Assembly: GCA_023267195.1 (NCBI GenBank)
Contig: JAHFNT010000002.1
Coordinates: 23,830 to 87,829, forward strand
From: Candidatus Nomurabacteria bacterium
GTDB taxonomy: Bacteria > Patescibacteriota > Minisyncoccia > Phycocordibacterales > UBA9973
DNA length: 64,000 nt
Reading direction: 5' to 3'
In this document: positions 1 through 64,000 of the stretch, piece after piece
Layout of the letters: every line of letters begins with the position of its first letter
How positions within the stretch are numbered: the first letter of the stretch is position 1
Translations under genes and position numbers: made by a program
Notes under the pieces: model-generated
What the model was told of the DNA's origin: nothing
The model's database searches: none
What the model saw: only the letters and a program-made list of their open reading frames with translations

Positions 1-8
1 GCAGTGTT

Positions 9-1802
9 TTGGCTATTTTAATTTATGCTTTTCTCTACCTAAGCGGAAAGGAGGCGCTGGGCAAAGAAATCTTAAAATGGGTGCTTTTTCTAGGCTCAAT
101 ACCGCTTTGGTATAACTTGATAAAAGAAATATTTAAAAAGAATTTCGGTGTTGACTTGATAGCTGGGGTTGCTCTATTTTCAACATTTTTCTTTGACCAA
201 TATTTAGCCGGAATGATAATTCTTTTAATGCTTTCTGGGGGAGAAGCCCTAGAGAGCTACGCTATGTTACGAGCGCGCCGAGACCTTTCTTCGCTATTAT
301 CCAGAGCTCCCAATAAGGCTCATGTGGCAGACGATGGACACATAAGAGATGTACCGATAGAGGAAGTAATCATCGGAGATAAAATAATAGTAAAGCCGGG
401 AGAAGTTGTACCAATAGATGGTATCGTTGAGGAGGGAAAGACTTTTATTGATGAGTCAACCCTCTCCGGTGAAAGCGAGCCAATAGAAAAAAATACTGGT
501 TCCTTGGTGTTTTCCGGAACTATAAATAAAAATGGAAACATAAAGATCAAAGCCACTAGACTCGCTAAAGAAAGCTCTTATGCGCATATAGTAGATCTCG
601 TTAGAAAAGCAGAACAAAGCCGAGCTCCGCTCGTGCGTCTGGCGGACCGCTACAGTGCCTATTTCACCGTTATTACTTTTCTATTTGCGGGGGGAACATG
701 GTTTTTGACGCACGACGTAATTAGAATGCTGGCAGTTTTAGTCGTGGCCACACCTTGTCCGCTCATTTTAGCCACCCCAATCGCTTTAATTTCAGGAATG
801 AGCAAAACAACGGCCCATGGCGTAATAGTGAAATCTGGGGGCGCGCTAGAAAAACTAGCTGAGGCAAAAAGTTTCTTATTTGACAAAACTGGAACAGTTA
901 CCCTAGGTACTCCTATGGTTACCCGAGTACTTTCTTATGAAGGTAAAGAGGATGAAGTTGTGCGAATTGCCAGCTCACTTGACCAGCTCTCTGCTCACGT
1001 GCTGGCGTCAGCCATGGTTTTTGAAGCGCAAAAAAGAAAATTAAAACTTTCATTTCCTACGGAGTTCAGAGAGGAATTCGGCGATGGTGTCACTGGGAAA
1101 ATTGATAATATCAAATACGTTTTTGGGAAATTTTCATATATTTGCAAACTTGTTCCAACGCTACCGGAAAATATTAAAAAAGATTATGAAAAATTTCAAG
1201 AAGAGGGGAAGTCTGTCGTATTTTTGGCTCGCGAAAATAATATTATTGGATATATTGTTCTTGATGACATCCTACGCGAAGATTCACATGATTTATTTGA
1301 TGGATTACGCATGGATGGTATTAAAAAAATCTTTTTACTTTCCGGAGATAAACAAAAAGTGGCTGATAAAATTGGGAAAATTTTAAAGATCAGAGAAATT
1401 TATGCTGAATGTAAACCAGAAGACAAGCTGCGCATTATTAAAGAAATACCAGACATATACAGACCGGTCGTTATGGTGGGTGATGGAATAAATGACGCTC
1501 CCGCACTAGCGCAAGCCGAGGTTGGAATCGCTTTAGGTTCGCGCGGGAAAACTGCTTCAAGTGATAGCGCTGACATAGTAGTATTAGGAGAGGGAATCGG
1601 ACCAATTAGAGATGTTTATCACATAGCAAAAAAGACTCTCGCGGTCGCCAAACAGGGTATCTTTATCGGTATTGGCCTGAGCATCGGGGCAATGGTTCTC
1701 GGTAGTTTAGGTATCATTTCTCCTCTAGCGGGAGCTTTAATCCAGGAGGGGATAGATGTGGTAGTTATTATTAATGCCTTGCGCGTCTCACAGATAATTT
1801 AA
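9..1802 (+). CDS. P1B-type heavy-metal translocating P-type ATPase (5' partial; N-terminus lies outside the window)
   Basis: The ORF runs to the window edge with no start. It carries the CPC transmembrane metal-binding motif (ATPCPLILATP), the DKTGT phosphorylation motif (FDKTGTVTLG) and the GDGINDAP hinge motif. Confidence 0.85.
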   Translation: MAILIYAFLYLSGKEALGKEILKWVLFLGSIPLWYNLIKEIFKKNFGVDLIAGVALFSTFFFDQYLAGMIILLMLSGGEALESYAMLRARRDLSSLLSRAPNKAHVADDGHIRDVPIEEVIIGDKIIVKPGEVVPIDGIVEEGKTFIDESTLSGESEPIEKNTGSLVFSGTINKNGNIKIKATRLAKESSYAHIVDLVRKAEQSRAPLVRLADRYSAYFTVITFLFAGGTWFLTHDVIRMLAVLVVATPCPLILATPIALISGMSKTTAHGVIVKSGGALEKLAEAKSFLFDKTGTVTLGTPMVTRVLSYEGKEDEVVRIASSLDQLSAHVLASAMVFEAQKRKLKLSFPTEFREEFGDGVTGKIDNIKYVFGKFSYICKLVPTLPENIKKDYEKFQEEGKSVVFLARENNIIGYIVLDDILREDSHDLFDGLRMDGIKKIFLLSGDKQKVADKIGKILKIREIYAECKPEDKLRIIKEIPDIYRPVVMVGDGINDAPALAQAEVGIALGSRGKTASSDSADIVVLGEGIGPIRDVYHIAKKTLAVAKQGIFIGIGLSIGAMVLGSLGIISPLAGALIQEGIDVVVIINALRVSQII

Positions 1803-2341
1803 AAACTCTCCAAAGGGAACAAAACTGTTTTTAAATTCGGACATTTAGCTAGATCAATGTCTTCAATAAATTTTTGTTTATCATCAATGAATATAACTTT
1901 TTCGTTTTTATTTTGAGCACAAATTTTTTCCACAATTTCTTTTTTAGAACCAGGAACGATGTAAATTTCCTTGAATAAATCACCGATACTGCTGTATTTT
2001 ATTTTATCAGAATTAAATTCTTGCTCCCCATTTGTTATGATATAGCAGTTTTCTTTTCCTATTTTTTTTACCTTATCAATCAATGAAGTATTAACAAATT
2101 TAGAGCATTCAGTCATTATTTTTTTATATACTTCATTTATTTCTGATTTATTTATACCATTACGGTCAAAAAGGATGTTAATAAAATTCTTTAATGAAAA
2201 TTCTTTTTCTCTAACCTCCAAATAGTACGCGCGAGCTTCATGCTCCTCTACTCCAGCTTCCGCAAGCGTAGAAAACATATGTTTTTTGAACTGAGCTGTA
2301 TTGTTAAACAACACATCATCAAAATCAAAAATATATTTCAT
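1799..2341 (-). CDS. HAD-superfamily hydrolase
   Basis: The N-terminal DxD motif (MKYIFDFDDVLFNNT) is typical of HAD phosphatases. The likely start is the internal Met at 2341 rather than the ORF-track start at 2386, which would overlap the upstream gene. Confidence 0.55.
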   Translation of the reverse strand: MKYIFDFDDVLFNNTAQFKKHMFSTLAEAGVEEHEARAYYLEVREKEFSLKNFINILFDRNGINKSEINEVYKKIMTECSKFVNTSLIDKVKKIGKENCYIITNGEQEFNSDKIKYSSIGDLFKEIYIVPGSKKEIVEKICAQNKNEKVIFIDDKQKFIEDIDLAKCPNLKTVLFPLESF

Positions 2342-2352
2342 AATCAATTTTA

Positions 2353-3360
2353 TTAATTGTTTTTTTCTATTATCTTCTTGATGCAATCGGCTAATTTTTC
2401 CGAGTCATGACGAATGAAACTTCTTGAATCTCGTATTTTATCGGCTTTTCCATAAGTAAAAAATAAGTGTGACAATAGGGGTTCTCTGATAACCCTAGAG
2501 TCTTTAAAATCATCAGCGACCAAAACCCCATCTCCCTCCTCTAGTTTGTACCGTTCCTCTTGTTCCTTCGAAGGCGTTTCTGTGTTAACTAAAATGTAAT
2601 CAATAATTTTACCTAGATACTTCTCCATAACATTTACATAATTGCTGACTTTCCAGTGCATTGTGTGCCCTTGTTTATTAGTAAGATTAACCGGCAATAT
2701 TATTTTTGCCTTGCTTGCCAATAAAGCCTCACGAAAACCATCTACGATTAGACTCGGAATTATAGAAGTATAATAATCTCCCGGACCTAGGACAATATAA
2801 TCTGCCTCTATTAAGGCTTTCTTGGCGCTCTCATTTAAAGCCACGTTGTTTTCATAAAAAATTTTATCAATGCCTATATCTTGAAAATTATAATGGTCGA
2901 TGTTGGTTTCGCCTAGAATCAAGGAACCGTCTTTGAGCAACATGGATAAATGCGCCCTATCTTTGGTTATGGGTATCACTTTCCCTTTTACTTTTAAAAT
3001 ATCTGACGCTATTTCAACCCCTGTGGCAAAATCGCCAGTTACCCTCTCTAGGGCAAGGAGCAATATATTTCCAAAAGAATGGCTCGCTAAAAACCCTTCT
3101 TCAAATCTATAATTCATGAGCTTGCGGATAACTTCAGGGTGGTCACTAAGGGCAGAAAGACACAATCGCACATCACTTGGAGGCAATACTCCAAATTCAT
3201 CTCTCAGTATTTTGTTGGAACCCCCATCGTCCGCCATAGAGACAATAGCCGAAATAGAAATACCAGGTATATTTTTTAATCCAGATAAAATAGTATAACC
3301 TCCAGTACCTCCGCTCACAGTAACTATGTTTTTCATAAATAATTTGTCTTTAATGTTCAC
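2353..3360 (-). CDS. YvcK/CofD-family protein (gluconeogenesis factor / 2-phospho-L-lactate transferase-like, UPF0052)
   Basis: The N-terminus reads VTVSGGTGGYTILSGLK...SMADDGGSNKILRDEFGVLPPSDVRLCL, which is diagnostic for the YvcK/CofD fold. An alternative start at the second Met (MKNIVTVSGG, 3336) is possible. Confidence 0.8.
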   Translation of the reverse strand: MNIKDKLFMKNIVTVSGGTGGYTILSGLKNIPGISISAIVSMADDGGSNKILRDEFGVLPPSDVRLCLSALSDHPEVIRKLMNYRFEEGFLASHSFGNILLLALERVTGDFATGVEIASDILKVKGKVIPITKDRAHLSMLLKDGSLILGETNIDHYNFQDIGIDKIFYENNVALNESAKKALIEADYIVLGPGDYYTSIIPSLIVDGFREALLASKAKIILPVNLTNKQGHTMHWKVSNYVNVMEKYLGKIIDYILVNTETPSKEQEERYKLEEGDGVLVADDFKDSRVIREPLLSHLFFTYGKADKIRDSRSFIRHDSEKLADCIKKIIEKNN

Positions 3361-3378
3361 ATATTATACTATATCTAA

Positions 3379-6255
3379 ATGATTTCAAGGATATATGTGG
3401 CAGACAAGAAAGATCCAAAATTTGTGCAGTCATACCTCTTCACGCACTTCTTTTCCCCCCAAGAACTTACTAGAATTGCTAACGCGCTCACTAATCCGGT
3501 TTTAGAAAATTTTTCTATTAACTCATTTCCCAAGATTAAGAAAACTTTTGCCATGGAGATTGGCTTCAAGCCAGGTGTCACAGATAATGTGGCAAAAACA
3601 GTAAAAGAAACTGTTGTTGATCTCTTTCGGGGTAAGGCAAAACCATTTGAAATATATTCTTCTAAAATTTATTTTACTGAAACATCTTATAATCCGCTCA
3701 TTGAGCGAGCGCACATAGCTCTGAAAAAACACGGGGTAATTCATTTCCCTCTTGAAATTCCGAAGGTGGTTTTAAAAAAAGAAACACCAGTAATAAATAT
3801 CGATTTGGCAGTTTCCGATGAAGAGCTTCTGAAAATTAGCAGGGAGGGAGTAGCAAATAAAGATGGCCACGCCAAAGGACGGGCAGGCACTAGGCGTGGG
3901 CCACTGGCTCTTGATTTAGCATCAATGAAAACGATTCAGGAATATTTTAAAAAATTAAAAAGAAAGCCGACAGATATTGAATTGGAATCCTTGGCGCAAA
4001 CCTGGTCTGAACACTGCAAACATACTATTTTTGCCAACCCTATAGATGAAATAAAAGATGGCTTATATAAAACATACATTAAGGGTGCAACAAATTTAAT
4101 TCGTAAACAAAAAGTAGGCAAGGGGCAGCAAGATTTTTGTGTTTCGGTATTCAGTGACAATTCCGGCGGAATAATTTTTGATAAAGATTATTTGATTACC
4201 CATAAAGTAGAGACCCACAACAGCCCTTCAGCGCTGGATCCTTTTGGAGGAGCTATTACTGGAATAGTGGGAGTAAATCGCGACACTATTGGCTTCGGAC
4301 TCGGCGCCAAGCCGGTTGCGAATGTTTATGGTTTTTGTTTTGGATATCCCGAAGACAAAAAAAGATTTTTTAAAGATAAAAATTTACAGGAGGAAATGCT
4401 TCCACCAAAAAGAATTATAGATGGAGTAATTAAAGGCATAAATACTGGGGGCAATTGTTCGGGCATTCCAACCCTGTCTGGTTTTGTAAAATTTGATGAT
4501 AGATATCGCGCTAAACCTTTGGTTTTTGCTGGAACTGTAGGGTTAATTCCTAAAAAAATAAATGGTAAACCTTCGCATATGAAAAAAGCGGGGGTTGGCG
4601 ATTATGTAGTAGTGGTTGGTGGAAGAGTCGGTTTAGACGGGATTCACGGCGCGACATTCTCTTCAGTCGCAATGGATGCTAATTCACCCGCTACAGCGGT
4701 GCAAATAGGCGACCCAATAACTCAAAAGAAATTAAGTGATGCGATAATAAAAGAAGCAAGAGATCTAAGTTTATACACCAGTATCACTGACGACGGCGCT
4801 GGAGGATTGTCTTGTTCCGTGGCTGAAATGGCAAAGGAATCCGGCGGAGCAGAAGTTGATTTAGAAAAAGTGCCGCTTAAATATCCCGGTCTGCGCCCTT
4901 GGGAAATTTGGATTTCAGAATCACAGGAGCGCATGACGTTGTCTGTACCGAAAGATAAATGGAAAACTTTCCAGAAATTAATGGATAAAAGGGGGGTAGA
5001 AGCAACCATCATCGGAAAATTTACAAATTCTGGGAAATGTATCGTTAATTATAAAGGCAAAAAAATTATGGATATGGATATGGAATTCTTGCATGATGGA
5101 TTGCCGAAACATAATTTAACAACAGAAGCCATTTTACCCCTACCCAACCTCCCCCTTGGTAAGGGGGAGGAGAAAGGAGGGGGTCTAACCCAGACTCTAG
5201 AAAATTTACTTGCTCAAAAAAACATTTCTGGCTTTTCTTTTATCTCCGAGCAATACGATCACGAAGTGCAAGGAACATCTGTGTTGAAACCTCTCTCTGG
5301 GCGAGGCCGGATAAATACTGATGCGCAAGTTTTCAGGCCAGTTTTTAATTCAAATAAAGGAGTTGTGTTAACTTCTAGCACTTATCCTTCGTATGGAGAT
5401 ATTAGCACCTACCACATGGCTGCCTGTGCTATTGACACAGCCATAAGAAACATAGTTACCGCTGGCGGTAAACTTTCCCATTTAGCAATATTGGACAATT
5501 TCTGCTGGTGTTCGTCTAATGATCCTAGACGCCTAGCTCAGCTTAAAGATGCTGTGAAGGCTTGTTACGACTATGCTGTAGGATATAGTACACCATTTAT
5601 TTCTGGTAAGGACAGCATGTTTAATGATTTCAAAGGATACGACGAAAAGGGCAACCCTGTGGCTATTTCTATTCCTCCAACACTGCTTATTTCTGCTATT
5701 AGTGTTATGCCCAATTTACACAAAACAATCTCTCCTGAATTTAAAAAGGCTGGCGATATAATTTATTTGCTTGGAGAAACAAAGGACGAACTTGGTGGAG
5801 GAGAATATTTAAAAATGCTTGGAGTTGTTGGAAATAATGTGCCAAAAGTAAATTTAGAAAAAAACCTAAAAACATATCTGGTGCTGGAAAAAGCAATAGA
5901 AAAAGAACTCGTAGCTTCCGCACTTTCTGTAACTTCTGGTGGTATAGGAGTCGCGTTAGCTAAAGCATGCATTGGCGGAATGCTTGGTTGTAAAATCTCT
6001 TTAGACTCCATAGGCAAAGCCTACGGGGTGGATGTAAAATTGTTTTCCGAAAGCCAAGGGAGAATTTTAGTTTCAGTCCCTCCTAAAAATATTCCTGCAT
6101 TCGAAAAAATTATAAAAAATATTCCTCACACCAATTTAGGTAAGATTATAAAGGACGGAAAAATCATTGTAACGGCTGGAAAAAATAAAATTTTAGAAAC
6201 AAAAGTAAAAAAACTGCACAATGTTTATCATAGCTTTTCAGATAGTATGAAATAA
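3379..6255 (+). CDS. purL: Phosphoribosylformylglycinamidine synthase subunit PurL with fused PurS-like N-terminal domain
   Basis: PurL/AIR-synthase-related motifs are present (TGIVGVNRDTIGFGLGAKPVANVYGFCFGYPE; GGRVGLDGIHGATFSS). The PurS-like segment begins around MEIGFKPGVTDNVAKTV at 3553. The first 58 codons (3379-3552) have no recognisable similarity, so the true start may be 3553. Confidence 0.85.
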   Translation: MISRIYVADKKDPKFVQSYLFTHFFSPQELTRIANALTNPVLENFSINSFPKIKKTFAMEIGFKPGVTDNVAKTVKETVVDLFRGKAKPFEIYSSKIYFTETSYNPLIERAHIALKKHGVIHFPLEIPKVVLKKETPVINIDLAVSDEELLKISREGVANKDGHAKGRAGTRRGPLALDLASMKTIQEYFKKLKRKPTDIELESLAQTWSEHCKHTIFANPIDEIKDGLYKTYIKGATNLIRKQKVGKGQQDFCVSVFSDNSGGIIFDKDYLITHKVETHNSPSALDPFGGAITGIVGVNRDTIGFGLGAKPVANVYGFCFGYPEDKKRFFKDKNLQEEMLPPKRIIDGVIKGINTGGNCSGIPTLSGFVKFDDRYRAKPLVFAGTVGLIPKKINGKPSHMKKAGVGDYVVVVGGRVGLDGIHGATFSSVAMDANSPATAVQIGDPITQKKLSDAIIKEARDLSLYTSITDDGAGGLSCSVAEMAKESGGAEVDLEKVPLKYPGLRPWEIWISESQERMTLSVPKDKWKTFQKLMDKRGVEATIIGKFTNSGKCIVNYKGKKIMDMDMEFLHDGLPKHNLTTEAILPLPNLPLGKGEEKGGGLTQTLENLLAQKNISGFSFISEQYDHEVQGTSVLKPLSGRGRINTDAQVFRPVFNSNKGVVLTSSTYPSYGDISTYHMAACAIDTAIRNIVTAGGKLSHLAILDNFCWCSSNDPRRLAQLKDAVKACYDYAVGYSTPFISGKDSMFNDFKGYDEKGNPVAISIPPTLLISAISVMPNLHKTISPEFKKAGDIIYLLGETKDELGGGEYLKMLGVVGNNVPKVNLEKNLKTYLVLEKAIEKELVASALSVTSGGIGVALAKACIGGMLGCKISLDSIGKAYGVDVKLFSESQGRILVSVPPKNIPAFEKIIKNIPHTNLGKIIKDGKIIVTAGKNKILETKVKKLHNVYHSFSDSMK

Positions 6256-6285
6256 TCACATATCAGCCATGGCGTATATGTAAAT

Positions 6286-8028
6286 ATGACACAAAAAACA
6301 GAAAACCGAATATGCCAAAATTGTAAAAAAGATTTCGTCATTGAGCCGGAAGATTTTAATTTTTATGAAAAAATAAAAGTCCCTCCGCCAACTTTTTGCG
6401 CTGACTGTCGAGCGCAAAGAAGAATGAGTTTTATGAATGAACGAACTCTCTATAAAAGAAAATGTGATCTGACGGGTGGATCAATAATTTCTCTTTTTCC
6501 TGAAAATTCTGAAGTACCTGTGTATTCTCCTAAAGCGTGGTGGAGCGATGAATGGAATGCAATGGACTATGGACAAGAGTATGACTTTTCAAAACCTTTT
6601 TTTGAACAATTTAGTAAACTTTTGAGGCGAGTTCCGCAGTTTGCTCTCCAAAATCAATACACCACCCTGATTCGTACAGAATACGTGAATATGGGCACAA
6701 ATCTAAAAGACTGTTATATGGTATTCAATACTTCGTACAGCGAAGAATCAGCCTATACAACCTTTTTCCTGCATGGTAAAAAGTGTTTTGACATTTACAA
6801 AGGTGAAAAGCTTGAGCTTTGTTATGAAAGCTCACGACTGCATCAGTGTTATCGAGCTTTATACTGTGAGGATTCAGCCGATAGTTTTGATATTTCTTTT
6901 TCATACGACTTAAGAAATTGCAATAACTGTTTCGGGTGTTCGGGGTTGGTAGGCAAATCTTATTGTATTTTTAATCAACAACATACGAAAGAAGAATATG
7001 TTGAAGAAATTAAAAAATATAATCTTGGATCATACAAGACCGTAGAAGAGATAAAAAAGAAAGCAGAAAAAATAAGACAAACGCTTCCGAGAAGATTCAT
7101 GGAAGCAAGTCATAATGTAAATATAACTGGAAACAGGATATATAATTCCAAAAATTCTTATAACTGCTTTGAGGTAAACGGTCTTGAAAATAGTAAGTAT
7201 TGCCAATTTGTATATTACAAACCCGCACGGGATTGTTACGATATGACTTTGTGGGGACAAAATGCAACACGTGTTTATGAGTGTATGGGAGCGGGAGACA
7301 GCCAGGATATGATTAAGTTTTCCTTTGATTGTTGGGCGCCCGCAACGAACATTGAGTACTCGTATCACATTACTACACAAAATAAAAATCTTTTTGGTTG
7401 TGTTGGATTAAAAAATAAAGATTACTGTATTCTTAACAAGCAGTACACAAAAGAAGAGTACGAGGAGATGATTCCTAAAATAAAAAAACATATGGATGAA
7501 ATGCCTTACATAGATAAACGAGGGGTAGTTTACAAGTACGGAGAATTTTTCCCTTCAGAAATTTCACTTTTTGCCTATAATGAAAGTTTTGCTAATAGTT
7601 ACTTTCCTTTAGTGGAAGAAGAAGCAATTAAAAAAGGTTTCAGATGGAAAGAGATATCTATAAATAAATATGAGATTACCGTTACGGCCAAAGACTTGCC
7701 AGACGATATCAAGGACGTTGATGAGCCAATTTTAAACCAAGTTATTGAATGTGAAATTTCTAAACGGGCATTTCGCATAACCCCCTCAGAATTTCAATTC
7801 TACAAATCTATGAATATTCCACTTCCACGCCTTCATCCAGATGAACGCCATAAAAACAGATTAAGCAGAGAAAATCCACTGAAGCTCTGGCATAGAACTT
7901 GTATGTGCGATAAGGCAAATCATTATAATCATACAAGTCAATGCGAAGTAGAATTTGAAACAAGTTATGCGCCAGAGCGGCCAGAAATTATATACTGTGA
8001 AAAGTGTTATCAACAAGAAGTATATTAA
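6286..8028 (+). CDS. Cysteine-rich multi-zinc-ribbon protein, paralog P1 of a 5-member family of unknown function
   Basis: N-terminal zinc ribbon: CQNCKKDFVIEPEDFNFYEKIKVPPPTFCADCRAQRR. Duplicated core: NCNNCFGCSGLVGKSYCIFNQQHTKEEY and LFGCVGLKNKDYCILNKQYTKEEY. Also KHMDEMPYIDKRGVVYKYGEFFP and the C-terminus ETSYAPERPEIIYCEKCYQQEVY, all shared with P2-P5. Confidence 0.8.
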   Translation: MTQKTENRICQNCKKDFVIEPEDFNFYEKIKVPPPTFCADCRAQRRMSFMNERTLYKRKCDLTGGSIISLFPENSEVPVYSPKAWWSDEWNAMDYGQEYDFSKPFFEQFSKLLRRVPQFALQNQYTTLIRTEYVNMGTNLKDCYMVFNTSYSEESAYTTFFLHGKKCFDIYKGEKLELCYESSRLHQCYRALYCEDSADSFDISFSYDLRNCNNCFGCSGLVGKSYCIFNQQHTKEEYVEEIKKYNLGSYKTVEEIKKKAEKIRQTLPRRFMEASHNVNITGNRIYNSKNSYNCFEVNGLENSKYCQFVYYKPARDCYDMTLWGQNATRVYECMGAGDSQDMIKFSFDCWAPATNIEYSYHITTQNKNLFGCVGLKNKDYCILNKQYTKEEYEEMIPKIKKHMDEMPYIDKRGVVYKYGEFFPSEISLFAYNESFANSYFPLVEEEAIKKGFRWKEISINKYEITVTAKDLPDDIKDVDEPILNQVIECEISKRAFRITPSEFQFYKSMNIPLPRLHPDERHKNRLSRENPLKLWHRTCMCDKANHYNHTSQCEVEFETSYAPERPEIIYCEKCYQQEVY

Positions 8029-8029
8029 A

Positions 8030-8800
8030 ATGAAACACAATAAACCAAAAATTATAATTTTATCCGGATATGGGTTGAACTGCGAGGAAGAAACAAAGTT
8101 CGCTTTTGAGTGGGTGGGTGGCAACGTGAATATTGTACACATTAACGATCTTATAGCGAAGCCAGGGATGCTTAAAGAATATGACATTATGGTTTTCCCG
8201 GGTGGATTTTCGTATGGAGATGATACTGGGAGCGGAAAAGCTTATGCTAATAAATTTAAAAATCATTTAGCAAAAGAACTCGCGGAATTTTTATCGCGCG
8301 ATACGCTAGTGATTGGTATTTGTAACGGATTTCAAATCATCACCAATCTCGGAATTTTACCCGGTGGACTTACGTATAATAAAAATGAAAAATATTTAGA
8401 TAGGTGGGTTGACTTGGAAGTAAAAGGCGAGAGCCCTTGGCTTTCCGGAATTAAAAAAATATCACTGCCAATCGCGCACGGCGAGGGACATTATGTTATT
8501 TCCCAAAAAGAATATAAAGAAATGGAAAAAAGAAAACAAATTGCTTTTACTTATACTAAGGGAGAAATCTGTAATTTTCAAAACTTAGAGAAAAACCCAA
8601 ACGGTTCTGATTATGACATTGCTGGAGTTTTGGCATATAATGGCAGGGTACTGGGGCTTATGCCACACCCAGAACGTGCAATGTTTCCACACCAGAGCCC
8701 GCTTTGGCAAATGAACAAAACTAAACAAAAGGAGGGGGCAGGTTTACAGATTTTTAAAAACGCAATTAATTATTTCAGAAAAAATAAGCGACGAAAATGA
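8030..8800 (+). CDS. purQ: Phosphoribosylformylglycinamidine synthase glutaminase subunit PurQ
   Basis: Class-I glutamine amidotransferase: KIIILSGYGLNCEEE...IGICNGFQI (catalytic Cys)...HPER. The start ATG at 8030 lies just after the P1 stop at 8028. The ORF-track extension back to 7955 overlaps P1 and is rejected. Confidence 0.85.
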   Translation: MKHNKPKIIILSGYGLNCEEETKFAFEWVGGNVNIVHINDLIAKPGMLKEYDIMVFPGGFSYGDDTGSGKAYANKFKNHLAKELAEFLSRDTLVIGICNGFQIITNLGILPGGLTYNKNEKYLDRWVDLEVKGESPWLSGIKKISLPIAHGEGHYVISQKEYKEMEKRKQIAFTYTKGEICNFQNLEKNPNGSDYDIAGVLAYNGRVLGLMPHPERAMFPHQSPLWQMNKTKQKEGAGLQIFKNAINYFRKNKRRK

Positions 8801-10194
8801 ACGAACTGAAAGAAAAATGTGGAATCGTGGGCATATACGGGGCTTCGTTGCCTGTTTCTAGACTGGCGTTTTTCGCTTTGTTTGCGCTTCAACATAGAGG
8901 TCAAGAGGCCTCTGGCCTCACTACAAGCGACGGCAGAAAACTTCACACCCATAAAGGCGCCGGATTAGTGGCTCAAGTTTATAAAGAAAAAGATATAGAC
9001 AGTTTAAAAGGGTTTTTGGGTATAGGCCATAATAGATACTCGACCTCTGCCGGAGAAGCCCTAGACCATGCTCAGCCGGTGGTCAACGTGGAAAATTCTT
9101 TTGCGCTCGCCCACAACGGAAATCTGCCGAGTGTAAAAATGCTGGAGAAATTTCTTTCATCAAAAAAAATACCGACGAAGAACCACTCTGATTCTGAGCT
9201 TGTAACTGATGCTATTAGTTTTTATCTAAAAAATAATAATTCAATAATTGAGTCGGTGAAGAAAGTTTTCCCTCTGATTACCGGAGCTTTTTCTATGGTC
9301 ATGATGGATAAAAATAATTTAGTAGCGGTCCGAGATTCTTGCGGTATGCGCCCGCTATCGCTTGGCACTATAGGCAAGGGTTATGTTGTGGCTTCAGAAA
9401 CTTGCGCGCTCGATACAATCGGCGCATCTTTTGTGCGCGAAATAATCCCAGGAGAAATGATAATAATAAATAAAAATGGCTTAAAAAGCATAAAACTGGC
9501 AAAACCCAATCCCAAGCACGATATCTTTGAATACGTATATTTTGCCCGCCCAGATAGTATTTTTAATGGAAAATTAATTTATGAGGTAAGAAAAAACTTT
9601 GGCAAAACACTAGCACGAGAATGTTTGCTCAAAGTAGATATGATTGTACCTGTACCTGATACAGGCGTACCGGTGGCGCTCGGATACAGTGAAGTCTCAG
9701 GTATCCCTATGGAAATGGCCTTAGTGAAAAATCGCTACGTACATAGAACTTTTATTGAGCCTAGCCAAAAATCACGAGAACATAGCGTGGCTCTCAAGTT
9801 AATACCTTTAAAGTCAATACTAAAAGGTAAAACAATCGCCGTTATTGATGATTCAATAGTACGGGGAACAACCAGTAAAAGATTAGTTGAAACATTATTC
9901 AAGGCAGGCGCCAAGGAGGTTCATTTTTTAGTGTCCTCACCACCTGTGCGATATCCAGATTTTTACGGAATCGACACTCCGAAACAAAAAGAACTTATTG
10001 CTTCAAATAAAAATATTAAACAAATCAGAAAATTCCTAGGAGCCACCTCCCTCTATTTTCTATCACTCAAGGGTTTACTGGACTCAATCGGCCTACCCAA
10101 AGAACATCTATCCACTTCGCTTTTTACTGGTATTTACCCTATTGATCTAAAAGAAAGAAAACACGAAATAAATTATGATACCCCCAAAGAATAA
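8797..10194 (+). CDS. purF: Amidophosphoribosyltransferase
   Basis: The N-terminal nucleophile MNELKEKCGIVGIYG, the Ntn glutaminase domain and a C-terminal PRTase domain (VIDDSIVRGTT) are present. Confidence 0.9.
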   Translation: MNELKEKCGIVGIYGASLPVSRLAFFALFALQHRGQEASGLTTSDGRKLHTHKGAGLVAQVYKEKDIDSLKGFLGIGHNRYSTSAGEALDHAQPVVNVENSFALAHNGNLPSVKMLEKFLSSKKIPTKNHSDSELVTDAISFYLKNNNSIIESVKKVFPLITGAFSMVMMDKNNLVAVRDSCGMRPLSLGTIGKGYVVASETCALDTIGASFVREIIPGEMIIINKNGLKSIKLAKPNPKHDIFEYVYFARPDSIFNGKLIYEVRKNFGKTLARECLLKVDMIVPVPDTGVPVALGYSEVSGIPMEMALVKNRYVHRTFIEPSQKSREHSVALKLIPLKSILKGKTIAVIDDSIVRGTTSKRLVETLFKAGAKEVHFLVSSPPVRYPDFYGIDTPKQKELIASNKNIKQIRKFLGATSLYFLSLKGLLDSIGLPKEHLSTSLFTGIYPIDLKERKHEINYDTPKE

Positions 10195-10801
10195 AAAAAG
10201 GATAGCAGTTCTTATTTCAGATACGGGAACCGGTACTAACCTTCAGGCTATCATTGATGGAGTTGAAGCCGGTTCAATTCAGGCTGAAATTTGTGCGGTT
10301 GTTTCCGATACACCAGGGGCGCTCGGGTTAGAACGAGCGAGAAAACATAATTTAAAGATTGAAATCTGTGGAGCCAAAGAACTGCTATTACCGCTCTTGC
10401 AAAAACTAGATCCCAACTATATCTGCCTCGCAGGCTGGAAACAAATTATTTTACAAGAAGTAATCCTGGCTTTCCCCAATAGAATTTTAAACCTGCATCC
10501 AGGTTTAATTCCAGATGCAGTAGATACGTTAGCCAAAAACCCTGACGGAACAAGTGCGCTTTGGAATAAGGGGATGCTCACAACTAAAGCAATTCAGAAT
10601 TTCTTAGACCAAGAAAAAACTTTTGCTGGTTCTTCAATCCATTTTTTAACATCCCTATTTGATTTTGGTCCAGTTTTGGGTAGAACTTTTGAAAAGATTG
10701 AAGATTATGACAATGTTGAATCTTTATATTCACGGCTGAAGAAAAAAGAAAATAAATTATATGTGGAAGTTTTAGAGAAATTAATAAATGGCCAAAATTA
10801 A
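10175..10801 (+). CDS. purN: Phosphoribosylglycinamide formyltransferase
   Basis: KRIAVLISDTGTGTNLQAIID...LAGWKQIILQEV...LNLHPGLIP matches the GAR transformylase signature. The start overlaps the purF end by 20 nt. Confidence 0.85.
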   Translation: MIPPKNKKRIAVLISDTGTGTNLQAIIDGVEAGSIQAEICAVVSDTPGALGLERARKHNLKIEICGAKELLLPLLQKLDPNYICLAGWKQIILQEVILAFPNRILNLHPGLIPDAVDTLAKNPDGTSALWNKGMLTTKAIQNFLDQEKTFAGSSIHFLTSLFDFGPVLGRTFEKIEDYDNVESLYSRLKKKENKLYVEVLEKLINGQN

Positions 10802-12089
10802 TAAAATTTTAATAATAGGTAGCGGGGGTAGGGAACATGCGATTGGTTGGAGAATTGCACAATCAAAACGTGCGGGAAAAATTTTCTTTGCGCCCGGAAA
10901 TGGAGGCACAAAAAAAATCGGAACCAACGTAGAGATAAAAGCAACGGACATAAAAGGGATTTTAGAGTTTGCTCAAAGGGAAAGAATAGATTTAACTCTC
11001 GCCTTGCCGGATGATCCGCTCGCACTTGGCATTGTCGATCTTTTTGAGAAAAATGGCCTAAGGGTTTGGGGTCCGACAAAGGCAGCATCTAAACTTGAAT
11101 GGTCAAAAGCTTTTGCAAAAGATTTCATGCAGAGACACAACCTACCAACAGCCAAATTTGAGATATTTGATAATTTCGAAAAGGCAAAAAGTTATATTGA
11201 AACACAATCCTTTCCCATTGTCATAAAAGCAAGCGGGTTAGCACTTGGTAAAGGTGTAGTAATTTGTAAAAACAAAGAGGGAGCGAGCAAGACACTAGAA
11301 AATATTTTGGTAAAAAAGATCTTTGGCGATTCTGGTAATGAAGTTGTAATTGAAGAATTTTTAGTCGGCCCAGAAATTTCTATCCACGTATTCTCTGATG
11401 GGGAAAATTATAAAATGCTTCCCCCGTCACAAGACCACAAGAAAATAGGCGAGCAAGATACAGGCTTAAATACAGGCGGCATGGGTACCATAGCGCCTCT
11501 CCCATTTATGTCAGAAAAGTTGATGGTAGAAATTGAAAAGACTATTGTGGCACCAACGCTGGCGGCAATGCAGAAGGAAGGTAACCCTTTTGTTGGATTA
11601 TTGTACCCAGGCCTTATTCTTACTAAAAACGGCCCCAGGATCCTTGAATTCAACGTACGGTTTGGCGATCCAGAAACGCAGACATATATGCGCCTCTTGG
11701 AAACCGACATTTTAGACATTTTTGATGCTTGTATTGATAAAAAGTTGGACAAGCTTGAAATAAAGTGGAAAGATCTTTATGGTTGCACCATAGTGCTCGC
11801 ATCTGGTGGATATCCGGAAAATTACGAAAAGGGGAAAATTATTTCTGGGATAGAGGAGGCACAAAAAGATCCTGCGATCGTGGTCTTTCACGCTGGCACT
11901 AAAAGAGATGAGAAGGAAAATTTAATTACAAATGGCGGACGGGTACTGGGGGTAAGTGCAACTGGAGAAAGTTTACAACTAGCCTTAGTTAAGGCTTACG
12001 AAGCAGTGTTAAAGATATCTTTCTCGGGAATGCAATACAGAAAAGATATCGGGCAGTCTGCGTTAAAAATTTCTAATTATCCCAATTAA
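10788..12089 (+). CDS. purD: Phosphoribosylamine-glycine ligase
   Basis: KILIIGSGGREHAIGWRIAQS with an ATP-grasp core (VIKASGLALGKGV). The start overlaps the purN end. Confidence 0.9.
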   Translation: MAKINKILIIGSGGREHAIGWRIAQSKRAGKIFFAPGNGGTKKIGTNVEIKATDIKGILEFAQRERIDLTLALPDDPLALGIVDLFEKNGLRVWGPTKAASKLEWSKAFAKDFMQRHNLPTAKFEIFDNFEKAKSYIETQSFPIVIKASGLALGKGVVICKNKEGASKTLENILVKKIFGDSGNEVVIEEFLVGPEISIHVFSDGENYKMLPPSQDHKKIGEQDTGLNTGGMGTIAPLPFMSEKLMVEIEKTIVAPTLAAMQKEGNPFVGLLYPGLILTKNGPRILEFNVRFGDPETQTYMRLLETDILDIFDACIDKKLDKLEIKWKDLYGCTIVLASGGYPENYEKGKIISGIEEAQKDPAIVVFHAGTKRDEKENLITNGGRVLGVSATGESLQLALVKAYEAVLKISFSGMQYRKDIGQSALKISNYPN

Positions 12090-13401
12090 ACGAGTGTTCG
12101 CGATCAGGTCCCGTACCCACAGAAACAATACTTACATTTAGATTAGAAAGTTTCCTTTTTATATAGTTTAAATAGGTAGCAAGTTCCTGGGAAACTTTCT
12201 CTTTGTCGTTAATGCCGAAATTTGCATTTCCCCAGCCCGGCATTTCTTCAGTATTTACGCCCGTTACCTGATCTAGGTATAATGGGAATGTTTCTAAAAC
12301 TTTTCCCTTACTAACATATCCAATGACAACTTTTATTTTATCACTTAAGCAAATATCGGCTTTATTGATAAAAATTTTATTTGCTCCTGAAAGTTCTATG
12401 GCGTAACGTAACGCGAACAAGTCAAGCCAACCGCACATTCTGGGACGCCCAGTTGTCGCTCCGAACTCGTGGCCAGCATCCTGAAAAAGCTTTTCTAGAA
12501 CGACATCTTCCATTCTTGCGGGGAAGTTTCCACCACCAACTTTGGTTGTATAAGCCTTAATAACTCCATATACATTGCGGATTACAGTATGCGGCACACC
12601 AAGACCGAGGCAGACATTCGCTGGCAGAGTATTACTACTGGTCACATTGGGATAATCCCCAAAATCAATATCAAGCATCACTGCTTGCGCGCCTTCCGCT
12701 AAAATATTTTTACCTTCTTTAAGTTTTGCTTGAATTAGAAATGGCAAATCACAAATGTTTAATTTTTTTATTTCCTTTATTGAATTATCCCACTTTTCTT
12801 TCGCTTCTTTTATTTTTTCTAAATTGATTTCAAAGCCATACTTATTTCTGTACATCTCTAAAAGATTCAGGTGAAATTCTGTGAGATTCGCTATTTTTTC
12901 TTCAAAGTTAGGCAATAACACATCGCCAACTAGCAACCCACTCCTAGCGCGGGAATCACTATAAGCTGGACCAATACCTCTACTGGTAGTGCCTACTTTC
13001 GTGCCTAATTTACTTCTCTTGTGTTCATCGGCTTGATCTAAAAATGGGTGTAGATAGGAAACCAACTTTGCGCGATTAGAAATATAAAGACGAGAATTTA
13101 TTTCGAAACCTAAATTTTCAAGTTCTCTAATTTCTTTAATTAAAGAGACTGTGTCCACCACCACTTCGTTCCCTATGTATAGTTCTATATCTTTCTGCAG
13201 ACATCCTGAAGGAATAATATGGCCTATAAAAGTTTTACTGCCTTGTTTGATGGTATGTCCAGCATTTGCTCCACCCTGAAAACGCGCCACACCCGAATAG
13301 ACCCCATGAGAAAGAAGTTCGTCTATGTTTTTTCCCTTGCCTTCATCTCCCCACTGAAGACCTACAAGCACATCTACGAATCCTTCTTTTTGTTTATTCA
13401 T
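12073..13401 (-). CDS. purA: Adenylosuccinate synthetase
   Basis: The P-loop VLVGLQWGDEGKGKNIDELL and the GTTSRGIGPAY and GATTGRPRMCGWLD motifs are present. The gene converges with and overlaps the purD end. Confidence 0.9.
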   Translation of the reverse strand: MNKQKEGFVDVLVGLQWGDEGKGKNIDELLSHGVYSGVARFQGGANAGHTIKQGSKTFIGHIIPSGCLQKDIELYIGNEVVVDTVSLIKEIRELENLGFEINSRLYISNRAKLVSYLHPFLDQADEHKRSKLGTKVGTTSRGIGPAYSDSRARSGLLVGDVLLPNFEEKIANLTEFHLNLLEMYRNKYGFEINLEKIKEAKEKWDNSIKEIKKLNICDLPFLIQAKLKEGKNILAEGAQAVMLDIDFGDYPNVTSSNTLPANVCLGLGVPHTVIRNVYGVIKAYTTKVGGGNFPARMEDVVLEKLFQDAGHEFGATTGRPRMCGWLDLFALRYAIELSGANKIFINKADICLSDKIKVVIGYVSKGKVLETFPLYLDQVTGVNTEEMPGWGNANFGINDKEKVSQELATYLNYIKRKLSNLNVSIVSVGTGPDREHSFNWDN

Positions 13402-13423
13402 GATTTAATCAAAAAATTTTAAA

Positions 13424-14941
<1,518 letters not shown>

Positions 14942-14951
14942 CTAGCATATT

Positions 14952-16478
14952 ATGAAAGGGATACAAATTCTGGTCGTAGATTACGGATCACAATATACTC
15001 TTGTTATCGGCAGAACATTGAGAGAGCTTGGGGTGAGGAGTGTAATTCTCCCACCCAAAAAAGCTGACGTATGGCTAAAAGAAAACAATCCAAAAGCAGT
15101 CATCCTTTCGGGCAGTAACTGGAGTGTACACAATACTGGAGCACCAGGATTGCCAAAGTCGCTCGATCTAAACGGGGAAAAATATTTTATTCTTGGCGTT
15201 TGTTATGGCATGCAGCTTCTGGCACATAAGCTTGGAGGAAAAGTAGAACGCCCACTCCTCCATCGCGAATATGGTCCGGCAATTGTAAATTTAACCGCTA
15301 AACATCCTCTTTGGGTTGGGGTTCCCAAAAAAACAACAGTCTGGGCAAGTCATGGAGATACGGTAAGCAATCTACCGAAAGGTTTTACCCCCATTGCCAA
15401 GTCCGGCGGATTTGCTGCTATGACAAATAAAAATAATCGCATGCTCGGAGTACAATTTCATCCTGAAGTAGCCGACACAAAAGAAGGAAAGAAAATACTA
15501 CAAAATTTTCTTAATTTAGCAAATTGCCAGAAAGACTGGGATCCGGTAAATTTAATTCATCAAATTCAAAAAGAGGTTCTGGGTATTGTAAAAGGGAAAG
15601 AGAAGGTGATATTAGGAGTTTCTGGTGGGGTTGATTCTACGACACTCGCAGCTGTCCTCACGCCCATTTTAAAAGATAGATTAATTTGTGTTGCGATAGA
15701 CACAGGAGGATTAAGACAAGATGAGATGGCAGAGTTAAAAGCAAACACCAAAAGCGCTGGTATAAAAAATCTTAAAATAATCACGGCTTCGGATGAATTC
15801 AGGAAAAATATCGGGACAACAATTGATGGAGAAGAGAAAAGAGCGCAGTTCAGAAAAATTTATAAAAAAATATTTGCAGAACAAATAAAAAAATATAGAG
15901 CTGATTTTATTGCGCAGGGAACTTTAGCTACCGACATAATAGAAAGCGGCCAGGTGGGGAAGTCGGCGATGATCAAAACTCATCATAACGTTGGGCTGAA
16001 ATGGAAAGTGGAAGACTTGCATCCATTTAGAAATTTATTTAAATATGAAGTCCGCGAACTTGCCAGAGCGCTCAAGCTTCCAAGGGCAGTATACGAACGC
16101 AACCCTTTCCCGGGACCAGGATTATATCTACGAGTCGTGGGTACGCCTGTGTCCAAAGAAAATATCGAGTTGGTGCGAGAAGCCGACAAAGCTGTGAACG
16201 AAATTATAAAGAAACATAATCTAGAAAAAGAAATTTCTCAGCTCATCGTGGCACTTCTTGGAATTAATTCTGTCGGCGTAAAAGGGGATGAAAGAGTTTA
16301 TGGCCATTCTCTAGCTATTCGCGCCGTGCAAACTGTGGATTTCATGACCGCTAAAGGCTATTATTTTTCTGAGGAAATTGTAAATGAAATCACCAGCGCT
16401 CTAACAAAACACAAAGGCATCGTCAGAGTGTTCTTTGATATGACACCCAAGCCCCCCGCTACCACAGAGTTTGAGTAG
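14952..16478 (+). CDS. guaA: GMP synthase (glutamine-hydrolysing)
   Basis: GATase domain (ILVVDYGSQYTLVIGRTL; GVCYGMQLL), the ATP-PPase SGGVDS motif and a C-terminal dimerisation domain. Confidence 0.9.
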   Translation: MKGIQILVVDYGSQYTLVIGRTLRELGVRSVILPPKKADVWLKENNPKAVILSGSNWSVHNTGAPGLPKSLDLNGEKYFILGVCYGMQLLAHKLGGKVERPLLHREYGPAIVNLTAKHPLWVGVPKKTTVWASHGDTVSNLPKGFTPIAKSGGFAAMTNKNNRMLGVQFHPEVADTKEGKKILQNFLNLANCQKDWDPVNLIHQIQKEVLGIVKGKEKVILGVSGGVDSTTLAAVLTPILKDRLICVAIDTGGLRQDEMAELKANTKSAGIKNLKIITASDEFRKNIGTTIDGEEKRAQFRKIYKKIFAEQIKKYRADFIAQGTLATDIIESGQVGKSAMIKTHHNVGLKWKVEDLHPFRNLFKYEVRELARALKLPRAVYERNPFPGPGLYLRVVGTPVSKENIELVREADKAVNEIIKKHNLEKEISQLIVALLGINSVGVKGDERVYGHSLAIRAVQTVDFMTAKGYYFSEEIVNEITSALTKHKGIVRVFFDMTPKPPATTEFE

Positions 16479-16490
16479 TATAATAAATTT

Positions 16491-18251
16491 ATGGAAAGCG
16501 AAACGAGAAAATGTCAAAACTGCAAAAAAGATTTCACCATCGAATCTGAAGATTTTAACTTTTACGAAAAAATAAAAGTGCCCCTGCCGACCTTTTGCCC
16601 ACTTTGCCGCGTACAGAGACGAATGGCCTTTAGAAATGAGCGGAAACTTTTTCGTGTCAAAGATGCTTTCACGGGTTTAGATATTTTTTCAACTTATCCA
16701 AAAGAGAGTGGAAGGAAAATTATTACACGAGAAGCTTGGTTTGGAGATAGCTGGGACGCCATGGAATATGAAACTGAATATGATTTTTCTAAACCATTCA
16801 TAAAGCAATTGATTGAAATTGAAATGAAAGTACCGATGTATAATTTCAATGTTTTAAGAATGGTCAACAGCCCTTATGCTTTTAATGCAACGGGACTAAA
16901 AAATAGTTACCTTGTTGTTAATTCAAATTACTCGGAAGACTGCATGTACGGGAATGCCATCGATCGTTGCAAGGATTGCGTAGACAATTCGCATGTAAAT
17001 CATTCTGAACGATGCTATGAAAGTTTCTGGTTAGAAAAATGTTATAAATGCTACTTTAGCCAAAGGTCAATGGACTCCAGAAATTTATGGTTTTGTCGAG
17101 GGTGTGTAGGATGTAATGATTGTTTTGGGAGTGTAAATTTACGTAAGGCTTCCTATTGCATTTTTAATAAGCAATATACCAAAGAGGAATATAAAAGAGA
17201 AATAGAAAAAATGAAATTAGACACTGATTCTGGGATTAAGGAAGCTAGAAAAAAAGCTCGCGATTTTTGGTTTACTCAGCCCGTCAAATATCATCAAGGG
17301 CTTAGAAATTTGAATTGCTCGGGTTCTTATGTTACCGATTGTAAAAATGTAAATGATAGCTATCTAGTCAGAGAAAGTGAGAATATGCGCTATTGTCAGT
17401 ATTTGCAAGTGCCTAAAAATAAAGATAATTACGATGTCACCAACTGGGGAGAAAATATTGAGCTTTGCTATGAAACAATGGAGTGTGGAGAAAATTCCTA
17501 CAACAATAAATTTTCTCGTAATTGTTGGCCTGCGTGTAGGAACAATGAATACTGCGTGCATCTTTTTAGTTCATCTGACTGTTTCGGCTGTGTTGGACTC
17601 AAAAAAAGGCAATATTGCATTTTAAATAAACAGTATTCTAAAGAAGAATATTTTACGATGGTAGAAAAAATTAAAAAACACATGAACGAAATGCCTTATG
17701 TGGATTCTCAAGGTATTGTTTATAAGTATGGAGAATTTTTTCCCATAGAAATTTCTCCTTTTGGCTACAATAATTCTATCGCTATGCAACATTTTCCTAT
17801 CAAAAAAGAGGAAGCTGAAAACAAAAAATATGGTTGGATAGAAATTGAAAGAGGGGAATATGTGATAACAAAAAAGGCGTCAGAATTTCCAGATTCTATA
17901 AGCGACGTAAACGATGAAATTTTAAAGGAAGTCATTGAATGTGAAAATTGCAAAAAAGCATATCGTATATTGGAAAATGAATTGATCTTTTATCGCAAAG
18001 AGAAACTCCCAATTCCTAGAATGTGCCATGATTGCAGACATGAACGGAGAATTAGCGATCGACTTACATTGCATTTGTACAAAAGATCTTGCATGTGCTC
18101 TGGAATATCTGACGAAACTAACACTTATAAAAATACTGTAAAACATGTTCATGGCGACGAACCGTGTAGTGAAGAGTTCAAGACAGGATACGCACCCAAT
18201 CAATCAGAAATAGTATATTGTGAAAAATGTTATCAGCAAGAGGTTTATTAG
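16491..18251 (+). CDS. Cysteine-rich multi-zinc-ribbon protein, paralog P2
   Basis: CQNCKKDFTIESEDFNFYEKIKVPLPTFCPLCRVQRR; CNDCFGSVNLRKASYCIFNKQYTKEEY; SDCFGCVGLKKRQYCILNKQYSKEEY. The C-terminal ribbon copy is IECENCKKAYRILENELIFYRKEKLPIPRMCHDCRHERR. The protein ends ...IVYCEKCYQQEVY. Confidence 0.8.
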   Translation: MESETRKCQNCKKDFTIESEDFNFYEKIKVPLPTFCPLCRVQRRMAFRNERKLFRVKDAFTGLDIFSTYPKESGRKIITREAWFGDSWDAMEYETEYDFSKPFIKQLIEIEMKVPMYNFNVLRMVNSPYAFNATGLKNSYLVVNSNYSEDCMYGNAIDRCKDCVDNSHVNHSERCYESFWLEKCYKCYFSQRSMDSRNLWFCRGCVGCNDCFGSVNLRKASYCIFNKQYTKEEYKREIEKMKLDTDSGIKEARKKARDFWFTQPVKYHQGLRNLNCSGSYVTDCKNVNDSYLVRESENMRYCQYLQVPKNKDNYDVTNWGENIELCYETMECGENSYNNKFSRNCWPACRNNEYCVHLFSSSDCFGCVGLKKRQYCILNKQYSKEEYFTMVEKIKKHMNEMPYVDSQGIVYKYGEFFPIEISPFGYNNSIAMQHFPIKKEEAENKKYGWIEIERGEYVITKKASEFPDSISDVNDEILKEVIECENCKKAYRILENELIFYRKEKLPIPRMCHDCRHERRISDRLTLHLYKRSCMCSGISDETNTYKNTVKHVHGDEPCSEEFKTGYAPNQSEIVYCEKCYQQEVY

Positions 18252-18265
18252 AAAAAAATATAAAC

Positions 18266-19753
18266 ATGCAAAAGAAAATTAATTCGGCCTTAATTTCAGT
18301 TTTTAATAAAGATGGATTAGAGGAAATTGTAAAACTTCTTCAGAAGTACGGCGTAAAAATAATTTCCACCGGCGGTACGGCAGAATTTATTCGCAAGCTG
18401 AATGTTCCAGTTACTGAAGTGGAGACTATGACCGGTTTTCCTTCAGTGTTTGGTGGTAGAGTAAAAACATTGCAACCGCAAATTTTTGGCGGTATTCTAA
18501 ATCGCCGAGATAATGCCGAAGATCAAAAAGAAAAGAAAGAACACAAGATTGAAGACATTGATCTGGTGATAGTAGACCTTTATCCTTTCGAAGAAACACT
18601 GGGAGCTGGTGGAAATGAAGAAGAAATTATCGAGAAAATTGATATCGGTGGAATTTCTCTAATCCGTGCCGCAGCGAAAAACTTTAACGATGTGGTAGTC
18701 GTTCCATCAAAGAAACAATACCGAGACCTTATAGATATATTAAAAAAGAGAAATGAAACTACGATAGAAGAACGTAAGAAATTTGCAGGTCAGGCATTTG
18801 AAATAACAAGTAAATACGACACTGCTATTCGCGGATATTTCGAGGGCATACATCTTCGCTATGGGGAAAATCCACACCAAAAAGCTCAGTTTATAGGCAA
18901 TCTAGAGGAAAGTTTTACTCAACTGCACGGCAAAGAACTTTCTTATAACAATCTCATAGATACGGAGGCGGCAATAGCAGTCGTAAATGATTTTGAAAAA
19001 CCAGCTTTCGCGATCATCAAGCACATGAATGCGTGCGGACTAGCCACGAAGGAAGAGGGGAATCTGCTCGAGGCATATAAGGCAGCTTACAATGCTGATC
19101 CACTTTCGGCTTTCGGCGGAATTCTTGCGGCCAACAGAATTATAGAAGAAGATATAGCGAAACTTATTAGAGAACAGAAACTTTTTGTGGAAGTTATTAT
19201 TGCTCCGGATTTTTCTAAAGAAGCTCTCATTATCTTGATGGAGAAAAAAGATTGCCGAATTCTTAAGTGGCACAACTCAGCTCTTCCTGTTAAACAAATG
19301 CGCACCTGTCTCACTGGGATACTTGAGCAAGATCGAGATACGCAAGTAGAAAAAGTTAGTAATTTAAAAACGGTTACCGAGCGCGAACCAACAAAAGAAG
19401 AAGTAAATGATTTACTGATGGCTTCTATCGCCACCAAACATTTGAAATCAAATTCTGTAGCCTTGGTAAAAAATGGCGCACTTATTTCTATGGGTTGCGG
19501 GCAAACCTCGCGTATTGATGCCCTCAAGCAAGCGATTGAAAAAGCAAAAAAATTTGGTTTTGATTTGCGCGGTACGGTTTTGTCTTCGGAAGCATTTTTC
19601 CCATTTCCGGACTGCATAGAACTCGCCGGAGAAAATGGGGTTAGTGCTGTGATCCATCCAGGGGGTTCAAAGAACGATCAAGCTTCCATTGACGTGGCGA
19701 ATAAATTTAATATGGCGATGGTAACAACCGGCTTTAGGCATTTTAAGCATTAA
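18266..19753 (+). CDS. purH: Bifunctional AICAR transformylase / IMP cyclohydrolase
   Basis: MGS-like N-terminus ALISVFNKDGLEEIVKLLQKYGVKIISTGGTAEF followed by an AICARFT domain. The start is taken at MQKKINSAL, since the longer ORF beginning at 18227 overlaps P2. Confidence 0.9.
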   Translation: MQKKINSALISVFNKDGLEEIVKLLQKYGVKIISTGGTAEFIRKLNVPVTEVETMTGFPSVFGGRVKTLQPQIFGGILNRRDNAEDQKEKKEHKIEDIDLVIVDLYPFEETLGAGGNEEEIIEKIDIGGISLIRAAAKNFNDVVVVPSKKQYRDLIDILKKRNETTIEERKKFAGQAFEITSKYDTAIRGYFEGIHLRYGENPHQKAQFIGNLEESFTQLHGKELSYNNLIDTEAAIAVVNDFEKPAFAIIKHMNACGLATKEEGNLLEAYKAAYNADPLSAFGGILAANRIIEEDIAKLIREQKLFVEVIIAPDFSKEALIILMEKKDCRILKWHNSALPVKQMRTCLTGILEQDRDTQVEKVSNLKTVTEREPTKEEVNDLLMASIATKHLKSNSVALVKNGALISMGCGQTSRIDALKQAIEKAKKFGFDLRGTVLSSEAFFPFPDCIELAGENGVSAVIHPGGSKNDQASIDVANKFNMAMVTTGFRHFKH

Positions 19754-19770
19754 TATGCTAAAATAAAAAT

Positions 19771-20289
19771 ATGAAGAAATCGGACGTGGGCATAATAATG
19801 GGCTCAGATTCAGATTTGGAAATAATGGCTGAAGCGGCAAAAATTCTGGAAGAATTCGGCGTAACTTATGATATTACTGTAGCTTCCGCGCACCGAAGCC
19901 CTGATTTAGTTCATAAATATGCAACTAGCGCCAAAGAAGATCACGGATTTAAAGTAATAATTGCAGGTGCAGGCGGCGCGGCCCATTTAGCGGGAGTGGT
20001 AGCGTCTTTGGTTACAATACCTGTCATTGGAGTGCCAGTGAAAGCAAAAAGTTTAGATGGGCTTGATTCACTTTTTTCTACGGTAAATATGCCTCCGGGA
20101 GTGCCTGTGGCAACAGTAGGCATAAATGCCGCAAAAAACGCTGGCATACTCGCGGTCCAAATTTTAGCTCTATTTGATAAAGATTTAGAAAATAAATTAT
20201 TCGCTTATAAACAAAAGATGAGTGACGAGGTAAAACTAAAAGGAGAAAGATTGTCAGAAATTGGGTTTAAAAAATATTTGGAAAAATAG
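19771..20289 (+). CDS. purE: N5-carboxyaminoimidazole ribonucleotide mutase / AIR carboxylase catalytic subunit
   Basis: VGIIMGSDSDLEIM...IIAGAGGAAHLAGVVAS matches the PurE signature. Confidence 0.9.
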   Translation: MKKSDVGIIMGSDSDLEIMAEAAKILEEFGVTYDITVASAHRSPDLVHKYATSAKEDHGFKVIIAGAGGAAHLAGVVASLVTIPVIGVPVKAKSLDGLDSLFSTVNMPPGVPVATVGINAAKNAGILAVQILALFDKDLENKLFAYKQKMSDEVKLKGERLSEIGFKKYLEK

Positions 20290-20292
20290 AAA

Positions 20293-21468
20293 ATGAGCAA
20301 ACTGACTAAGCGAAAGATTTATTCAAAAGACGGAGTGGATGTAGCGGAAGAAGCTTTGTTTAGCAGTTTTGCAGGGTCTGTTTGTAAGGCGAGTTATAAA
20401 AATTCTCCTTTTATTGAAATTAAAGATTTATCCGGAGGCCAGTTTCGCGGCCCTCGGCCTTTTATTTTTAAAAACCTACCGAAAGGATATTTTATAGAAA
20501 CCTCCTCGGATGGAATTGGTACCAAAGGAATAATAATTGATGCAGCAAAAACTCACCACCTCGCTGCTTATGACATTATTGCCATGACAGCAAGCGACAT
20601 CACTCGCTTCGGCGGTATTCCGATCGCTTTTATCAATGTTTTTGATACAACTTCTATTGGGAATGGAGGCGACAAAGTAAGTAGAGTTTATAAAAGTGCA
20701 ATAGTGGGTTTGGGCAAGGTAGCCAAAGAAAATAAAATAGTAATCCTAAAAGGGGAAACAGCGCAAATGGGCGACGCGATAGGCTCAGAAATTAAAAATT
20801 CCAAAACAAAATTAAATTGGTCTGGAGTGATGATTGGCGCCTATCATAAAGATAAAATGATCACCGGAAAAAATTTAGCTCCAGGGCAAGTGATCGTTGC
20901 GCTCAAGGAGGAAGGTTTTAGATGTAATGGTATAAGTTCGATGCGCAAAGCGTTAAGGGAAAAATTCGGAAAGGAATGGTGGAAAAATCCGAAAGCAAAA
21001 CAAAGCATAAAACAAGCGGCTCATCCGTCAGTATTGTATGACAGGTATGTGAATACACTACATGGTTGGTTCAATAAAAATTTAAAACCAGAAATAAATA
21101 TCCATGGTATAGTTCATCTCTCGGGAGGCGCATTTCAAGAAAAATTGGCCAAGGATGTTCTCTTCCCTAAAAAGCTTTCCGCGGAACTTTTTGACTTATG
21201 GGAACCACCGAAGATCATGCGGGAATGCGCAGAGTGGCGTAAGATTACTGATGGGGAATTTTATGAAGTTTGGCATGGAGGACAAGGCATGCTATTAATT
21301 ATAGAAGAAAAAGATGCCAGTTATGCTATAAAGAGAGCAAGAGATTTTGGAATTAAAGCAAAAATCGCGGGTAAAATTACAAAAGAATCAATACCACAAG
21401 TTTTAATAAATTCTAAATTAACTCCCGGTAAAATTATTATTTATTCCGCCAAAGGCGGATTAGCTTAG
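20293..21468 (+). CDS. purM: Phosphoribosylformylglycinamidine cyclo-ligase (AIR synthetase), divergent
   Basis: The N-terminal YSKDGVDV resembles the PurM YKDAGVDI motif. The PurM/AIRS fold (DGIGTKGIII; GETAQMG) is present, and the gene sits in a pur operon context between purE and purC. Confidence 0.7.
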   Translation: MSKLTKRKIYSKDGVDVAEEALFSSFAGSVCKASYKNSPFIEIKDLSGGQFRGPRPFIFKNLPKGYFIETSSDGIGTKGIIIDAAKTHHLAAYDIIAMTASDITRFGGIPIAFINVFDTTSIGNGGDKVSRVYKSAIVGLGKVAKENKIVILKGETAQMGDAIGSEIKNSKTKLNWSGVMIGAYHKDKMITGKNLAPGQVIVALKEEGFRCNGISSMRKALREKFGKEWWKNPKAKQSIKQAAHPSVLYDRYVNTLHGWFNKNLKPEINIHGIVHLSGGAFQEKLAKDVLFPKKLSAELFDLWEPPKIMRECAEWRKITDGEFYEVWHGGQGMLLIIEEKDASYAIKRARDFGIKAKIAGKITKESIPQVLINSKLTPGKIIIYSAKGGLA

Positions 21469-21485
21469 GACTGAAAATAAACTTT

Positions 21486-22445
21486 ATGGAGATAGAAAAA
21501 ATAAAAGAGCATATAGATGATGTATTGATCGAAACAAATTTCAAAAATCTTGGCGATAAAAAAATAGGGAAAGTGCGTGATGTATATATAGCCGATGATC
21601 ATATCACTCTTATTGCTACTGATCGACACACTTCTTTTGATCGGAAAATTGCCGATGTGCCTTTCAAGGGCGAAGTGCTGAATCAGATTAGCTTGTTTTG
21701 GTTCAAGGAAACAAAAGACATTATCCAAAATCATATTTTAAGCGCTCCGGATCCTAATGTTGTGGTAGTAAAAAAATGCAAAGTTATACCAATAGAAATG
21801 GTCGTAAGAGGCTATCTGACAGGGTCTACGGCCACTTCACTTTGGACCCATTACAAAGACGGGGAAAGAGATTTTGGTGATTTTATTCTTCCAGATGGAA
21901 TGCGCAAAAATCAAAAATTAGAAAAAGTCGTCTTAACTCCCACTACCAAATCAGACGAACACGATAAACCTCTGACCTCTAAAGAAATAATTTCGCAAGG
22001 CCTCATGTCAGCAGAATTATGGAAAGAAGTCTCCGAATCAGCGTTAAAGCTTTTCAAAAGAGGCCAGGAAATTGCAGAAAAAAGGGGATTAATACTAGTG
22101 GATACAAAGTACGAATTTGGACTTGATGAAAGTGGTAAATTGATGCTAATTGATGAAATCCATACACCAGACTCATCCCGTTATTGGAAAAAAGCTACCT
22201 ATGAAGAGAGATTCAATAAGGGAGAGGAACCGGAATATTTCGACAAGGAATTTTTAAGACTTTGGTTTAAAGAACACTCTGACCCATATAAAGATGAAAT
22301 TTTACCAAAAGCTCCGCCGGAAATGGTTGCTGAACTCTCACGCAGGTATATTGAAATTTATGAGACGATCACCGGCAAACAGTTTGAGCACAACTTTTCA
22401 GAGCCAATTCTGGCAAGAATTACAAGAAATCTTAGAGGATTATAA
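21486..22445 (+). CDS. purC: Phosphoribosylaminoimidazole-succinocarboxamide synthase (long form)
   Basis: SAICAR synthetase motifs: LIATDRHTSFDRKIA, LILVDTKYEFG. Confidence 0.85.
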   Translation: MEIEKIKEHIDDVLIETNFKNLGDKKIGKVRDVYIADDHITLIATDRHTSFDRKIADVPFKGEVLNQISLFWFKETKDIIQNHILSAPDPNVVVVKKCKVIPIEMVVRGYLTGSTATSLWTHYKDGERDFGDFILPDGMRKNQKLEKVVLTPTTKSDEHDKPLTSKEIISQGLMSAELWKEVSESALKLFKRGQEIAEKRGLILVDTKYEFGLDESGKLMLIDEIHTPDSSRYWKKATYEERFNKGEEPEYFDKEFLRLWFKEHSDPYKDEILPKAPPEMVAELSRRYIEIYETITGKQFEHNFSEPILARITRNLRGL

Positions 22446-22449
22446 AGAT

Positions 22450-23835
22450 ATGTCATTGAATTCAATTTCACCAATAGACGGACGCTACCATAAATCAACC
22501 TCTATTTTATCGCGAGTCTTTAGTGAGAGGGGACTGATGCGCTACCGCGTGATGGTTGAGGGAGAATATTTGATTGCGTTATCAGAATTAAAAATTAAAT
22601 TAAGAAAATTATCTGATAGAGAAAAGAAAATAATTAGGACACTTTTTGATTTAACAGATGAAGATGCGCAGATTATTTCTGATATTGAACAAAAAGGCTA
22701 TAAAAATATCAAGGCCACCGATCATGACGTGAAAGCGGTAGAATATTTCATGAAAGACAAGCTCGAAGATACAACCCTAAAAGATATTTTAGAGTGGATT
22801 CATTTTGGATTAACCAGCGAGGATACCAATAATCTTTCTTATGGATTAATGCTTCGCGATGGAACAGAAATATTAATCCTAAAACTTGAAGAAATAATTA
22901 GGGAATTTAATAAGTTAACCAAAGAACACGCAAATCTTCCAATACTCGCCCGCACTCATGGTCAACCTGCTAGCCCAACAACTTTTGGAAAAGAGTTTAA
23001 GATTTTTTCTTCCAGACTAGAAAGACAAGTAAACAATTTAAAAAAGCAAGAAATTCTTTGCAAATTAAACGGCGCCACGGGCAATTATAACGCTCAAGTT
23101 ATAGCTTTCCCGAATATTGATTGGTTTAAATTCACCAAAACTTTCATCGCTCAATTGAATAAAACAGGGTCTGAAACTCTACGCCTAGAACCAAATTTAT
23201 TTACTACACAAATAGAATCCCATGACTCTTACGCCGAGATTTTTGACAACTTAAAAAGAATTAATACTATTCTGTTAGATTTTAATCAAGATATGTGGCG
23301 GTATATCAGTGATGAATGGATAATACAAAAACCGACAGAGGGAACAGTCGGGAGTTCCACCATGCCCCATAAAATCAACCCGATAAAATTTGAAAATAGC
23401 GAAGGAAACCTAGGAATAGCTAATGCTCTGTTTGAATTTTTTGGAAGAAAATTATCTATTTCTAGGCTGCAAAGAGATCTTTCTGATTCCACAGTGCAAA
23501 GAAATTTCGGTACAGCCTTTGGGCATTCTTTAATTGCCTATGAATACCTGCTAAAAGGATTAAATAAGGTAAGTGTAAATAAAAACAAAATTATCGAAGT
23601 ATTAAACAACCATCCAGAAATTATTGCAGAGGCAATCCAGACAATATTACGCCGTGAAGGAGCAGAAATGCCATATGAAAAATTGAAAGATTTTACTCGA
23701 GGTAAACAAGTTACCTTAGAGGACATACATAACTTTATAAATTCTTTAAAGATTAGTGAAAAAGTAAAAAAAGAACTTTTTAAAATTACTCCGGGAAATT
23801 ATATTGGTCTTGCTTCCAAGCTCGCTTCAAAGTAA
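22450..23835 (+). CDS. purB: Adenylosuccinate lyase
   Basis: MSLNSISPIDGRYHKSTS... with the fumarate-lyase signature GSSTMPHKINP. The start is taken at 22450, because the longer ORF-track start at 22294 overlaps purC. Confidence 0.9.
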   Translation: MSLNSISPIDGRYHKSTSILSRVFSERGLMRYRVMVEGEYLIALSELKIKLRKLSDREKKIIRTLFDLTDEDAQIISDIEQKGYKNIKATDHDVKAVEYFMKDKLEDTTLKDILEWIHFGLTSEDTNNLSYGLMLRDGTEILILKLEEIIREFNKLTKEHANLPILARTHGQPASPTTFGKEFKIFSSRLERQVNNLKKQEILCKLNGATGNYNAQVIAFPNIDWFKFTKTFIAQLNKTGSETLRLEPNLFTTQIESHDSYAEIFDNLKRINTILLDFNQDMWRYISDEWIIQKPTEGTVGSSTMPHKINPIKFENSEGNLGIANALFEFFGRKLSISRLQRDLSDSTVQRNFGTAFGHSLIAYEYLLKGLNKVSVNKNKIIEVLNNHPEIIAEAIQTILRREGAEMPYEKLKDFTRGKQVTLEDIHNFINSLKISEKVKKELFKITPGNYIGLASKLASK

Positions 23836-23844
23836 GATAGAACT

Positions 23845-24108
23845 ATGCTATTTAGGGTGCTAGCGGCAATAATACTTTTGTTTTCTATACTTTTTCTACC
23901 TTTTTGGGTGTCTTTTTTAGTGGGGCTCGCGGGTATGTTTTATTTTAAAATTTTCTCCGAAGCAGTAGCCTTGTTTCTTTTGTCAGATCTGCTCCATGGA
24001 GCAAGAGAAGAGAGATTTTATTCTATGGTGTTTATTTCTTTTTTGATTTCCGCCTTATTTCTATTGATAATAGAAATATTCAAAAAGAAACTGAAATTTT
24101 ATGCTTAA
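23845..24108 (+). CDS. Small hydrophobic membrane protein (3 predicted TM segments) upstream of PBP2, possibly an MreD-like shape protein
   Basis: The 87-aa sequence is strongly hydrophobic. Its position immediately before mrdA is the only basis for the MreD suggestion, and no sequence similarity is claimed. Confidence 0.4.
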   Translation: MLFRVLAAIILLFSILFLPFWVSFLVGLAGMFYFKIFSEAVALFLLSDLLHGAREERFYSMVFISFLISALFLLIIEIFKKKLKFYA

Positions 24109-25780
24109 AAAAAGGTACAATAATTCATTAGTGGAGCCGGATGAAATCTTCCTTGATTCCACCAACTTGCAAAATTTTGATCGCCAGCAATTCGAAGGTC
24201 GAATAGAAAAGCCTATTCCTAAAAAAACCATTATTTTTTTAGGAATTTTGTTTGCATTTATCACAGGAATTTTTTCTGCTCGACTGATTTATTTGCAAAT
24301 ACAAAAAGGTGAGGCGTATTACGCAAGAAGCCAAAATAATACTTTAGAAAAAGCTATCATTTTTACTGATAGGGGAATTATTTATGATCGCAATAAAGTT
24401 GAATTAGCGTGGAATAAAAAAGGGGAAGAAATTTCTATTCCTATACGAACATACTTATCTCCAGGCTTTTCACACCTACTGGGCTATGTAAGTTACCCCA
24501 CCCAAGATAAAGGAGGAAATTTTTGGCAGGGAGAATTTAAAGGAAAAGACGGGCTAGAAAAAGAATATGATGATGTGATCAAAGGAGAAAATGGTTCAAA
24601 AATAATAGAAACAGACGCGCTCGGAAAAGTATATTCTGAAAATATAGTAAATGCGCCCAAAAAAGGCAAAGATTTAGTTACGACAATTGATTCGCGCATT
24701 CAAAAAGAGTTATTCACCCTCATCAAGAATCTATCAGAAAGCAAGAATTTTACTGGTGGGGCTGGAATCATAATAGATATTAATAATGGAGAGATCATTA
24801 CTTCTACCAGTTTCCCAGAATATAATTCTGAAATTCTTTCTCTAGGAAAAGATACTCCTAAAATTAATAATTATTTAACCGATAAAAGTAAAGTTTTTCT
24901 AGATAGAGGAATTTCTGGACTTTATACTCCAGGGTCAATCGTGAAGCCATTTTTTGCCTTGGGCGCCCTAGCTGAAAATATAATTGATCCTTATACAAAA
25001 ATTCTTTCAACTGGATCCATTTCAATCCCCAACCCTTATTTCCCGGACCAAAAAACTGTCTTTAAAGACTGGAGAGTAAATGGCTGGACTAATATGATGG
25101 AGGCAATAGCAGTATCTTCAGATGTATATTTTTATGAAATTGGGGGAGGTTTCGAAAACCAAAAAGGTTTGGGTATAGCTAATCTTGAAAAGTATTCAAA
25201 AATGTTTGGACTAGGAACCAAAACTGATATAGATTTGCCAGATGAAAAAAGCGGAATAATACCAACCCCGGAATGGAAATTGGCCAATTTCAAAGGAGAT
25301 CCATGGAGGATAGGGGATACATATCACACTGCGATAGGACAATATGGATTCCAAGTAACCCCCCTTGAAATGGCAAGGGCCGCGGCAGCTATTGCCAACA
25401 ACGGAAAATTATTAACTCCTCACTTATTATTAAATGATACCAAAAAAGAAAATTCTTTTTCCCAAGTGGACCTACCAGAAGAATATTTCGAGATAGTACA
25501 TAAGGGGATGAGAGAATCAGTTACTTATGGCACAGCCGCTGCGCTCAATGTACCTTATGTAGCAGCGGCCGCCAAAACTGGTACCGCTCAAGTTGGAGTT
25601 GCTAAGAATAAAGTTAACTCATGGATTATAGGATTTTTCCCTTATGAAAATCCTAAATATGCTTTTACTGTAATGATGGAGGCTGGCCCAAACACCAACA
25701 GCGTCGGAGCCTCTTCGGTTATGCGCGAACTTCTTGACTGGATGTCTATTAACGCTAAAGAATATTTTGGAATAAAATGA
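24101..25780 (+). CDS. mrdA: Penicillin-binding protein 2 (peptidoglycan D,D-transpeptidase)
   Basis: N-terminal membrane anchor, a PBP dimerisation domain, an SxxK-type motif (GSIVKPF), and KTGTAQV and SWIIGFFP in the transpeptidase domain. Confidence 0.8.
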   Translation: MLKKRYNNSLVEPDEIFLDSTNLQNFDRQQFEGRIEKPIPKKTIIFLGILFAFITGIFSARLIYLQIQKGEAYYARSQNNTLEKAIIFTDRGIIYDRNKVELAWNKKGEEISIPIRTYLSPGFSHLLGYVSYPTQDKGGNFWQGEFKGKDGLEKEYDDVIKGENGSKIIETDALGKVYSENIVNAPKKGKDLVTTIDSRIQKELFTLIKNLSESKNFTGGAGIIIDINNGEIITSTSFPEYNSEILSLGKDTPKINNYLTDKSKVFLDRGISGLYTPGSIVKPFFALGALAENIIDPYTKILSTGSISIPNPYFPDQKTVFKDWRVNGWTNMMEAIAVSSDVYFYEIGGGFENQKGLGIANLEKYSKMFGLGTKTDIDLPDEKSGIIPTPEWKLANFKGDPWRIGDTYHTAIGQYGFQVTPLEMARAAAAIANNGKLLTPHLLLNDTKKENSFSQVDLPEEYFEIVHKGMRESVTYGTAAALNVPYVAAAAKTGTAQVGVAKNKVNSWIIGFFPYENPKYAFTVMMEAGPNTNSVGASSVMRELLDWMSINAKEYFGIK

Positions 25781-25819
25781 ATATTTGCATTAAAACTTTT
25801 TATAAAATATAATAAACTC

Positions 25820-26041
25820 ATGACTAAAGTGAGAGTACTTTTGGCTTTGGGGGTGTGGGTTACAATACTTCCATACTTGGGATTCCCATATTCCTGGAAA
25901 GATATATTGTTTACCATTACAGGGTTGGCGCTTATTTATGTTGGCTATCTTCTCTATAGCTACTTCAAAGAGAAAGAAACCAAAGAAGAAAGTTTTGACA
26001 ACTTCAAGGAAAATAGTAATTTTGATCAGCTAGATAAATAA
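25820..26041 (+). CDS. Small membrane protein (2 TM), hypothetical
   Basis: A 73-aa ORF with two hydrophobic helices and an acidic tail. It is tightly packed between mrdA and the Ctp protease gene. Confidence 0.4.
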   Translation: MTKVRVLLALGVWVTILPYLGFPYSWKDILFTITGLALIYVGYLLYSYFKEKETKEESFDNFKENSNFDQLDK

Positions 26042-26042
26042 A

Positions 26043-27254
26043 ATGGAAAATTTTTCTAAAACAAGATATTTTACAGTTATTGTTTTTTTTGTTGTCTTGT
26101 CATTTGTTTCCGGTATTTATATTGGAAATAACAATCGACCTCCTATAGAAAAAGTATCAAATATCTCCGGGAAAGAACCGCAAGTTGAAACTCAAACAGA
26201 TTTTTCGCCTTTTTGGAAAGTTTGGAACATTATGAATGAAAAGTATCCAGATGCAGCCAAAACAACCGATCAAGCTAGAGTTTATGGGGCAATTGCTGGG
26301 CTTGTAAGCTCATTAAATGACCCATACAGCGTATTTTTTACCCCAGAGGAAACTAAGTCGTTTGAAGAGGAAATAGCAGGGAATTTTGATGGTATAGGTA
26401 TGGAAGTCGGCATAAAAGATAAAGTACTTACAGTCATAGCTCCACTTAAAGATACTCCGGCATATAGGGCTGATATTAGGTCAGGGGATAAAATTCTAAA
26501 AATTGATAAAGTTGTCACCACAGACTTGAGTGTTGAAGAAGCTATTAAATTGATCAGAGGACCAAAAGGAACCTCTGTCACCCTCACAATTTTCCGTGAA
26601 GGAATAGAAAAACCGAAAGAAATAAAAATAATTAGGGATACAATAAGCATTCCCACTCTAGACACCGAAGTTAGGAAAGATGGAATTTTTGTAGTAAAAC
26701 TATATAGCTTTTCTGCCAACTCAGCCAATCTTTTCCGAAATGCAATGAAACAGTTTGCGGAGTCAGGATATGACAAACTTCTGCTTGATCTCCGCGGAAA
26801 TCCTGGCGGATATTTAGATGCAGCAGTAGATATGGCGAGCTGGTTCCTCCCCGGTGGGAAAGTGGTAGTAACTGAAGATTATGGCAATAATAAAACTGGC
26901 GAAATATTCAGAAGCAAGGGTTATGATATATTCAATGATAAATTAAAATTTGTAATTCTAATAGATGGTGGTTCTGCTTCGGCTTCCGAGATATTAGCGG
27001 GGGCAATGCAAGACAATGGGCGAGCAAAATTAGTCGGGAGTCAGAGTTTTGGTAAAGGATCAGTACAACAAGTCATTGACGTAACCTCGGATACTGTTCT
27101 GAAAATTACTGTAGCAAAGTGGCTTACACCCAACGGAACTTCTATCTCAGAAAAAGGCTTAACGCCGGATTATGTAGTAGAAATGACTCAAGAAGATTTG
27201 AATAAAAAGTTTGATGTACAGATGAATAAAGCGGTAGAACTATTGTTAAAATAA
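26043..27254 (+). CDS. Carboxyl-terminal processing protease (S41 family, PDZ domain)
   Basis: FDGIGMEVG...LKDTPAYRADIRSGDKILKID (PDZ domain) and LLLDLRGNPGGYL...GSASASEILAGAMQD (S41 catalytic Ser/Lys region). There is an N-terminal membrane anchor. Confidence 0.85.
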   Translation: MENFSKTRYFTVIVFFVVLSFVSGIYIGNNNRPPIEKVSNISGKEPQVETQTDFSPFWKVWNIMNEKYPDAAKTTDQARVYGAIAGLVSSLNDPYSVFFTPEETKSFEEEIAGNFDGIGMEVGIKDKVLTVIAPLKDTPAYRADIRSGDKILKIDKVVTTDLSVEEAIKLIRGPKGTSVTLTIFREGIEKPKEIKIIRDTISIPTLDTEVRKDGIFVVKLYSFSANSANLFRNAMKQFAESGYDKLLLDLRGNPGGYLDAAVDMASWFLPGGKVVVTEDYGNNKTGEIFRSKGYDIFNDKLKFVILIDGGSASASEILAGAMQDNGRAKLVGSQSFGKGSVQQVIDVTSDTVLKITVAKWLTPNGTSISEKGLTPDYVVEMTQEDLNKKFDVQMNKAVELLLK

Positions 27255-27275
27255 TAATTTAAATTAAATTTATCC

Positions 27276-27719
27276 ATGAAAGTTATATTTTTACAAGATG
27301 TTCCTAGGGTAGGCAAGAGGCATGATGTCAAAGAGATCAACGACGGCTATGCAATGAATTTCTTATTTCCCAGAAAACTGGCTGAGCCAGCAACCCCTAG
27401 AGCAATTTCAGAACTAGAAAAAAGAAAGAAAAATATAGAGATAGAGAGGGAAGTACAGGAAGATCTTTTGTTGAAAAATTTAGAGGAAATAAAAGGTAAG
27501 GTGGTTACTATCACAGCTAAAACAGATGACAAAGGACATCTGTTCTCAAAAATTCATACGAAGGAAATTGTAGAAGAAATGAAACGCCAACATCACGCTG
27601 ATATTAGTGAAGAATTTATTGCCTTAGAAAAACCAATTAAAGAAATAGGGGAGTTTGAAATTGCAATCGCGATAAGGGGTAAAAAATCTTCATTTAAACT
27701 TGTGGTTAATGGCGTATAG
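27276..27719 (+). CDS. rplI: 50S ribosomal protein L9
   Basis: MKVIFLQDVPRVGKRHDVKEINDGYAMNFLFPRKLA is the classic L9 N-terminus. Confidence 0.9.
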   Translation: MKVIFLQDVPRVGKRHDVKEINDGYAMNFLFPRKLAEPATPRAISELEKRKKNIEIEREVQEDLLLKNLEEIKGKVVTITAKTDDKGHLFSKIHTKEIVEEMKRQHHADISEEFIALEKPIKEIGEFEIAIAIRGKKSSFKLVVNGV

Positions 27720-27741
27720 CATAATACTTAATTAAATTTTT

Positions 27742-28521
27742 ATGAAAGAAGGATCTCCAAATAATATATGGCGAGTCTTAAGAGATAATAAGGGCCCCAT
27801 AAAAGATATTTTAATTGGTAAAGAGGGCAAATGGAGAGATTTTGATTCTAGGGTAGGAGATTTTGAGTTAACTTTTGGGGAAGTCATACCAGGTAATGTT
27901 TACCAAAACAGACATGAACCTTCTGTGGGTCAATTTTTTCAGAGGTACATAGAAAAAACCTTGTCAGAGAATGAAGACGGGCATGCGCTAACTGCTGTAG
28001 AATTCGGGGGTCCTGGATCAATGCTTTTTAGGGGTTTTAGTAAGAATTTTTTTAGCCACACAGTTGGTATTTGTTTAAAGGATATCCGAACAAAGTATCA
28101 ACAAGAAGTTGATGAAAGCAATAATCATTCGGTAATTACTGGGGATATATTTGACATTAGGGATAAAAAATTACTAGTAGAGGTCGCTAGTAAATTGGGC
28201 TCAGAAAAAACCGATCTAATTATTTCAAGAATGAAAGGACCGCTTCTTTTTCTGAAAAAAGAGGGTTTTGTTTTAGACAAAATTTTTAGAAATTGGTATG
28301 AATTTTTAAATGAAAACGGTGTTATGTTTATAGAACTAGGCTCTTTAAATGAAGATTTAAAAACTGCTATAAATAAATGGGTAACAGCCTTAAGGGCAAA
28401 TTTTCCAGAAATTGATATTGAGATTCAATTGTATGGTAATGGCATTGTGAGACTACACAAAAGACCTGGGGCACCAAACAAATTGCCACCAGCCTCTAAA
28501 TTAATAGCCAAGGGAAGCTAA
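27742..28521 (+). CDS. Hypothetical protein (259 aa), no recognisable family
   Basis: A long ORF with coding-like composition that converges on rpmA. No motif recognised. Confidence 0.45.
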
Positions 28522-28790
28522 ACCACACTCACTACTTTTTTAACTGCGGTTCTACCATGGAAGGATGTTTTTCTTTTTGAGCCAAATTTTACTGTGCCGT
28601 CTTTGAGAGCAAATAGGGTATGGTCTTTGCCTAAACCTACATTTGTACCGGCAAGTATTGCTGTGCCACGCTGACGTACAATAACGGAGCCAGCTTGGGC
28701 ACTTTGGCCATCTGTAAGCTTAATACCAAGGTATTTTGGCTGGGAGTCTCTTAAATTTTTGGCGGTTCCGCCGGCTTTTCTATGTGCCAT
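28518..28790 (-). CDS. rpmA: 50S ribosomal protein L27
   Basis: [24 protein letters not shown]...[10 protein letters not shown] is the L27 signature. Confidence 0.9.
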
Positions 28791-28837
28791 ATACTTTTTA
28801 TGTTATTATTTAAAGCAAGTAGAGTATAAACGATTCT

Positions 28838-29224
28838 ATGCAAAAAATCAAGCAATTTATAGAGAGTGAGCGGGGGAAAGACATTTTTGTCGTTCTAGTT
28901 GTAATTTTAGTAGGCTTAGGTTCATTTGAACTAGGCAGACTATCAAAGAGTGACAATTCTTCTGGCATAAAGATAGAATATACCGATCAAAATGGAAACC
29001 AAGAGGCTAGTGCATTAAAGGCGGTAAAATCTTCAAATATTATTCCACCCAAAATTGAATCCACAAATTTTAATAAAAATTTTTTTGCTTCAACCAGGGG
29101 CAGTAAATATTATTCGGTAGGGTGTTCGGCTGGTAAAACTATCAAACAAGAAAATCGCGTCTACTTTGCAACAGGGGAAGAGGCAGAGGGGGCCGGATAT
29201 GAACTTTCTAGCTCATGCCAATAG
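28838..29224 (+). CDS. Membrane-anchored protein with C-terminal Ada-like metal-binding-type domain
   Basis: N-terminal TM helix. The C-terminus KYYSVGCSAGKTIKQENRVYFATGEEAEGAGYELSSSCQ follows the Ada_Zn_binding-like pattern Y-x-x-x-C...N...F.S.EEA..AGY..C. Confidence 0.4.
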   Translation: MQKIKQFIESERGKDIFVVLVVILVGLGSFELGRLSKSDNSSGIKIEYTDQNGNQEASALKAVKSSNIIPPKIESTNFNKNFFASTRGSKYYSVGCSAGKTIKQENRVYFATGEEAEGAGYELSSSCQ

Positions 29225-29277
29225 AATATCTACGTGTCGCACAATATATGTTGGATACACTAAATATATATCTTCTT

Positions 29278-29571
29278 TTATTGTCCTACCTGGAGCTCTG
29301 TACTGCTGGTGTTGTCAATTTTAGAAATAAGAGGCTGCCAAATAATCTTCAACCAAACATCATTCCAAAGATATGATGCAGGTTCTGCCAAATAATTATC
29401 CCATACTGTTTTAGCAGTTCGTTCAACATAATTTATATTTTCTTGGCCAGTAGGACTCTCCACCACAGCTCTGATGCTAACATTAAAATAGCTTAACACT
29501 AAAATTATTACTAAAGAAAGAAAAAATACCCCTAATATGCTTATCCCTCTTTGTTTGTTATCTTTTTTCAT
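29278..29571 (-). CDS. Membrane-anchored hypothetical protein
   Basis: 97-aa ORF with an N-terminal TM helix (ISILGVFFLSLVIILVLSYF) and no recognised domain. Confidence 0.4.
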   Translation of the reverse strand: MKKDNKQRGISILGVFFLSLVIILVLSYFNVSIRAVVESPTGQENINYVERTAKTVWDNYLAEPASYLWNDVWLKIIWQPLISKIDNTSSTELQVGQ

Positions 29572-29578
29572 AACATCG

Positions 29579-29725
29579 CTATCTTAAGACACTACTAAAG
29601 AATGATATAAACCAATGAACGAGACCAGAAACAGTGATTCCTAAATATTTCATTATTAGTAAAGCGATAATTACAAGAATTATTATTTGTAAAAATCCAC
29701 CTTCATTGTTTTTGATATTATTCAT
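29579..29725 (-). CDS. Possible small membrane protein (48 aa), below the ORF-track size cutoff
   Basis: Read off the minus strand: MNNIKNNEGGFLQIIILVIIALLIMKYLGITVSGLVHWFISFFSSVLR*. It has one or two hydrophobic helices and lies just upstream of the 97-aa membrane ORF. Confidence 0.2.
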   Translation of the reverse strand: MNNIKNNEGGFLQIIILVIIALLIMKYLGITVSGLVHWFISFFSSVLR

Positions 29726-29773
29726 ATATTTATTTATTCACCTATATTATTAATATTAACACAAATTAGAAAT

Positions 29774-31063
29774 CTACAAAAAAGGTAAATAAGCTAAGGC
29801 ATCTAAATATGCATTCACTGGAGAAACTGGAAGTCTATAGATACGGCCTCCGCAAGCCACACTGGTCTTGGAAGCCATTTTAGCTGCTTGTGATGCATAT
29901 AAAGAGACATGTAGATGGGGCCCTGTAGTATGCCCGGTATTACCGCTATAACCCACAATCTCTCCCCTTTTTATTGATTCTCCTTCTCGCACTTTAATCA
30001 AAGAAAGATGGCCAAATGTGCTAGATAAACCATTGTTATATTCTATAAAAACAAATTTACCAAAAGATGCACCAGAACAAGTAAGATCAGTATCTCCGAC
30101 ACCAAGCACGGTGCCATCTGCCATCGCCATTACAGGAGTACCGACTGATGCCCTGAAATCCACTCCATTGTGGGTACCAGATGCATAAAGACGCTTGGAA
30201 TCAACAGTTTTACCGAAGAACTGGGTCACAAATATCTGACTAAGCGGCCAACTTAGAACCCGACCAGAAGGAAGTTTTGAGGGATCAAGAATGAACTGCA
30301 ATTGCGCTTCATAATCTCGCAATTCTTTTTCGAATGCATCTCTTTGCGCGATTCTGTCCTTTAATAATTTTTGATAGTTCGCCTCATTATTCTTGGTTTG
30401 CTTTAAAAGTTTATTTTTTTCGTTAGTATTTTGTACGACTATCTTTTGCTGGTCGGAAAGCTGAGATTTTAACTTAGTAAGCTCATTTTTTGCATTTATT
30501 GTTTCTTCTTTAGTATTTTCTAATTCTACCTTTATCTGCTTCAAGTCTATAATTTGATTCCTAATTTTATCTCCTATAGTTATCGCATTGTCTATATCAT
30601 TCCAAATTAGCGAAAAGTTATTCGAAGAAAGAAGGGTTTCTACTATGCTTTGACTTTCAAATTCATTAATCTTTTTCACACTTAAAGCAATGGCTTCAAT
30701 ATTATTTGAAATAGAACTTTGCTTAACACCTATATCTTGACTCAAACTTTGAATTTTTAAATTTGTTTTATCAATTTTCTTTTGAGTTACCGCAATATCT
30801 GTATTTAATTTCTTTTTTGTAAGATCGAGCTCTTTCAGTGAGTTGCTTAAAGAGCTCTTTTGTTTCCCTAGACTATCCAATTCTGTTTGATAAGCAATTA
30901 TTTCTTTTTCTAGTTGCTGTATGTCTAAATCTTTCTGGCTTATTTTGCTGCGAATCTCGTCTATGTTTTGGGCATAGGAAAAAAGAATCGGAGTTATTAG
31001 CATCACTACAACTACTAGATTAAATAGCTTTTTGCAACCTTGAAAGGGTTTCATTTTTACCAA
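29774..31063 (-). CDS. M23-family metallopeptidase with long N-terminal coiled coil (EnvC-like murein hydrolase/activator)
   Basis: A signal/anchor sequence, about 230 aa of heptad-rich coiled coil, and a C-terminal M23 domain (GTHNGVDFRASVGTPVMAMADGTV...GHTTGPHLHVSL). The ORF start overlaps the gltX end, so the real start is probably MKPFQG a few codons in. Confidence 0.8.
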   Translation of the reverse strand: MVKMKPFQGCKKLFNLVVVVMLITPILFSYAQNIDEIRSKISQKDLDIQQLEKEIIAYQTELDSLGKQKSSLSNSLKELDLTKKKLNTDIAVTQKKIDKTNLKIQSLSQDIGVKQSSISNNIEAIALSVKKINEFESQSIVETLLSSNNFSLIWNDIDNAITIGDKIRNQIIDLKQIKVELENTKEETINAKNELTKLKSQLSDQQKIVVQNTNEKNKLLKQTKNNEANYQKLLKDRIAQRDAFEKELRDYEAQLQFILDPSKLPSGRVLSWPLSQIFVTQFFGKTVDSKRLYASGTHNGVDFRASVGTPVMAMADGTVLGVGDTDLTCSGASFGKFVFIEYNNGLSSTFGHLSLIKVREGESIKRGEIVGYSGNTGHTTGPHLHVSLYASQAAKMASKTSVACGGRIYRLPVSPVNAYLDALAYLPFL

Positions 31064-32339
31064 TTATTGAAGCTATAGTAAATGGATCAGGAGATTGGTC
31101 TTTGCCGGAAAGGGCAAAACGCACAGGGTGGAGCAACTCTCCCCTACTCTCCAGTTTATCGGCAATTTTCATCAGTGTATCTTTTATATTTTCTACCGTG
31201 AAATTTTTTTCATCTAATTTTTCTAACTCGCTTATTGCTAATTTTAAATTTTCCTTTATTTTTTCTGCAGGAACGTTTTTGAAAATTAGTTTCTCTTTAG
31301 AGAATTGAGGAGGGTGGAAATATAGATCGAGCTCCCCTCTTTCGGCCATTTCTTTCACATCCCCCCATTTATTTATTCTCTCTAAAATTACCGGCACCAT
31401 TTTTTTTCCTATTTCATTTTGCATGTTTTCTGGTAACCATTCTAAAATATTTTTCTCTATTTCCTCTTTCGGAAGTAATTTTATATGTTCTTTATTCAGC
31501 CAATCTAATTTTTCCGGATTAAAAATTCCTCCACCTTTTTGTACTTTTGAGATATCGAATTTTTCTACCAATTCTGGCAAGTTAAAAATTTCCTGCTCCC
31601 CTCCAGGATTCCAACCGTTGAGCGCCATAAAATTAAGCAGGGCATCAGGTAAATATCCTAATTTCTTGTATTCTATAGCGGGCAAGACAGACTCATCTCT
31701 TTTAGAAAGCTTCGCTCTTTCTTTGTTTAAAATAAGAGGAAGATGCGCATAGATGGGTCTAGGTGCTCCTATAGCTTCTTGAATAAGGATTTGCCTAGCT
31801 GTATTAGGTGCGTGCTCTTGCCCCCTAATTACATGAGTTACACCCATTTCAAAATCGTCTATAACTACAGTCAAATGATACAGTGGCTCATTTATATCTC
31901 TGGCTATTATAAAATCTCCCAAATCAGTAGTATCCACTGTTATCTCCTCCAAAACTAGATCTTTAAATGTAATTTTTTTGTTTGGATTTTTAAATCGTAT
32001 GACTTCTTCTCTCTGGCCCTCTTCGGTCGGTGTTTCTTTCGATAAATAAGCAAATCCTTCATCCATCATTTTTTTTATATACTTTTGATGAATTTCTAAT
32101 CTATCAGATTGTCTAAAGAACATATCGTATTTCAAATTAAGCCAATCAAACAACTCCAAAAACTCGTCTTCGTATTCTCTTTTTGAACGCTCTTTGTCTG
32201 TATCTTCACTTCGTAAAATATAGGTTCCCTTGTTTTGTCTAGCAAAAAGAAAATTAAATAGAGCAGAACGAATACCTCCAACATGGAAATGTCCCGTCGG
32301 GCTAGGCGCAAATCTAGTTACAACTTTATTTTCTGCCAT
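31020..32339 (-). CDS. gltX: Glutamyl-tRNA synthetase
   Basis: VVTRFAPSPTGHFHVGGIRSALFN (HIGH-class motif, HVGG variant) and KLSKR (KMSKS). Confidence 0.9.
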   Translation of the reverse strand: MAENKVVTRFAPSPTGHFHVGGIRSALFNFLFARQNKGTYILRSEDTDKERSKREYEDEFLELFDWLNLKYDMFFRQSDRLEIHQKYIKKMMDEGFAYLSKETPTEEGQREEVIRFKNPNKKITFKDLVLEEITVDTTDLGDFIIARDINEPLYHLTVVIDDFEMGVTHVIRGQEHAPNTARQILIQEAIGAPRPIYAHLPLILNKERAKLSKRDESVLPAIEYKKLGYLPDALLNFMALNGWNPGGEQEIFNLPELVEKFDISKVQKGGGIFNPEKLDWLNKEHIKLLPKEEIEKNILEWLPENMQNEIGKKMVPVILERINKWGDVKEMAERGELDLYFHPPQFSKEKLIFKNVPAEKIKENLKLAISELEKLDEKNFTVENIKDTLMKIADKLESRGELLHPVRFALSGKDQSPDPFTIASIIGKNETLSRLQKAI

Positions 32340-32355
32340 AAAGGCATTTTAGCAC

Positions 32356-33486
32356 CTATTTCTCGTGACTCAAAGCGATATCAACTATTTCTCTAGCGAT
32401 TTTATCTGAGGCGCCGGGTTTATTAAAAGTCTTAGTATTTTGCACCATTTGTTCATAACCTTGTTTGTCATTTAAAATTCTTTCGATTTCACCACTTAAG
32501 ATATTTGCTGTCATGTTTGCTTCTTCTATTACACTGCAGGCGCCAGTTCTAGCATAACTAAAGGCATTTTTCCTAGAGTGATCTCCGTTTGAATTAGTAA
32601 AAGGAATTAAAATTGAGGGCACCCCCCAGGAGGCTATCTCAAAAAGAGTTGATCCGGCACGAGACACAATAATGGAAGCTGCGCCGGCAGCCATTTTTAA
32701 GGCCAAGGGATTCAGATAAGGCATCGGCAGATATCTAGACTTACTTGGATTACCAGAGAGCACTACTTCTGCTTGCCCAGAAACAGTTTTAAAGTTTTTT
32801 ATTCCAGTCTGATGAATAATTTGATAATTGCTAACCAATCTCGGCAATGCATCTAAAATAGTGTTATTGATCAGTTCCGCTCCTTGTGAACCACCCAAAA
32901 TAAAAATGACAGGTAGTCCAGACTCCAACTTAAAATATGACTGCGCTTCGTTTCGCGAAGCCGGATTTTCTATTTCAATTCTTATGGGCTGACCTGTCCA
33001 GGCTACGACTTCCTCTGGGAAATATTCTGCCGCCTCAGGGAAAGATACCGCCACCTTTTTAGCAAAACGTCCCGCCCATTTATTGACTCTTCCGGGCACG
33101 GAATCCGATTCATGAATTATAATTGGAATGTTCAAGATCCTAGCGGCAAAAAGCGTCGGGAATGATGCATATCCCCCTTTACCAAACACCACATCCGGAT
33201 AAATAGAAAACATTTTAAAAATTGCATTAATAACACCAAAAAAAGTTTTAAAAATATCTGAAAAATTCTTTAAGGAGAAGTAAGTACGCATCTTGCCTGC
33301 TTTTATTTCTTCATATACTAGCCTATTTTCAACCAACACCTCTCTGTCGTAGGGGCCATCAGAAATATAATAGAGGCTGGCTCCGATGATGTGTTCTTGA
33401 TCTATTATTTGATTTACTTTTTCCGCAACGGCAATAATGGGATAAAAATGTCCTCCTGTCCCCCCGCCTGTAAAAACTATTTTCAT
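32356..33486 (-). CDS. murG: UDP-N-acetylglucosamine--N-acetylmuramyl-(pentapeptide) pyrophosphoryl-undecaprenol N-acetylglucosamine transferase
   Basis: MKIVFTGGGTGGHFYP, a GT28 fold, and a position in the mraY-ftsW-murG order. Confidence 0.85.
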   Translation of the reverse strand: MKIVFTGGGTGGHFYPIIAVAEKVNQIIDQEHIIGASLYYISDGPYDREVLVENRLVYEEIKAGKMRTYFSLKNFSDIFKTFFGVINAIFKMFSIYPDVVFGKGGYASFPTLFAARILNIPIIIHESDSVPGRVNKWAGRFAKKVAVSFPEAAEYFPEEVVAWTGQPIRIEIENPASRNEAQSYFKLESGLPVIFILGGSQGAELINNTILDALPRLVSNYQIIHQTGIKNFKTVSGQAEVVLSGNPSKSRYLPMPYLNPLALKMAAGAASIIVSRAGSTLFEIASWGVPSILIPFTNSNGDHSRKNAFSYARTGACSVIEEANMTANILSGEIERILNDKQGYEQMVQNTKTFNKPGASDKIAREIVDIALSHEK

Positions 33487-34583
33487 AAATGTTTTTGAAA
33501 TTTAGATATATTAAGTACAATACCTATTGCTGCAAGATACACCATAAGCGAAGTTCCCCCTTGGCTCATAAAAACGAGCGGAACTCCCGTCAAAGGAAAC
33601 ACACCAGTCACAGAAGCGATGTGCATAAACGATTGAACTGTAATGAGTATAACAATTCCATAGACCAAAAGTCCACTAAAAGAATCTGGGGTGCGGTTAC
33701 CAATACGAAAACCACGCAAAATAAAAAGTATATAAAGGAATATTATTGCCACCGAACCGACAAAACCAAATTCTTCACCGAGAACAGCAAAAATAGAATC
33801 TCCTTGAGGTTCTGGAAGATAGCGAAACTTTTGCACACTTTGGCCGAATCCCCTGCCGAAAACACCGCCCGAACCTAAAGCAATGAGCGATTGCTGAATC
33901 TGATAAGAAGACCCTTGCGCATCTTGTGCTGGATTGATAAAAGTTTGCACTCGCTCTTGCAGATAAGGAGTAAAGTAAACTAGAGTCCCAAGTAAAATGG
34001 CTATCCCAATGCCCACGCCTAAAATATATCGAATGGGTGTCCCTGAAACAAACAACATCCCCACACCAGTGACAGTTATTAGGATGAAGCTTTTAGTGTC
34101 TGGCTGTTTGAACAAAATAAAAGCAATTATTGCCAGCATTATGCCAAACGGCAAAATTCCAAATCTAAAATCTTGCACCTTGTTTTTTGCCCAAGAAAGC
34201 CAAGCCGCAAAATAAATAACAAACCCAAATTTTAAAAATTCCACTGGTTGAAACGTAAAAGATCCTAGCTGTATCCATCTTTCCGCCCCCCCATGACTCC
34301 AACCTACGCCAGGTAAAAAAACTGCGGCCGTAATTAAAATTGAAGCCAAAAAAAGAACAAAAGAATAGTTGCGCCAAAATTTATAATTTATCTTCAGGCA
34401 CAAATACATGCACGCCAATCCCAATCCCAAGCCTAAGCCCAGCTGACTGCGTAAAACCGCATAAAAGGTTTGCTCATTCTTTGCTAACACTCCCAAGGAG
34501 GCTGAAACAAAAATAGCAATTCCTACTGCCAGTAGGAGAAAAATGATTATCAAAAAAAATCTGTCTACTTTTTTCTCGTGCAT
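33483..34583 (-). CDS. ftsW: SEDS-family peptidoglycan glycosyltransferase FtsW (or RodA)
   Basis: A polytopic membrane protein of the SEDS family (PEPQGDSIFAVLGEEFGFVG). Its position between mraY and murG favours FtsW. Confidence 0.75.
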   Translation of the reverse strand: MHEKKVDRFFLIIIFLLLAVGIAIFVSASLGVLAKNEQTFYAVLRSQLGLGLGLGLACMYLCLKINYKFWRNYSFVLFLASILITAAVFLPGVGWSHGGAERWIQLGSFTFQPVEFLKFGFVIYFAAWLSWAKNKVQDFRFGILPFGIMLAIIAFILFKQPDTKSFILITVTGVGMLFVSGTPIRYILGVGIGIAILLGTLVYFTPYLQERVQTFINPAQDAQGSSYQIQQSLIALGSGGVFGRGFGQSVQKFRYLPEPQGDSIFAVLGEEFGFVGSVAIIFLYILFILRGFRIGNRTPDSFSGLLVYGIVILITVQSFMHIASVTGVFPLTGVPLVFMSQGGTSLMVYLAAIGIVLNISKFQKHL

Positions 34584-34596
34584 TGTTTTTCCTTTT

Positions 34597-35649
34597 TTAC
34601 CTGCTGATAATTGCTAAAATTATGCCAACTATTGAAAAAATTATAGAAAAAACCCAAAAACGCATCGTCACTTTGTAGGTGGACCAACCAATTGCTTCTA
34701 GGTGATGATGGAGCGGAGCCAGACGGAAAAGTCGTTTGCCATTTCTAAATTTTTTAGACAACATTTGCAATACCACAGATAAAGAGGTAACAACAAAAGG
34801 CATCGCCACTATTGGCAGGACTAAAACGGAATCGGTCAAAAAAGCTAAGGTTGCGAGAGTTATCGTGAGACCCATCATCCCAGATTCTCCCATATAAAAT
34901 CTGGCTGGAGGAATATTAAACCACAAAAAGGCTAGCGTCGCCCCAGCAATAACTCCAGAAAAAGCCGCTATATCTATTTGATCATTAGAGAGAGCAATAA
35001 TTGAATATGCTCCGAAAATTGAAGCGAGTACCCCGCCCGATAGGCCATCAATCCCGTCTATCACCCCGCCCGAGAAAGTTGAGAGCGCCACTATAATAAA
35101 AAATGGAATAATTAAAATACCTAAATAAATTTCTCCGCCGAATGGTATGTGTATTCCCGTCATCCCTAGTTTATAGAAAAACCAAAGACCAATCAAAAAA
35201 GAAACCCCGACAACCAAAAGAGCTTTCCAGGCGCGCCAAGAGTTGTCGTCATGAGCGAATTTTCCACTGCCGTAAATTTGAATTAAATCATCAGAGAGAC
35301 CGATAAGCGAACCAAAGAGAAGCGTAAAGAATGGTATCAAGGTTTGATTCCGGCTTAAAAAATTCATTTTTTCGGTAGTTTCTGCGGGGAACCAAAGTGA
35401 TGCTAAATAAAAAATGAGAGTCGTTAGCAAGACCGATACCCAGATAATTATTCCACCCACCCGTGGCGTTTTCAGTTCTTCTTCTTCGTTGTGAATTTTT
35501 TTAAAATCTTCAATCTTATCTCCGTTTCTCGAATACTTTTTCCACATTTTGTATTTGTAGAAAAAATGAGTAGCTATGGGCGTCAAAAAAAGAGCTAAAA
35601 AGAAAGCCGCAGCTGTAGGAATTGAAATTTTAACTAAATTTAAAAGCAT
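34597..35649 (-). CDS. mraY: Phospho-N-acetylmuramoyl-pentapeptide transferase
   Basis: A polytopic membrane protein with MraY-type motifs (GLSDDLIQI; DGIDGLSGG; HHHLE). Confidence 0.85.
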   Translation of the reverse strand: MLLNLVKISIPTAAAFFLALFLTPIATHFFYKYKMWKKYSRNGDKIEDFKKIHNEEEELKTPRVGGIIIWVSVLLTTLIFYLASLWFPAETTEKMNFLSRNQTLIPFFTLLFGSLIGLSDDLIQIYGSGKFAHDDNSWRAWKALLVVGVSFLIGLWFFYKLGMTGIHIPFGGEIYLGILIIPFFIIVALSTFSGGVIDGIDGLSGGVLASIFGAYSIIALSNDQIDIAAFSGVIAGATLAFLWFNIPPARFYMGESGMMGLTITLATLAFLTDSVLVLPIVAMPFVVTSLSVVLQMLSKKFRNGKRLFRLAPLHHHLEAIGWSTYKVTMRFWVFSIIFSIVGIILAIISR

Positions 35650-35664
35650 ATTGTAATTATAGCA

Positions 35665-37413
35665 TTAATAAACTTCAGCCTGATAACATTTTTCACAGTA
35701 AATAATCTCTGGCCGCTCGGGCGCGTAGCTTGTCTCAAATTCCACCTCACACTTCCCTTCCCCATGGAAATGTTCTATGGTCGCTTGTGGTGAGCCTGCC
35801 GAACCACACATGCATGTCCTGTGCCAGAGCTTGAAAGGATTGCGGCGCTTGAGCCTAGCAGCGTGACGACAATAAAAACATCGCCTTGGAATTGGTATTT
35901 TCATTTTTCGGTAAAATATCAGTTCGTTTGGAATAATCTTGTAGTTGCGTTTGCATTCAATACACACAAGAACTTCTTCCAGAATCGAATCGGAAACATC
36001 ATAGATGCTCTCAGGAACCTGCTCGGGTTTTAATGTTTCTTTCCCAGTTGTGCGTTGAATATTATCTTGCCATTCATAGTTTTTGTTCAACGCTTCTCCT
36101 TTTGTAAGTGGAACTAATTCAGGAGCGTTTGTCTCATTGTAACCAAAATACGAAAGTTCAATCGGATAATATTCTCCATACTTATAAACATTCCCCATTT
36201 TGTCTACGTAAGGCGTTTTATTCATTTGCTCAATAATTTTCGGCACAAGTTCCTCATATTCCTCTTTCATATATTGTTTATTGAAAATGCAATACTTCGC
36301 GTTTCGAAGTCCCACACAGCCGAAGCAATATTTACAATTATGACAATGCTGCGTGTATCTTATATCCTGGCTTTTCACAGAAAAAAGTCCAAATAAATTA
36401 AGCTGTGAATGATCCATCACTGTCCCCTCATAACATTCTTGCGACTCCCCCGTAAGAGTAATGTCAGAACAGTCTTTGTCATCAGTAAATAAGTCGGAGT
36501 ACCTTACATTTTCAGATTTTTTGCCTGTAAAACATTTTTTCAGATTTTTTGACATGGAAATAATGTCCCCAGTACAATTTAGGCTTTGAAAATTCTGAAC
36601 ATCCCGCCTAGGATATCCTAAGAGAAATTCATCAAATTCCTTTTTTGCTTTTTCTACACCAGAAAATGTATCGAGTTCATAGCTTTTTAAAATTTTCTCA
36701 TATTCTTCTTTCGCATACTGTGTGTTTTTAAAATGATATTTTTTACCACGGAGCCCTGCACACATAAAACAATCAGAACAATCTCGACAATCATAAAGGA
36801 ACGACGAATCAATGCAAGCAAGACAAATTTCAGAATGTTTTACTTGGTATGAGCGGCTAACCATTATGCATTCATAGAGCCATTCACTTGGAGATCTTAT
36901 TACCATGCAGTCTAAAAAATTTTTGCCTGCTAATACAAAAAAACTATACATTACATTTTCAACATGCCAACCGGAAAAATTCATATAGCAATTTTTTGAG
37001 AACCACCAATCTTGATTGTATTCACAGTTTAAGCTAGCAATACCATCATCGTTTACGATGGACATATGCGGAACTTTTTGCACCAGTTCACGAAATTGAG
37101 CAAAAAATGGTTTTGAAAAATCATAGTCAATTCCATAATCTTTTGCATCCCACTTATCGCTCCACCAGCATTTGTTACAGTAGACAGTCAAACCTGAATC
37201 AGGAGAATATAATGAGACAACTCCCTTGCCACACATATCGCACTTACGATTATAGAGAGACATGTTGTTCCTCCACGCCCAACGTCTTTGTCTCCTACAA
37301 TCAGGGCAAAAAGTCGGTGGCGGAACTTTGATCTTTTCATAAAAGCCAAAATCGTCCGGTTCGATGGTGAAATTTTGCTTGCAATTTTGGCATATTTTAG
37401 TTTCCATTATCAC
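35665..37413 (-). CDS. Cysteine-rich multi-zinc-ribbon protein, paralog P3
   Basis: CQNCKQNFTIEPDDFGFYEKIKVPPPTFCPDCRRQRR; CFMCAGLRGKKYHFKNTQYAKEEY; CFGCVGLRNAKYCIFNKQYMKEEY; the C-terminal ribbon LVCIECKRNYKIIPNELIFYRKMKIPIPRRCFYCRHAAR; ends ...IIYCEKCYQAEVY. Confidence 0.8.
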   Translation of the reverse strand: MIMETKICQNCKQNFTIEPDDFGFYEKIKVPPPTFCPDCRRQRRWAWRNNMSLYNRKCDMCGKGVVSLYSPDSGLTVYCNKCWWSDKWDAKDYGIDYDFSKPFFAQFRELVQKVPHMSIVNDDGIASLNCEYNQDWWFSKNCYMNFSGWHVENVMYSFFVLAGKNFLDCMVIRSPSEWLYECIMVSRSYQVKHSEICLACIDSSFLYDCRDCSDCFMCAGLRGKKYHFKNTQYAKEEYEKILKSYELDTFSGVEKAKKEFDEFLLGYPRRDVQNFQSLNCTGDIISMSKNLKKCFTGKKSENVRYSDLFTDDKDCSDITLTGESQECYEGTVMDHSQLNLFGLFSVKSQDIRYTQHCHNCKYCFGCVGLRNAKYCIFNKQYMKEEYEELVPKIIEQMNKTPYVDKMGNVYKYGEYYPIELSYFGYNETNAPELVPLTKGEALNKNYEWQDNIQRTTGKETLKPEQVPESIYDVSDSILEEVLVCIECKRNYKIIPNELIFYRKMKIPIPRRCFYCRHAARLKRRNPFKLWHRTCMCGSAGSPQATIEHFHGEGKCEVEFETSYAPERPEIIYCEKCYQAEVY

Positions 37414-37447
37414 TATAATATACGACTTTTTTGATTAAAATGCATCT

Positions 37448-38269
37448 GTGTGTTATTGTTTTCAAGTGATTAAATTAGACTTAAAATATAAAGTCCTCCT
37501 GTGTATTTTCATTATTTTACTGCTATTAACTGGCATATTTTTGCTGATGAATTTAGAAACGGAAAGAGAAAAGGAAATTATTTACCAGCAGATTTTGGAA
37601 AAACAGCAGGCCTTGAAGAAGGCCTGGGAAGCGGAAGAAAAAAATTATCTGATGGGTAAATTTGATCCTAGCGCGAGAGGAGACTTCGTTCCTGTACCTG
37701 AAGAATATAATGTGAGCGGATATAAAACATATTTACGGAAAGAAACTTTGGAGGCATTTTTGAAAATGCGGGAAGCCGCAAGTTTAAGTGGAGTAGAACT
37801 TAATATTGCTTCCGCTACTAGAAATTTTAATTATCAAAAGAAACTTTGGAACGATAAGTGGTCAATAAAAGACAACTTTGATGGTTTAGAAAAATTCAAA
37901 GAAATATTAGAGTGGAGTGCTGCTCCCGGAACCTCGCGCCACCACTTCGGCACCGACATAGATATCAACAATGTAAACCCGCCGTACTTTGACTCGCAGA
38001 AGGGTGAGAAGGAATATAATTGGTTGGTAACCAATGCCAGCCAGTTTGGTTTTTGCCAGACCTATAATTTAAAAGGAAACAATAGGCCAACGGGATACAA
38101 TGAAGAAAAGTGGCATTGGTCTTACTTGCCCCTCGCTAGAAATTTTACACAAGAATATAAAGATTTAATTACAGAAGAAGACATTAAGGGATTTTTGGGC
38201 GACGAATACGTTGCTGGACAAAATTTAATCAACAACTATGTCCTTAGTATTAATTCTGAATGTCTTTAG
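37448..38269 (+). CDS. D-alanyl-D-alanine carboxypeptidase, peptidase M15B/VanY-like (LAS superfamily)
   Basis: An N-terminal TM anchor, then ATRNFNYQKKLW...GTSRHHFGTDIDIN (the zinc-ligand SxHxxGxAxD motif). Confidence 0.8.
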   Translation: MCYCFQVIKLDLKYKVLLCIFIILLLLTGIFLLMNLETEREKEIIYQQILEKQQALKKAWEAEEKNYLMGKFDPSARGDFVPVPEEYNVSGYKTYLRKETLEAFLKMREAASLSGVELNIASATRNFNYQKKLWNDKWSIKDNFDGLEKFKEILEWSAAPGTSRHHFGTDIDINNVNPPYFDSQKGEKEYNWLVTNASQFGFCQTYNLKGNNRPTGYNEEKWHWSYLPLARNFTQEYKDLITEEDIKGFLGDEYVAGQNLINNYVLSINSECL

Positions 38270-38804
38270 CCTCTTCCTCTAAATTCTTCGCCGCAATTTC
38301 CACAGAATTATTTATTTCTGAGTATTCTGGCAACTCTTCTACTGATTTCACCCCCATGAAAGATAGTAATTCAAAACTAGGTTTGTATATAAAACGTCGG
38401 CTGTCTTTCGGGTCTGTGGTTTTTTCTACTAACCCGCGGATAGAAAGCGCGCGCAAAGTAAAACTAGAATTTACCCCCCTGATATAATCTATTTCAGAAC
38501 GGCTAGCGCCATTTTTGTAAAGAATAATAGACAAAGTTTCAAGGCTTGCCTTGGAAAGATCTCTGTTTAATTCTTCTTTTTGTAAATCCTCAATTAACTT
38601 GCTCAATTCCGGGGCAGTGCCAAGCATAATTTCATTATCGTTTTCTAAAAGCACAATTCCTCTTTCCTTCAAGCTTTCTTTCAACTGTTCAATCCCTTCG
38701 TTTACTTCAATCTCCCCTACTTTTAAAATCTGCGAAACTCTCTTCCGAGAAATTGGCTCGCCCTTAAAGAAAAGTATTGCTTCTATTTTTTTTGCTAGTT
38801 CCAT
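38250..38804 (-). CDS. scpB: Segregation and condensation protein B
   Basis: ScpB winged-helix repeats: AILFFKGEPISRKRVSQIL...RGIVLLENDNEIMLGTAPE. The gene directly follows scpA. Confidence 0.85.
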   Translation of the reverse strand: MELAKKIEAILFFKGEPISRKRVSQILKVGEIEVNEGIEQLKESLKERGIVLLENDNEIMLGTAPELSKLIEDLQKEELNRDLSKASLETLSIILYKNGASRSEIDYIRGVNSSFTLRALSIRGLVEKTTDPKDSRRFIYKPSFELLSFMGVKSVEELPEYSEINNSVEIAAKNLEEEAKDIQN

Positions 38805-38809
38805 AATTC

Positions 38810-39565
38810 TTAATTCGTAATTTCTAATTCGTAATTTTCTTCAATCTTCTCAAGCACAATATCTTCTGATCCCTCTCTCTGCATTGCATTTATAATCCCC
38901 TGCCGGACAAGCTCAAGCATCGCGAGAAAACCCACTATCACTTCCACTTTCTCTTCGCGCGTGACCACTCTGCCACTATGTCCATGTAAATCTTTGAAAT
39001 TCATTTTTAGCGTCTGCTTGATTCTGTCCGAAAGTTTGTCTATCATCTCTTCAATGCTTATCACTTTCCTCACTTCTACTTCTGGCAAAAATATTTTCTT
39101 GGGAATAGCGTCTAGCACCTCGCGGGCAAAAGTCATCATAGATTCCTTGGTAATCTGCTTATCCGGCAAAAATATTAGAATATCATTCTTTCGCTCCAGG
39201 GGAGCAAAGATTATTCTCCTGCCAAAATTACTTTTTAGATTACCACCAAGCCTGGTAAAGAGCTCATACAAACGAAGCCTTTCTTCTAATTTACGGATAT
39301 CGCCCTCTTCCTCTTTGGTCAAATCAAGATTTGGCAAAAGCGATTTTGATTTGATCAGGAGCAGAGTGGAAGCGACTAGCACAAAGCTTGAAATTTCTGC
39401 CGGTGGCAATCCCCCCAATCTGCCTACGTAACCTAAATAATCTTCGGTCACTTGCGCCAGCGAGACGTCGTTGATAAAAAGCTTTCTTTTTTCTATAAGA
39501 TCAAGCAAAAGCCCAAAAGGGCCTTCAAATCCAGCTATTTTAAGCTTATATGTTTCGCTTTCCAC
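38810..39565 (-). CDS. scpA: Segregation and condensation protein A
   Basis: GFEGPFGLLLDLIEKRKLFINDVSLAQVTEDYLGYV is the ScpA N-terminus, and the C-terminal region (VEVIVGFLAMLELVRQG) is also characteristic. Confidence 0.85.
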   Translation of the reverse strand: MESETYKLKIAGFEGPFGLLLDLIEKRKLFINDVSLAQVTEDYLGYVGRLGGLPPAEISSFVLVASTLLLIKSKSLLPNLDLTKEEEGDIRKLEERLRLYELFTRLGGNLKSNFGRRIIFAPLERKNDILIFLPDKQITKESMMTFAREVLDAIPKKIFLPEVEVRKVISIEEMIDKLSDRIKQTLKMNFKDLHGHSGRVVTREEKVEVIVGFLAMLELVRQGIINAMQREGSEDIVLEKIEENYELEITN

Positions 39566-39587
39566 CCTTATATGCTAACATTTCTGC

Positions 39588-42080
39588 ATGAAACTTAAAA
39601 GCGTCCGACTTTCCCCAAATATCATTCCAACAAACTACCACCTTGAGCTAAAACCAGATCTGGAAAATTTCACTTTTTCCGGCATGGAAACAATTCATCT
39701 TAGTATTTTGCAAAAAACTAGAATAATAACTCTGCATGCCAAAGAAATTGAAATTGATACGGTAGACGTATTGGTCGGGGCAGAAAAAGTTTTCGGTAAA
39801 ATTTCTTACAATAAAAAAAATGAAACAGTCTCTTTTACCTTTCCTAAATTTATTGAAGCTGGACAAGTAAAATTAAACTTAGTTTTCCGGGGAATTTTAA
39901 ACGATAAGATGCGGGGGTTTTATCGCAGTAAATATTTTGTTGACGGAAAAGAATGCCATCTGGCTACTACCCAATTTGAAGCGACGGATGCGCGCAGGGC
40001 TTTCCCCTCTTTTGATGAACCAGCCCAAAAAGCGGTATTTCACATTTCTCTCGTTGTGCCAAAGGGCAAAACTGCGATTTCGAACACCTTACCTATTTCT
40101 GTTCTGGAACATGAATCAGGGTACGAGATAATAAAATTCTTGCCAACTCCTAAAATGTCCACTTATCTTCTTGCTTTTATTATTGGAGATTTTGAATACC
40201 TTGAAGCAAAAACAAAAAATAAAACATTGGTGCGTGTCTTCACCACTCCTGGCAAAAAACATCAAGCCAAATTTGCACTTGAATGTGCGGTGAGAACACT
40301 AGAATTTTATGAAAAATATTTTGCTATTAAATATCCTCTACCGGTTTTAGACATGATCGCTATTCCTGACTTTGCCTCCGGCGCGATGGAGAACTGGGGG
40401 GCTATCACTTATCGCGAAAGCACAATTTTAGTGGATGAAGATCATTCCTCAACTTCCAACAAGCAATGGGTGGCCCTCGTCATCGCGCATGAACTAGCGC
40501 ATCAATGGTTTGGGAATTTAGTGACGATGGAATGGTGGACGCATTTATGGTTAAACGAGGGTTTTGCTTCATATATTGAATATTTAGCAGTTGACAAACT
40601 TTTCCCAAAATGGGATATCTGGACACAATTTGCCACGAATGATCTAGGTGTAGCGCTCAGGCTTGACGCGCTAAAAAATACACACTCGATTGAGGTGGAA
40701 GTGCATCATCCAGACGAAATTGGGGAAATTTTTGATGAAGTTTCTTATTCCAAAGGCGCTTCAATCATCCGCATGCTAGCGAATTATTTGGGGGAAGAAA
40801 ATTTCCGCGATGGTTTACGTCATTATTTAAAAAAGCATAGCTATAAAAATACTGAAACTTTGGATCTTTGGAAAGCATTTGAGAAAGTTTCCGGTAGATC
40901 TGTGACCACTCTGATGCATAACTGGACAAGTAAGCCTGGATACCCTGTTGTGAAAGCAAAAATGATCAATGATGAATTGGCTTTATCGCAAGAAAGATTT
41001 TTTGCTAATCCCAAATCGAAACTCGTCAATAAAGAAAAAACTGTCTGGCAAATTCCCGTATCAATTATGGAAAATGAATATACAAAAGTAAATTTTGGCG
41101 AAACGGGATTTTATCGAACTGCTTATAGTAAAGATCTTCTAGAGAAACTTGAAAAACCAGTACAAAATAAAACACTGAACCCCAGAGACAGACTAGGACT
41201 TATCCGCGACCTTTTTGCCTTAGCTGAAGCTGGAACAATACCGACTATTGATGCTTTAAAATTCTTAAAAGCTTATAAAGAAGAAAATAATTACACTGTT
41301 TGGGTTGAGCTAGCCGCTGGGCTCGCTAGGTTAGAACAGCTTCTTGCTAAAACTCCTGCAAAAGTAAATTTAAATAAACTTATTCTAAATTTATTCTCCC
41401 CTCTTGCGCAGCGTCTTGGTTGGAATAAAAAAGAGGGAGAACATCATACCACTACCCTCCTCCGATCACTAACAATTTCTCGCGCTGGACGAGCTGGTGA
41501 TCAGAAAATAATTACCGAAGCAAAAAATAAATTTCGGGAAATACAAAAAGGCTTACACGTATCACCAGACATCCGCAGCGCTATATATTCTATCATTGCC
41601 ACACATGGAGGTAAAAAAGATTATGAAATGCTAATCAAAAAATATAAAGAAGAAACTTTGCATGAAGAAAAGAATAGAATTGGAAATGTGCTCGGGGATT
41701 TCAAGGATCCAAAAATCCTAGAAAAAGCGTGCAAATTTGCGATGTCCAAAGATGTCCGCATCCAAGACACTATCGGCATTCTTTCGGGCGTCGGAGCAAG
41801 CCCGCTAGGCCGAGACATTTGGTGGAATTTTATTAAGAGAAATTGGCAGACACTCGTTTCACGTTATGGCGAAGGCGGGCTCACCCTCGCGCGCGCAATC
41901 AAAGCCATTAGTGGAAGTGCAGAAAAGAAACATTTAAAATCTTTTAAGCAATTTTTCGCTACGCATACCGCTCCTGGCGCCAAACGCACCATCGAGCAAG
42001 TAATAGAGCGCATTGAAGGCAATATTCTATGGCTCAAGAGAGATAAGAAGGTTATAGAAAATTTTTTGAATAATACCTAA
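39588..42080 (+). CDS. pepN: Aminopeptidase N (M1 family zinc metallopeptidase)
   Basis: GAMENWG exopeptidase motif, the zinc-binding HELAHQWFGNLVTMEWW(18)E motif, and an ERAP1-like C-terminal domain. Confidence 0.9.
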   Translation: MKLKSVRLSPNIIPTNYHLELKPDLENFTFSGMETIHLSILQKTRIITLHAKEIEIDTVDVLVGAEKVFGKISYNKKNETVSFTFPKFIEAGQVKLNLVFRGILNDKMRGFYRSKYFVDGKECHLATTQFEATDARRAFPSFDEPAQKAVFHISLVVPKGKTAISNTLPISVLEHESGYEIIKFLPTPKMSTYLLAFIIGDFEYLEAKTKNKTLVRVFTTPGKKHQAKFALECAVRTLEFYEKYFAIKYPLPVLDMIAIPDFASGAMENWGAITYRESTILVDEDHSSTSNKQWVALVIAHELAHQWFGNLVTMEWWTHLWLNEGFASYIEYLAVDKLFPKWDIWTQFATNDLGVALRLDALKNTHSIEVEVHHPDEIGEIFDEVSYSKGASIIRMLANYLGEENFRDGLRHYLKKHSYKNTETLDLWKAFEKVSGRSVTTLMHNWTSKPGYPVVKAKMINDELALSQERFFANPKSKLVNKEKTVWQIPVSIMENEYTKVNFGETGFYRTAYSKDLLEKLEKPVQNKTLNPRDRLGLIRDLFALAEAGTIPTIDALKFLKAYKEENNYTVWVELAAGLARLEQLLAKTPAKVNLNKLILNLFSPLAQRLGWNKKEGEHHTTTLLRSLTISRAGRAGDQKIITEAKNKFREIQKGLHVSPDIRSAIYSIIATHGGKKDYEMLIKKYKEETLHEEKNRIGNVLGDFKDPKILEKACKFAMSKDVRIQDTIGILSGVGASPLGRDIWWNFIKRNWQTLVSRYGEGGLTLARAIKAISGSAEKKHLKSFKQFFATHTAPGAKRTIEQVIERIEGNILWLKRDKKVIENFLNNT

Positions 42081-42082
42081 AT

Positions 42083-42451
42083 TTATTTTGATTTACTTGC
42101 ATCAATTTTCGCCGCCAGGATAAAATCATTTTCGGAAAGACCGTCGATCGCGTGTGTCGAGAGTTCTAGGAGAACTTTGTTGTAATGAATCTGAATATCT
42201 GGATGATGACCTTCCGCTTCGGCGATTTCAGCGACGTTGTTTATGAAGTTTATCGCACCGATAAAGTCTTTGAATTTAAATTCTTTGGCTATAGTCGCAC
42301 CGAGCCCAGATTCTTGCACTTTTGGTCGTTCATCTTCTGTAAGTTGCCAATCTGGCACCTGTTCCATTAATTTTAAAATCTCCACATGAGAAAGAGGCTT
42401 GGCTCCCCCTTCGCATGGCACACATTTTTTCTCTAATAGATTATTGGACAT
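42083..42451 (-). CDS. Pterin-4-alpha-carbinolamine dehydratase (PCD/DCoH)
   Basis: The N-terminal C-x-x-C-x-G...L and the signature EAEGHHPDIQIHYNKVLLELSTH. Confidence 0.8.
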   Translation of the reverse strand: MSNNLLEKKCVPCEGGAKPLSHVEILKLMEQVPDWQLTEDERPKVQESGLGATIAKEFKFKDFIGAINFINNVAEIAEAEGHHPDIQIHYNKVLLELSTHAIDGLSENDFILAAKIDASKSK

Positions 42452-43352
42452 AATTTTCTCTTAACTTCGCAATCTGATAAATACTAAACACCAAAATAAT
42501 CGCGGCAATCCATTGGGAAACGGAAAGTACTGTATGATTTACAATAAAATCTAAGAGAATAGCGACAAATGGAAAAGTTAATTCAAGAATGGTGGAGATA
42601 TGCACTGGGGTTTTTGCCAATCCTCTATAATAAATAAGAAGTGCAACCATACCCGTAGAAATGGCAATCAGTAGTAGAAATCCAAACTGAGGAAGATTTG
42701 GCATAGCCAAGTTTGCGTCGATAGACTTTCCAAAAATAAATAAAATTGGTAAAGCTATAATAACAGTAAATAGAAATCTATAGAAAGTACTAACCTTGAA
42801 ATCCACCTTGCCTAAAAGCATTTTCGAAAAAGTGGTGGAAGAACCCCAGGCAAAAGCGGCACCAAGGGCATACAAGGCGGCTACGATCGTCCCCTCGCCT
42901 GTCTGTAAATTTACGACACCCTTGGGGAAAGTTACAAAATAAGCCGAAAGGATTGCAAGCAATGCCCATTTGATATATCTCTTATCCAACTTTTCTTTTA
43001 AGAAAATACGCGCCGTGGTGATAGCAAAGATTGGCTGAAGTTTTTGTAATAAAAATACGACAGAGATGGTGATAAAGTGAACTTTCCCGAGGGCAGTCGT
43101 GAACCAAAGTGTCCCAAAAAGTCCACTCAAAACAGCAATCAAAGCAATGAGCCACCATTCGCGCTTGGTCAGTTTGGTTTCTAAAACATATTTAAAAACA
43201 AAAGGAGATAAAACAATTAAGCCAATCAGGTGCTCGAAGAAAATTATGGTGATCGGTGGTAATGTGTAGAGGTGTTGACGAATGAGTCCGTCGAAGGCCC
43301 AGAGCAATGCTGCAATAATTATGAAAACAGGACCCGAGAAATCTTTTAGCAT
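42441..43352 (-). CDS. EamA/DMT-superfamily transporter
   Basis: Ten predicted TM helices arranged as two EamA-like repeats. Confidence 0.6.
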   Translation of the reverse strand: MLKDFSGPVFIIIAALLWAFDGLIRQHLYTLPPITIIFFEHLIGLIVLSPFVFKYVLETKLTKREWWLIALIAVLSGLFGTLWFTTALGKVHFITISVVFLLQKLQPIFAITTARIFLKEKLDKRYIKWALLAILSAYFVTFPKGVVNLQTGEGTIVAALYALGAAFAWGSSTTFSKMLLGKVDFKVSTFYRFLFTVIIALPILFIFGKSIDANLAMPNLPQFGFLLLIAISTGMVALLIYYRGLAKTPVHISTILELTFPFVAILLDFIVNHTVLSVSQWIAAIILVFSIYQIAKLRENYVQ

Positions 43353-43675
43353 AATTTTATATCTTTTTTTATTTGAATAATCAATTCTTCTTCGGTATTA
43401 AATTTTTTAAATTCTCGCAAAAATTTTTTAATTTCTAAAGTCACTTCTTTTCCGTACGCATCGCCATCATATCCTATCAGGTACGCTTCTATTTTCTTGG
43501 CTGGGCCAATAACAATGCCTGCGCGATAAATTTTCCCTTCTAGCTCTCCGACCCCAGCATAAACACCATCCAGCGGAAGCTCTTTCGTGTCCGTCTCTAA
43601 ATTCACTGTAGGAAAACCAATTTTTCTACCATACCCATCACCCTTTATCACTGTGCCGGAAATTGTAAATTTCAT
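43346..43675 (-). CDS. Riboflavin kinase (stand-alone RibF C-terminal-domain homologue)
   Basis: GTVIKGDGYGRKIGFPTVNLE...DGVYAGV...GIVIGP matches the flavokinase-domain pattern. There is no N-terminal FAD-synthetase domain. Confidence 0.65.
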   Translation of the reverse strand: MKFTISGTVIKGDGYGRKIGFPTVNLETDTKELPLDGVYAGVGELEGKIYRAGIVIGPAKKIEAYLIGYDGDAYGKEVTLEIKKFLREFKKFNTEEELIIQIKKDIKLC

Positions 43676-43682
43676 TCAAAAA

Positions 43683-45077
43683 TTATTTAGACAATTTTAT
43701 GCCTAGCTCTTTCAATTGCTTTTCTGTTATCGGTGCTGGAGAACCCATCATTAAATCTTTGCCTTCACCGGTCTTCGGAAACGCAATTACTTCACGAATA
43801 TTTGGTTCGTTTTGCAAAATCATTACAATACGATCGATGCCAGGAGCAAAACCGCCGTGTGGGGGGGCTCCGTAAGTAAACGCTTCGAGCATATGGCCAA
43901 ATTTTTTCCGCTGTTCTTCTTCAGAAATATTTAAAAGTTTGAAAACTTGCTTTTGAATATCTCTCTCATGAATACGAATACTACCAGAAGAAAGTTCGTA
44001 GCCATTTAGTACTAAATCATAAGCATTGGCGCGAATCGAAAATAAATCTTCGCCCTTCCTAAACTTTTCTTTATCTTCCTCTTTTATTGAACAAAACGGA
44101 TGATGTACTGCTTGAAGTTCTCCCTCGTCTGTTTTTTCAAACATGGGAAAATCTAAAACCCACGCAAAAGCAAGCTCGTTCGGGTCATCCTTGTTCACCC
44201 GCATGTCTGGTTTATCTGATTTATACTTTTCCATAGATTCGGCATAAGAAATTCTCGGAAAAGGAATTTGGGTTATTTTTTTCTCTGGATAAACATTTTT
44301 TATCAATTCAATAAACATTGCCTCGGTGTATTCCAGCACTTCTTCTTGAGTTATGAAAGACATCTCAAAATCAAGCTGAGTAAATTCTGGTTGTCTGTCC
44401 CCCCTTGTGTCTTCATCGCGCATACAACGCGCAATTTGAAAATATTTTTCAAATCCAGCCACCATGCAAAGCTGTTTGAACTGTTGTGGAGATTGAGGTA
44501 AAACATAAAAGTTTCCGTTAAAAAGTCTGGACGGGACCACATACTCACGAGAGCCTTCTGGCGTCCCTTTCATTAATATCGGAGTTTCAATTTCAATAAA
44601 ACCATTATCATGCATATATTTACGAAAAAAAGTAATTATTTTATCTCGCATACGAATATTTTTTTGCATTCTTTCGGTACGCAAATCGAGGTATTTATAT
44701 TTCATTCTCAAATCCTCATCTACATTAGAGGTACTCTCATTGATTTGGAAGGGTGCTGTTTCTGCTTTATTTAAAACTTCTACACCAATAACTTCCAGCT
44801 CCACATTTCCATTCAAAACATCCGCTTTTATATTTTTTTCTGGACGTTTATTTACCAGACCGGTAATTTTCAAAACCCACTCTGGCCTTATTTCTTTGGC
44901 TTTTTCTATTGCTTCAGTGTGGCTTGGAAGCGTCACGCATTGCACCTTGCCAGTCATATCTCGCATATCGAAAAATACCATTTTCCCTTGATCCCGCCTC
45001 ACGTCTACCCAGCCCGCAATAATGACTTCTTTGCCAATATGGTCTTTTAAATCTTTTATATATACTCTGTTACGCAT
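43683..45077 (-). CDS. aspS: Aspartyl-tRNA synthetase, short archaeal/eukaryote-like type (no GAD insertion)
   Basis: Class IIb motifs: an OB-fold N-terminus, FRDE-type motif 2 (ARCMRDEDTRGDRQPEFTQLDFEMSF) and motif 3 (GGFAPGIDRIVMIL). At 464 aa it is too short to carry the bacterial GAD domain. Confidence 0.8.
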   Translation of the reverse strand: MRNRVYIKDLKDHIGKEVIIAGWVDVRRDQGKMVFFDMRDMTGKVQCVTLPSHTEAIEKAKEIRPEWVLKITGLVNKRPEKNIKADVLNGNVELEVIGVEVLNKAETAPFQINESTSNVDEDLRMKYKYLDLRTERMQKNIRMRDKIITFFRKYMHDNGFIEIETPILMKGTPEGSREYVVPSRLFNGNFYVLPQSPQQFKQLCMVAGFEKYFQIARCMRDEDTRGDRQPEFTQLDFEMSFITQEEVLEYTEAMFIELIKNVYPEKKITQIPFPRISYAESMEKYKSDKPDMRVNKDDPNELAFAWVLDFPMFEKTDEGELQAVHHPFCSIKEEDKEKFRKGEDLFSIRANAYDLVLNGYELSSGSIRIHERDIQKQVFKLLNISEEEQRKKFGHMLEAFTYGAPPHGGFAPGIDRIVMILQNEPNIREVIAFPKTGEGKDLMMGSPAPITEKQLKELGIKLSK

Positions 45078-45099
45078 AAAATGATTGTAGCATAAAAAA

Positions 45100-46119
45100 T
45101 TAATTTCCGTTGTGCCAAAGTTCGGTTACCGAATCGCCGTTGTGCAAGTTGTCTATAATCTTGGCAAGCAGTTTAGAAGTTTCGATGATTTCAAGTTTTT
45201 TTATTTTTTTCTTGTTTTCCTCTGAAATACAAGAATCACTAAACCAAACAGCCTTGAAAGGCGCCTGGTTTAGATTTTCCACTGCTTCGCCAGAAAGTAT
45301 AGCGTGGGTCGCAGTAAAATATACATCTTTGGCACCATTTTCTTTTAAAGTTTTTAGCGCTTTTACTGCGGTACCGCAAGTGTCTGCCATATCGTCTGGA
45401 ATAATGCAGTTGAAACCTTTCGCCTCCCCGATTACTTCCATGACTTCATTATGATTAATTTTTTTGGGGTCGCGGAATTTATTTATGATAATAATATTTT
45501 CTGGAATTCCTAACTGTTGAGCTAGTTTTCGGCAAGCAGGCGCGGCACCCAAGTCTGGCGCCACGATTTTAAACTTTTCCAAATTAAATTTTTTTGAACG
45601 TATATGTTTTAAAAGAAGATCATTTACGTTTACATCGACAACAGGGATAGTCAGCGGATGCGCATTATAGCTTGAAGGATTATGCAGATGTAAAACTACA
45701 ATCCGATGCGCTCCAGCCATTTGTAAACGCATTGGAACTTTTTGGGAAAGCACAGGTTCTCGATGATTTGAAGGTTTGTCCTGTCTCGCATATGGCAGAC
45801 AAGGCATCACGACAGTAACACGGGCAGGCTCGCCTTGTTTCAAAGCATAAACCAGAGATTCGCATTCATCTAAGTCATTTGCCAATATTTCTTTATTTCC
45901 AAAACGTGGCTGAATAATCAAATAAACATCGCGGTCTCGGACCGACTCGGTATGATGGACTAAATATTCTCCATTTTTAAATTCTTTATAATTAACCGGC
46001 GCCAGCTTATTTTTTAAAAGTTTAGCAACTTTCAGCGCTAGAGTTTGATTGATTCCGTTCGGACTTCCGTATAACTTCAAAGGGTAAGGGTTCAAGTTTA
46101 TCTGATTTCCACTTGTCAT
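45100..46119 (-). CDS. prs: Ribose-phosphate pyrophosphokinase (PRPP synthetase), divergent
   Basis: Tandem PRTase-type domains and the PRPP-binding loop IIPDDMADTCGT. Confidence 0.75.
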   Translation of the reverse strand: MTSGNQINLNPYPLKLYGSPNGINQTLALKVAKLLKNKLAPVNYKEFKNGEYLVHHTESVRDRDVYLIIQPRFGNKEILANDLDECESLVYALKQGEPARVTVVMPCLPYARQDKPSNHREPVLSQKVPMRLQMAGAHRIVVLHLHNPSSYNAHPLTIPVVDVNVNDLLLKHIRSKKFNLEKFKIVAPDLGAAPACRKLAQQLGIPENIIIINKFRDPKKINHNEVMEVIGEAKGFNCIIPDDMADTCGTAVKALKTLKENGAKDVYFTATHAILSGEAVENLNQAPFKAVWFSDSCISEENKKKIKKLEIIETSKLLAKIIDNLHNGDSVTELWHNGN

Positions 46120-46151
46120 ATTAAAAATACTCTAGCATAAAAAAGAAAAAA

Positions 46152-46185
46152 TGGCGACCGGCTTCCGTGAAAGGAAGCTGGCCGC
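46152..46185 (-). terminator. Rho-independent terminator for a minus-strand transcript (GGCGACCGGCUUCC-GUGAAA-GGAAGCUGGCCGCC stem-loop plus U-tract)
   Basis: A 14-bp stem with one mismatch, followed on the minus strand by AUUUUUUCUUUUUU (the plus-strand A-run at 46139-46150), 20 nt upstream of the prs start codon. Coordinates in 46120-46620 may be off by 1 nt relative to the ORF track. Confidence 0.6.
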
Positions 46186-46189
46186 CAAT

Positions 46190-46620
46190 ACCCAGATAGT
46201 GCTGGACGCACAGCGGGGGGCCAGTTCCGCCGATCCGTGGCCCTACCTAAACGGCCAGTAGTGGTACACTCTTCCACCACCTCCCTTTAAGTGTTTTACT
46301 CTTTATGCTCGAATGCGTCGAGCGGCGCTAACTGGGAGAAACGCAGTTCTTGGTATCGAGTTCTACCCTAAGAGAAGCCTCGTCCCTGTTCCCTGTGGGG
46401 TAGCCAAATGTTCCAGTTACCACATTACGACAATCCACACAGGAAAGCATGATGATCCCGGCATGAAGCTTCTCGAGGTAAACCGACTTATTTACGCAAG
46501 AATGTACGCGAGTTTTGGTTTCCACCATTGGTCTACTCCTTTTTCTATTGTCGACGAACTAGGTGTTCTCGCGAAACGAGAACACCAGCCTTCGGTGGCT
46601 GGTGTTTGAGTTGTAAGTTA
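46190..46620 (-). ncRNA. GC-rich (~55-60%) structured transcript unit of unknown identity; contains a 66-aa Cys-containing ORF with an SD (46328..46528, minus strand)
   Basis: GC content is far above the ~35% background. The 5' region carries two partly overlapping stem-loops (46561-46585 GGUGUUCUCG-CGAAA-CGAGAACACC and 46582-46603 CACCAGCC-UUCGGU-GGCUGGUG). AAGGAG lies 8 nt before the ATG of the 66-aa ORF (MVETKTRVHSCVNKS...LSCVDCRN...). A GC-rich 3' region of about 140 nt ends in the terminator at 46152-46185. No RNase P, tmRNA, SRP or tRNA signature motifs were found. Confidence 0.3.
46561..46603 (-). promoter_or_regulatory. Pair of mutually overlapping stem-loops in the 5' leader of the GC-rich minus-strand unit
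   Basis: Stem-loop 1 (46561-46585) and stem-loop 2 (46582-46603) share the 4 nt CACC, so they form alternative, mutually exclusive structures. Both lie upstream of the SD/ATG of the 66-aa ORF. Confidence 0.3.
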
Positions 46621-46779
46621 TGTTTTTGAGTATTTTTACAGCGCAAATATCAGCCTTCGAAGACCTTTGGTAAAGCTGAAAAAGAAATAACTATTTGCTT
46701 GTATGTTGTTTTTATTCACAAGCACAGTATAGCGTATATTTTAAAAAAGACAAATTTAATTTGTGGATAAATTTAAAAT

Positions 46780-46813
46780 CGGCGACCGGTCCCATGAAAG
46801 AAACCAGTCGCCG
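46780..46813 (-). terminator. Second minus-strand terminator hairpin, sequence-related to the one at 46152-46185 (CGGCGACCGG-UCCCAUGAAAGAAA-CCAGUCGCCG)
   Basis: A 10-bp GC-rich stem followed on the minus strand by AUUUUAAAUUUA. Both hairpins share the GGCGACCGG arm and a GAAAG loop core. Confidence 0.5.
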
Positions 46814-46885
46814 ATGCGATGCGGTGGGCCAAGCCGCTTTTACCCCTCCGGCCCTAACGCCACTCAGGATCCCAAAGCATGCGGA

Positions 46886-47062
46886 TCACCTCCCTTCGAT
46901 CCTTGCCTCCGATCCCTTACCAGATAGTCTGAGCTCAGAACGCAGTCTTCTGTTTTCTTCCTTGAGTTGATCAATCTCATTCAACAACTTGTCGATTGCG
47001 TTTCTGAGTCTTTCTCCTTCGGTTTCGCTATTGATCCTGGCAAGCGAAAAGGAATCCCACAT
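46886..47062 (-). CDS. Small coiled-coil protein (58 aa) with strong Shine-Dalgarno sequence, inside GC-rich island B
   Basis: Minus strand: GGAGGTGAAATC-ATG, encoding MWDSFSLARINSETEGERLRNAIDKLLNEIDQLKEENRRLRSELRLSGKGSEARIEGR*. It is absent from the ORF track because it is under 60 aa. Heptad leucines are present, and a GC-rich 3'UTR follows, then the terminator at 46780-46813. Confidence 0.4.
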   Translation of the reverse strand: MWDSFSLARINSETEGERLRNAIDKLLNEIDQLKEENRRLRSELRLSGKGSEARIEGR

Positions 47063-47330
47063 GATTTCACCTCCAAAGAACGAAAATCAGCACTTCGATT
47101 GCGCTGTTTAATTAATTCCTTGTTTGGTTCGGTAGAAAAAAGAAATCAACAGAATAGCGCAAAAGCGGATGGTTTTGCGCCCCACCAAGATTTCGTTAAT
47201 GTATGTATTTTGTAGTTCTGTTTCATATTCATATTCTTTCACACCAATACTCTTGTATCTATGTACTAGTACATGATAACATGATAAAAAAATAATGCAA
47301 ATAATGCATGTGGATAAGTGGGATAAGAAA

Positions 47331-47651
47331 TTATTTACCCAACTTTTTGAACATTAAATTAAAACCGCCATTTTTATTGCGTAATTCACGAGATCCGCGA
47401 GTGACCGTACTAATACCGAGCCCTAAATCCCCCGCTACGGATCTATGGGTCTCTCCTTTATTTAATTTTTTAACTATTTGCCACCTTAAAGCCATAGTTT
47501 CAAATTCTGCGGGAGTAAAAATATCTATCAAGAACTCTGCCATTAAATTTTTATCACCATCAATTTTAGAAAAAACTTCTATTAATTCTTTCTTATATTC
47601 TGAGATTTTTTTGTTAACGTGCCTCATGTTTTGAACTTTAAAAATAATCAA
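47331..47651 (-). CDS. TrpR/YerC-YecD-family (Trp-repressor-like) DNA-binding protein
   Basis: FTPAEFETMALRWQIVKKLNKGETHRSVAGDLGLGISTVTRGSRELRN fits the TrpR-like helix-turn-helix pattern. The gene overlaps the 3' end of trpS. Confidence 0.7.
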   Translation of the reverse strand: MIIFKVQNMRHVNKKISEYKKELIEVFSKIDGDKNLMAEFLIDIFTPAEFETMALRWQIVKKLNKGETHRSVAGDLGLGISTVTRGSRELRNKNGGFNLMFKKLGK

Positions 47652-48645
47652 TCTGAACTCTCATGCGAACCTGTTTCATTGTTTCTTTCGCAATTTCTCG
47701 TGCGTGCATTGTACCTTTTTCTAATATCTTCATCACGGCATCTTTATCTTTTGCCAATTCTTCCCTTTTTGTTCGTATTGGCGCCACTAATTTCTCTAGA
47801 ACTTCAATTAACCTCTTTTTTATAACAACATCACCAAGTCCACCTTTTTTATATTGTTTTTTCAGTTCTGTAATTTCTTCTTTATTTGGATCAAAGATAT
47901 CTAAATAAGTAAATACAACATTCCCTTCTACTTTCCCGGGATCATTAACATGAATATGATTTGGATCAGTATACATATTCATTACTTTTTTTGAAATTTC
48001 TTCGTAACTATCTGAAAGATAAATCGCATTATTTAAGGATTTACCCATTTTTGAATTTCCATCAATACCAATCAATCTTGGAGTATCACCCACTAGATGT
48101 TTAACATGACTAAAAGTTTCTCCGTAAAAACGATTAAAATCGTCTACAATTTCATTGGTCTGCTCAATCATGGGCTTTTGATCTTCACCAACTGGAACAA
48201 TGTTACTATGACAAAATAAAATATCTGCGGCCTGAGAAACAGGATGCATTAAAAATCCAGCCGGTACATCTTCTCCATAACCTTTGTCTTTCATTTCATC
48301 TTTTACTGTTGGATTTCTCTTGAGCCGCGCTAGTGTTACTAAATTTAGAAACAATACCGTAAGTTCAGCTATTTCCGGAATTTCAGATTGAATAAACATA
48401 GTCGTTTTATTTGGATCAAGTCCACAAGCCAAGTTGTCCAGAACCACTTCTAGAACATTTTCCCTTACTTTAGTTGGATTATCTGCATTAGAAGTTAGGG
48501 CTTGAATATCGGCAACCATATAGAAAGATTTGTCTACCTTACCCTGAAGCTTGACTCTATTTTGTATTGAACCTACAAAGTGCCCAAGGTGAAGTTTCCC
48601 TGTTGGCCTATCCCCTGTAAGTACTATTTTTTGTTTATTTTCCAT
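47638..48645 (-). CDS. trpS: Tryptophanyl-tRNA synthetase
   Basis: Class I: a HIGH-type motif (GKLHLGHFVG) and KMGKS (KMSKS). A length of 335 aa is typical of TrpRS rather than TyrRS. Confidence 0.8.
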   Translation of the reverse strand: MENKQKIVLTGDRPTGKLHLGHFVGSIQNRVKLQGKVDKSFYMVADIQALTSNADNPTKVRENVLEVVLDNLACGLDPNKTTMFIQSEIPEIAELTVLFLNLVTLARLKRNPTVKDEMKDKGYGEDVPAGFLMHPVSQAADILFCHSNIVPVGEDQKPMIEQTNEIVDDFNRFYGETFSHVKHLVGDTPRLIGIDGNSKMGKSLNNAIYLSDSYEEISKKVMNMYTDPNHIHVNDPGKVEGNVVFTYLDIFDPNKEEITELKKQYKKGGLGDVVIKKRLIEVLEKLVAPIRTKREELAKDKDAVMKILEKGTMHAREIAKETMKQVRMRVQIDYF

Positions 48646-48758
48646 GTTTTTATATTATCATACTTCATGGCTTCAGCACAGGGATCTTTCCACATTTTAG
48701 TAACACCATTACGCACTTTTTAGCTTTGACAATTTTATGGCTATGCTAGAATGACGCC

Positions 48759-50171
48759 ATGGCTTCAATATCCGGAAAAGCAAAAATAGTAAAAAGTAAC
48801 AACTTAAGAATTCCACCACAAAGCATTCCTTCTGAACAAGCCGTCTTGGGCTCCATTATGCTCCGCAAGGACGCCATGCACGAAGTGGAAGACATGATAA
48901 CTCCCGATTCTTTTTATGTTGAAAAAAATAAATTGATCTTCCAAGCAATGCTTGATCTTTCGGTAAAAAACGAACCGATAGACATGCTCTCTCTTTCTAC
49001 TAAATTAAGCGAACAGAAAAATCTCGAGAGAATCGGAGGCAACCAATATCTGGCGGAAATTGTAAATACAGTCCCCTCTTCTACTAACGTAAAACACTAC
49101 GCTGACATAGTGCAAAAGAAATATGTGCTTCGCAGTTTGATTGAAGCCGCTGATTATGTTTCCGAGCTCGCCTTTGAAGAAGGTGATGATCATATGGATG
49201 ACATTTTAGATATGGCGGAGAAGAAAATTTTCAGCGTTGTTTCCAGTCCCAAAAACCAAAAATTTGTAAACTTGAAAGATGCTCTACCTGAAGCTTATGA
49301 GCGCCTAGAAAAATTGCATGAAAATAAAGGCATGTTGCGCGGACTGCCGACTGGCTTTAAAGAATTAGATACGATGCTTTCTGGTTTGCAAAAATCTGAT
49401 TTGATTATTCTAGCAGCCAGGCCGAGTATGGGTAAAACTACTCTCGCCCTCGATATTGCGCGCATGTCCGGAGTTTTGCATGAAAAATCTATTTTGATAT
49501 TTTCTCTAGAAATGTCTTCCCAGCAGTTAGTAGACAGAATGCTGTCTGCTGAAAGCCGAGTAAACGCCTGGAATTTACGCACAGGCCGGCTATCTTCTGA
49601 TCATGAATTTTCGCAACTACGCGATTCACTAGACAAACTTGCTAAAGCGCAAATTTTTATTGACGATCAGCCGGGAAATTCAATTGTTCGAATGAAGGCT
49701 CTGTCTCGCCGGCTCAAAGCGGAAAAAGGACTCGATCTTATCGTGGTGGATTATTTACAACTCATGACCACTTCCAAAAATTATGATTCGATGGTCAACC
49801 AAGTTACAGAAATTTCCAGATCGCTAAAATCTTTAGCAAAAGAATTGGATGTTCCTGTACTTGCTCTTTCGCAGCTTAACCGTGCCGTAGAATCCCGTGG
49901 CGGCAAACCCCGCCTATCGGACCTGCGCGACTCTGGATCTATCGAACAAGACGCAGATGTTGTGATGTTCATTCATCGTGAAGATAAAGGCAAAGAAGAA
50001 TCGGAGAAAACGAACATTGCCGAAATTCTTATCGAAAAGCACCGCAATGGCCCGACCGGCAAAGTGGAACTTTACTTTGACGAAAAAACTACAACTTTCT
50101 TAAATCTGGAAAAAAGCAATTTAAGCGAATTTGCTCCGTCGAAGATAAGCGGTGATTTAGATGAATTTTAA
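48759..50171 (+). CDS. dnaB: Replicative DNA helicase
   Basis: DnaB N-terminal domain (IPPQSIPSEQAVLGSIM), Walker A (ARPSMGKTTLALD), and an H4/RecA-like core (IVVDYLQLM; ALSQLNR). Confidence 0.9.
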   Translation: MASISGKAKIVKSNNLRIPPQSIPSEQAVLGSIMLRKDAMHEVEDMITPDSFYVEKNKLIFQAMLDLSVKNEPIDMLSLSTKLSEQKNLERIGGNQYLAEIVNTVPSSTNVKHYADIVQKKYVLRSLIEAADYVSELAFEEGDDHMDDILDMAEKKIFSVVSSPKNQKFVNLKDALPEAYERLEKLHENKGMLRGLPTGFKELDTMLSGLQKSDLIILAARPSMGKTTLALDIARMSGVLHEKSILIFSLEMSSQQLVDRMLSAESRVNAWNLRTGRLSSDHEFSQLRDSLDKLAKAQIFIDDQPGNSIVRMKALSRRLKAEKGLDLIVVDYLQLMTTSKNYDSMVNQVTEISRSLKSLAKELDVPVLALSQLNRAVESRGGKPRLSDLRDSGSIEQDADVVMFIHREDKGKEESEKTNIAEILIEKHRNGPTGKVELYFDEKTTTFLNLEKSNLSEFAPSKISGDLDEF

Positions 50172-50173
50172 TC

Positions 50174-50830
50174 ATGGATAGCATTGATAAACTGACAGAA
50201 ATCTTCAAAGAGTTCCCGGGTATTGGAGAACGGCAAGCACGTAGGTTTGTATATTTTTTAATGTTTAAGAATGGAGAATATTCAAATAATTTATCTAAAC
50301 TCATTTTAGAATTAAAAAAAGAAGTCTCGCAGTGCAAAGAATGTTTTAAATTTTTCCTTACCAGTAAAACCAAAAATAATTCCACACCAAAGGACGGGCA
50401 AGTGTGTGAGATTTGTAGTAATCCAAACACCGACTCTTCCCTTCTTCTAGTTGTGGAAAAAGATTCTGATTTAGAATCTATCAACAAAAGCGGAGTTTAC
50501 CATGGAAAATATTTTATCTTGGGCGGACTGGTACCGATCGTAGAGAAAACTACCAAGAGCCGAGTACGTATTGAGGAATTAAAGAAAATAATTTCTGCTA
50601 GAGGTGATCTCAAAGAGATAATTTTAGCTTTTTCCATCAGCCCGCAAGGTGACCATACGGATCAATATGTGCGTGAACAATTAAGAGATATAGTAGAAAA
50701 ACAAAACCCTTCGACTCCGCTCAGGGCAGGCATAAAAATTTCTTCCCTCGGCAAAGGCCTCTCCACCGGCACTGAACTAGAATATTCCGATAACGACACC
50801 CTCAAAAATGCCTTAAAAAATAGACAATGA
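50174..50830 (+). CDS. recR: Recombination protein RecR
   Basis: HhH motif (LTEIFKEFPGIGERQARRFVYFL), a C4 zinc finger (CKEC...CEIC), and a Toprim domain (LLVVEKDSDLESI). Confidence 0.85.
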   Translation: MDSIDKLTEIFKEFPGIGERQARRFVYFLMFKNGEYSNNLSKLILELKKEVSQCKECFKFFLTSKTKNNSTPKDGQVCEICSNPNTDSSLLLVVEKDSDLESINKSGVYHGKYFILGGLVPIVEKTTKSRVRIEELKKIISARGDLKEIILAFSISPQGDHTDQYVREQLRDIVEKQNPSTPLRAGIKISSLGKGLSTGTELEYSDNDTLKNALKNRQ

Positions 50831-51492
50831 ATATACATATGAAAAATTTAATATACGTTGTTGTATTTTTAATAGTCGTTTTTCTTTTTTATTTTTTGAC
50901 TAAACCAGCAAATACGGAGTTGGTTCTTCATGAAATCAAAGTAGAAACTCCAGCCGTAAACAAGTCCCTCTCTGTTAAAAATGGAGATCCGAATTGTAAT
51001 CCAAAGTTTGAGGATTATCCTGTAGATGAATATAAAGGCAAAATTGCACCAATTGATTTTTCAACGAAGCCAGAGGCTCGTGAATTTCGTACAGTAATTA
51101 CAACGGCTGAAAAACAAGGACCTAATTTTGCAGGTAATTATACTGTCGCTACATGGGGATGCGGCACGGGATGCCAGGAGTTTGCAGTCATTAACGCAAA
51201 AACTGGAGAAATAATTCATTATCCTAACGGATCAAACGGAGTATACTCAGATACAATATCTACCCTAGGACACCAATTTGAATACAAGATGAATAGCCGC
51301 CTATTTGTCGTTGGTCCACCATGGAATATTACAAAAGACGACATAATATGGACGCTTGATGAAGCGAAACAAGAAAAAAACAACGGTGGAGCGCAACTTG
51401 AAAATTTAACTATTAACTATTTTGAATTTCAAAACGATAAATTCAAACTCATTTGTCAGAAAAATTATATAGATGCTTTAAAGAATAAGTAA
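50827..51492 (+). CDS. Membrane-anchored extracytoplasmic hypothetical protein
   Basis: 221 aa with an N-terminal TM helix and no recognisable family. Confidence 0.45.
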   Translation: MNIHMKNLIYVVVFLIVVFLFYFLTKPANTELVLHEIKVETPAVNKSLSVKNGDPNCNPKFEDYPVDEYKGKIAPIDFSTKPEAREFRTVITTAEKQGPNFAGNYTVATWGCGTGCQEFAVINAKTGEIIHYPNGSNGVYSDTISTLGHQFEYKMNSRLFVVGPPWNITKDDIIWTLDEAKQEKNNGGAQLENLTINYFEFQNDKFKLICQKNYIDALKNK

Positions 51493-51541
51493 TAACTTTT
51501 TGTTGTTAAATTTAGCATATGCTTAAATTCACAACCGTAAA

Positions 51542-51619
51542 CTAAAAAACGGGCTCGGAATTTCCTGGGCCCGCTTGCGTGTAGATGATGCCCCCTCCGC
51601 ACCACCCACACGCAAGCGG
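51542..51619 (-). terminator. Terminator region for the minus-strand GC-rich small gene (12-bp stem CCGCUUGCGUGU/ACACGCAAGCGG with a large loop, then GC clamp and U6)
   Basis: The stem arms lie at 51571-51582 and 51608-51619. Downstream on the minus strand is CGGGCCCAGGAAAUUCCGAGCCCG followed by UUUUUU (the plus-strand A-run at 51544-51549). Confidence 0.45.
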
Positions 51620-51625
51620 TAGTGC

Positions 51626-51904
51626 TTAACCCTTGTTGATCCATCCTTTGCCGGGAATGGATCGTTCGAGGGCATGCACCGTGACAGATATTGCCACCCC
51701 CAAACCCACCCCCAAACAAATCGAGACTAGGAGCATGAACCCACCGGGCCCTCCGTGGAGATCTCTGTACCGCTCAGGTATGTCGTCGTAGTAACGAGGG
51801 TTCTTTTGTTCCCACCGTTGTTCCCACTGATCGACACACACGAACAAGTACGCACCTGCGACCAGTATACTGAGACAGGCCAGGACAACAACGATTCTCT
51901 TCAT
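51626..51904 (-). CDS. GC-rich small membrane protein (about 92 aa, 2 TM), hypothetical; possibly horizontally acquired
   Basis: MKRIVVVLACLSILVAGAYLFVCVDQWEQRWEQKNPRYYDDIPERYRDLHGGPGGFMLLVSICLGVGLGVAISVTVH... About 55% GC against the ~35% background. An AGAGG SD sits upstream of the ATG at 51904, and the ORF-track start at 51949 is a further in-frame upstream candidate. Confidence 0.45.
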   Translation of the reverse strand: MKRIVVVLACLSILVAGAYLFVCVDQWEQRWEQKNPRYYDDIPERYRDLHGGPGGFMLLVSICLGVGLGVAISVTVHALERSIPGKGWINKG

Positions 51905-52001
51905 ACAAACCTCTGAACGGATTGTATCATACAAAAACACAAAAGTCAATAGTATCGAATCCTTATTTTATAAGGTTCTTTTGATTGTGCTAAAAAACAT
52001 T

Positions 52002-52337
52002 TTATTTTATTGAAGTAATTTTTACTTTAAAGAATGGCTGGCGGTGGCCGTTGCGACGGAGATAACGAGATTTTTGTTTATATTTTACAACCATAACCTT
52101 GCGAGCGCGGCCGATTTCTACGATTTCCGCATCCACTTTCGCGCCCTTGATATAAGGTGTGCCGATAGTGGTATCTTTTCCGTCATCCACTAGAAGAACC
52201 TTATCGAAAGATAACTTATCCCCTTTTTTGTATTCCCCGCCTGCGCTGGCAGGTCCCTTAATTTTTTCAATAGAAACGAAGCCCCCTTTGGAGACCTTGT
52301 ATTGCTTACCGCCGGTTGTAATCACTGCGAATTCCAT
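52002..52337 (-). CDS. rplU: 50S ribosomal protein L21
   Basis: MEFAVITTGGKQYKVSKGGFVSIEKI is the L21 N-terminus. The start is ambiguous, with 52346 and 52373 also possible. Confidence 0.85.
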   Translation of the reverse strand: MEFAVITTGGKQYKVSKGGFVSIEKIKGPASAGGEYKKGDKLSFDKVLLVDDGKDTTIGTPYIKGAKVDAEIVEIGRARKVMVVKYKQKSRYLRRNGHRQPFFKVKITSIK

Positions 52338-52396
52338 GTTCCCCATACTAACTGAAATTTCCCAAAAAAGCAAGTATTTGGTATACTAATAGCCAT

Positions 52397-53419
52397 ATGC
52401 AAACAAAAACTATTGAAAAGTATTTTTTCTTTGGGCTTTTATTGGCAACTTTTATCTTTACCTTTTTCATCTTCCGGCCATTTTGGATAGTAATGGTTTT
52501 AGGAATTTGTTTTTCGATCGTTCTATACCCATTATATGAATGGTTTCAAAAGAGAAAATTACCGGATTGGCTTTCTTCTCTCCTGACAGTCATTATTTTT
52601 ACTTTAGTTTTGTGCGGCCCACTTTTAGGCATTGGGGTGATGGTTTTTAATCAAAGTCAGGATGTTTATCACGTAGTTGTGAATAATGGCAGCACGGAAC
52701 CATTTTTAAACTCAATAGAAAATAAAATTAATAATATTTTGCCGGAAATCATTAACGTTGACGTAAATCAAAAATTCACGGACTTTATTTCCTACGTATC
52801 TAAAAACATAGCCAACATCTTCAGCACCACCGTCTCGGCCTTCTTTTCATTTTTGCTGATGCTTTTAATAGTTTTTTATTTTTTGAAAGATGGGACAAAA
52901 TGGAAAAAAGCTATAGTGGTACTCTCCCCGCTTGGCGACAAAGACGATGAGAAAATAATCTCGCGCTTGGCCCTCTCGGTAAATGCCGTAATCAAAGGAT
53001 ATCTTTTTATCGCCCTGGTACAAGGATTGCTGATGGGAATCGGACTTTGGCTGTTTGGGATCCCAAATCCGGCGCTCTGGGGCGTAGTGGCCGCCGTCTC
53101 TTCCCTACTGCCAACGATCGGCACCGCGCTGGTGTCCGCTCCGGCAATTATCTTTCTCTTTGCGACTGGAAGCACCGGATCGGCTGTTGGACTTTTAATT
53201 TGGGCAATTGTGGTGGTCGGATTGATTGATAATTTTTTAAGCCCGCTGGTTGTAGGCAAACAAATAAACATGCCCTCTCTTTTGATTCTATTCTCGGTTC
53301 TAGGAGGAATTTCCGTCTTGGGCCCAGTGGGAATCTTGATCGGTCCCCTTGCCGTCAGCCTACTGTATACTTTAATTTCAATTTACAGAAATGAGTTTAA
53401 ACAAAATACAATTTTATAA
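52397..53419 (+). CDS. AI-2E family transporter (PerM/YhhT-like, UPF0118)
   Basis: Eight TM helices with the conserved C-terminal region LIWAIVVVGLIDNFLSPLVVGKQINMPSLLILFSVLGG. Confidence 0.7.
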   Translation: MQTKTIEKYFFFGLLLATFIFTFFIFRPFWIVMVLGICFSIVLYPLYEWFQKRKLPDWLSSLLTVIIFTLVLCGPLLGIGVMVFNQSQDVYHVVVNNGSTEPFLNSIENKINNILPEIINVDVNQKFTDFISYVSKNIANIFSTTVSAFFSFLLMLLIVFYFLKDGTKWKKAIVVLSPLGDKDDEKIISRLALSVNAVIKGYLFIALVQGLLMGIGLWLFGIPNPALWGVVAAVSSLLPTIGTALVSAPAIIFLFATGSTGSAVGLLIWAIVVVGLIDNFLSPLVVGKQINMPSLLILFSVLGGISVLGPVGILIGPLAVSLLYTLISIYRNEFKQNTIL

Positions 53420-54755
53420 TACCCTAACTCGAAAAAAAGAGGAGTTCGCGCCAATCAATCCACCCAATGTTGGTTTTTATTCTTGCGGACCGACAGTATA
53501 CAACTATCAGCACATTGGGAATTATCGTGCCTATGTTTTCGCTGACACTTTAAAACGAGTGCTCGAGTACAGCGGATATAAGGTAAAGCATATTATGAAT
53601 TTAACGGACATTGATGATAAAACTATTCGTGACTCGCAAAAAGAAGGTAAATCACTCAAAGAATTTACAGAATTTTACTCAGAAAAATTTTTTGAAGATG
53701 TGAAGGTACTTAATATTATCCCCCCGCTTAAATTTACCAAGGCAACTGACTACATCGACGAAATGGTGGAAATTGTAGAGAAACTTTTAAAAAACGGACT
53801 CGCGTATAAAAGTGGAGACGGAAGCATATATTTTGATATTAAAAAATTTGAAAATTACGGCAAACTCTCTGGTCTCGTCCTTGAAGAACAGAAAGAAAAC
53901 GCATCCGGCAGAATAAAAACAGATGAATATGAAAAAGAAAATGCACAAGACTTTGCCCTTTGGAAATCATGGGATGAAAAAGATGGTGATGTGTTTTGGG
54001 AAACTTCGCTCGGTAAGGGTCGCCCGGGTTGGCATATTGAATGTTCTGCTATGTCGATGAAAAATTTAGGTGAACAAATAGATTTACACACAGGGGCTGT
54101 TGATAATATTTTTCCCCATCACGAAAACGAAATTGCCCAATCTGAAGGTGCCACGGGAAAACAATTTGTAAAATACTGGATGCATCTCGAGTGGATTCTG
54201 GTGGATGGCAAAAAGATGGCTAAGTCAGCCGGAAATTTCTATACCTTGAGAGATATTATAAGTAGAGGAGTTAACCCATTAGCCTTTCGATTTTGGCTTT
54301 TAATGGCTCATTATCGAACTCGTGTAAACTTCAACTGGGACGCCCTAGAAGGCGCAGAAACAGCGCTAAAACGCCTTTATGGGCTTTATTTAGACCTTGG
54401 AGAAACAGTAGGGAGCGTGCATCAAGAATACCAAAATAAGTTCAAAGAATTCATAGAAGACGACTTGGACACCCCGCGAGCTCTGACAATTCTCTGGGAT
54501 GTTTTCAAAGATGAAAATATGTCCAACGCTGACAAAAAAGCGACAGTTTTAGATTTTGATAAAGTACTTGGTTTAGGTTTTGCAAATTTGAAAGAAGAAA
54601 TAATTCCTAAAGAAGTTTTAGATTTAGCAAAAGCACGCGAACAAGCCCGAGTTGAAAAAGATTTCCAAAAATCAGACGATTTAAGAAAAGAAATAAATGC
54701 TCTCGGCTATGAAGTAAAAGATACTACAGAGGGCCAAAAAATAAGTAGAATTTAA
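53391..54755 (+). CDS. cysS: Cysteinyl-tRNA synthetase
   Basis: FYSCGPTVYNYQHIGNYRAYVFADTL (HIGH motif as HIGN), KMAKS (KMSKS), a zinc-ligand Cys at CGPT, and the DALR-like C-terminus. Confidence 0.9.
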   Translation: MSLNKIQFYNTLTRKKEEFAPINPPNVGFYSCGPTVYNYQHIGNYRAYVFADTLKRVLEYSGYKVKHIMNLTDIDDKTIRDSQKEGKSLKEFTEFYSEKFFEDVKVLNIIPPLKFTKATDYIDEMVEIVEKLLKNGLAYKSGDGSIYFDIKKFENYGKLSGLVLEEQKENASGRIKTDEYEKENAQDFALWKSWDEKDGDVFWETSLGKGRPGWHIECSAMSMKNLGEQIDLHTGAVDNIFPHHENEIAQSEGATGKQFVKYWMHLEWILVDGKKMAKSAGNFYTLRDIISRGVNPLAFRFWLLMAHYRTRVNFNWDALEGAETALKRLYGLYLDLGETVGSVHQEYQNKFKEFIEDDLDTPRALTILWDVFKDENMSNADKKATVLDFDKVLGLGFANLKEEIIPKEVLDLAKAREQARVEKDFQKSDDLRKEINALGYEVKDTTEGQKISRI

Positions 54756-55765
54756 GCTGGTTCTTGCTGAGTAATGCAATGGAGCGCCCCGCCACCATAA
54801 ATAAGATCCGTGCAATCTATCCCAACGATATTTCTATCCGGAAAACAAGATTTTATAATTGACAAAGCCTTTTCGTCGTTTTTATCTCCAAAAAGAGAAA
54901 CCAAAACTGTTTTGTTGCCAACATAAAAATTGGCGTATGAAACTGGGGCTTTTTTACTGTTGTGTTTTGCCCCATCATCATAATACATGTGCGGCATCGG
55001 GAGCTTTATAATTTCAAATTTCTTGCCATCTTGGTCAAAAGAATTCTCTAAAATTTTATAATTTTCAAGCAATCTTTCATAATTCTCATCTGTTTTATCC
55101 TCCTCAAAAGCGCAAAGAATTTTCGAAGGGCTGACAAAACGCGCCACTTCGTCAATGTGCCCATCAGTGTGATCATTCACTAAACCTTTATTCAGCCAAA
55201 CAATATTAGTTGCGCCTAAATTTTCCTTGAAAACCATCTCTGTGTCTTTTTTGTTCTTCCCGATATTGCGATTTAAAATCAAACATTCTTCGGTGGTTAA
55301 AATAGTTCCCAAGCCATTTGCCTCTATCGCTCCGCCTTCCATGGCCATATCGACACTTATCATTTGGAAACCAATTTGATCCTTCAAATTCAAAAAAATA
55401 TTATTATCGGGAGATAATTCTGGAAATTTTCCCCCGTAGCAATCATAATGCCACTTAATCCAAGCTATTTTCTTTTCAATTTTTATAAAAGTCGGCCCAT
55501 AGTCTCGCACCCAGACATCCATATAGGCGTTGTGGTAGAAAATAATTTTAGTTAAATCTGTGCCATTTTTCACAAGCAGAGCGCTTACTTCGTCTTGCAT
55601 TTTCTGATCAAGTACGAGCAGTTTCACCAGCTCATCAGTATGCAAAGCCAGAATAATTTTTAAGTAAATTTCTTTAATCTTATCAATGCGAGCACCGAAA
55701 TAATCATCATCATTCGGCCAGACCAGCCACGTCGCAGTATGCTTTTCCCATTCGGCCGGCATCAT
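54752..55765 (-). CDS. aguA: Agmatine deiminase (peptidyl-arginine deiminase-like family)
   Basis: PAEWEKHTATWLVWP...WVRDYGPTFI...GGGALHCITQQ, including the catalytic Cys at the C-terminus. Confidence 0.8.
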   Translation of the reverse strand: MMPAEWEKHTATWLVWPNDDDYFGARIDKIKEIYLKIILALHTDELVKLLVLDQKMQDEVSALLVKNGTDLTKIIFYHNAYMDVWVRDYGPTFIKIEKKIAWIKWHYDCYGGKFPELSPDNNIFLNLKDQIGFQMISVDMAMEGGAIEANGLGTILTTEECLILNRNIGKNKKDTEMVFKENLGATNIVWLNKGLVNDHTDGHIDEVARFVSPSKILCAFEEDKTDENYERLLENYKILENSFDQDGKKFEIIKLPMPHMYYDDGAKHNSKKAPVSYANFYVGNKTVLVSLFGDKNDEKALSIIKSCFPDRNIVGIDCTDLIYGGGALHCITQQEPA

Positions 55766-56637
55766 AAATATTTTTTGGTAAGTGAATTATAAGTATCGGT
55801 GCGGCGATTACGCAGGAAACCCCATTCTTCGGCAATTTGTTCATTGCTCCCTAAATTAATTTTGGAAATTAAAATTTCATCTTTGAACTTCCCCGCTCGC
55901 TTGATTATCTTGCCAAACGCATCACAGACAAAAGACTGCCCCCAGAATTTCAATTTATCTTCTTGGCCAACGCGATTGACTGCCGCAACATGTAAGCTGT
56001 TCGCTATGGCATGAGCGCGCATGCTAGTCTCCCAAGCCTCATGCCAATCCCCCTCCTTCTGTTTTTCGCCAACTATCGTTCCAATTGCCGTTGGATAGAA
56101 AATTAATTCTGCCCCAGAGAGCTTGACCGCGCGCGCCGCTTCGGGAAACCATTGATCATAACAAATGAGAACCGCAAAAGTAGCATATTCTGTTTTATAT
56201 ATTTTGTATCCATCTTTGCTGTCTTCAAAATAATTTTTTTCGTAAAAAAGAGGATCCTGCGGCACATGGATTTTCCTATAGGTTGGCATCAGTCTTCCGT
56301 CAATGTTTATTACTGCAGCTGAATTATGAAAACGGCCATTACTGTCTTTTTCAAAAACCGGCACGATAATTACAACCTTATGTTTTTTGGCAATCGCCGA
56401 AAAGACTTCGGTTGATTCCCCGGGAATTGTTTCAGAAAAATTATCTTTTTTGGCATTTTTATATTGCGGAAAGTAGGGAGTCCTATAAAGCTCCTGCAGG
56501 CAAATAATCTGCGCACCCTTTTTGGCCGCCTGTTCTACTAATTTCGCAGTTTTAGCTAAATTAACATTCAAGTCGGGCGATACGCTAGTCTGAATTCCTG
56601 CAACTATAACAAATTTATTTTTCATTTTATTGTTCAT
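55762..56637 (-). CDS. aguB: N-carbamoylputrescine amidase (carbon-nitrogen hydrolase family)
   Basis: A nitrilase-superfamily fold with an E-K-C triad context (QIICLQELY; VLICYDQWFPE). It lies directly downstream of aguA. Confidence 0.75.
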   Translation of the reverse strand: MNNKMKNKFVIVAGIQTSVSPDLNVNLAKTAKLVEQAAKKGAQIICLQELYRTPYFPQYKNAKKDNFSETIPGESTEVFSAIAKKHKVVIIVPVFEKDSNGRFHNSAAVINIDGRLMPTYRKIHVPQDPLFYEKNYFEDSKDGYKIYKTEYATFAVLICYDQWFPEAARAVKLSGAELIFYPTAIGTIVGEKQKEGDWHEAWETSMRAHAIANSLHVAAVNRVGQEDKLKFWGQSFVCDAFGKIIKRAGKFKDEILISKINLGSNEQIAEEWGFLRNRRTDTYNSLTKKYL

Positions 56638-57226
56638 TTCTGAAATATAACATATTTAAAATTTTCTTGCGATACAAAAAACAAACCATAATAATATTAG
56701 CAATTATCAGGTATAAACCAAATGAGTATATGGTAAAAGACCAATTTTTTATAATGAGCAAACCAAGAGTATTATTAAAAATTCCCGACAAATAAACAGT
56801 CGCCGTTTCAGTCTCCGGAAATTTCCATCCTTTAATATAAGTCGGTATAAAAGCGAAAAGATCGCTCAAAATTGCAAAAATAATTGATACTGCCAAATTA
56901 TGCGTTAATGCATACAATATTAATGCGAGCACAGAAAATATTCCGCAAATTATATCAAAAGTATTTAATTTCCAATATGCATTTTTTCTGAAAATTGAAA
57001 AGACAACAACAAGCAAGGGTCCAAGGCCGGCCATAAATACGGGTATTACAGAAAGGCCAGCCCCCGCTTTGAGTTGAAAAAATACGCCCAGAAAAGGGCC
57101 CAGTAACCAAAGAAACCAGGAAACCAAGTTAGGTTTAGTCGTTCCTAGAAAAATATTTTTAAAATAAAAAAAATATCCTATTAAGCTGACAAGAACTGCA
57201 ATATAAATTATTTTTTCCGGAAGCAT
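56627..57226 (-). CDS. Polytopic membrane protein, hypothetical
   Basis: 199 aa with five or six hydrophobic helices. It sits between the P4 paralog and aguB in the same-strand string. Confidence 0.45.
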   Translation of the reverse strand: MLPEKIIYIAVLVSLIGYFFYFKNIFLGTTKPNLVSWFLWLLGPFLGVFFQLKAGAGLSVIPVFMAGLGPLLVVVFSIFRKNAYWKLNTFDIICGIFSVLALILYALTHNLAVSIIFAILSDLFAFIPTYIKGWKFPETETATVYLSGIFNNTLGLLIIKNWSFTIYSFGLYLIIANIIMVCFLYRKKILNMLYFRNEQ

Positions 57227-57227
57227 A

Positions 57228-58937
57228 TTAATTAAATTCAGCTTGATAACATTTTACGCAATACACAATTTCGGGTCGGCCTGGTTTGTATGGAGTATAA
57301 ATTTCCGTTTCGCATTTTGCACAATTGCGATGATATAGCCCTGGTTTTGTCATTCTAATAAATCTCTTATCTTGTCGGCATTTTGGACATTCGTGTGGCG
57401 CTGGCAACCCCATTTTATGGAGTAAATCCAATTCGCCTTGGACTATTTTATACGCTCGTTTACAATTTGAGCACTCTATCACTTCTTCTAAAATTGAGTC
57501 TTGAGTTTCTTTAATTTTTTCTGGCAAATCTGCAGCTTTGATCGTAGGCTCCGCGGTTGGATTATCTTCATCACTCCATGTGTAGCCAAGGGACAGTGTC
57601 TGCTCTTTTGTTTTTGGAAAAAAGCGCATTGCATTTGATTTGTTATATGGAAACTGACTCATTTCTGACGGGAAAAATTCTCCATAGAAAAATTTACGGC
57701 CAAGCTTGTCCAGATATGGATTACTTTTCATGTCTGCAATTATTTCTTCTTTTAACTTTTCATATTCTTTTTTAGAATATTCTTTGTTTAAAATACAATA
57801 TTTTTTCCTCTTTAAACTAACGCAGCCGAAATTATCTTTCCCAGAAATTACATAATTACAATATGTGAGATTCAAAACATCTGGAAATGAATTCGCTGAA
57901 AAGAGCACTGTATCCGCGCCTTCTCCCACGTTCTGACACTCATAAATTTGTGATGCGCTTTGCCCCCAGCCAGAATAATCGTAACAATCCTTGGCTGTCG
58001 CTACGGTTATGAACTGACACCACTTACAATTCTCTGCATAATTTACGATATATCCTTCTTTGGAATTTTTTGAGCGGAAAGTATATTCCCCAGTCACATT
58101 TAAATTAAATGTATGCCCATGATATTCTCTGTATGGCTTCATAAGCCAAAACTCATAAGCCTTTTTTTCTACCTCTCGCAAGCCAGACCAGGTGTCTAGT
58201 TTCATATCTTTTATTTTTTCTTCATATTCTTCTTTTGAATATTTAACATTAAAAATAGAATTGGTCGCACCGCGTAGATTTACGCACCCTATACAATTAG
58301 TGCAACCATAACAGTTGCGGGAAAACCACACATCCACACAATTTTCTGATTCATCAGAGAAAAAAGTTCTGTAATTATTTATAAAACCTATTGATTCATA
58401 ACACAATTCCGAATCCCACCCCCTAATGCAGTCAGAGCTAAATCTTAATTTGTTTAGTATCGTAGAATAAAAAACAGATTCACAGTAGTCGGCCCAAAAT
58501 ACAAGATAACAATTTTTACAAGAACCCAGGTGATTACAATATTCAGAATTTTTAAGAGTCGTGTAGGAACTCTGAAGAGCGGGAAACGGGACTTCGGACA
58601 TTAGTTCTTTAATTTGGTCAAAAAATGGACGCGTCCTATCATACTCTTTCGCGAATTCTGTCCCATCCCAAGAATCACCCCACCAGCATGGTTGGCAATA
58701 TATTTTTATCCTATCTCCCGATGAGTACATAGATAAAACCCTTTTCTCGCATTTTTTGCATTTATTCCAAAATAAATTCCAAGTATTAGTAAAAGACCAT
58801 CTGCGAATCAGACGACACTCTGGGCAAAACGTCGGTGCTGGAACTTTTATTTTTTCATAAAAATTAAAATCTTCGGGTTCGATGGTGAAATCCTTCTTGC
58901 AATTCTGACATATTTTGGTTTCACTTTTATGTTCCAT
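57228..58937 (-). CDS. Cysteine-rich multi-zinc-ribbon protein, paralog P4 (most divergent member)
   Basis: CQNCKKDFTIEPEDFNFYEKIKVPAPTFCPECRLIRR; CTNCIGCVNLRGATNSIFNVKYSKEEY; FGCVSLKRKKYCILNKEYSKKEY; the C-terminal ribbon IECSNCKRAYKIVQGELDLLHKMGLPAPHECPKCRQDKR; ends ...IVYCVKCYQAEFN. Confidence 0.8.
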   Translation of the reverse strand: MEHKSETKICQNCKKDFTIEPEDFNFYEKIKVPAPTFCPECRLIRRWSFTNTWNLFWNKCKKCEKRVLSMYSSGDRIKIYCQPCWWGDSWDGTEFAKEYDRTRPFFDQIKELMSEVPFPALQSSYTTLKNSEYCNHLGSCKNCYLVFWADYCESVFYSTILNKLRFSSDCIRGWDSELCYESIGFINNYRTFFSDESENCVDVWFSRNCYGCTNCIGCVNLRGATNSIFNVKYSKEEYEEKIKDMKLDTWSGLREVEKKAYEFWLMKPYREYHGHTFNLNVTGEYTFRSKNSKEGYIVNYAENCKWCQFITVATAKDCYDYSGWGQSASQIYECQNVGEGADTVLFSANSFPDVLNLTYCNYVISGKDNFGCVSLKRKKYCILNKEYSKKEYEKLKEEIIADMKSNPYLDKLGRKFFYGEFFPSEMSQFPYNKSNAMRFFPKTKEQTLSLGYTWSDEDNPTAEPTIKAADLPEKIKETQDSILEEVIECSNCKRAYKIVQGELDLLHKMGLPAPHECPKCRQDKRFIRMTKPGLYHRNCAKCETEIYTPYKPGRPEIVYCVKCYQAEFN

Positions 58938-58970
58938 ATTTTTGCATATACGCTATAGCGTAGATTAATA

Positions 58971-60725
58971 TTAGTACACTTCTTGCTGGTAACATTTTTC
59001 ACAATAAATCACCTCTGGCCGACCGGGCGCATAACTTGTTTCAAATTCTACCTCGCAATTCCCCGCCGCATGATTTGCATGATTTTCCTTATCACACATA
59101 CAACTTCTGTGCCATAGTTTCATTGGATTACGAACTTTCAACCTTGCATCATGACGACAACCAAAGCAAAGACGAGGTATCGGCACCCCTATTCTTTTAT
59201 ACAACCTAAATTCATCTTCTGTGATTCTAAACGCCCCAGAACAGCGATCTCCGCATTCTCTATTGTGTAAACAACTGATGATTTCTTTTGGGATAGATTC
59301 TTGTACGTCTTTAAAACTATCAGGCAGATCTTCGGCTTGTATTGTTATTTGATATTCATTGGTCTTTTTATCTCGCCATCTATATCCCCTTTTGAGAGCT
59401 TCATCTTTTGTTAAAGGAAAATAATCTTGAGCCTGGGTTTCATTGTAGCAAAATGTGGATAATTCCGATGGAAAAAATTCTCCATATTTATAAATGAGAC
59501 CTTTCTTGTCGACATACGACATTGTATTCATGTGCTCAATAATCTTCGGTAAAAGTTTTTCATATTCTTCTTTACTGTATTGTTTATTTAAAATACAATA
59601 ATTTTTATTTCTAAGGCCAATACAGCCAAATAAATTAGAGCAATTAAAACAATAAAAAGAATATTCAACATTTTTGGAACTGTAAACCACATTCGTAAAA
59701 AGACTACGAAAAGAACCCAGACCACCGTCAAAAACTTCATACATCAATTCACCAATACCTACCCCGGGACCCGCATCATACGAATCCTTGATCCGCAGAG
59801 CCCAGTGAAGATATTTAGAATCTTCAACCTGTCCGGCTGTGTCAAAACTATTTTGACAATTTTTTGTCCCTTCAAGATTATCACCCGTAGAATTTACGAC
59901 TTTTATTTGATTGGTAAAACGATGTAAGGCATTCAAATAAAATTCTTTAAATTTTTTATGCAATCTAAGAATAGTTGAATAACTGGTTAGATCAAGTCCA
60001 GCTAAACGCTTGGCATATTCTTCTTTGGAAAGTTGCTCATTCCACATACAATATGACTTGTTTCGGAGATTCGTACACCCAAAACAATTTATACAACCAT
60101 GACAATCGTACAGAAAGTACGAATCCACGCAATTCTTACAATTTAAAGAATACAAAACGTGATAACAATCTGAACAAAATATATCGTCATAACAAAGCTC
60201 AGAACGATGAACAACATATAAATCGGAACTATCCTTAATTTCTGAAACTCTATTGGAATAAAATGTTTTTTCTATTATAAAACACGCTGAAGTCATATAA
60301 CTATCTTTGCTATCTTCCGCGACATTACAATAATCACTATTTACTGCTTTTGAATTCGAAAGAGATTGTTGGGGAAAAATATCTCTCAATTCTTTCCATT
60401 GTTCAAAAAACGGCTTAGAAAAATTATATTCTTTGCCGTAAGCAACAGCGTCCCAACTATCACTCCACCAGTATTTTATGTCATAAACCACAAGTTTTTC
60501 ATCAGGATGATATATTGTAATAATATCTTCATGGTGACTAGAAGCATCGTTTTTTCTTTTATAAAGAGACATTTCGTTTCTCCAACACAAACGTCTAATG
60601 GTGCGGCATTCTGGGCAAAAAGTCGGCGGGGGGACTTTTATTTTTTCGTAAAAGTTAAAATCTTCGGGCTCTATGATAAAGTCTTGTTTACAGTTTTGAC
60701 ATATTTTATTTTCACTTTTATACAT
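58971..60725 (-). CDS. Cysteine-rich multi-zinc-ribbon protein, paralog P5 (tandem with P4)
   Basis: CQNCKQDFIIEPEDFNFYEKIKVPPPTFCPECRTIRR; CINCFGCTNLRNKSYCMWNEQLSKEEY; LFGCIGLRNKNYCILNKQYSKEEY; ends ...VIYCEKCYQQEVY. Confidence 0.8.
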   Translation of the reverse strand: MYKSENKICQNCKQDFIIEPEDFNFYEKIKVPPPTFCPECRTIRRLCWRNEMSLYKRKNDASSHHEDIITIYHPDEKLVVYDIKYWWSDSWDAVAYGKEYNFSKPFFEQWKELRDIFPQQSLSNSKAVNSDYCNVAEDSKDSYMTSACFIIEKTFYSNRVSEIKDSSDLYVVHRSELCYDDIFCSDCYHVLYSLNCKNCVDSYFLYDCHGCINCFGCTNLRNKSYCMWNEQLSKEEYAKRLAGLDLTSYSTILRLHKKFKEFYLNALHRFTNQIKVVNSTGDNLEGTKNCQNSFDTAGQVEDSKYLHWALRIKDSYDAGPGVGIGELMYEVFDGGLGSFRSLFTNVVYSSKNVEYSFYCFNCSNLFGCIGLRNKNYCILNKQYSKEEYEKLLPKIIEHMNTMSYVDKKGLIYKYGEFFPSELSTFCYNETQAQDYFPLTKDEALKRGYRWRDKKTNEYQITIQAEDLPDSFKDVQESIPKEIISCLHNRECGDRCSGAFRITEDEFRLYKRIGVPIPRLCFGCRHDARLKVRNPMKLWHRSCMCDKENHANHAAGNCEVEFETSYAPGRPEVIYCEKCYQQEVY

Positions 60726-60727
60726 AA

Positions 60728-61834
60728 TTAGATTCCCTCTTTTTTGAGTTCTTCTACCACCTCGCGAGCTTTGCGGGAAAGCTTGCCGGGAAGTTTGATA
60801 TGCAACTTGATTAAGAGATCACCACGCTTACCCTTGCCAAAAGGCACGCCCTTTCCTCTGACGCGCAATATTTCGTTGACTGACACACCCTCTGGAATCG
60901 TCACTTCGATTTCCCCGTCTAAAGTTTGTATGGTATGCTTGGTGCCCAAAAGCGCATCAGATAACTTTATGTTCAAATTCATCACCAGGTCATTGCCATC
61001 ACGTCTGAAAACTGGATGCGGTATGACATTTATTTTTATATACAGATCGCCGGTTGTGCCTTTGGAGATCGCTTCACCATAGCCAGTCATTCGCACCATT
61101 TCCCCATCTCTCATACCGGAAGGAATAACAATTGAAATTTCTTCTTCCCGTCTAAGCACGCCCTTGCCTTTGCAATTTTCGCAAAGCTCCTTTGGCACTT
61201 GGCCAGCTCCAAGACATACTTCACAAGTTTTCGTACTGCCAATATTCCCAAAAATAGTCCTTTTGGACTCATGAATTTTCCCTTGCCCATTGCAGTGTTT
61301 GCAAGTTTCCATTTTCGTTCCAGCTTTGGCGCCAGAACCATTACACGTCAGGCATTTAGAAGTTTTAGTAATCAAAATTTTTCTAGTCGTGCCAAAAATA
61401 GCATCCGCAAAAGAAATCTGCATCTCTGTAGAAATATCACGGCCTCGGCGCTGCTGTGTTCTACCCCCTCCCTGACCCCCCATTGCCCCTCCGAAAAAAT
61501 CACTAAAGATATCGTTTAAATTTCCAAAATCAAATTCTACCCCACCATTTCCAAAGCCCTCAGCGCCACTGAAATCGAAACCTCCAAAACCTTGCCCAGC
61601 CCCACCATAGCCCTGACCCATATTTTCAAAACCAGATCCGAACTGATCGTATTTGGAACGCTTTTCATCATCAGAAAGGACTTGGTACGCCTGATTTACT
61701 TCTTTAAATTTCGCCTCATTTCCCCCTTTCTTGTCGGGATGATATTTATGCGCCAGCTTATAAAAAGCCTTTTTAATTTCATCCTTTGACGCGCTCTTAT
61801 TTACTCCCAAAATTTCATAATAATCTTGTTTCAT
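60728..61834 (-). CDS. dnaJ: Molecular chaperone DnaJ
   Basis: J domain (DYYEILGVNKSASKDEIKKAFYKLAHKYHPDKK), G/F-rich linker, four CxxCxGxG zinc-finger repeats, and the C-terminal substrate-binding domains. Confidence 0.9.
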   Translation of the reverse strand: MKQDYYEILGVNKSASKDEIKKAFYKLAHKYHPDKKGGNEAKFKEVNQAYQVLSDDEKRSKYDQFGSGFENMGQGYGGAGQGFGGFDFSGAEGFGNGGVEFDFGNLNDIFSDFFGGAMGGQGGGRTQQRRGRDISTEMQISFADAIFGTTRKILITKTSKCLTCNGSGAKAGTKMETCKHCNGQGKIHESKRTIFGNIGSTKTCEVCLGAGQVPKELCENCKGKGVLRREEEISIVIPSGMRDGEMVRMTGYGEAISKGTTGDLYIKINVIPHPVFRRDGNDLVMNLNIKLSDALLGTKHTIQTLDGEIEVTIPEGVSVNEILRVRGKGVPFGKGKRGDLLIKLHIKLPGKLSRKAREVVEELKKEGI

Positions 61835-61841
61835 GGTTCTT

Positions 61842-63413
61842 TTATATCATAGGCTCAGCTTCTTGTGAAGCTTTTTTATTGGAAATTTTTTTCTCTCCGA
61901 CCTCTATGTCGGAGTCCGACTCTGGTCGGACTTGTTTTTCTTCAACACTTTCCTCAATATTTTCTCCCTCTTCAATTTTACTTCCATTTTTTTCTTTTTC
62001 TTTTCTTTTCGCCCGTCCTTCTATGATTGCTTTTTCTTCAGCGCTGCGAATGATGGTAGCTTCTTCTTCGGCAATCAATTTGGCTGCATCATCTCTAGAG
62101 ATTGAATATTTTCTACGGGATGCGTCTAATATTTGTTGTCTGAAGGACGGGTGGGTAGGCGGAAGAACTTTCAGGGTTTCTGCGGAAAATGGATCATAGG
62201 ATTCTCCGTCAATTGTCATTTTGATATAAAATTCAGTCACTGCCAGGTTGATCATATCCTTGATATCAAACACCGGAGAGAATTCTGGTTTCATTTTTAC
62301 TGCGTCTTCACCTCCAATACGAAAAGTAATGATACTTCCGCAGTTACCGAGCACCGCCTGGTGAACCTTTGTTAAAATTTGCCCGACATATTGATGCGCC
62401 ATGGTCAAATTGAGTCCGTATTTGCGCGCCTCTGATAATATATTTTCAAAAGTCTGAGTTACGACGTTCTGGAACTCGTCCACGTAGAGATAGAAATCTG
62501 TACGATCTTGTTCGGGAATAGCGGCCCGCTCCATTCCAGCTTGTTTTATTTTTGTTAAAAATATAGAACCAAGGAAAGAAGAATTTTCTTCGCCTAGTCT
62601 GCCTTTTGAAAGATTAATGAAAATTATTTTTCCCTCATTCATCAATTTGCTAATATCTATTTTATTTTGCTTCTGGCCGAAAATATTGCGCAGGAGCGGA
62701 TCCGAAAGAAATTGGCCAAGCTTGTTCACGAGAGGAATGATGGCATCAGTGTCAAATTTTTCTGACCAATCGGCGAATTCAATAGCGAAGAATCTTTTCA
62801 CCATGTCGTCGGTAATATATTCCACCACTTTCTGCCGGTAATTTCTGTCCGTCAACATCGAGATCATCCCGCGCATCGTCGCATGCGGATAATCAAGCAA
62901 AGCTAAACAGGTAAAACGAAAAACGTGTTCTAGGCGAGGAGTCCAATTAGCGCCGAATTGTTTTTGAAAAACTTCAATCAAACCCTGAGTCAACTGAAAC
63001 TTAAACATCGGATCCACATTGGCCAAAGGATTAAAAGACGCCGGAAAATCAATATCGGCTGGATCTATAATGCACACATCTTCAATACGATCTTCGGGAA
63101 TATAATCAAGCATTGAATCGATGACATCCCCGTGCGGATCAATCAAGCAAAGTCCATGCCCATAAGAAACATCCTGACGGATAAAAAGCTCCAGAAGTTT
63201 GGTTTTACCAACTCCAGACTTACCAATAATATAGAGATGTCTTCGGCGGTCTATGCGCTTGATACCAAAAACGAATTTCTTTTCTTCCAGTGAGGCTACA
63301 TAATTCGTGCGCCCAATAAAAGAAACCTCTCGCGGATCAACTTTACCGAAGACGGGCAATTCTGGCGGAGGCGGAGCATATTTTATTATCTGTACTCTAT
63401 TGGGCTTCGGCAT
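61842..63413 (-). CDS. HerA/FtsK-superfamily P-loop ATPase (DUF87/TraD-VirD4-like) with Lys/Glu-rich C-terminal tail
   Basis: Walker A (IIGKSGVGKTKLLE), Walker B-like (FYLYVDEFQNV), and a charged low-complexity tail (EEKAIIEGRAKRKEKEKNGSKIEEGENIEESVEEK). Confidence 0.6.
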   Translation of the reverse strand: MPKPNRVQIIKYAPPPPELPVFGKVDPREVSFIGRTNYVASLEEKKFVFGIKRIDRRRHLYIIGKSGVGKTKLLELFIRQDVSYGHGLCLIDPHGDVIDSMLDYIPEDRIEDVCIIDPADIDFPASFNPLANVDPMFKFQLTQGLIEVFQKQFGANWTPRLEHVFRFTCLALLDYPHATMRGMISMLTDRNYRQKVVEYITDDMVKRFFAIEFADWSEKFDTDAIIPLVNKLGQFLSDPLLRNIFGQKQNKIDISKLMNEGKIIFINLSKGRLGEENSSFLGSIFLTKIKQAGMERAAIPEQDRTDFYLYVDEFQNVVTQTFENILSEARKYGLNLTMAHQYVGQILTKVHQAVLGNCGSIITFRIGGEDAVKMKPEFSPVFDIKDMINLAVTEFYIKMTIDGESYDPFSAETLKVLPPTHPSFRQQILDASRRKYSISRDDAAKLIAEEEATIIRSAEEKAIIEGRAKRKEKEKNGSKIEEGENIEESVEEKQVRPESDSDIEVGEKKISNKKASQEAEPMI

Positions 63414-63457
63414 GTAAATTATTGATTACTTAATGTTAAAAGTATATCATATAAAAT

Positions 63458-64000
63458 ATGAAATTACATAGATTTATTGGAGATTTCGACCTCGCCAAAA
63501 ATGAAATAGAAATCACCAACCCTGAAAATATCAAGCAAATAAAGGGTGTTTTGAGAATGGAAAAAGGCGAGAAAATCATTCTGTCGGACGGCAAAGGAAA
63601 TGAAGCAGAGGCTGTGCTGGCTTTTGTTTCGGCAGAGAAAATCATCTGCTTTCTGAAAAAAATAAATAACCAAAAAGAATTGACTAGAAAAGTAAATTTA
63701 TATTTAGCCATTTTGAAAAAAGAGAATTTTGAACTGGCTGTACAAAAAGCAACCGAAATTGGGGTCTCTAATATTACACCGATAATTACCGAGAGAACAA
63801 TTAAGACCGGGTTGAATATCCCCCGTCTACAAAAAATTATATTGGAAGCAAGCGAACAGTCTGGCAGAAACATTTTACCTACTCTGTCCCTTGTTTTAGA
63901 TTTTCCGGTGGCCCTGGCGTATGGCAGCGCGGCGCCGGAGAAAATAATATTTCATCTAGGGCATAAAATGTATGAGGCAAATGAAAAATCAAAAAGCATA
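63458..64000 (+). CDS. rsmE: 16S rRNA (uracil1498-N3)-methyltransferase RsmE (3' partial, runs off window)
   Basis: My own translation: MKLHRFIGDFDLAKNEIEITNPENIKQIKGVLRMEKGEKIILSDGKGNEAEAVLAFVS... This is the RsmE PUA-like N-terminus and SPOUT fold. The ORF is not in the track because it has no stop within the window. Confidence 0.7.
   Translation, partial: MKLHRFIGDFDLAKNEIEITNPENIKQIKGVLRMEKGEKIILSDGKGNEAEAVLAFVSAEKIICFLKKINNQKELTRKVNLYLAILKKENFELAVQKATEIGVSNITPIITERTIKTGLNIPRLQKIILEASEQSGRNILPTLSLVLDFPVALAYGSAAPEKIIFHLGHKMYEANEKSKSI

Follow-up and report, generated by a model that had tools for sequence, protein, structure and literature searches.

Why two Cys-rich proteins should be encoded inside a cluster of purine biosynthesis genes is the question raised by a 64,000-nucleotide stretch of Candidatus Nomurabacteria DNA (hereafter the window). 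One of the two genes, P1, separates purL from purQ, and the other, P2, separates guaA from purH. The original prediction considered that these placements reflect either co-regulation with purine synthesis or a preference of the genes for purine operons as a site of integration or retention. We assessed the cluster, the two paralogs and their relatives by a combination of profile searches, structure models and comparison with related contigs (designated by L numbers).

The purine gene cluster

Searches with Pfam and NCBIfam confirmed 13 purine genes at positions 3379-23835, all where they had been predicted, and both interrupting genes proved to be intact ORFs with tiny gaps on either side, namely 30 nt (purL-P1), 1 nt (P1-purQ), 12 nt (guaA-P2) and 14 nt (P2-purH) (Table 1). 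All enzymes leading from PRPP to IMP are encoded in the cluster except PurK and a free-standing PurS, and the AMP and GMP branches are covered by PurA, PurB, GuaB, and GuaA. The predicted lack of purK beside purE extends to the whole window, in which domain searches found no PurK-type ATP-grasp protein. PurE carries the motifs SAHRSP and GGAAHLAG, which we take to indicate the class I type. The divergent purM is 81% identical to the gene in L009 and 25-27% identical to the gene in other relatives. For purB, the true start is most likely the ATG at 22450 (MSLNSISPIDGRY) rather than that at 22294, because homologue alignments begin only at residue ~52 of the longer ORF.

The small-type PurL and the separate GATase_5 protein PurQ are two components of a PurS/PurQ/PurL FGAM synthetase. 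A PurS-like domain had been predicted to be fused to PurL; an N-terminal extension of ~180 aa is indeed present, but the PurS profile PF02700 matches it only below threshold (E 0.1), and large-PurL models match the window PurL only from residue ~160-175 on. The ORF located 3' of purB (orf87) was considered as a PurS candidate and rejected as a hydrophobic membrane protein. No purine or ZTP riboswitch was detected, the scores of all Rfam families staying below the gathering threshold throughout the window. Compared with the B. subtilis operon purEKBCSQLFMNHD, which encodes a three-part FGAM synthetase, the cluster has the same enzyme set, likewise clustered and tightly spaced, with PurL and PurQ as separate proteins. 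It differs in its gene order, in the embedded purA, guaB, and guaA, in the lack of purK, free purS and any detected riboswitch or other Rfam element, in the 180-aa extension of PurL, and in the insertion of two foreign genes of ~580 aa. A complete purine pathway has already been reported for Paceibacteria (PMC9166423), contrary to the expectation that it would be unusual in a CPR-type genome.

Table 1. Positions of the purine genes, the Cys-rich paralogs and a neighboring ATPase gene in the window.
Feature	Position	Strand	Evidence or context
purL (FGAM synthetase II, small-PurL type)	3379..6255	+	AIRS, AIRS_C, FGAR-AT_linker domains; TIGR01736 PurL 515 bits
P1 (Cys-rich family, predicted double treble clef/beta-solenoid; P1-type subfamily)	6286..8028	+	intact ORF between purL and purQ
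purQ (FGAM synthetase glutaminase subunit)	8030..8800	+	GATase_5, E 4e-71
purF	8797..10194	+	GATase_6/7 + Pribosyltran
purN	10175..10801	+	Formyl_trans_N
purD	10788..12089	+	GARS_N, GARS_A, GARS_C
purA	12073..13401	-	Adenylsucc_synt, E 2e-125
guaB	13424..14926	-	IMPDH + CBS
guaA	14952..16478	+	GATase + GMP_synt_C
P2 (P2-type subfamily, well conserved)	16491..18251	+	intact ORF between guaA and purH
purH	18266..19753	+	AICARFT_IMPCHas + MGS; homologue alignments begin at ATG 18266
purE	19771..20289	+	AIRC; TIGR01162 208 bits; class-I-type motifs
purM (divergent type)	20293..21468	+	weak AIRS and AIRS_C matches
purC	21486..22445	+	SAICAR_synt
purB	22450..23835	+	Lyase_1 + ASL_C; start moved from ORF start 22294
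P3 (third paralog)	35665..37413	-	heads mraY-ftsW-murG, divergent from vanY
prs (PRPP synthetase, source of pathway substrate)	45100..46119	-	Pribosyltran_N + Pribosyl_synth
P4 (fourth paralog)	57228..58937	-	zf_Tbcl_2 match E 6e-4
P5 (fifth paralog)	58971..60725	-	immediately downstream of dnaJ
TrwB/VirD4/HerA-like ATPase	61842..63413	-	orthologues border paralog arrays in L013, L015, L027

A large family of Cys-rich proteins

Although P1 and P2 are real paralogs (46% identity, E 2e-179), the window contains five such genes, not two, and these are 40-47% identical to one another. The ATPase gene listed with them in Table 1 has orthologues (83-86% identical) that border arrays of Cys-rich paralogs in L013, L015, and L027. 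Family membership at E<=1e-3 was obtained for 7,973 of 8,000 scored candidates, and clustering at 50% identity yielded 5,242 clusters at this threshold and 2,280 at E<=1e-30. Every match bearing an organism name belongs to the Patescibacteria. Searches of Pfam, NCBIfam, PADLOC, PHROGs, and PDB gave no significant match for the paralogs, and no PADLOC anti-phage model matches any of the five window paralogs at E<=0.01. They constitute a very large, uncharacterized family of cytoplasmic proteins.

AlphaFold2 models (pLDDT 84.2 and 88.6) predict duplicated treble-clef zinc-finger modules at both termini with a duplicated beta-solenoid core between them. The duplications are reflected in comparisons of the N-module with the C-module (E 8e-13) and of core repeat A with repeat B (E 2e-19). 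In the predicted N-terminal treble clef, strands 6-9 and 16-19 lie around C10/C13, and C38/C41 opens helix 39-47; the modeled C-terminus repeats this CxxC/strand/helix arrangement, the geometry being read from the secondary structure of the models and the Cys positions rather than from coordinates. The zinc-finger module at each end contains an Arg-rich helix, the core is rich in Cys, and no invariant histidine was found.

Both protein ends (residues 8-47 and 534-565) show matches to zf_Tbcl and zf_Tbcl_2 that stay below the gathering cut-offs, at 16.8 vs 24 bits and 19.8 vs 27 bits, respectively. The likeness to these domains (PF13451, PF23477; TIGR04272, CxxC-x17-CxxC) consists of paired CxxC motifs, the second pair opening an Arg-rich helix, whereas all the paralog matches remain under the curated cut-offs and the Pfam domains themselves are without established function; our literature search found no paper on either domain. 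A genuine zf_Tbcl_2 domain is present in the TraG-like ATPase adjoining paralogs in related genomes. The only recurring structural neighbors of the core are left-handed beta-helix proteins (LpxA, LpxD, GlmU, and gamma-carbonic anhydrase; best E 8.6e-4), with which the models share a regular pattern of short solenoid strands. In contrast to these proteins, the paralog core is Cys-rich and internally duplicated; TM-scores are <=0.19 with an rmsd of 17-19 Å, no Hexapep match was obtained even at E<=10, and there is no conserved (catalytic) His. The resemblance is one of fold class only. Fold and conservation suggest that the paralogs may be zinc-dependent binding or bridging proteins rather than enzymes, which is the weakest step of our interpretation, and nucleic acid as their ligand is only a guess.

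Transcription signals around P1 and P2

The original prediction took the tight coupling to imply co-transcription of P1 and P2 with the flanking pur genes. With gaps of 1-30 nt this is plausible, but spacing is weak evidence for it, since true operon starts have just 18-25 nt of upstream DNA and P2 has a potential -10 box of its own. At the operon starts purL and guaA, a TATACT box precedes the ATG by 8 nt, and no SD-like motif is seen; the guaA box falls in the 25-nt gap that separates this gene from the divergent guaB. A perfect TATAAT precedes the P2 ATG by 6 nt, a spacing as at the leaderless operon starts, and P3 has a TATAGT box at leaderless-type spacing; P1 has no qualifying -10 box. 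Overall, a -10-like box at such spacing precedes 7 of 14 first genes vs 6 of 34 internal genes. The DNA has a GC content of 38%, a composition at which -10-like hexamers are common.

A repeat search identified a 36-nt imperfect palindrome at 6252..6287 that fills the purL-P1 spacer, with a related copy between P5 and P4 (58946-58965). Its 14-mer GCYATRGCGTATAT has five matches compared to 0.8 expected, a number reached in none of 100 shuffles, and in L014 the same 21 nt as in the window directly follow the purL stop. As judged from the sequence, the palindrome before P1 and P4 may be operator-like.

P1 and P2 might accordingly be viewed as independent transcription units with their own leaderless promoters, perhaps controlled by the palindrome, in which case the pur cluster would comprise separate operons. 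The boxes at the unambiguous operon starts and at P2, the excess of such boxes at first genes and the recurrence of the palindrome before P4 and in L014 are consistent with this possibility. It is countered by the failure of P1 to show a qualifying box, by the base composition, by the finding that terminator-like and promoter-like sites are no commoner than in shuffled sequence, and by L025, where a paralog shares an ATGA stop/start overlap with purL. Moreover, no terminator-like hairpin follows purL, P1, guaA, or P2, and thus read-through would still occur. We regard fully independent units as unlikely, though far from negligible.

Distribution of the paralogs in related genomes

The purL-purQ junction is vacant in 10 of 16 related contigs, where the purL stop and the purQ start overlap or lie 1-2 nt apart, the two genes being directly coupled as in B. 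subtilis-type operons. The junction is filled in the remaining six by members of three subfamilies: a P1-type gene in the window, P2-type genes in L014 and L025, and J-type genes in L007, L009, and L024. In L009 it additionally contains two unrelated genes, one for a PemK toxin and the other an ORF of unknown function. Occupation by unrelated genes is the outcome that the original prediction had named as speaking against it, and the overall pattern at this junction comes close to it. Four pur junctions are used across the genomes, since members also occur at purN-purD (L017, L021), at murG-purF (L005), and at guaA-purH (window).

Orthologues are equally present outside the purine genes. P1-type genes occupy four different loci (purL-purQ in the window, scpB/vanY, rpoB, and murG-purF), P2 orthologues mostly adjoin a TraG-like ATPase near dnaK/dnaJ, with four of seven P2-type genes in the grpE/dnaK/TraG-zf/dnaJ region, and a further paralog is found at a uvrC-spoU junction. 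The idea of a preferred integration or retention site is partly supported, in that four pur junctions are used, but operons of the dcw, uvr, rpoB, scpAB, and dnaK/dnaJ genes contain family members just as well.

A functional tie of the family to purine or nucleotide metabolism, for instance as a partner of FGAM synthetase or as part of a nucleotide-economy system for DNA or RNA uptake and processing with the TraG-like ATPase, would explain a selected placement for co-expression. It would fit the six filled junctions and their three subfamilies, the other pur junctions, the ATGA overlap in L025, and the position of 3 of 10 loci retrieved via a family protein beside or inside a pur cluster. These three look-ups, however, all began from P1 or P2 orthologues, and L014 and L025 share flanking synteny and are not independent. 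Within the window, the two of five copies in the purine cluster match chance, the cluster making up 31% of the DNA, and PurL itself already has an N-terminal extension at the place at which PurS would be expected to act. Because purL-purQ is mostly vacant, is filled by three subfamilies and has its occupants' orthologues in unrelated operons, co-regulation with purine synthesis is unsupported, and we consider a purine-linked function distinctly improbable. The best reading is that the paralogs are positionally labile operon passengers without a purine-specific role.

Constraint and mobility

The P1 orthologue of L001 is 87% identical, whereas 9 of 10 of its neighbors there are 68-82% identical and vanY 47%. 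At conserved residues, identity in the third codon position is mostly 45-60%, and synonymous sites are saturated even at 87% protein identity. High protein identity combined with saturated synonymous sites indicates constrained cellular genes, and such strong purifying selection implies that the paralogs serve the cell.

No terminal inverted repeats or target-site duplications were found, only short chance repeats flanking P1 and P2, and comparison of filled with vacant junctions revealed clean borders and no duplication. Searches with Pfam, NCBIfam, and PHROGs detected no transposase, integrase, or nuclease domain in the paralogs, none of the five window copies are near-identical, and no family copies were found on viral contigs. 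His-Me nucleases, too, contain treble-clef folds; a BFVD search gave weak HNH matches only (E>1).

Selfish single-gene elements that invade translationally coupled junctions and use host transcription, like the free-standing homing endonuclease genes of phage operons, would similarly appear as single genes within co-transcribed units, occurring at a given junction in some relatives but not in others and showing no obvious promoter or terminator of their own. The clean borders, the shared fold, the different loci of orthologues between genomes with ~70-80% identity of their housekeeping proteins, the PemK gene, another accessory gene, in L009, and the one split and probably decaying copy in L028 agree with this. 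Nevertheless, such an origin is very doubtful given the missing nuclease domain, invariant histidine and repeats, the deeply diverged rather than recent copies, their conservation equal to or above that of housekeeping genes, their absence from the viral contigs examined, and the different subfamilies at one junction, which misfit site-specific homing.

Proposed role of the paralogs

We conclude that the locus is probably an ordinary functional pur cluster in which P1 and P2 are non-purine, constrained and position-labile passengers from a very large zinc-finger family whose named matches are all from Patescibacteria. The cluster would comprise the normal functional purine genes of Paceibacteria (Nomurabacteria-like), serving IMP synthesis and the AMP and GMP branches, and P1 and P2 would be two of at least five paralogs that are not purine genes. 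Different subfamilies would settle co-oriented, tightly spaced junctions in pur, dcw/mur, uvr, rpoB, scpAB, and dnaK-dnaJ operons, their ancestral home seemingly being the dnaK/dnaJ region, in arrays that adjoin TraG/VirD4-like ATPases. Judging from the spacing, P1 and P2 would most likely depend mainly on read-through or translational coupling from the host operon for their expression, and P2 may additionally have its own leaderless promoter. As a counterpoint, the recurrence of three subfamilies at one junction and the use of four pur junctions could reflect a nucleotide-metabolism link or a hotspot.

There is also a small chance that the paralogs are parts of an unrecognized cellular system, confined to Patescibacteria on the named matches, in which 5-20 diverged zinc-finger/beta-solenoid adaptors per genome act with conserved TraG/VirD4-like ATPases and DnaK/DnaJ. 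The adaptor genes would then be deliberately positioned within essential operons, at junctions with translational coupling, which would let their dosage follow core metabolism. One TraG/VirD4-like ATPase bears the same zf_Tbcl_2 finger. Machinery of this sort would be new, and it might represent a novel way of organizing genes within operons in ultra-small bacteria.

Organization of the Purine Cluster

ORF listing and Pfam/NCBIfam scans of the window verified the predicted 20-kb purine cluster and the placement in it of two Cys-rich zinc-finger/beta-solenoid paralogs, P1 and P2. The genes are arranged as purL-P1-purQ-purF-purN-purD on the forward strand, purA-guaB on the reverse strand, and guaA-P2-purH-purE-purM-purC-purB on the forward strand, with neighbors spaced by −20 to +30 nt. 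The predicted coordinates were right apart from the listed corrections, and P1 and P2 are intact. The start of purB most likely lies at the ATG listed in the table, since the alignments with homologs begin no earlier than residue ~52 of the long ORF.

Coordinates and positions of the features described in the text
Feature	Sequence	Position	Strand	Remark
P1	window	6286-8028	+	between purL and purQ
P2	window	16491-18251	+	between guaA and purH
P3	window	35665-37413	-	tblastn; heads mraY-ftsW-murG, divergent from vanY
P4	window	57228-58937	-	tblastn; in tandem with P5
P5	window	58971-60725	-	tblastn; in tandem with P4, just 3' of dnaJ and the TrwB-like ATPase gene
purB	window	ATG 22450	+	corrected start, most likely; homolog alignment
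prs	window	45100-46119	-	
TrwB-like ATPase (second ATPase)	window	61842-63413		
TraG/VirD4/HerA-like ATPase with zf_Tbcl_2	L013	5955-7931		
TraG/VirD4/HerA-like ATPase with zf_Tbcl_2	L015	5867-7969		
TraG/VirD4/HerA-like ATPase with zf_Tbcl_2	L027	5661-7976		
TraG/VirD4/HerA-like ATPase with zf_Tbcl_2	L028	15229-17349		
P1-type locus	window	purL|purQ		
P1-type locus	L001	between scpB and mraY		3+3 array around vanY
P1-type locus	L003	upstream of rpoB		
P1-type locus	L005	murG|purF		

The N-terminus of PurL had been described as PurS-like. An extension of ~180 aa does exist, and the large-PurL models align to PurL from residue ~160-175 onward, but the PurS match of the extension is sub-threshold (E 0.1). 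As a PurS candidate, orf87, located 3' of purB, was ruled out as a small hydrophobic protein preceding PBP2. The inserted proteins as a replacement for PurS were also rejected, because they are ~580 aa long without PurS similarity, most relatives have an empty junction, and an N-terminal extension is already part of PurL. As predicted, no purK is located beside purE, and a PurK-type protein is encoded nowhere in the 64-kb window. PurE (19771-20289) carries SAHRSP and GGAAHLAG, which we take to be class I motifs; either purK is located outside the window or N5-CAIR is formed without PurK. No Rfam families, and hence no purine riboswitch, were detected in the window. The ~1.2 kb separating prs from a small TrpR-like ORF (46120-47300), locally GC-rich in appearance, contains no ORF of at least 100 aa and two similar 'GGCGACCGG-hairpin' starts at ~46150 and ~46778. 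No Rfam match at gathering score or E ≤ 0.1, no tRNA and no tmRNA were found in this interval, which may harbor one or two structured RNA genes.

The expectation that a full purine pathway would be unusual in a CPR genome does not apply to Paceibacteria, for which a complete one has already been documented (PMC9166423); the pathway is absent from most CPR (PMC6744442). In one relative (L006) the layout is uninterrupted, purL-purQ-purF-purN-purD-purH-purE-purM-purC-purB. We regard the cluster of the window as an ordinary pur operon whose interruption makes it an unusual variant. Related pur clusters also contain two non-orthologous versions of purM, with 25-27% vs. 81% identity to the window protein (L006, L011, L018, and L021 against L009 and the window), and two of purN, with 26-27% vs. 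70-76% (L005, L010, L012, L017, L021), while PurF identity to the window protein is bimodal, 54-58% vs. 68-78% (L006, L010, L017, L018, L022). These split identities point to putative xenologous replacement within an otherwise syntenic cluster.

A Large Paralog Family in Patescibacteria

P1 (580 aa) and P2 (586 aa) are 46% identical (E 2e-179). A tblastn search of the window revealed five paralogs in 64 kb, each encoded by ~1.75 kb and sharing 40-47% pairwise identity; density reaches six genes per 22 kb in a relative. In a 90%-clustered database, at least 7,973 of 8,000 scored candidates were significant matches to the family, and an exhaustive HMM search gave 5,242 clusters at 50% identity with E ≤ 1e-3 and 2,280 with E ≤ 1e-30. 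The best 150 clusters are nearly all full length (550-600 aa). Named matches all belong to Patescibacteria (Nomura-, Staskawicz-, Lipton-, and Pacebacteria, Paceibacterota, Minisyncoccia), and are called only 'hypothetical' or generic 'Zn ribbon' proteins. Grouped at the 55% level, the 39 fetched members fall into 25 or more subfamilies, and the P2 subfamily comprises over 120 clusters with at least 69% identity. The family had no significant match in Pfam, NCBIfam, PADLOC, or PHROGs, and a defense gene identity was rejected given the PADLOC result. Searching PDB sequences with a profile of the whole family, and separately with its N-terminal and C-terminal modules, gave nothing significant, and a literature search found neither the family nor zf_Tbcl described.

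The purL|purQ Junction in Related Genomes

Related loci (designated by L numbers) were collected from GTDB genomes and JGI metagenomes, with purQ serving as the unbiased anchor, and by family-anchored look-ups. Together with the window, they gave 16 distinct purL|purQ junctions. Ten are empty (L006, L008, L010, L011, L016, L017, L018, L020, L021, L022), and in all ten the purL stop and purQ start either overlap (ATGA in six) or lie 1-2 nt apart, which is a signature of translational coupling. The other six are occupied by members of three subfamilies: the window has a P1-type gene, L014 and L025 have P2-type genes, and J-type genes (553-556 aa) occur in L007, L009, and L024. In L009, a PemK/MazF toxin gene (E 1.6e-14) and a 239-aa ORF share the junction with the family member; therefore, the junction accepts unrelated accessory genes. 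Both (6997-8158) are located upstream of the family member, and the ORF product has an ILDLGCG motif and is methyltransferase-like by eye, without a Pfam match. With 10 of 16 junctions empty and three subfamilies among the occupants, the synteny comparison did not bear out the proposed purine co-regulation of P1 and P2.

The window and L014 have an identical 21-nt spacer after the purL stop (CATATCAGCYATGGCGTATAT) and share an unusual N-terminus, 'TENRIC', the L014 gene being P2-type over its entire length. An ATG inside the shared spacer motif is the start codon of the L014 junction gene; in the window, this ATG is followed four codons later by TAA, and P1 restarts 8 nt further on. This suggests that purL|purQ may already have been occupied in a common ancestor, with the gene body later swapped between subfamilies. 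N-terminal modules of different subfamilies are 68.5% identical within a genome vs. 64.4% between genomes (p = 0.017, relatedness ignored), and third-position identity at the conserved termini is raised only slightly; both are no more than weak hints of recent gene conversion of paralogs through their conserved termini ('cassette exchange').

The shared spacer motif is half of a 36-nt imperfect palindrome, and a related palindrome is located between P5 and P4. The operator-like palindromes (ATATCAGCCATGGCGTATAT / ATCTACGCTATAGCGTATAT) lie directly 5' of P1 (6252-6287) and P4 (58946-58965). The 14-mer GCYATRGCGTATAT has 5 matches vs. 0.8 expected, with a copy in L014 at 7998-8011.

Other Genomic Positions of the Family

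Further pur-linked sites were found at purN|purD in L021, 3' of purN in L017, and at murG|purF in L005. The P1 subfamily (58-87% identity) occupies four different loci, among which the L001 array site corresponds to the locus with P3 alone in the window. Of seven P2-type genes, four (L013, L015, L027, L028) belong to the grpE/dnaK ... TraG-like ATPase ... dnaJ region, which has arrays of up to five family members; one more member lies between uvrC and spoU. In the window, two of the five copies fall within the pur cluster, which makes up 31% of the sequence, matching chance expectation. The suggestion that purine operons are a preferred retention site can be kept only in a weaker form: tightly coupled housekeeping operons in general, pur included, host the family.

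Cellular Genes or a Mobile Element

The P1 ortholog in L001 is 87% identical to that of the window, compared with ~69-82% for housekeeping proteins and 47% for vanY. Where residues are conserved, third-codon identity is mostly 45-60%, near saturation, and dN/dS is therefore very low. P2-type orthologs are 71-75% identical, a divergence about that of PurL (70%), PurF (72%), and DnaJ (76-79%). A mobile element was rejected, as neither terminal inverted repeats nor target duplications were found around P1 or P2, no transposase or nuclease domain was found in the family, and the family profile had no match among IMG/VR viral contigs. The combined evidence favors conserved cellular genes with a labile position over a homing or transposing element. 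One member (L028, 4511-6166) is split into two ORFs (305 and 202 aa) with a divergent N-terminus and is probably a decaying copy or pseudogene.

Potential Transcription and Translation Signals

Terminator-like and promoter-like sites are no commoner than in shuffled sequence, and read-through is therefore the simplest assumption. An ATGA overlap of the inserted gene with purL in L025 supports translational coupling. Most genes of the purine cluster have no SD-like motif, and the divergent pairs cofD|purL and guaB|guaA are separated by gaps of only 18 and 25 nt (3361-3378 and 14927-14951). At purL and guaA, which unambiguously start operons, TATACT lies 8 nt 5' of the ATG; more broadly, cofD, purL, and guaA have TATACT or TATAGT 7-8 nt from the start codon and lack an SD-like motif, and guaB has no box in range. 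The arrangement upstream of purL and guaA is as expected for leaderless mRNAs. A −10-like hexamer at leaderless-type spacing precedes 7 of 14 first genes vs. 6 of 34 internal ones, which suggests that leaderless mRNAs are widespread in the organism. A perfect TATAAT lies 6 nt 5' of P2 and a TATAGT precedes P3, while P1 has no box; therefore, co-transcription is more plausible for P1 than for P2. The original prediction had deduced co-transcription from tight coupling, which stays plausible on these terms, although tight spacing is weak evidence for it in this genome.

The conserved family C-terminus (...EVY-stop) is encoded by GAAGT(A/T)TATTAA, so that an AT-rich hexamer resembling a −10 box closely precedes the next gene, as at 8026-8029 (P1 stop/purQ start) and 35650-35664 (upstream of mraY). 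A perfect TATAAT is located 6 nt 5' of the mraY ATG, in the P3-mraY spacer.

Predicted Protein Architecture

Confident AlphaFold2 models were obtained for P1 (pLDDT 84.2, pTM 0.85) and P2 (pLDDT 88.6, pTM 0.87). The N-terminal ~85 residues are predicted to form two small zinc-finger-like units, with a CxxC at residues 10-13 in a beta-hairpin and a CxxC at 38-41 that opens an Arg-rich helix. This module recurs at the C-terminus (32% identity, E 8e-13); zf_Tbcl and zf_Tbcl_2 (Pfam) and TIGR04272 (NCBIfam) matched the family only below threshold. The core is a tandem duplication of repeat A (~129-242) and repeat B (~280-395), which are 37% identical (E 2e-19) and each end in CFGCxxLxxKxYCIxNxQYxKEEY. 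Left-handed beta-helix proteins were the sole Foldseek matches (best E 8.6e-4, TM 0.19 or lower); because the superposition is poor, we term the core a beta-solenoid without claiming homology.

In an alignment of 114 sequences, strict invariance is limited to C, F, Q, N, G, and R; near-invariant positions are mostly aromatic residues, Cys, Pro, Gly, Arg, and a few acidic residues, and no His is conserved. No signal peptide or transmembrane segment was apparent by eye in the P1 and P2 translations. The least secure part of this analysis is our inference that the protein is cytoplasmic and zinc-stabilized and serves in binding or bridging, not in catalysis. After the first CxxC follows a motif that tends to vary with the genome and not with the subfamily: EDFNFYEK occurs in four of five window copies and every copy in L013-L015 and L027, and L007, L009, L026, and four of the six copies of L001 have a DDFGFYEK-like motif. 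This pattern, together with the N-terminal module identities given above, hints at concerted evolution, or at co-evolution with a shared partner.

Association with TraG-like ATPases

At four loci, the TraG-like ATPase contains a true zf_Tbcl_2 domain (43 bits), and in three of these a P2-type gene is located immediately 3' of the ATPase gene. The second, TrwB-like ATPase is 83-86% identical among these genomes and more conserved than DnaJ; its gene is always located 5' of dnaJ and of a gene for a ~200-aa membrane protein. Between the two ATPase genes lie arrays of family members and small wHTH genes, the latter present in the L013 and L027 arrays. Comparison of the TraG-like ATPase tail with the family by hhalign aligned only a 31-residue finger (probability 17%).

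Significance

The purine cluster is ordinary; the interest of this region lies in the zinc-finger/beta-solenoid family, which is large, unannotated, and associated with TraG-like ATPases. No purine function should be annotated for family members from their neighborhood alone. The family accounts for an appreciable part of a very small genome, is conserved like housekeeping enzymes across Paceibacteria, and has neither an annotation nor a solved relative nor a paper found in our literature search. Its members recur within translationally coupled essential operons and leave these undisrupted. Knowledge of their function would close a sizeable gap in the annotation of CPR proteomes, and the family might reveal how streamlined genomes house and express growing gene families.

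Follow-up and report, generated by a model that had tools for sequence, protein, structure and literature searches.

A very large family of cysteine-rich double-solenoid proteins in Parcubacteria whose genes are enriched near VirD4/TrwB-like ATPase genes

The window, i.e., the whole stretch of 64,000 nucleotides analyzed here, encodes five proteins (P1–P5) of one very large, undescribed, Parcubacteria (CPR bacteria)-restricted family, whose members are cytoplasmic and about 580 amino acids long. They share a rigid, pseudo-duplicated architecture, A-B-S-S-mid-A′-B′. Two types of Cys4 treble-clef finger, A and B, each occur twice (as A/A′ and B/B′), and S is a duplicated narrow, flat β-solenoid. 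The paralogs are ancient and each is kept across genomes under strong purifying selection. Only the solenoid bodies diverge systematically between paralogs yet stay conserved among orthologs. From this evolutionary pattern and the modeled fold we tentatively favor, as possible rather than probable, a zinc-stabilized constant chassis with paralog-specific binding surfaces, possibly partnering VirD4/TrwB-like ATPases.

All five open reading frames are intact, encode 569–586 amino acids and lie exactly where a first-pass annotation of the DNA had placed them. P1 (6286–8028, + strand, 580 aa) lies between purL and purQ, and P2 (16491–18251, +, 586 aa) is flanked by guaA and purH. P3 (35665–37413, −) heads mraY-ftsW-murG and has all four fingers intact; it counts 582 aa from a GTG at 37413, but its true start codon is probably the ATG at 37407 (METKICQNC, 580 aa). 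The GTG-start version with valine first is absent from the protein collection, in which the other four window proteins are present. P4 (57228–58937, −, 569 aa) likewise has four intact fingers, the C-terminal one being a canonical C-x2-C-x17-C-x2-C, and P5 (58971–60725, −, 584 aa) lies immediately downstream of dnaJ. Together the genes occupy 8.7 of the 64 kb (about 14%). The proposed full-length homology was borne out, the proteins being about equally distant from each other with 41–48% identity in end-to-end alignments, far beyond chance, and a six-frame scan of the window with an HMM built from P1–P5 returned exactly these five and no family fragments.

Multiple copies whose position varies among related genomes (P1 lies in the pur operon in the window and in a scpAB-vanY-mraY array in locus L162) might suggest an assembly artefact (collapse or duplication) or a mobile cassette that is spreading through the genome. 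The copies are, however, merely 41–48% identical and each has a closer ortholog in other genomes (55–76% for P2–P5, 87% for P1 in L162), with orthologs on independent contigs from many studies. Neither transposase, integrase or repeat boundaries nor a viral or plasmid signal was found at family copies, and no within-locus pair exceeds 60% identity. An artefact or selfish element is thus effectively refuted by the low identity, the window scan and the closest relatives in other genomes, and its probability is negligible; the five genes are distinct loci.

The family greatly exceeds the five-copy expansion first described. It comprises, in Parcubacteria/Paceibacteria, no fewer than 7,973 clusters at 90% identity (at least 5,044 at 50%). 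All clusters are unnamed, and the matches of family copies to Pfam zf_Tbcl and TIGR04272 stay below cutoff. In arrays, up to 11 copies stand head to tail within 22 kb. The closest relative of 97% of the members belongs to another genome, and best identities have a median of 44% within and 57.5% between loci. Diversifying selection had been suggested as a check; dN between P1 and its L162 ortholog is only 0.074, lower than for MraY (0.13), PepM1 (0.18) and ScpA/B (0.20–0.23), which indicates strong constraint, with dS being saturated.

From the N to the C terminus the modules follow in the order A, B, linker, solenoid 1 with a Cys-rich cap, helix, solenoid 2 with cap, helix, acidic mid domain, A′ and B′. 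The internal duplication is evident from hhalign comparisons of solenoid 1 with solenoid 2 (probability 99.9%, E 2.8e-36), A with A′ (99.2%) and B with B′ (97.4%). AF2 models of P1 (pLDDT 80, pTM 0.83) and P3 (pLDDT 85.4, pTM 0.87) are mutually consistent, the solenoid bodies being their lowest-confidence part (pLDDT 60–73). In P1 (all modules on the + strand) the A-type treble-clef finger at 6298–6441 (aa 5–52) contains C10, C13, C38 and C41, followed by CRxxRR on a helix, so that the knuckles are separated by 24 residues and not by 25–27 as initially annotated; the A-finger cysteines are 99–100% conserved in 187 members. Solenoid 1 (6646–6981, aa 121–232) ends in a CxxCxxCxxC cap (aa ~209–218) and a YCIFNxQ strand, solenoid 2 (7090–7443, aa 269–386) in the terminal cap FGCVGLxxxxYCILNKQY; both were delimited by coil register and entropy, and in the P1 model strand bridges recur every ~12 residues. 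The following helix and conserved acidic mid domain (7444–7731, aa 387–482) carry MPYxDxxGxxYKYGEFFPxExSxFxYN; the mid domain has the lowest entropy, a pLDDT above 90, a median net charge of −6 and no PDB relative. In the C-terminal A′-B′ pair (7732–8025, aa 483–580) A′ is degenerate and B′ is formed by C539, C553, C571 and C574; the C terminus is highly conserved throughout the family. The interpretation first put forward is partly supported. The quoted shared motifs are present, but conservation of KHMxEMPY and DYDFSKPF is incomplete in P3–P5. The complete set of four cysteines in the second ribbon (aa ~58–84) is restricted to P3 and P4, the B finger of P1 being degenerate, and P1 has lost the cysteines of the third (aa ~489–520), its A′ finger.

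Four Cys4 clusters are near-universal (Cys occupancy 88–100%) and one or two further clusters are optional. We infer that these putative sites bind structural zinc, as the C-x2-C-x17-C-x2-C spacing of the B finger equals that of a domain family of Methanosarcina mazei small proteins for which zinc binding was proven by ICP-MS (PMC12704099). Alternatively, the Cys ladders and CxxCxxCxxC caps could hold Fe–S clusters or buffer Zn/Cu, with a role in storage, as chaperone or in electron transfer. This metal-handling or redox function is quite improbable: P1–P5 contain 27–36 cysteines each, just 5–6% of residues, no Fe–S family match was found, and most coil cysteines show an occupancy of 33–67% and are therefore not obligate ligands. 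It would moreover leave dozens of ancient paralogs with ortholog-conserved, paralog-divergent surfaces unexplained.

The divergence is confined to the solenoid bodies, whose relative identity is 1.03/0.98 in 123 ortholog pairs versus 0.71/0.66 in 236 paralog pairs; for all other modules the ortholog/paralog ratio is 0.74–1.04. Within each ~12-residue coil a conserved stretch of 4–5 residues, [K/E][N/D]C[Y], alternates with ~7 variable positions, which may lie on the outward solenoid faces. We therefore consider a repertoire of non-enzymatic, target-specific adaptors. Zinc at the Cys4 sites would lock the fingers and caps onto the solenoid ends, and fingers, caps and mid domain would form a constant chassis for a function common to all paralogs, e.g., docking to one common partner. 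The flat solenoid faces would be paralog-specific recognition surfaces, so that each paralog would bind a different target. Solenoid enzymes acting on a different substrate per paralog, e.g., β-helix acyl- or glycosyltransferases as in LbH, are a weak idea and very improbable. Neither a catalytic family nor a signal peptide or TM segment was found in the family proteins.

The target could also be nucleic acid. Each solenoid face would then read a distinct RNA or DNA target while fingers with Arg-rich helices grip the backbone, following the logic of the PPR/PUF repeat families, and such factors could serve RNA processing or transcriptional control where a genome has few classical regulators. 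CRxxRR is invariant after the second knuckle in both A-type fingers and the A′ region has a median charge of +5, features that fit adaptors and nucleic-acid binding equally well. The many ancient, individually conserved paralogs with a repeat scaffold as variable region also agree with this reading, and the M. mazei study proposed a role in transcription for the CxxC-x17-CxxC domain (PMC12704099). However, the protein as a whole carries a slight negative charge (median −4), its solenoids being neutral to acidic, no known nucleic-acid-binding domain was found in the family proteins, and the only PDB entries that the fingers were found to resemble are LIM domains, which bind proteins. Furthermore, orthologs occupy unrelated operons in different genomes, leaving no cis-target association. 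On balance we regard sequence-specific nucleic-acid binding as unlikely, if still worth consideration.

As to the shared partner of the adaptors, the commonest neighbor by neighborhood statistics, an orphan VirD4/TrwB-like ATPase, is a candidate. The window contains a recurrent block, T4CP-dnaJ-F-199aa (F, family gene; T4CP, type IV coupling protein), with a short-form, 523-aa orphan VirD4/TrwB-like P-loop ATPase (61842–63413, −; Pfam/NCBIfam matches weak), dnaJ (60728–61834, −) and a conserved multi-pass membrane protein of 199 aa (56627–57226, −) without Pfam or NCBIfam match, whose gene adjoins a family gene in six of the eight loci having it. The best PDB match of the window ATPase is TrwB (E 1e-6), and T4CP-like ATPases match TrwB, HerA and CedD of the DNA-translocase superfamily, which would also suit nucleic-acid binding. 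In 80 family-centered loci these ATPases form the biggest cluster outside the family, with 51 genes spread over 33 of the loci, and 50 of the 51 genes lie at most three genes from a family gene. The next gene downstream is a family gene for 35% of the T4CPs versus 10% of other genes (OR 4.8, p 1e-5), the loci being phylogenetically non-independent and the gene calls crude (first ATG, at least 80 aa). In 80 T4CP-centered metagenome loci the family fraction peaks at +1 and +2 (0.21 and 0.20) and is 0.05–0.08 at ±7–8. A T4CP lies directly upstream of a family gene in two different syntenic contexts; the best ortholog of P2 (76%) directly follows a long T4CP-like gene. Against 953 non-family ORFs the matches of the B-finger HMM were confined to T4CP-like ATPases, almost always the long form (19 matches at E <0.02; next non-T4CP match at E ~1). 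The link is a regional, statistical enrichment and the pairing is not obligate: many family genes, among them P1, P2 and P3, lie a long way from any T4CP, remote T4CP relatives in the T4CP-centered loci mostly have no family gene nearby, and a B finger on the T4CP does not correlate with family presence in the same locus (p 0.39). Much of the signal could be synteny inherited within two clades. More speculatively, the orphan ATPase, whose long form bears the same kind of C-x2-C-x17-C-x2-C finger, would perform the work and the family paralogs would confer specificity.

The same enrichment immediately downstream of T4CP-like genes would be expected if VirD4-like coupling proteins recruited the family proteins, with the highly conserved C-terminal tail as secretion signal, for T4SS delivery into the host cells of the episymbionts. 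T4SS are widespread in Patescibacteria (PMC12102498) and a multigene repertoire is typical of effectors. Yet the short T4CP lacks the N-terminal membrane anchor, and orphan T4CPs were already known, and left unexplained, in Patescibacteria, where only 148 of 5,713 T4CPs are near virB4 and a non-secretion role was deemed possible (PMC12102498). The paralogs are ancient and slow-evolving, P1 being more conserved than MraY, and recent duplicates or fast-evolving copies are absent, unlike in typical effector repertoires. A search for toxin or enzyme domains gave none, and at least four zinc sites would oppose the unfolding required for T4SS transport. Translocated effectors are accordingly improbable.

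Among known domains, A/A′ resemble zf_Tbcl (PF13451, "probable treble clef domain") in having two CxxC knuckles that flank a conserved Phe/Tyr-rich segment, with a CR-x2-R helix following the second knuckle. The model is matched by 13 of 51 family members (best E 1e-3), but always below the gathering score (window proteins ≤16.8 bits, cutoff 24). To our knowledge PF13451 has no known function and has never been described within a 580-aa solenoid protein. TIGR04272/zf_Tbcl_2 (PF23477) shares the exact C-x2-C-x17-C-x2-C with B/B′ of P3 and P4; these weak matches (19.5–19.8 bits) are below cutoff, and in most paralogs a His-rich insertion splits the first knuckle of B′, whereas the neighboring long T4CP-like ATPase contains a genuine copy of the domain (44.8 bits, cutoff 36). 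LIM domains are protein–protein interaction modules. The second zinc module of LIM (CRP/MLP) is matched by the B-finger profile at E values of 3e-4 to 7e-3; the Cys spacing is identical and YC..C[YW] is conserved, but only half a LIM domain is covered, with no adjoining first finger of the LIM His/Cys type. The similarity may reflect common treble-clef geometry rather than shared descent. Narrow β-roll ice-binding proteins (Lolium perenne IBP, 3ult; spruce budworm AFP, 1m8n) are analogs and not homologs: identity is 6% with no sequence relationship, and the family proteins are cytoplasmic, predicted to be zinc-capped and two-solenoid, with no evident ice-binding face. T4SS coupling proteins act with dedicated substrate-recognition partners, and the enrichment of family genes beside VirD4-like ATPase genes recalls the substrates and adaptors of VirD4/TrwB/TraD; here, however, the T4CPs are orphans far from virB4 that score below all family cutoffs, relaxase or T4SS channel genes were not observed next to them, and the coupling is statistical. 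With pentapeptide-repeat (Qnr/MfpA) and PPR/PUF proteins the family shares a regular repeat scaffold on which surface residues vary among many retained paralogs.

The first-pass annotation had described five full-length homologous open reading frames in the window, and its coordinates proved exact: P1 (6286-8028, + strand) lies between purL and purQ, P2 (16491-18251, +) between guaA and purH, P3 (35665-37413, −) at the head of mraY-ftsW-murG, and P4 (57228-58937, −) and P5 (58971-60725, −) together after dnaJ and before genes for a 199-aa membrane protein and polyamine metabolism. All five are intact ORFs; the start of P3 is most likely the ATG at 37407. End-to-end alignment gave pairwise identities of 41-48% with all pairs about equidistant, and an HMM built from P1-P5 matched these five and no others among the six-frame ORF fragments of the window. 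We therefore conclude that P1-P5 are real, distinct and diverged paralogues at five loci and not collapsed assembly copies, a possibility which the annotation itself had raised. They occupy 8.7 of the 64 kb (about 14%) and 5 of about 62 genes of the window, which has a GC content of about 0.38 and was not picked for this family.

The annotation had recognised no characterised family with this architecture, and our searches of Pfam, NCBIfam, PADLOC, PHROGs, the PDB and the literature bear this out. Scanning 51 family members individually against Pfam and NCBIfam returned, as for P1-P5, only sub-threshold matches in the fingers. The zf_Tbcl profile (PF13451) gave at best 16.8 bits in the window (P1 aa 8-47; 15.0 bits in P5) against a gathering threshold of 24, and 13 of the 51 members matched it at E < 0.05 (best 1e-3), none of them reaching the cutoff. 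TIGR04272 and PF23477 scored at best 19.5 and 19.8 bits (C-terminus of P4; cutoffs 36 and 27), and Pfam LIM had no match among the members scanned. Searched against PDB sequences, the family profile gave a best E of about 0.9; separate profiles of the first finger and of the middle domain had no match in the PDB, nor did Foldseek return one. The best PHROG match (phrog_15341, E 0.01, in the solenoid part of P2) and a match to a pestivirus RNA-dependent RNA polymerase (E 0.15-0.9) were taken as noise. PADLOC yielded no known anti-phage defence match (best E 0.024), and the family is essentially absent from the viral contigs of IMG/VR, with one marginal match at a contig end. A defence system, a phage protein or a mobile element was rejected on these searches. 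As explanations of the family, artefact and mobile element are both ruled out. Literature searches for the family, for the PF13451 and TIGR04272 identifiers and for paralogue expansions in CPR bacteria found no description; Méheust et al. (2019) say no more than that 20 Parcubacteria-enriched families are "primarily hypothetical proteins".

With the family profile no fewer than 7,973 clusters at 90% identity were recovered, and an exhaustive HMMER search of 1.84 billion representatives found 5,044 clusters at 50% identity (E ≤ 1e-3), 2,194 of them with E ≤ 1e-30. All database copies are unnamed or labelled "hypothetical protein" and carry no Pfam domain. There are at least 595 loci in species-representative genomes, and the locus titles listed (Nomura-, Staskawicz-, Jorgensen-, Sungi-, Lipton- and Giovannonibacteria, Paceibacterota, Minisyncoccia) denote Parcubacteria; some records, which come from generic MAG pipelines, carry the label "Saccharibacteria" or "Burkholderiales". 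We collected 236 members in 1.36 Mb (79 genome loci, the additional locus L001 and the window), among them head-to-tail arrays on one strand with 9 copies in 22 kb (L010), 11 in 22 kb (L032) and 7 in 11.7 kb (L036). The family is thus huge, undescribed and restricted to Parcubacteria. The proposal of an undescribed family stands, but it is class-wide and ancient with far more than five members, and its core is a double beta-solenoid.

AlphaFold2 models of P1 (51 sequences; pLDDT 80, pTM 0.83) and P3 (107 sequences; pLDDT 85, pTM 0.87) agree with each other, and the high pTM of both argues for one compact body; the solenoid bodies are the parts modelled with the lowest confidence (pLDDT 60-73). 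Internal duplications were analyzed by profile-profile comparison (hhalign) of sub-alignments from 187 full-length members. The two solenoids (aa 118-246 and 268-404) match with a probability of 99.9% (E 3e-36), finger A (5-52) matches finger A' (483-531) with 99.2% and finger B (55-92) finger B' (533-580) with 97.4%, while A-type and B-type fingers are unrelated (probability below 10%). From these duplications follows the domain order A-B-linker-solenoid-helix-solenoid-helix-mid-A'-B', in which mid is a conserved acidic domain.

The cysteines are conserved accordingly (P1 numbering, occupancy in the 187 members). In the treble-clef fingers, site A comprises C10/C13/C38/C41 (99-100%), site A' C489/C492/C517/C520 (88-99%, lost in P1) and site B' C539/C553/C571/C574 (99-100%); the cysteine-rich solenoid end, cap 1, carries C209/C212/C215/C218 (77-96%). 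Site B is optional, being present in about 45% of members and, in the window, in P3 and P4 only, and cap 2 is a partial and optional cysteine site. The N-terminal ribbon does have the two CxxC knuckles that had been noticed, which together form one Cys4 site, but their spacing is CxxC-24-CxxC and not 25-27 aa, and in some copies not all ribbons are intact. The spacing C-x2-C-x17-C-x2-C occurs in P3 (C58/C61...C79/C82) and twice in P4 (C60/C63...C81/C84 and C539/C542...C560/C563); B' of P1, P2, P3 and P5 lacks it, the first knuckle being interrupted. A rigid A-B-S-S-mid-A'-B' architecture (S, solenoid) is thereby established, and with it at least four conserved Cys4 clusters. The putative zinc of these proteins would be structural; a rival reading takes the family for metal or redox proteins.

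Overall the proteins are near neutral (median net charge −4); their A' region is basic (+5) and their mid domain acidic (−6). A solenoid acting as a DNA mimic was rejected on account of this near-neutral charge. Sequence-specific binding of nucleic acids is a rival explanation which fits the basic A' region and the arginine-rich helices of the fingers. Neither a signal peptide nor a transmembrane segment was found in P1-P5.

How the paralogues arose can be judged from 155 members which share a locus with another member. Within the locus their best identity is 44% in the median and never exceeds 60%; in another locus it is 57.5% in the median and reaches 82%. For 97% of them the nearest relative resides in a different genome. 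The paralogues are therefore ancient lineages, each retained and without recent duplicates; on the same figures we rejected an arms race and a recent amplification in tandem. The locus L162 of a genus-level relative (identity to the window proteins MraY 81%, PepM1 74%, ScpB 73%, VanY 50%) contains a P1 orthologue that is 87% identical with a dN of 0.074, and the housekeeping neighbours all have higher values (0.13-0.38). Of the dN/dS test suggested in the first-pass annotation only dN comparisons are reported, since dS is saturated even in the closest pair. The paralogues are thus shown to be ancient and strongly constrained.

The other five family genes of L162 are not orthologues of P2-P5 (at most 55% identity), from which it follows that there are ten or more paralogue lineages in the clade and that the complement per locus turns over. 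The scpA-scpB-vanY-mraY region contains six family genes in L162 (6953-20663) and one in the window (34597-39565), and the P1 orthologue has moved between the pur operon of the window and the scpAB-vanY-mraY array of L162. Gene placement is fluid although the sequences are highly conserved.

Which parts of the protein distinguish the paralogues was analyzed with 123 orthologue-like pairs and 236 pairs of paralogues from the same locus, and of all the results this one tells us most. The relative identity of the two solenoid bodies is 1.03 and 0.98 in orthologues and drops to 0.71 and 0.66 in paralogues; for every other module the orthologue/paralogue ratio lies between 0.74 and 1.04. Fingers, caps and mid domain thus form a constant chassis, and as judged from sequence identity the solenoid bodies are shown to be the paralogue-specific regions and carry the paralogue-specific information. 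The constant chassis would serve a task common to all paralogues, probably docking, and the flat solenoid faces may recognise paralogue-specific targets. The family would then be a repertoire of non-enzymatic adaptors; a rival explanation is that its members are solenoid enzymes.

The neighbouring operons say little about the function because the contexts of P1-P5 are not conserved for their orthologues. A purine function of P1 and P2 was rejected since a 70% identical P1 orthologue adjoins genes for ribonucleotide reductase, DsbB, CutA and pili, and since the 87% identical one lies in the scpAB-vanY-mraY array. The purine genes themselves deserve mention: from 3379 to 23835 the window has, in a single cluster, a near-complete de novo pathway and the branches to AMP and GMP (purL, purQ, purF, purN, purD, purA, guaB, guaA, purH, purE, purM-like, purC, purB), and this is noteworthy because de novo nucleotide synthesis is reported absent from most CPR bacteria (PMC6744442). 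The conserved multi-pass membrane protein of 199 aa downstream of P4 (56627-57226, −) has no Pfam or NCBIfam match and is encoded in 8 loci, in 6 of which it adjoins a family gene; the genes next after it in the window (54752-56637) are those of N-carbamoylputrescine amidase and agmatine deiminase. The window opens with the gene of a CPx-type heavy-metal P-type ATPase (9-1802, +), for which no link to the family was seen.

In 80 family loci the dominant cluster of other genes is a VirD4/TrwB-like P-loop ATPase similar to type IV coupling proteins (T4CP). Its 51 genes are spread over 33 loci and in 50 cases lie within three genes of a family member; the genes of these phylogenetically non-independent loci were called crudely, from the first ATG with a minimum of 80 aa and a filter for overlaps. 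Parcubacteria loci repeatedly contain both size classes of the ATPase, about 490 and about 700 aa. The short form of the window (61842-63413, −) stays below the Pfam and NCBIfam cutoffs, has TrwB as its best PDB match (E 1e-6) and lacks an N-terminal membrane anchor, and, as a 4-kb contig shows, a long form with a CxxC-x17-CxxC finger lies just past the right edge of the window (L164 35-1678). Two arrangements are found. The first, exemplified by the window, reads PaaX-like (reverse strand), DnaK, long T4CP, family genes, RsmE (reverse strand), short T4CP, DnaJ, family gene and the 199-aa protein; the second consists of SecDF, a sigma-r4/HARE-HTH protein, a 436-aa membrane protein, the short T4CP, CutA and a family array. 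In both, a T4CP gene is located just upstream of family genes. Between secDF and the T4CP-like gene of the second arrangement, the 436-aa protein (N-terminal transmembrane segment, no Pfam match; L076 4380-5687 and homologues, cluster c6) and the Sigma70_r4 plus HARE-HTH protein of 342 aa (L079 5267-6292, cluster c14) may belong to the same module. A homologue of CutA1 (divalent-cation tolerance) adjoins a family gene in 7 of the 7 loci carrying it (L005, L008, L010, L019, L078 and others), usually in the order T4CP, CutA, family array (e.g., L010 4367-4678); a metal connection is possible.

In the family loci, a family member comes directly downstream of a T4CP gene in 16 of 46 cases (35%) compared with 85 of 847 (10%) for other genes (odds ratio 4.8, p 1e-5). 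In the reverse test with 80 T4CP-centred metagenome loci, the fraction of family genes peaks at positions +1 and +2 (0.21 and 0.20) and is 0.05-0.08 at ±7-8; for distant T4CP relatives, family neighbours are mostly absent. Three of the five window copies lie more than 20 kb from the T4CP gene. An HMM of the B finger, run over 953 non-family ORFs, found T4CP-like ATPases only, nearly all of the long form, in which the finger is a bona fide TIGR04272 domain (44.8 bits in the long T4CP neighbour, cutoff 36). The presence of this finger in a T4CP does not co-vary with the family in the same locus (p 0.39), which weakens the common finger as proof of a coupling. We therefore conclude that the enrichment is genuine, regional and not obligate, and that it is confounded by the shared ancestry of the loci.

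A promoter or regulon specific to the family was rejected, as the upstream regions of 183 family and 940 other genes are the same in 6-mer enrichment, position of a −10-like hexamer and Shine-Dalgarno usage. In all loci a Shine-Dalgarno-like motif precedes about 9% of genes, family or not, and −10-like hexamers are common about 12 nt before the start codon, a pattern suggesting that leaderless or short-leader translation is widespread in these genomes. P1, P3 and P4 have in common a (G)CGTATAT element 8-14 nt before their start codons (6266-6279, 37421-37431, 58944-58958), which is not general in the family elsewhere.

Orphan T4CPs are known to be abundant in Patescibacteria: of 5,713 T4CPs counted in 2,918 genomes only 148 are near virB4, and the role of the orphans is open (PMC12102498). 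Among the window neighbours scanned we found no VirB4-like gene; a rival explanation sees in the family effectors delivered by a type IV secretion system. Speculatively, the shared partner of the putative adaptors could be the VirD4-like ATPase. Extended further, the proteins, double beta-solenoids locked by zinc whose faces differ from paralogue to paralogue, would serve as exchangeable recognition subunits on exapted VirD4-like motors working independently of a type IV secretion system. Subunits and motors together would form a hitherto unknown, lineage-defining targeting machine, which might for example selectively capture, remodel or translocate macromolecules derived from the host. We consider this full reading unlikely.

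The genomes of CPR bacteria (Patescibacteria) rank among the smallest and most streamlined in bacteria, and the majority of the genes specific to their lineages lack an explanation. In the tiny genomes of Parcubacteria, an unnamed family with thousands of clusters and arrays of up to 11 genes takes up about 14% of the present window. Its abundance, together with an evolution slower than that of core genes for the cell wall and for chromosome segregation, strongly suggests that something central to the biology of Parcubacteria rests on it. Starting points for experiments are the domain map, the near-universal Cys4 sites, which can be mutated, and the likely specificity regions. A candidate partner is offered by the orphan VirD4-like ATPases, and what these do in Patescibacteria is treated as an open question in recent papers. 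Even without the ATPase link the family merits a Pfam/DUF entry and structural study.

When compared with known domains, finger A has the Cys4 site of two CxxC knuckles in common with zf_Tbcl, and the B fingers of P3 and P4 share the C-x2-C-x17-C-x2-C spacing of TIGR04272/PF23477, in both cases with scores under the cutoff. For two small Methanosarcina mazei proteins with a TIGR04272-type domain, zinc binding was demonstrated by ICP-MS (PMC12704099). The B-finger profile also resembles the second zinc module of LIM (E 3e-4). LIM domains consist of two contiguous zinc modules, C-x2-C-x16-23-H-x2-C followed by C-x2-C-x16-21-C-x2-(C/H/D); only the second is matched by finger B, and the finger upstream of it is of the unrelated A type. 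Beta-roll ice-binding and antifreeze proteins are similar in fold, but with 6% identity, no HMM match and no signal peptide in the family, homology is not supported. Left-handed beta-helix acyltransferases have hexapeptide repeats, a triangular coil of 18 residues and a Pfam Hexapep match, and pentapeptide-repeat DNA mimics have A(D/N)LXX repeats, a square coil of 20 residues and a strongly acidic surface; the family matches neither description. Its novelty is high as a family and as an architecture, a new mechanism being no part of this claim: we can name no characterised family or system for it, and its building blocks, treble-clef fingers and a beta-solenoid, are of known structural kinds.

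Follow-up and report, generated by a model that had tools for sequence, protein, structure and literature searches.

We found that a 64-kb stretch of a Candidatus Nomurabacteria genome, analysed as a whole and hereafter called the window, encodes five paralogs (P1 to P5) of one protein family and no additional fragments of it, all five with the layout A-B / U1-U2 / X / A'-B'. According to sequence comparison and structural models, each paralog would be a soluble, cytoplasmic, zinc-stabilised modular protein in which a pair of treble clefs (A-B) precedes two units of about 150 aa (U1 and U2), a unique region X and a second treble-clef pair (A'-B'). At least two ancient events would account for this architecture, the tandem duplication of U and the copying of an A-B cassette of about 85 aa to the opposite end of the protein. 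We hold this structural and evolutionary part with high confidence, while the scaffold or adaptor role that we infer for the family is a tentative proposal; taken as a whole, with structure, evolution and function blended, the explanation is rather likely to be correct.

The family is unnamed and, as far as sequence can tell, the protein as a whole has no counterpart in Pfam, NCBIfam or the PDB. Sequence searches of these databases with the whole protein gave no significant match, Foldseek against PDB and BFVD returned nothing significant, and we found no description of the family in the literature searched. Membership is based on 7973 homologues of P1. The family comprises more than 5,000 clusters at 50% identity, is found in Patescibacteria (CPR) only, and forms tandem arrays that reach 6 to 8 copies in other members of the phylum. 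CPR genomes are small, yet the five copies of this one unnamed protein occupy about 8.7 kb of the 64 kb.

No signal sequence was found in the family proteins, the mean Kyte-Doolittle hydrophobicity over 19-mers never exceeds 1.46, and the paralogs contain no recognised catalytic domain or motif. Nor does their overall pI, 6.2 to 7.3, point to strong binding of nucleic acids. AlphaFold models were obtained for P1 (pLDDT 86, pTM 0.88) and P3 (pLDDT 87.6). The PADLOC anti-phage defence models gave no match to P1-P5 below E 0.02. A viral origin was rejected, IMG/VR holding one partial locus only; tblastn of P2 and P0203 against phage genomes found nothing, and a consensus query matched only CxxC-repeat proteins of Campylobacter and Vibrio phages at E of about 0.01. 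A mobile-element reading was also rejected, because the intergenic gaps, of 1-30 nt, are too short for element ends and neither nucleases nor transposases were matched.

Table 1. Family paralogs, predicted modules of P1 and neighbouring genes, in window coordinates
Feature	Position	Strand	Description
Paralog P1	6286..8028	+	580 aa; ORF; between purL and purQ (neighbours by Pfam)
P1 module A	6298..6441	+	Residues 5-52; predicted zf_Tbcl-like treble clef, C10/C13/C38/C41 then RxxRR; Cys4 complete
P1 module B	6442..6555	+	Residues 53-90; predicted degenerate CxxC-x17-CxxC treble clef; C60 alone left, ligand positions C-T-S-A
P1 unit U1	6595..7014	+	Residues 104-243; predicted to begin with a helix, then about 8 beta-solenoid coils of 12 residues with a Cys ladder (M1, 131-234), then a KEEY cap helix
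P1 KEEY motif, copy 1	6919-6999	+	In U1
P1 unit U2	7048..7476	+	Residues 255-397; tandem copy of U1 (M2, 286-388)
P1 KEEY motif, copy 2	7381-7461	+	In U2
P1 region X	7477..7734	+	Residues 398-483; conserved PYxDxxGxxYKYGEFFPxExSxFxYNE...; no internal counterpart
P1 module A'	7735..7881	+	Residues 484-532; copy of A, ligand positions C-S-H-E, scaffold kept
P1 module B'	7882..8025	+	Residues 533-580; copy of B, 11-residue insertion in first knuckle
Paralog P2	16491..18251	+	586 aa; between guaA and purH; sites A, A', B' intact
Paralog P3	35665..37413	-	582 aa, GTG start; between mraY and VanY-type peptidase; 4/4 Cys4 sites intact
Paralog P4	57228..58937	-	569 aa; 4/4 Cys4 sites intact; B' with canonical CxxC-x17-CxxC spacing
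Paralog P5	58971..60725	-	584 aa; tandem with P4; directly downstream of dnaJ
dnaJ	60728..61834	-	Pfam DnaJ, DnaJ_C, DnaJ_CXXCXGXG; near family genes in 14/79 loci
Short soluble VirD4/TraD-like FtsK-HerA ATPase	61842..63413	-	Pfam TrwB_AAD_bind, T4SS-DNA_transf; commonest neighbour of family genes

The terminal modules are predicted to be treble clefs of two kinds, zf_Tbcl-like for A and A' and of the CxxC-x17-CxxC (zf_Tbcl_2) kind for B and B'. PF13451 (zf_Tbcl) matches 39 of the 40 homologous N-terminal segments (E<=0.1; best 5e-5) and 31 of 84 full-length members (best 2.5e-6), and scores 22.6 bits (E 1e-4) against the isolated P1 N-terminus, just under its gathering cutoff of 24 bits. PF23477 (zf_Tbcl_2) matches 23 of the 40 C-terminal segments, in P1 at residues 81-108 of the segment, and 36 of the 84 members at E<=0.1, family members outside the window reaching E 4e-7; the cutoffs of zf_Tbcl_2 and TIGR04272 (27 and 36 bits) are missed by the window paralogs, with 19.8 and 19.5 bits for P4, 14 for P3 and 15.2 for the P1 C-terminus. 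Both AlphaFold models have the treble-clef topology of zf_Tbcl, a hairpin knuckle and a CxxC at a helix N-terminus. By DSSP, module A consists of strands E6-9 and E16-19 with C10 and C13 followed by helix H39-47 with C38 and C41 in P1, and of E4-7, E14-17 and H37-46 with C36 and C39 in P3, and the second CxxC of every terminal module lies at a helix N-terminus in both models. The preliminary description had suggested a treble-clef or zinc-ribbon fold for the N-terminal module, and the profile matches and models bear this out. A LIM identity was rejected, its HMM cutoff not being reached (weak matches in 7 of 40 C-termini, best 0.002; PDB LIM (CRP) match at E 0.5).

To separate metal sites from other cysteines, we scored Cys4 co-occurrence over 414 family members. 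Loss is all-or-none: site B has 4 Cys in 194 members, 0-1 in 215 and 2-3 in only 5, and the complete set is present in 93% of members at A, 73% at A' and 96% at B'. The predicted metal sites are thus only the four Cys4 sets A, B, A' and B'. Each treble clef would carry one zinc site, up to four per protein, and some subfamilies have lost entire sites. P3 and P4 retain four sets, P2 and P5 three, and P1 two. The idea that six to eight CxxC pairs form several zinc sites is therefore not sustained, since paralogs retain only two to four; CxxC occurrences number 5 in P1 and 10-14 in P2-P5.

The losses in P1 affect three of the four Cys in both the C-terminal echo (CEIS...HPDE) and module B, a site that is intact in P3 and P4. 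Module B of P3 and P4 keeps the CxxC-x17-CxxC spacing, as does B' of P4, and P1 departs from it twice, with a single Cys in B and an insertion in B', where the sequence runs C539-x-C541...H...H...C553 and C571xxC574. The [C/D]-S-H-E set at A' is kept across P1-type orthologues and may represent a modified metal site, not the loss of one. One possibility is that a structural Cys4 site became [C/D]-H-E in P1-type members and took on a new role, possibly catalytic or sensing.

The central units are predicted to be narrow beta-solenoids with 12-residue coils, their cysteines being mostly core residues. The autocorrelation of the M1 profile rises at every multiple of 3 and is highest at 12, all conserved M1 cysteines fall in one modulo-3 register and swap freely with S, T, V, A, L and I, and DSSP bridges in the central units recur every 6-12 residues in both models, M1 being modelled at a pLDDT of 58-74 only. 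Each unit would consist of a leading helix, about eight coils with an inward small residue, mostly Cys, at every third position, a last coil carrying 'FGCxGL..K.YCI.N.QY.KEEY', and a cap helix. A 45-residue sub-repeat in M1 (E 0.002-0.008, weak) was rejected, the 12-residue period fitting better. Foldseek gave only generic fold matches, at E above 0.01. The phage profile phrog_15341 matches 50 of the 84 members in this region (best E 2.6e-11), with registers that shift and fall on M1 or M2; these shifts indicate a likeness of repeat type only, and we rejected the idea that phrog_15341 is the phage counterpart of U1-U2. Region X, with a mean identity of 49% among paralogs, has no HHalign partner beyond its first 11 residues and no Pfam or PDB match.

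We considered whether the central Cys-rich modules instead hold metals or an Fe-S cluster, in the manner of a metallothionein or a scaffold, which would make the family a metal store, sensor or redox protein. The proteins contain 20-47 Cys (mean 34), the CxxCxxCxxC run at P3 209-218 retains 3-4 Cys in 385 of 414 members, AlphaFold confidence is lowest at the central modules, as expected with a missing cofactor, and a CutA1 gene adjoins family genes in 6 loci. However, most central Cys positions swap with V, L, I, T or A, and the M2 equivalents of the run retain only 1-2 Cys. The spacing CxxCxxCxxC, with no CP, is not the CxxCxxCxxxCP of ferredoxins, and there is no Fe-S Pfam match (Fer4 included), so that on both counts the family falls outside the ferredoxin-type 4Fe-4S proteins. 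We consider this reading unlikely overall. A diverse set keeps the CxxCxxC(xxC) run of P1 209-218 in 83-94% of cases, so that a further metal or cluster site is conceivable there and may exist beside the four predicted Cys4 sites.

For the question of function, we surveyed 6 kb around 79 family loci. The VirD4-like ATPase gene cluster occurs on the same strand in 29 of them, and about 60% of the sampled loci have no ATPase within this distance. The typical order is dnaK, a long ATPase with a zf_Tbcl_2 domain, n family genes, a short ATPase and dnaJ. In the window, P4 and P5 lie next to dnaJ and the short ATPase, and the long ATPase paralogue (zf_Tbcl_2 above cutoff) is just past the window end; P1-P3 are not beside an ATPase and lie within purine and cell-wall gene clusters. 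The ATPase matches the NCBIfam TraD/VirD4-like models below their cutoffs.

On a tentative reading, the family is probably a zinc-stabilised scaffold or adaptor. Among the paralogs, A and B' are 72% and 63% identical, versus 34% for M1 and 37% for M2; the conserved terminal zinc cassettes would be binding heads and the fast-diverging solenoid surfaces would give paralog-specific recognition. Such scaffolds or adaptors would probably act with the adjoining soluble VirD4-like ATPases, which share zf_Tbcl_2, in the dnaK-dnaJ locus. Going further, we suggest, with considerable reserve, that the family, the two exapted soluble VirD4-like ATPases on either side of its arrays (one of them with the zf_Tbcl_2 finger) and dnaK/dnaJ may form a Patescibacteria-specific cellular system, new to the sources searched, in which dozens of diversified, zinc-capped beta-solenoid adaptors would feed protein or nucleic-acid substrates to a hexameric translocase.

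The same neighbourhood could be read as that of zinc-dependent co-chaperones or holdases of the DnaK system, given that family arrays lie between dnaK and dnaJ in several genera and that the zinc centres and the CFGCxG knuckle are reminiscent of the Cys-rich domain of DnaJ and of Hsp33. The family proteins nevertheless contain no J domain and no DnaJ_CXXCXGXG Pfam match, and most family copies are located elsewhere in the genome, which makes a co-chaperone role quite unlikely.

A role as type IV secretion-like substrates, that is, effectors recognised by the neighbouring coupling-protein homologues for export to the host cell, is very unlikely, even though VirD4/TraD-like genes flank the family arrays in the 29 loci and the family has expanded in episymbiotic bacteria and is diversifying there. 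The one ATPase sequence inspected by eye (L076) begins with polar residues and shows no evident membrane segment, and the putative substrates lack a signal sequence and contain four compactly folded zinc modules. Furthermore, coupling-protein (T4CP) homologues of Patescibacteria are mostly distant from virB4 and may be exapted, and S. epibionticum does not require its homologue for epibiotic growth; the role of such 'orphan' VirD4-like ATPases in Patescibacteria has been described as an open question (PMC12102498).

Self-BLASTP of each paralog produced no off-diagonal HSP, and was therefore replaced by Smith-Waterman alignment against shuffles and by HHalign, which place both internal repeats far beyond chance. 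The N-terminal ribbon matches the C-terminal one with z = 12-19 in all five paralogs (2000 shuffles; z = 11.7 for A' of P1), confirming the echo reported earlier. By HHalign, the N-terminal 85 aa or so pair with the C-terminal 95 aa or so of P1-P5 (99.1%, E 5e-19, 82 columns), in P1 residues 5-86 with 484-576. On a more diverse alignment A pairs with A' (99.4%, E 2e-21) and B with B' (97.1%, E 7e-11), so the terminal echo spans two zinc modules, not one; A and B are unrelated to each other by HHalign. In addition, tblastn of the P3 N-terminus finds its own C-terminus at E 3e-10.

The central repeat scores z = 7.6-19, and HHalign aligns M1 with M2 over 96-98 columns (99.7-99.9%, E 1e-25 to 5e-32) and gives 79% for L against H1. 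The repeat is about 100 aa long, or about 150 aa with the leading helix, and exceeds the 27-aa motif from which the preliminary description had recognised it. That description, made at positions 6286-8028, which are P1, quoted peptides that come from P2 (16491-18251). The double occurrence of the central unit in every paralog stands, at a spacing of 148-154 aa between KEEY motifs instead of the proposed 170 or so. The CFGC...KEEY motif is likewise duplicated throughout, in copies too degenerate for the form in which it was written: copy 2 in P1 and P4 is without the first two Cys (NLFGC, DNFGC), copy 1 of P4 has no YCI, and copy 1 of P3 reads CFMC...YHF.

An ancient internal duplication is thus upheld, and family-wide, but not the single event originally proposed, a half-protein tandem duplication yielding a pseudo-dimer whose 6-8 CxxC pairs form many zinc sites. 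That scheme has in its favour that every module type is present twice and that P2-P5 have 10-14 CxxC occurrences. Duplication of a half protein would be expected to give A-B-U-A'-B'-U'; the order found, A-B-U1-U2-X-A'-B', is mirrored, and X is unpaired. The all-or-none Cys4 sets number only four, with two intact in P1, and the central cysteines lie in one modulo-3 register where they are replaced by S, T, V, A, L or I. We regard the pseudo-dimer as highly improbable. By module order, at least two separate duplications are needed, with U1-U2 as the only tandem duplication in the protein. Chance or low-complexity similarity of Cys-rich segments, for which the absence of self-BLASTP HSPs might speak, is refuted, since in nearly all tests none of 1000-2000 shuffles reached the observed score and the HHalign E-values run from about 1e-11 to 5e-32, alongside the tblastn match of the P3 termini.

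Internal duplication alone is an ordinary trait of repeat proteins. The module map goes beyond it in separating likely zinc-ligand cysteines from core cysteines and in showing site loss per paralog; together with the link to an orphan VirD4-like ATPase, it opens a large piece of CPR dark matter to experiment.

Among known proteins, the nearest narrow Cys beta-solenoids are the Tenebrio antifreeze protein (1EZG, PF02420), the spruce budworm antifreeze protein (1M8N) and the Lolium ice-recrystallisation inhibitor (IRI; 3ULT). The family shares with the insect antifreeze type the 12-residue coil and an inward small residue at every third position. Unlike these proteins, it has no PF02420 HMM match and no TxT ice-binding face, and its solenoid would consist of two capped blocks flanked by zinc fingers; being predicted to be cytoplasmic, it is also unlikely to contain the intra-coil disulfides of insect antifreeze proteins. 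It differs from the left-handed beta-helix of hexapeptide acyltransferases and gamma-carbonic anhydrases in its period, 12 and not 18, and has no Hexapep Pfam match.

Modules A and A' have the CxxC, the roughly 24 residues with F..FY...P, and the CxxCR of PF13451 (zf_Tbcl, 'probable treble clef domain'), and a superposition at 0.6-0.7 A was obtained with phage proteins called 'putative zinc-ribbon domain'. Unlike PF13451 alone, the family fuses this domain to a second treble clef and has the pair doubled at both ends of a 580-aa protein. Modules B and B' have the spacing and the '..P...RP.(I/V)YC..C' signature of PF23477 / TIGR04272, the small zinc-binding proteins of Methanosarcina mazei, in which CxxC-x17-CxxC proteins bind Zn by ICP-MS (PMC12704099). 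They depart from PF23477 in two ways: the first knuckle of B' is in most copies enlarged by 11-22 inserted residues (C-x-C...H-x-H), and module B has lost its Cys in about half of the members.

Finally, the neighbouring ATPase resembles type IV coupling proteins (VirD4/TraD/TrwB) in its FtsK-HerA P-loop core and its TrwB_AAD_bind, T4SS-DNA_transf and TraG-D_C matches. In contrast to these proteins, it scores far below the NCBIfam cutoffs and is located in a dnaK-dnaJ locus, and one of its types combines a zf_Tbcl_2 domain with a long P/K/E-rich tail.

We found five intact paralogs (P1 to P5) of one Cys-rich protein of about 580 aa in the window (GC about 0.38), with 42-48% pairwise identity, and a tblastn search of the window returned no additional copies or fragments. 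The coordinates that the preliminary description gave for the duplicated gene are those of P1, whereas the peptides it quoted with them come from P2. None of the five paralogs reaches a curated Pfam or NCBIfam cutoff, a PADLOC search gave no match and a PHROGs search gave only a weak match to one unnamed family. The protein has a pI of 6.2-7.3, and no membrane or signal segment was found in it.

Window coordinates of the paralogs and of neighbouring genes
Feature	Start	End	Strand	Remark
purL		6255		
P1	6286	8028	+	intact paralog
purQ	8030			likely ATG
guaA		16478		
P2	16491	18251	+	intact paralog
purH	18266			likely ATG
P3	35665	37413	-	intact paralog
P4	57228	58937	-	intact paralog
P5	58971	60725	-	intact paralog
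ATPase-short	61842	63413		VirD4-like

The module map of the protein is A-B / U1-U2 / X / A'-B', where A and B are N-terminal zinc modules, A' and B' their C-terminal copies, U a central unit of about 150 aa containing a solenoid block (M1 or M2; residues 131-234 and 286-388 of P1) and X an unpaired region. Conservation among the paralogs is highest in A (72%) and B' (63%) and lowest in the solenoids (34-37%). We are highly confident of this structural and evolutionary reading, with its modular repeats and predicted treble-clef and solenoid folds.

The family is large, uncharacterised and lineage-specific. P1 matches more than 7,973 clusters at 90% identity, nearly all with uninformative names ('hypothetical protein'; two are called 'Zn ribbon nucleic-acid-binding protein') and with organism names from Nomura-, Staskawicz-, Lipton- and Paceibacteria. 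Scanning GTDB genomes, one for each species, yielded at least 585 family loci, and IMG/VR contributed one partial copy. Where the 79 loci examined have an informative organism label, it names Patescibacteria in almost every case, and one contig is assigned to Burkholderiales. This MAG contig (L062, JAMPXW010000002.1) holds the family gene in three copies together with the ATPase/dnaJ locus; because Patescibacteria are named at nearly every other informatively labelled locus, the assignment probably reflects an error of binning or labelling.

AlphaFold2 models of P1 (pLDDT 86.1, pTM 0.88) and P3 (pLDDT 87.6, pTM 0.88) are confident at the termini (pLDDT >90) and weaker in M1 (58-74). In both, the first Cys pair of A, B, A' and B' lies in a beta-hairpin knuckle and the second at a helix N-terminus, a predicted treble-clef topology. 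The Pfam profile zf_Tbcl (PF13451) is matched by 39 of 40 N-terminal segments (22.6 bits for the P1 N-terminus, cutoff 24), and zf_Tbcl_2 (PF23477, equivalent to TIGR04272 CxxC-x17-CxxC) by 8 of the 40 N-terminal segments and 23 of the 40 C-terminal ones; together with the models, these matches bear out the treble-clef fold proposed for the fingers. ICP-MS has shown that zinc is bound by small archaeal proteins of this CxxC-x17-CxxC type (PMC12704099). The first knuckles of most family members hold insertions (consensus of family alignment A4; the P1 B' knuckle is at window 7900-7960), reading C-x-C-x4-H-x-H-x4-C instead of CxxC in B' and C-x-H-x-G-x-C-x3-C in A'. The extra Cys and His are 60-80% conserved and might make one more site.

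In an alignment of 414 full-length homologues to the family HMM, the Cys4 set is complete in 93% at A, 73% at A' and 96% at B', and site B has four Cys in 194 sequences, 0-1 in 215 and 2-3 in only 5. All-or-none presence is the behaviour of genuine four-ligand sites, and we regard A, B, A' and B' as four candidate Zn sites, of which P3 and P4 keep all four intact, P2 and P5 three and P1 two (A and B'). The central positions exchange Cys with S, T, V, A, L and I, and their counts are graded (3-4 Cys in the CxxCxxCxxC of M1, 1-2 in the matching stretch of M2); because of this free exchange and grading, these cysteines fit core positions, and there may be an additional metal site at 209-218. Counting zinc sites from six to eight CxxC pairs, as had been done, was an overestimate, since only four sets behave all-or-none. 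A metal store or Fe-S protein is, in our view, an unlikely reading of these cysteines. In P1-type orthologues (identity down to about 53%; homologues P0001-P0048), [C/D]-S-H-E is conserved at the ligand positions of A' (P1 window 7735-7881) and C-T-S-A at those of B, and therefore the scaffold is retained without Cys4; their A' could be a switched metal site with altered ligands, not a dead one.

P1, P2 and P3 lie in tightly packed housekeeping clusters (purL-P1-purQ, guaA-P2-purH and mraY-P3-VanY; gaps of 1-30 nt). P1 and P2 are inserted in an otherwise contiguous purine-biosynthesis cluster (window 3379-23835; purL-P1-purQ-purF..., then guaA-P2-purH...), and the tiny intergenic gaps suggest that they are co-transcribed with the purine genes. 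Other Patescibacteria genomes hold tandem arrays of as many as 6-8 copies on a single strand; the whole loci L011, L021, L032, L065 and L072 show 4-8 full-length copies on one strand, with some copies split or truncated.

We clustered the ORFs within 6 kb of family genes at the 79 loci. The top neighbour is a soluble VirD4/TraD-like FtsK-HerA ATPase (29 loci, median distance 200 nt), followed by dnaJ (14) and dnaK (6), and 31 loci have the ATPase, dnaJ or dnaK. A CutA1 (divalent-ion tolerance) gene lies near a family gene at six loci (median 75 nt; L007 5566-5994 and five others). The recurring order is dnaK - ATPase-long - family x n - ATPase-short - dnaJ - family - 200-aa protein, the last without a Pfam or NCBIfam match; it is seen at window 56627-63997, at L016, L039, L017, L019 and L062, and at L085. 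At its right end the window holds a locus of this type (ATPase-short, dnaJ, P5, P4, then a 199-aa ORF), and just past position 64000 follow rsmE and a long ATPase that bears zf_Tbcl_2. ATPase-long has a genuine CxxC-x17-CxxC finger (59.6 bits, cutoff 36), which matches the family ribbon-B HMM, and a tail rich in P/K/E. Patescibacteria encode 5,713 T4CP homologues in 2,918 genomes, about two per genome, which are mostly distant from virB4 and may be exapted (PMC12102498). Assuming a genome size of about 1 Mb, such a homologue is expected in about 3% of 14-kb windows and is observed in 37% (29/79); the VirD4-like ATPase is therefore strongly enriched near family genes.

This genomic association, undescribed in the literature searched, is suggestive. 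We tentatively propose that the protein, in which no catalytic domain is recognised, may be a zinc-stabilised scaffold or adaptor, probably working with VirD4-like ATPases. In this proposal the protein's conserved finger cassettes at both ends would bind a shared partner, and its variable solenoid faces would confer specificity on each paralog. We consider a DnaK co-chaperone or holdase distinctly unlikely and a T4SS-type substrate quite improbable.

The preliminary description had noted an N-terminal ribbon echoed at the C-terminus and a central CFGC unit occurring twice, and Smith-Waterman shuffles and HHalign confirm these repeats and show that it even understated them. Residues 1-55 align with 471-540 at z = 12-19, and in alignment A2 (113 sequences) P1 5-86 matches 484-576 (HHalign 99.1%, E 5e-19), so that the echo spans two consecutive zinc modules, A and B. 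The central halves (residues 101-290 and 291-470) align at z = 7.6-19 (HHalign 99.7%, E 1e-25, 98 columns), with KEEY motifs 148-154 aa apart instead of the reported ~170 aa. Domain by domain, in the more diverse 84-sequence alignment A5, A pairs with A' (99.4%, E 2e-21), B with B' (97.1%, E 7e-11) and M1 with M2 (99.9%, E 5e-32), with no relation between A and B and no internal partner for X (398-483). The helices ahead of M1 (104-130) and M2 (255-279) also match (HHalign 79%, E 2e-5).

U1 and U2 arose by a classic tandem duplication in frame. More than 400 residues lie between A-B and A'-B', which flank the U pair on opposite sides. Had a half-protein been duplicated once, the order would be A-B-U-A'-B'-U'; the modules actually stand in mirrored order and X is unpaired, which makes this origin very improbable, contradicts the tandem pseudo-dimer and requires at least two duplication events. 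Both predate the family's radiation, because the best 150 of 5,214 cluster representatives (50% identity, E<=1e-3), evident fragments aside, span the whole profile. Chance is a negligible explanation, as in each of the five paralogs 0 of 2000 shuffles reach the N- versus C-terminal score. Duplication and treble-clef fingers thus survive from the earlier interpretation, while the tandem pseudo-dimer and the zinc-site count do not. The repeat on its own is ordinary protein evolution.

The central blocks are predicted to be beta-solenoids. Autocorrelation of the M1 profile peaks at each multiple of 3 and is highest at 12, and all conserved M1 cysteines (143, 155, 167, 170, 179 ... 218, 227) fall into a single modulo-3 register. 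Such a pattern characterises a narrow solenoid with 12 residues per coil and a small inward residue at each third position. The register runs for about 85 residues (P1 window 6676-6987 and equivalents), exactly where AlphaFold confidence is lowest. The CFGC...YCI.NKQY.KEEY unit is the final coil of each block plus its cap helix. Foldseek returned nothing below E 0.01, and the PF02420 HMM has no match in the family. A protein of Campylobacter phage CPt10_1641 (L083 2881-3306) is small and consists nearly entirely of (CxxC)n repeats (CKDCLNCFNCVDCYKCIDC...); its annotation holds insect-antifreeze Pfam matches, and it weakly resembles the M1 repeat (E ~0.01). Among known systems, the 12-residue-per-coil solenoid pattern of M1 is common to the Tenebrio protein, and phage 'putative zinc-ribbon domain' proteins (BFVD) overlay the family ribbon at 0.6-0.7 Å.
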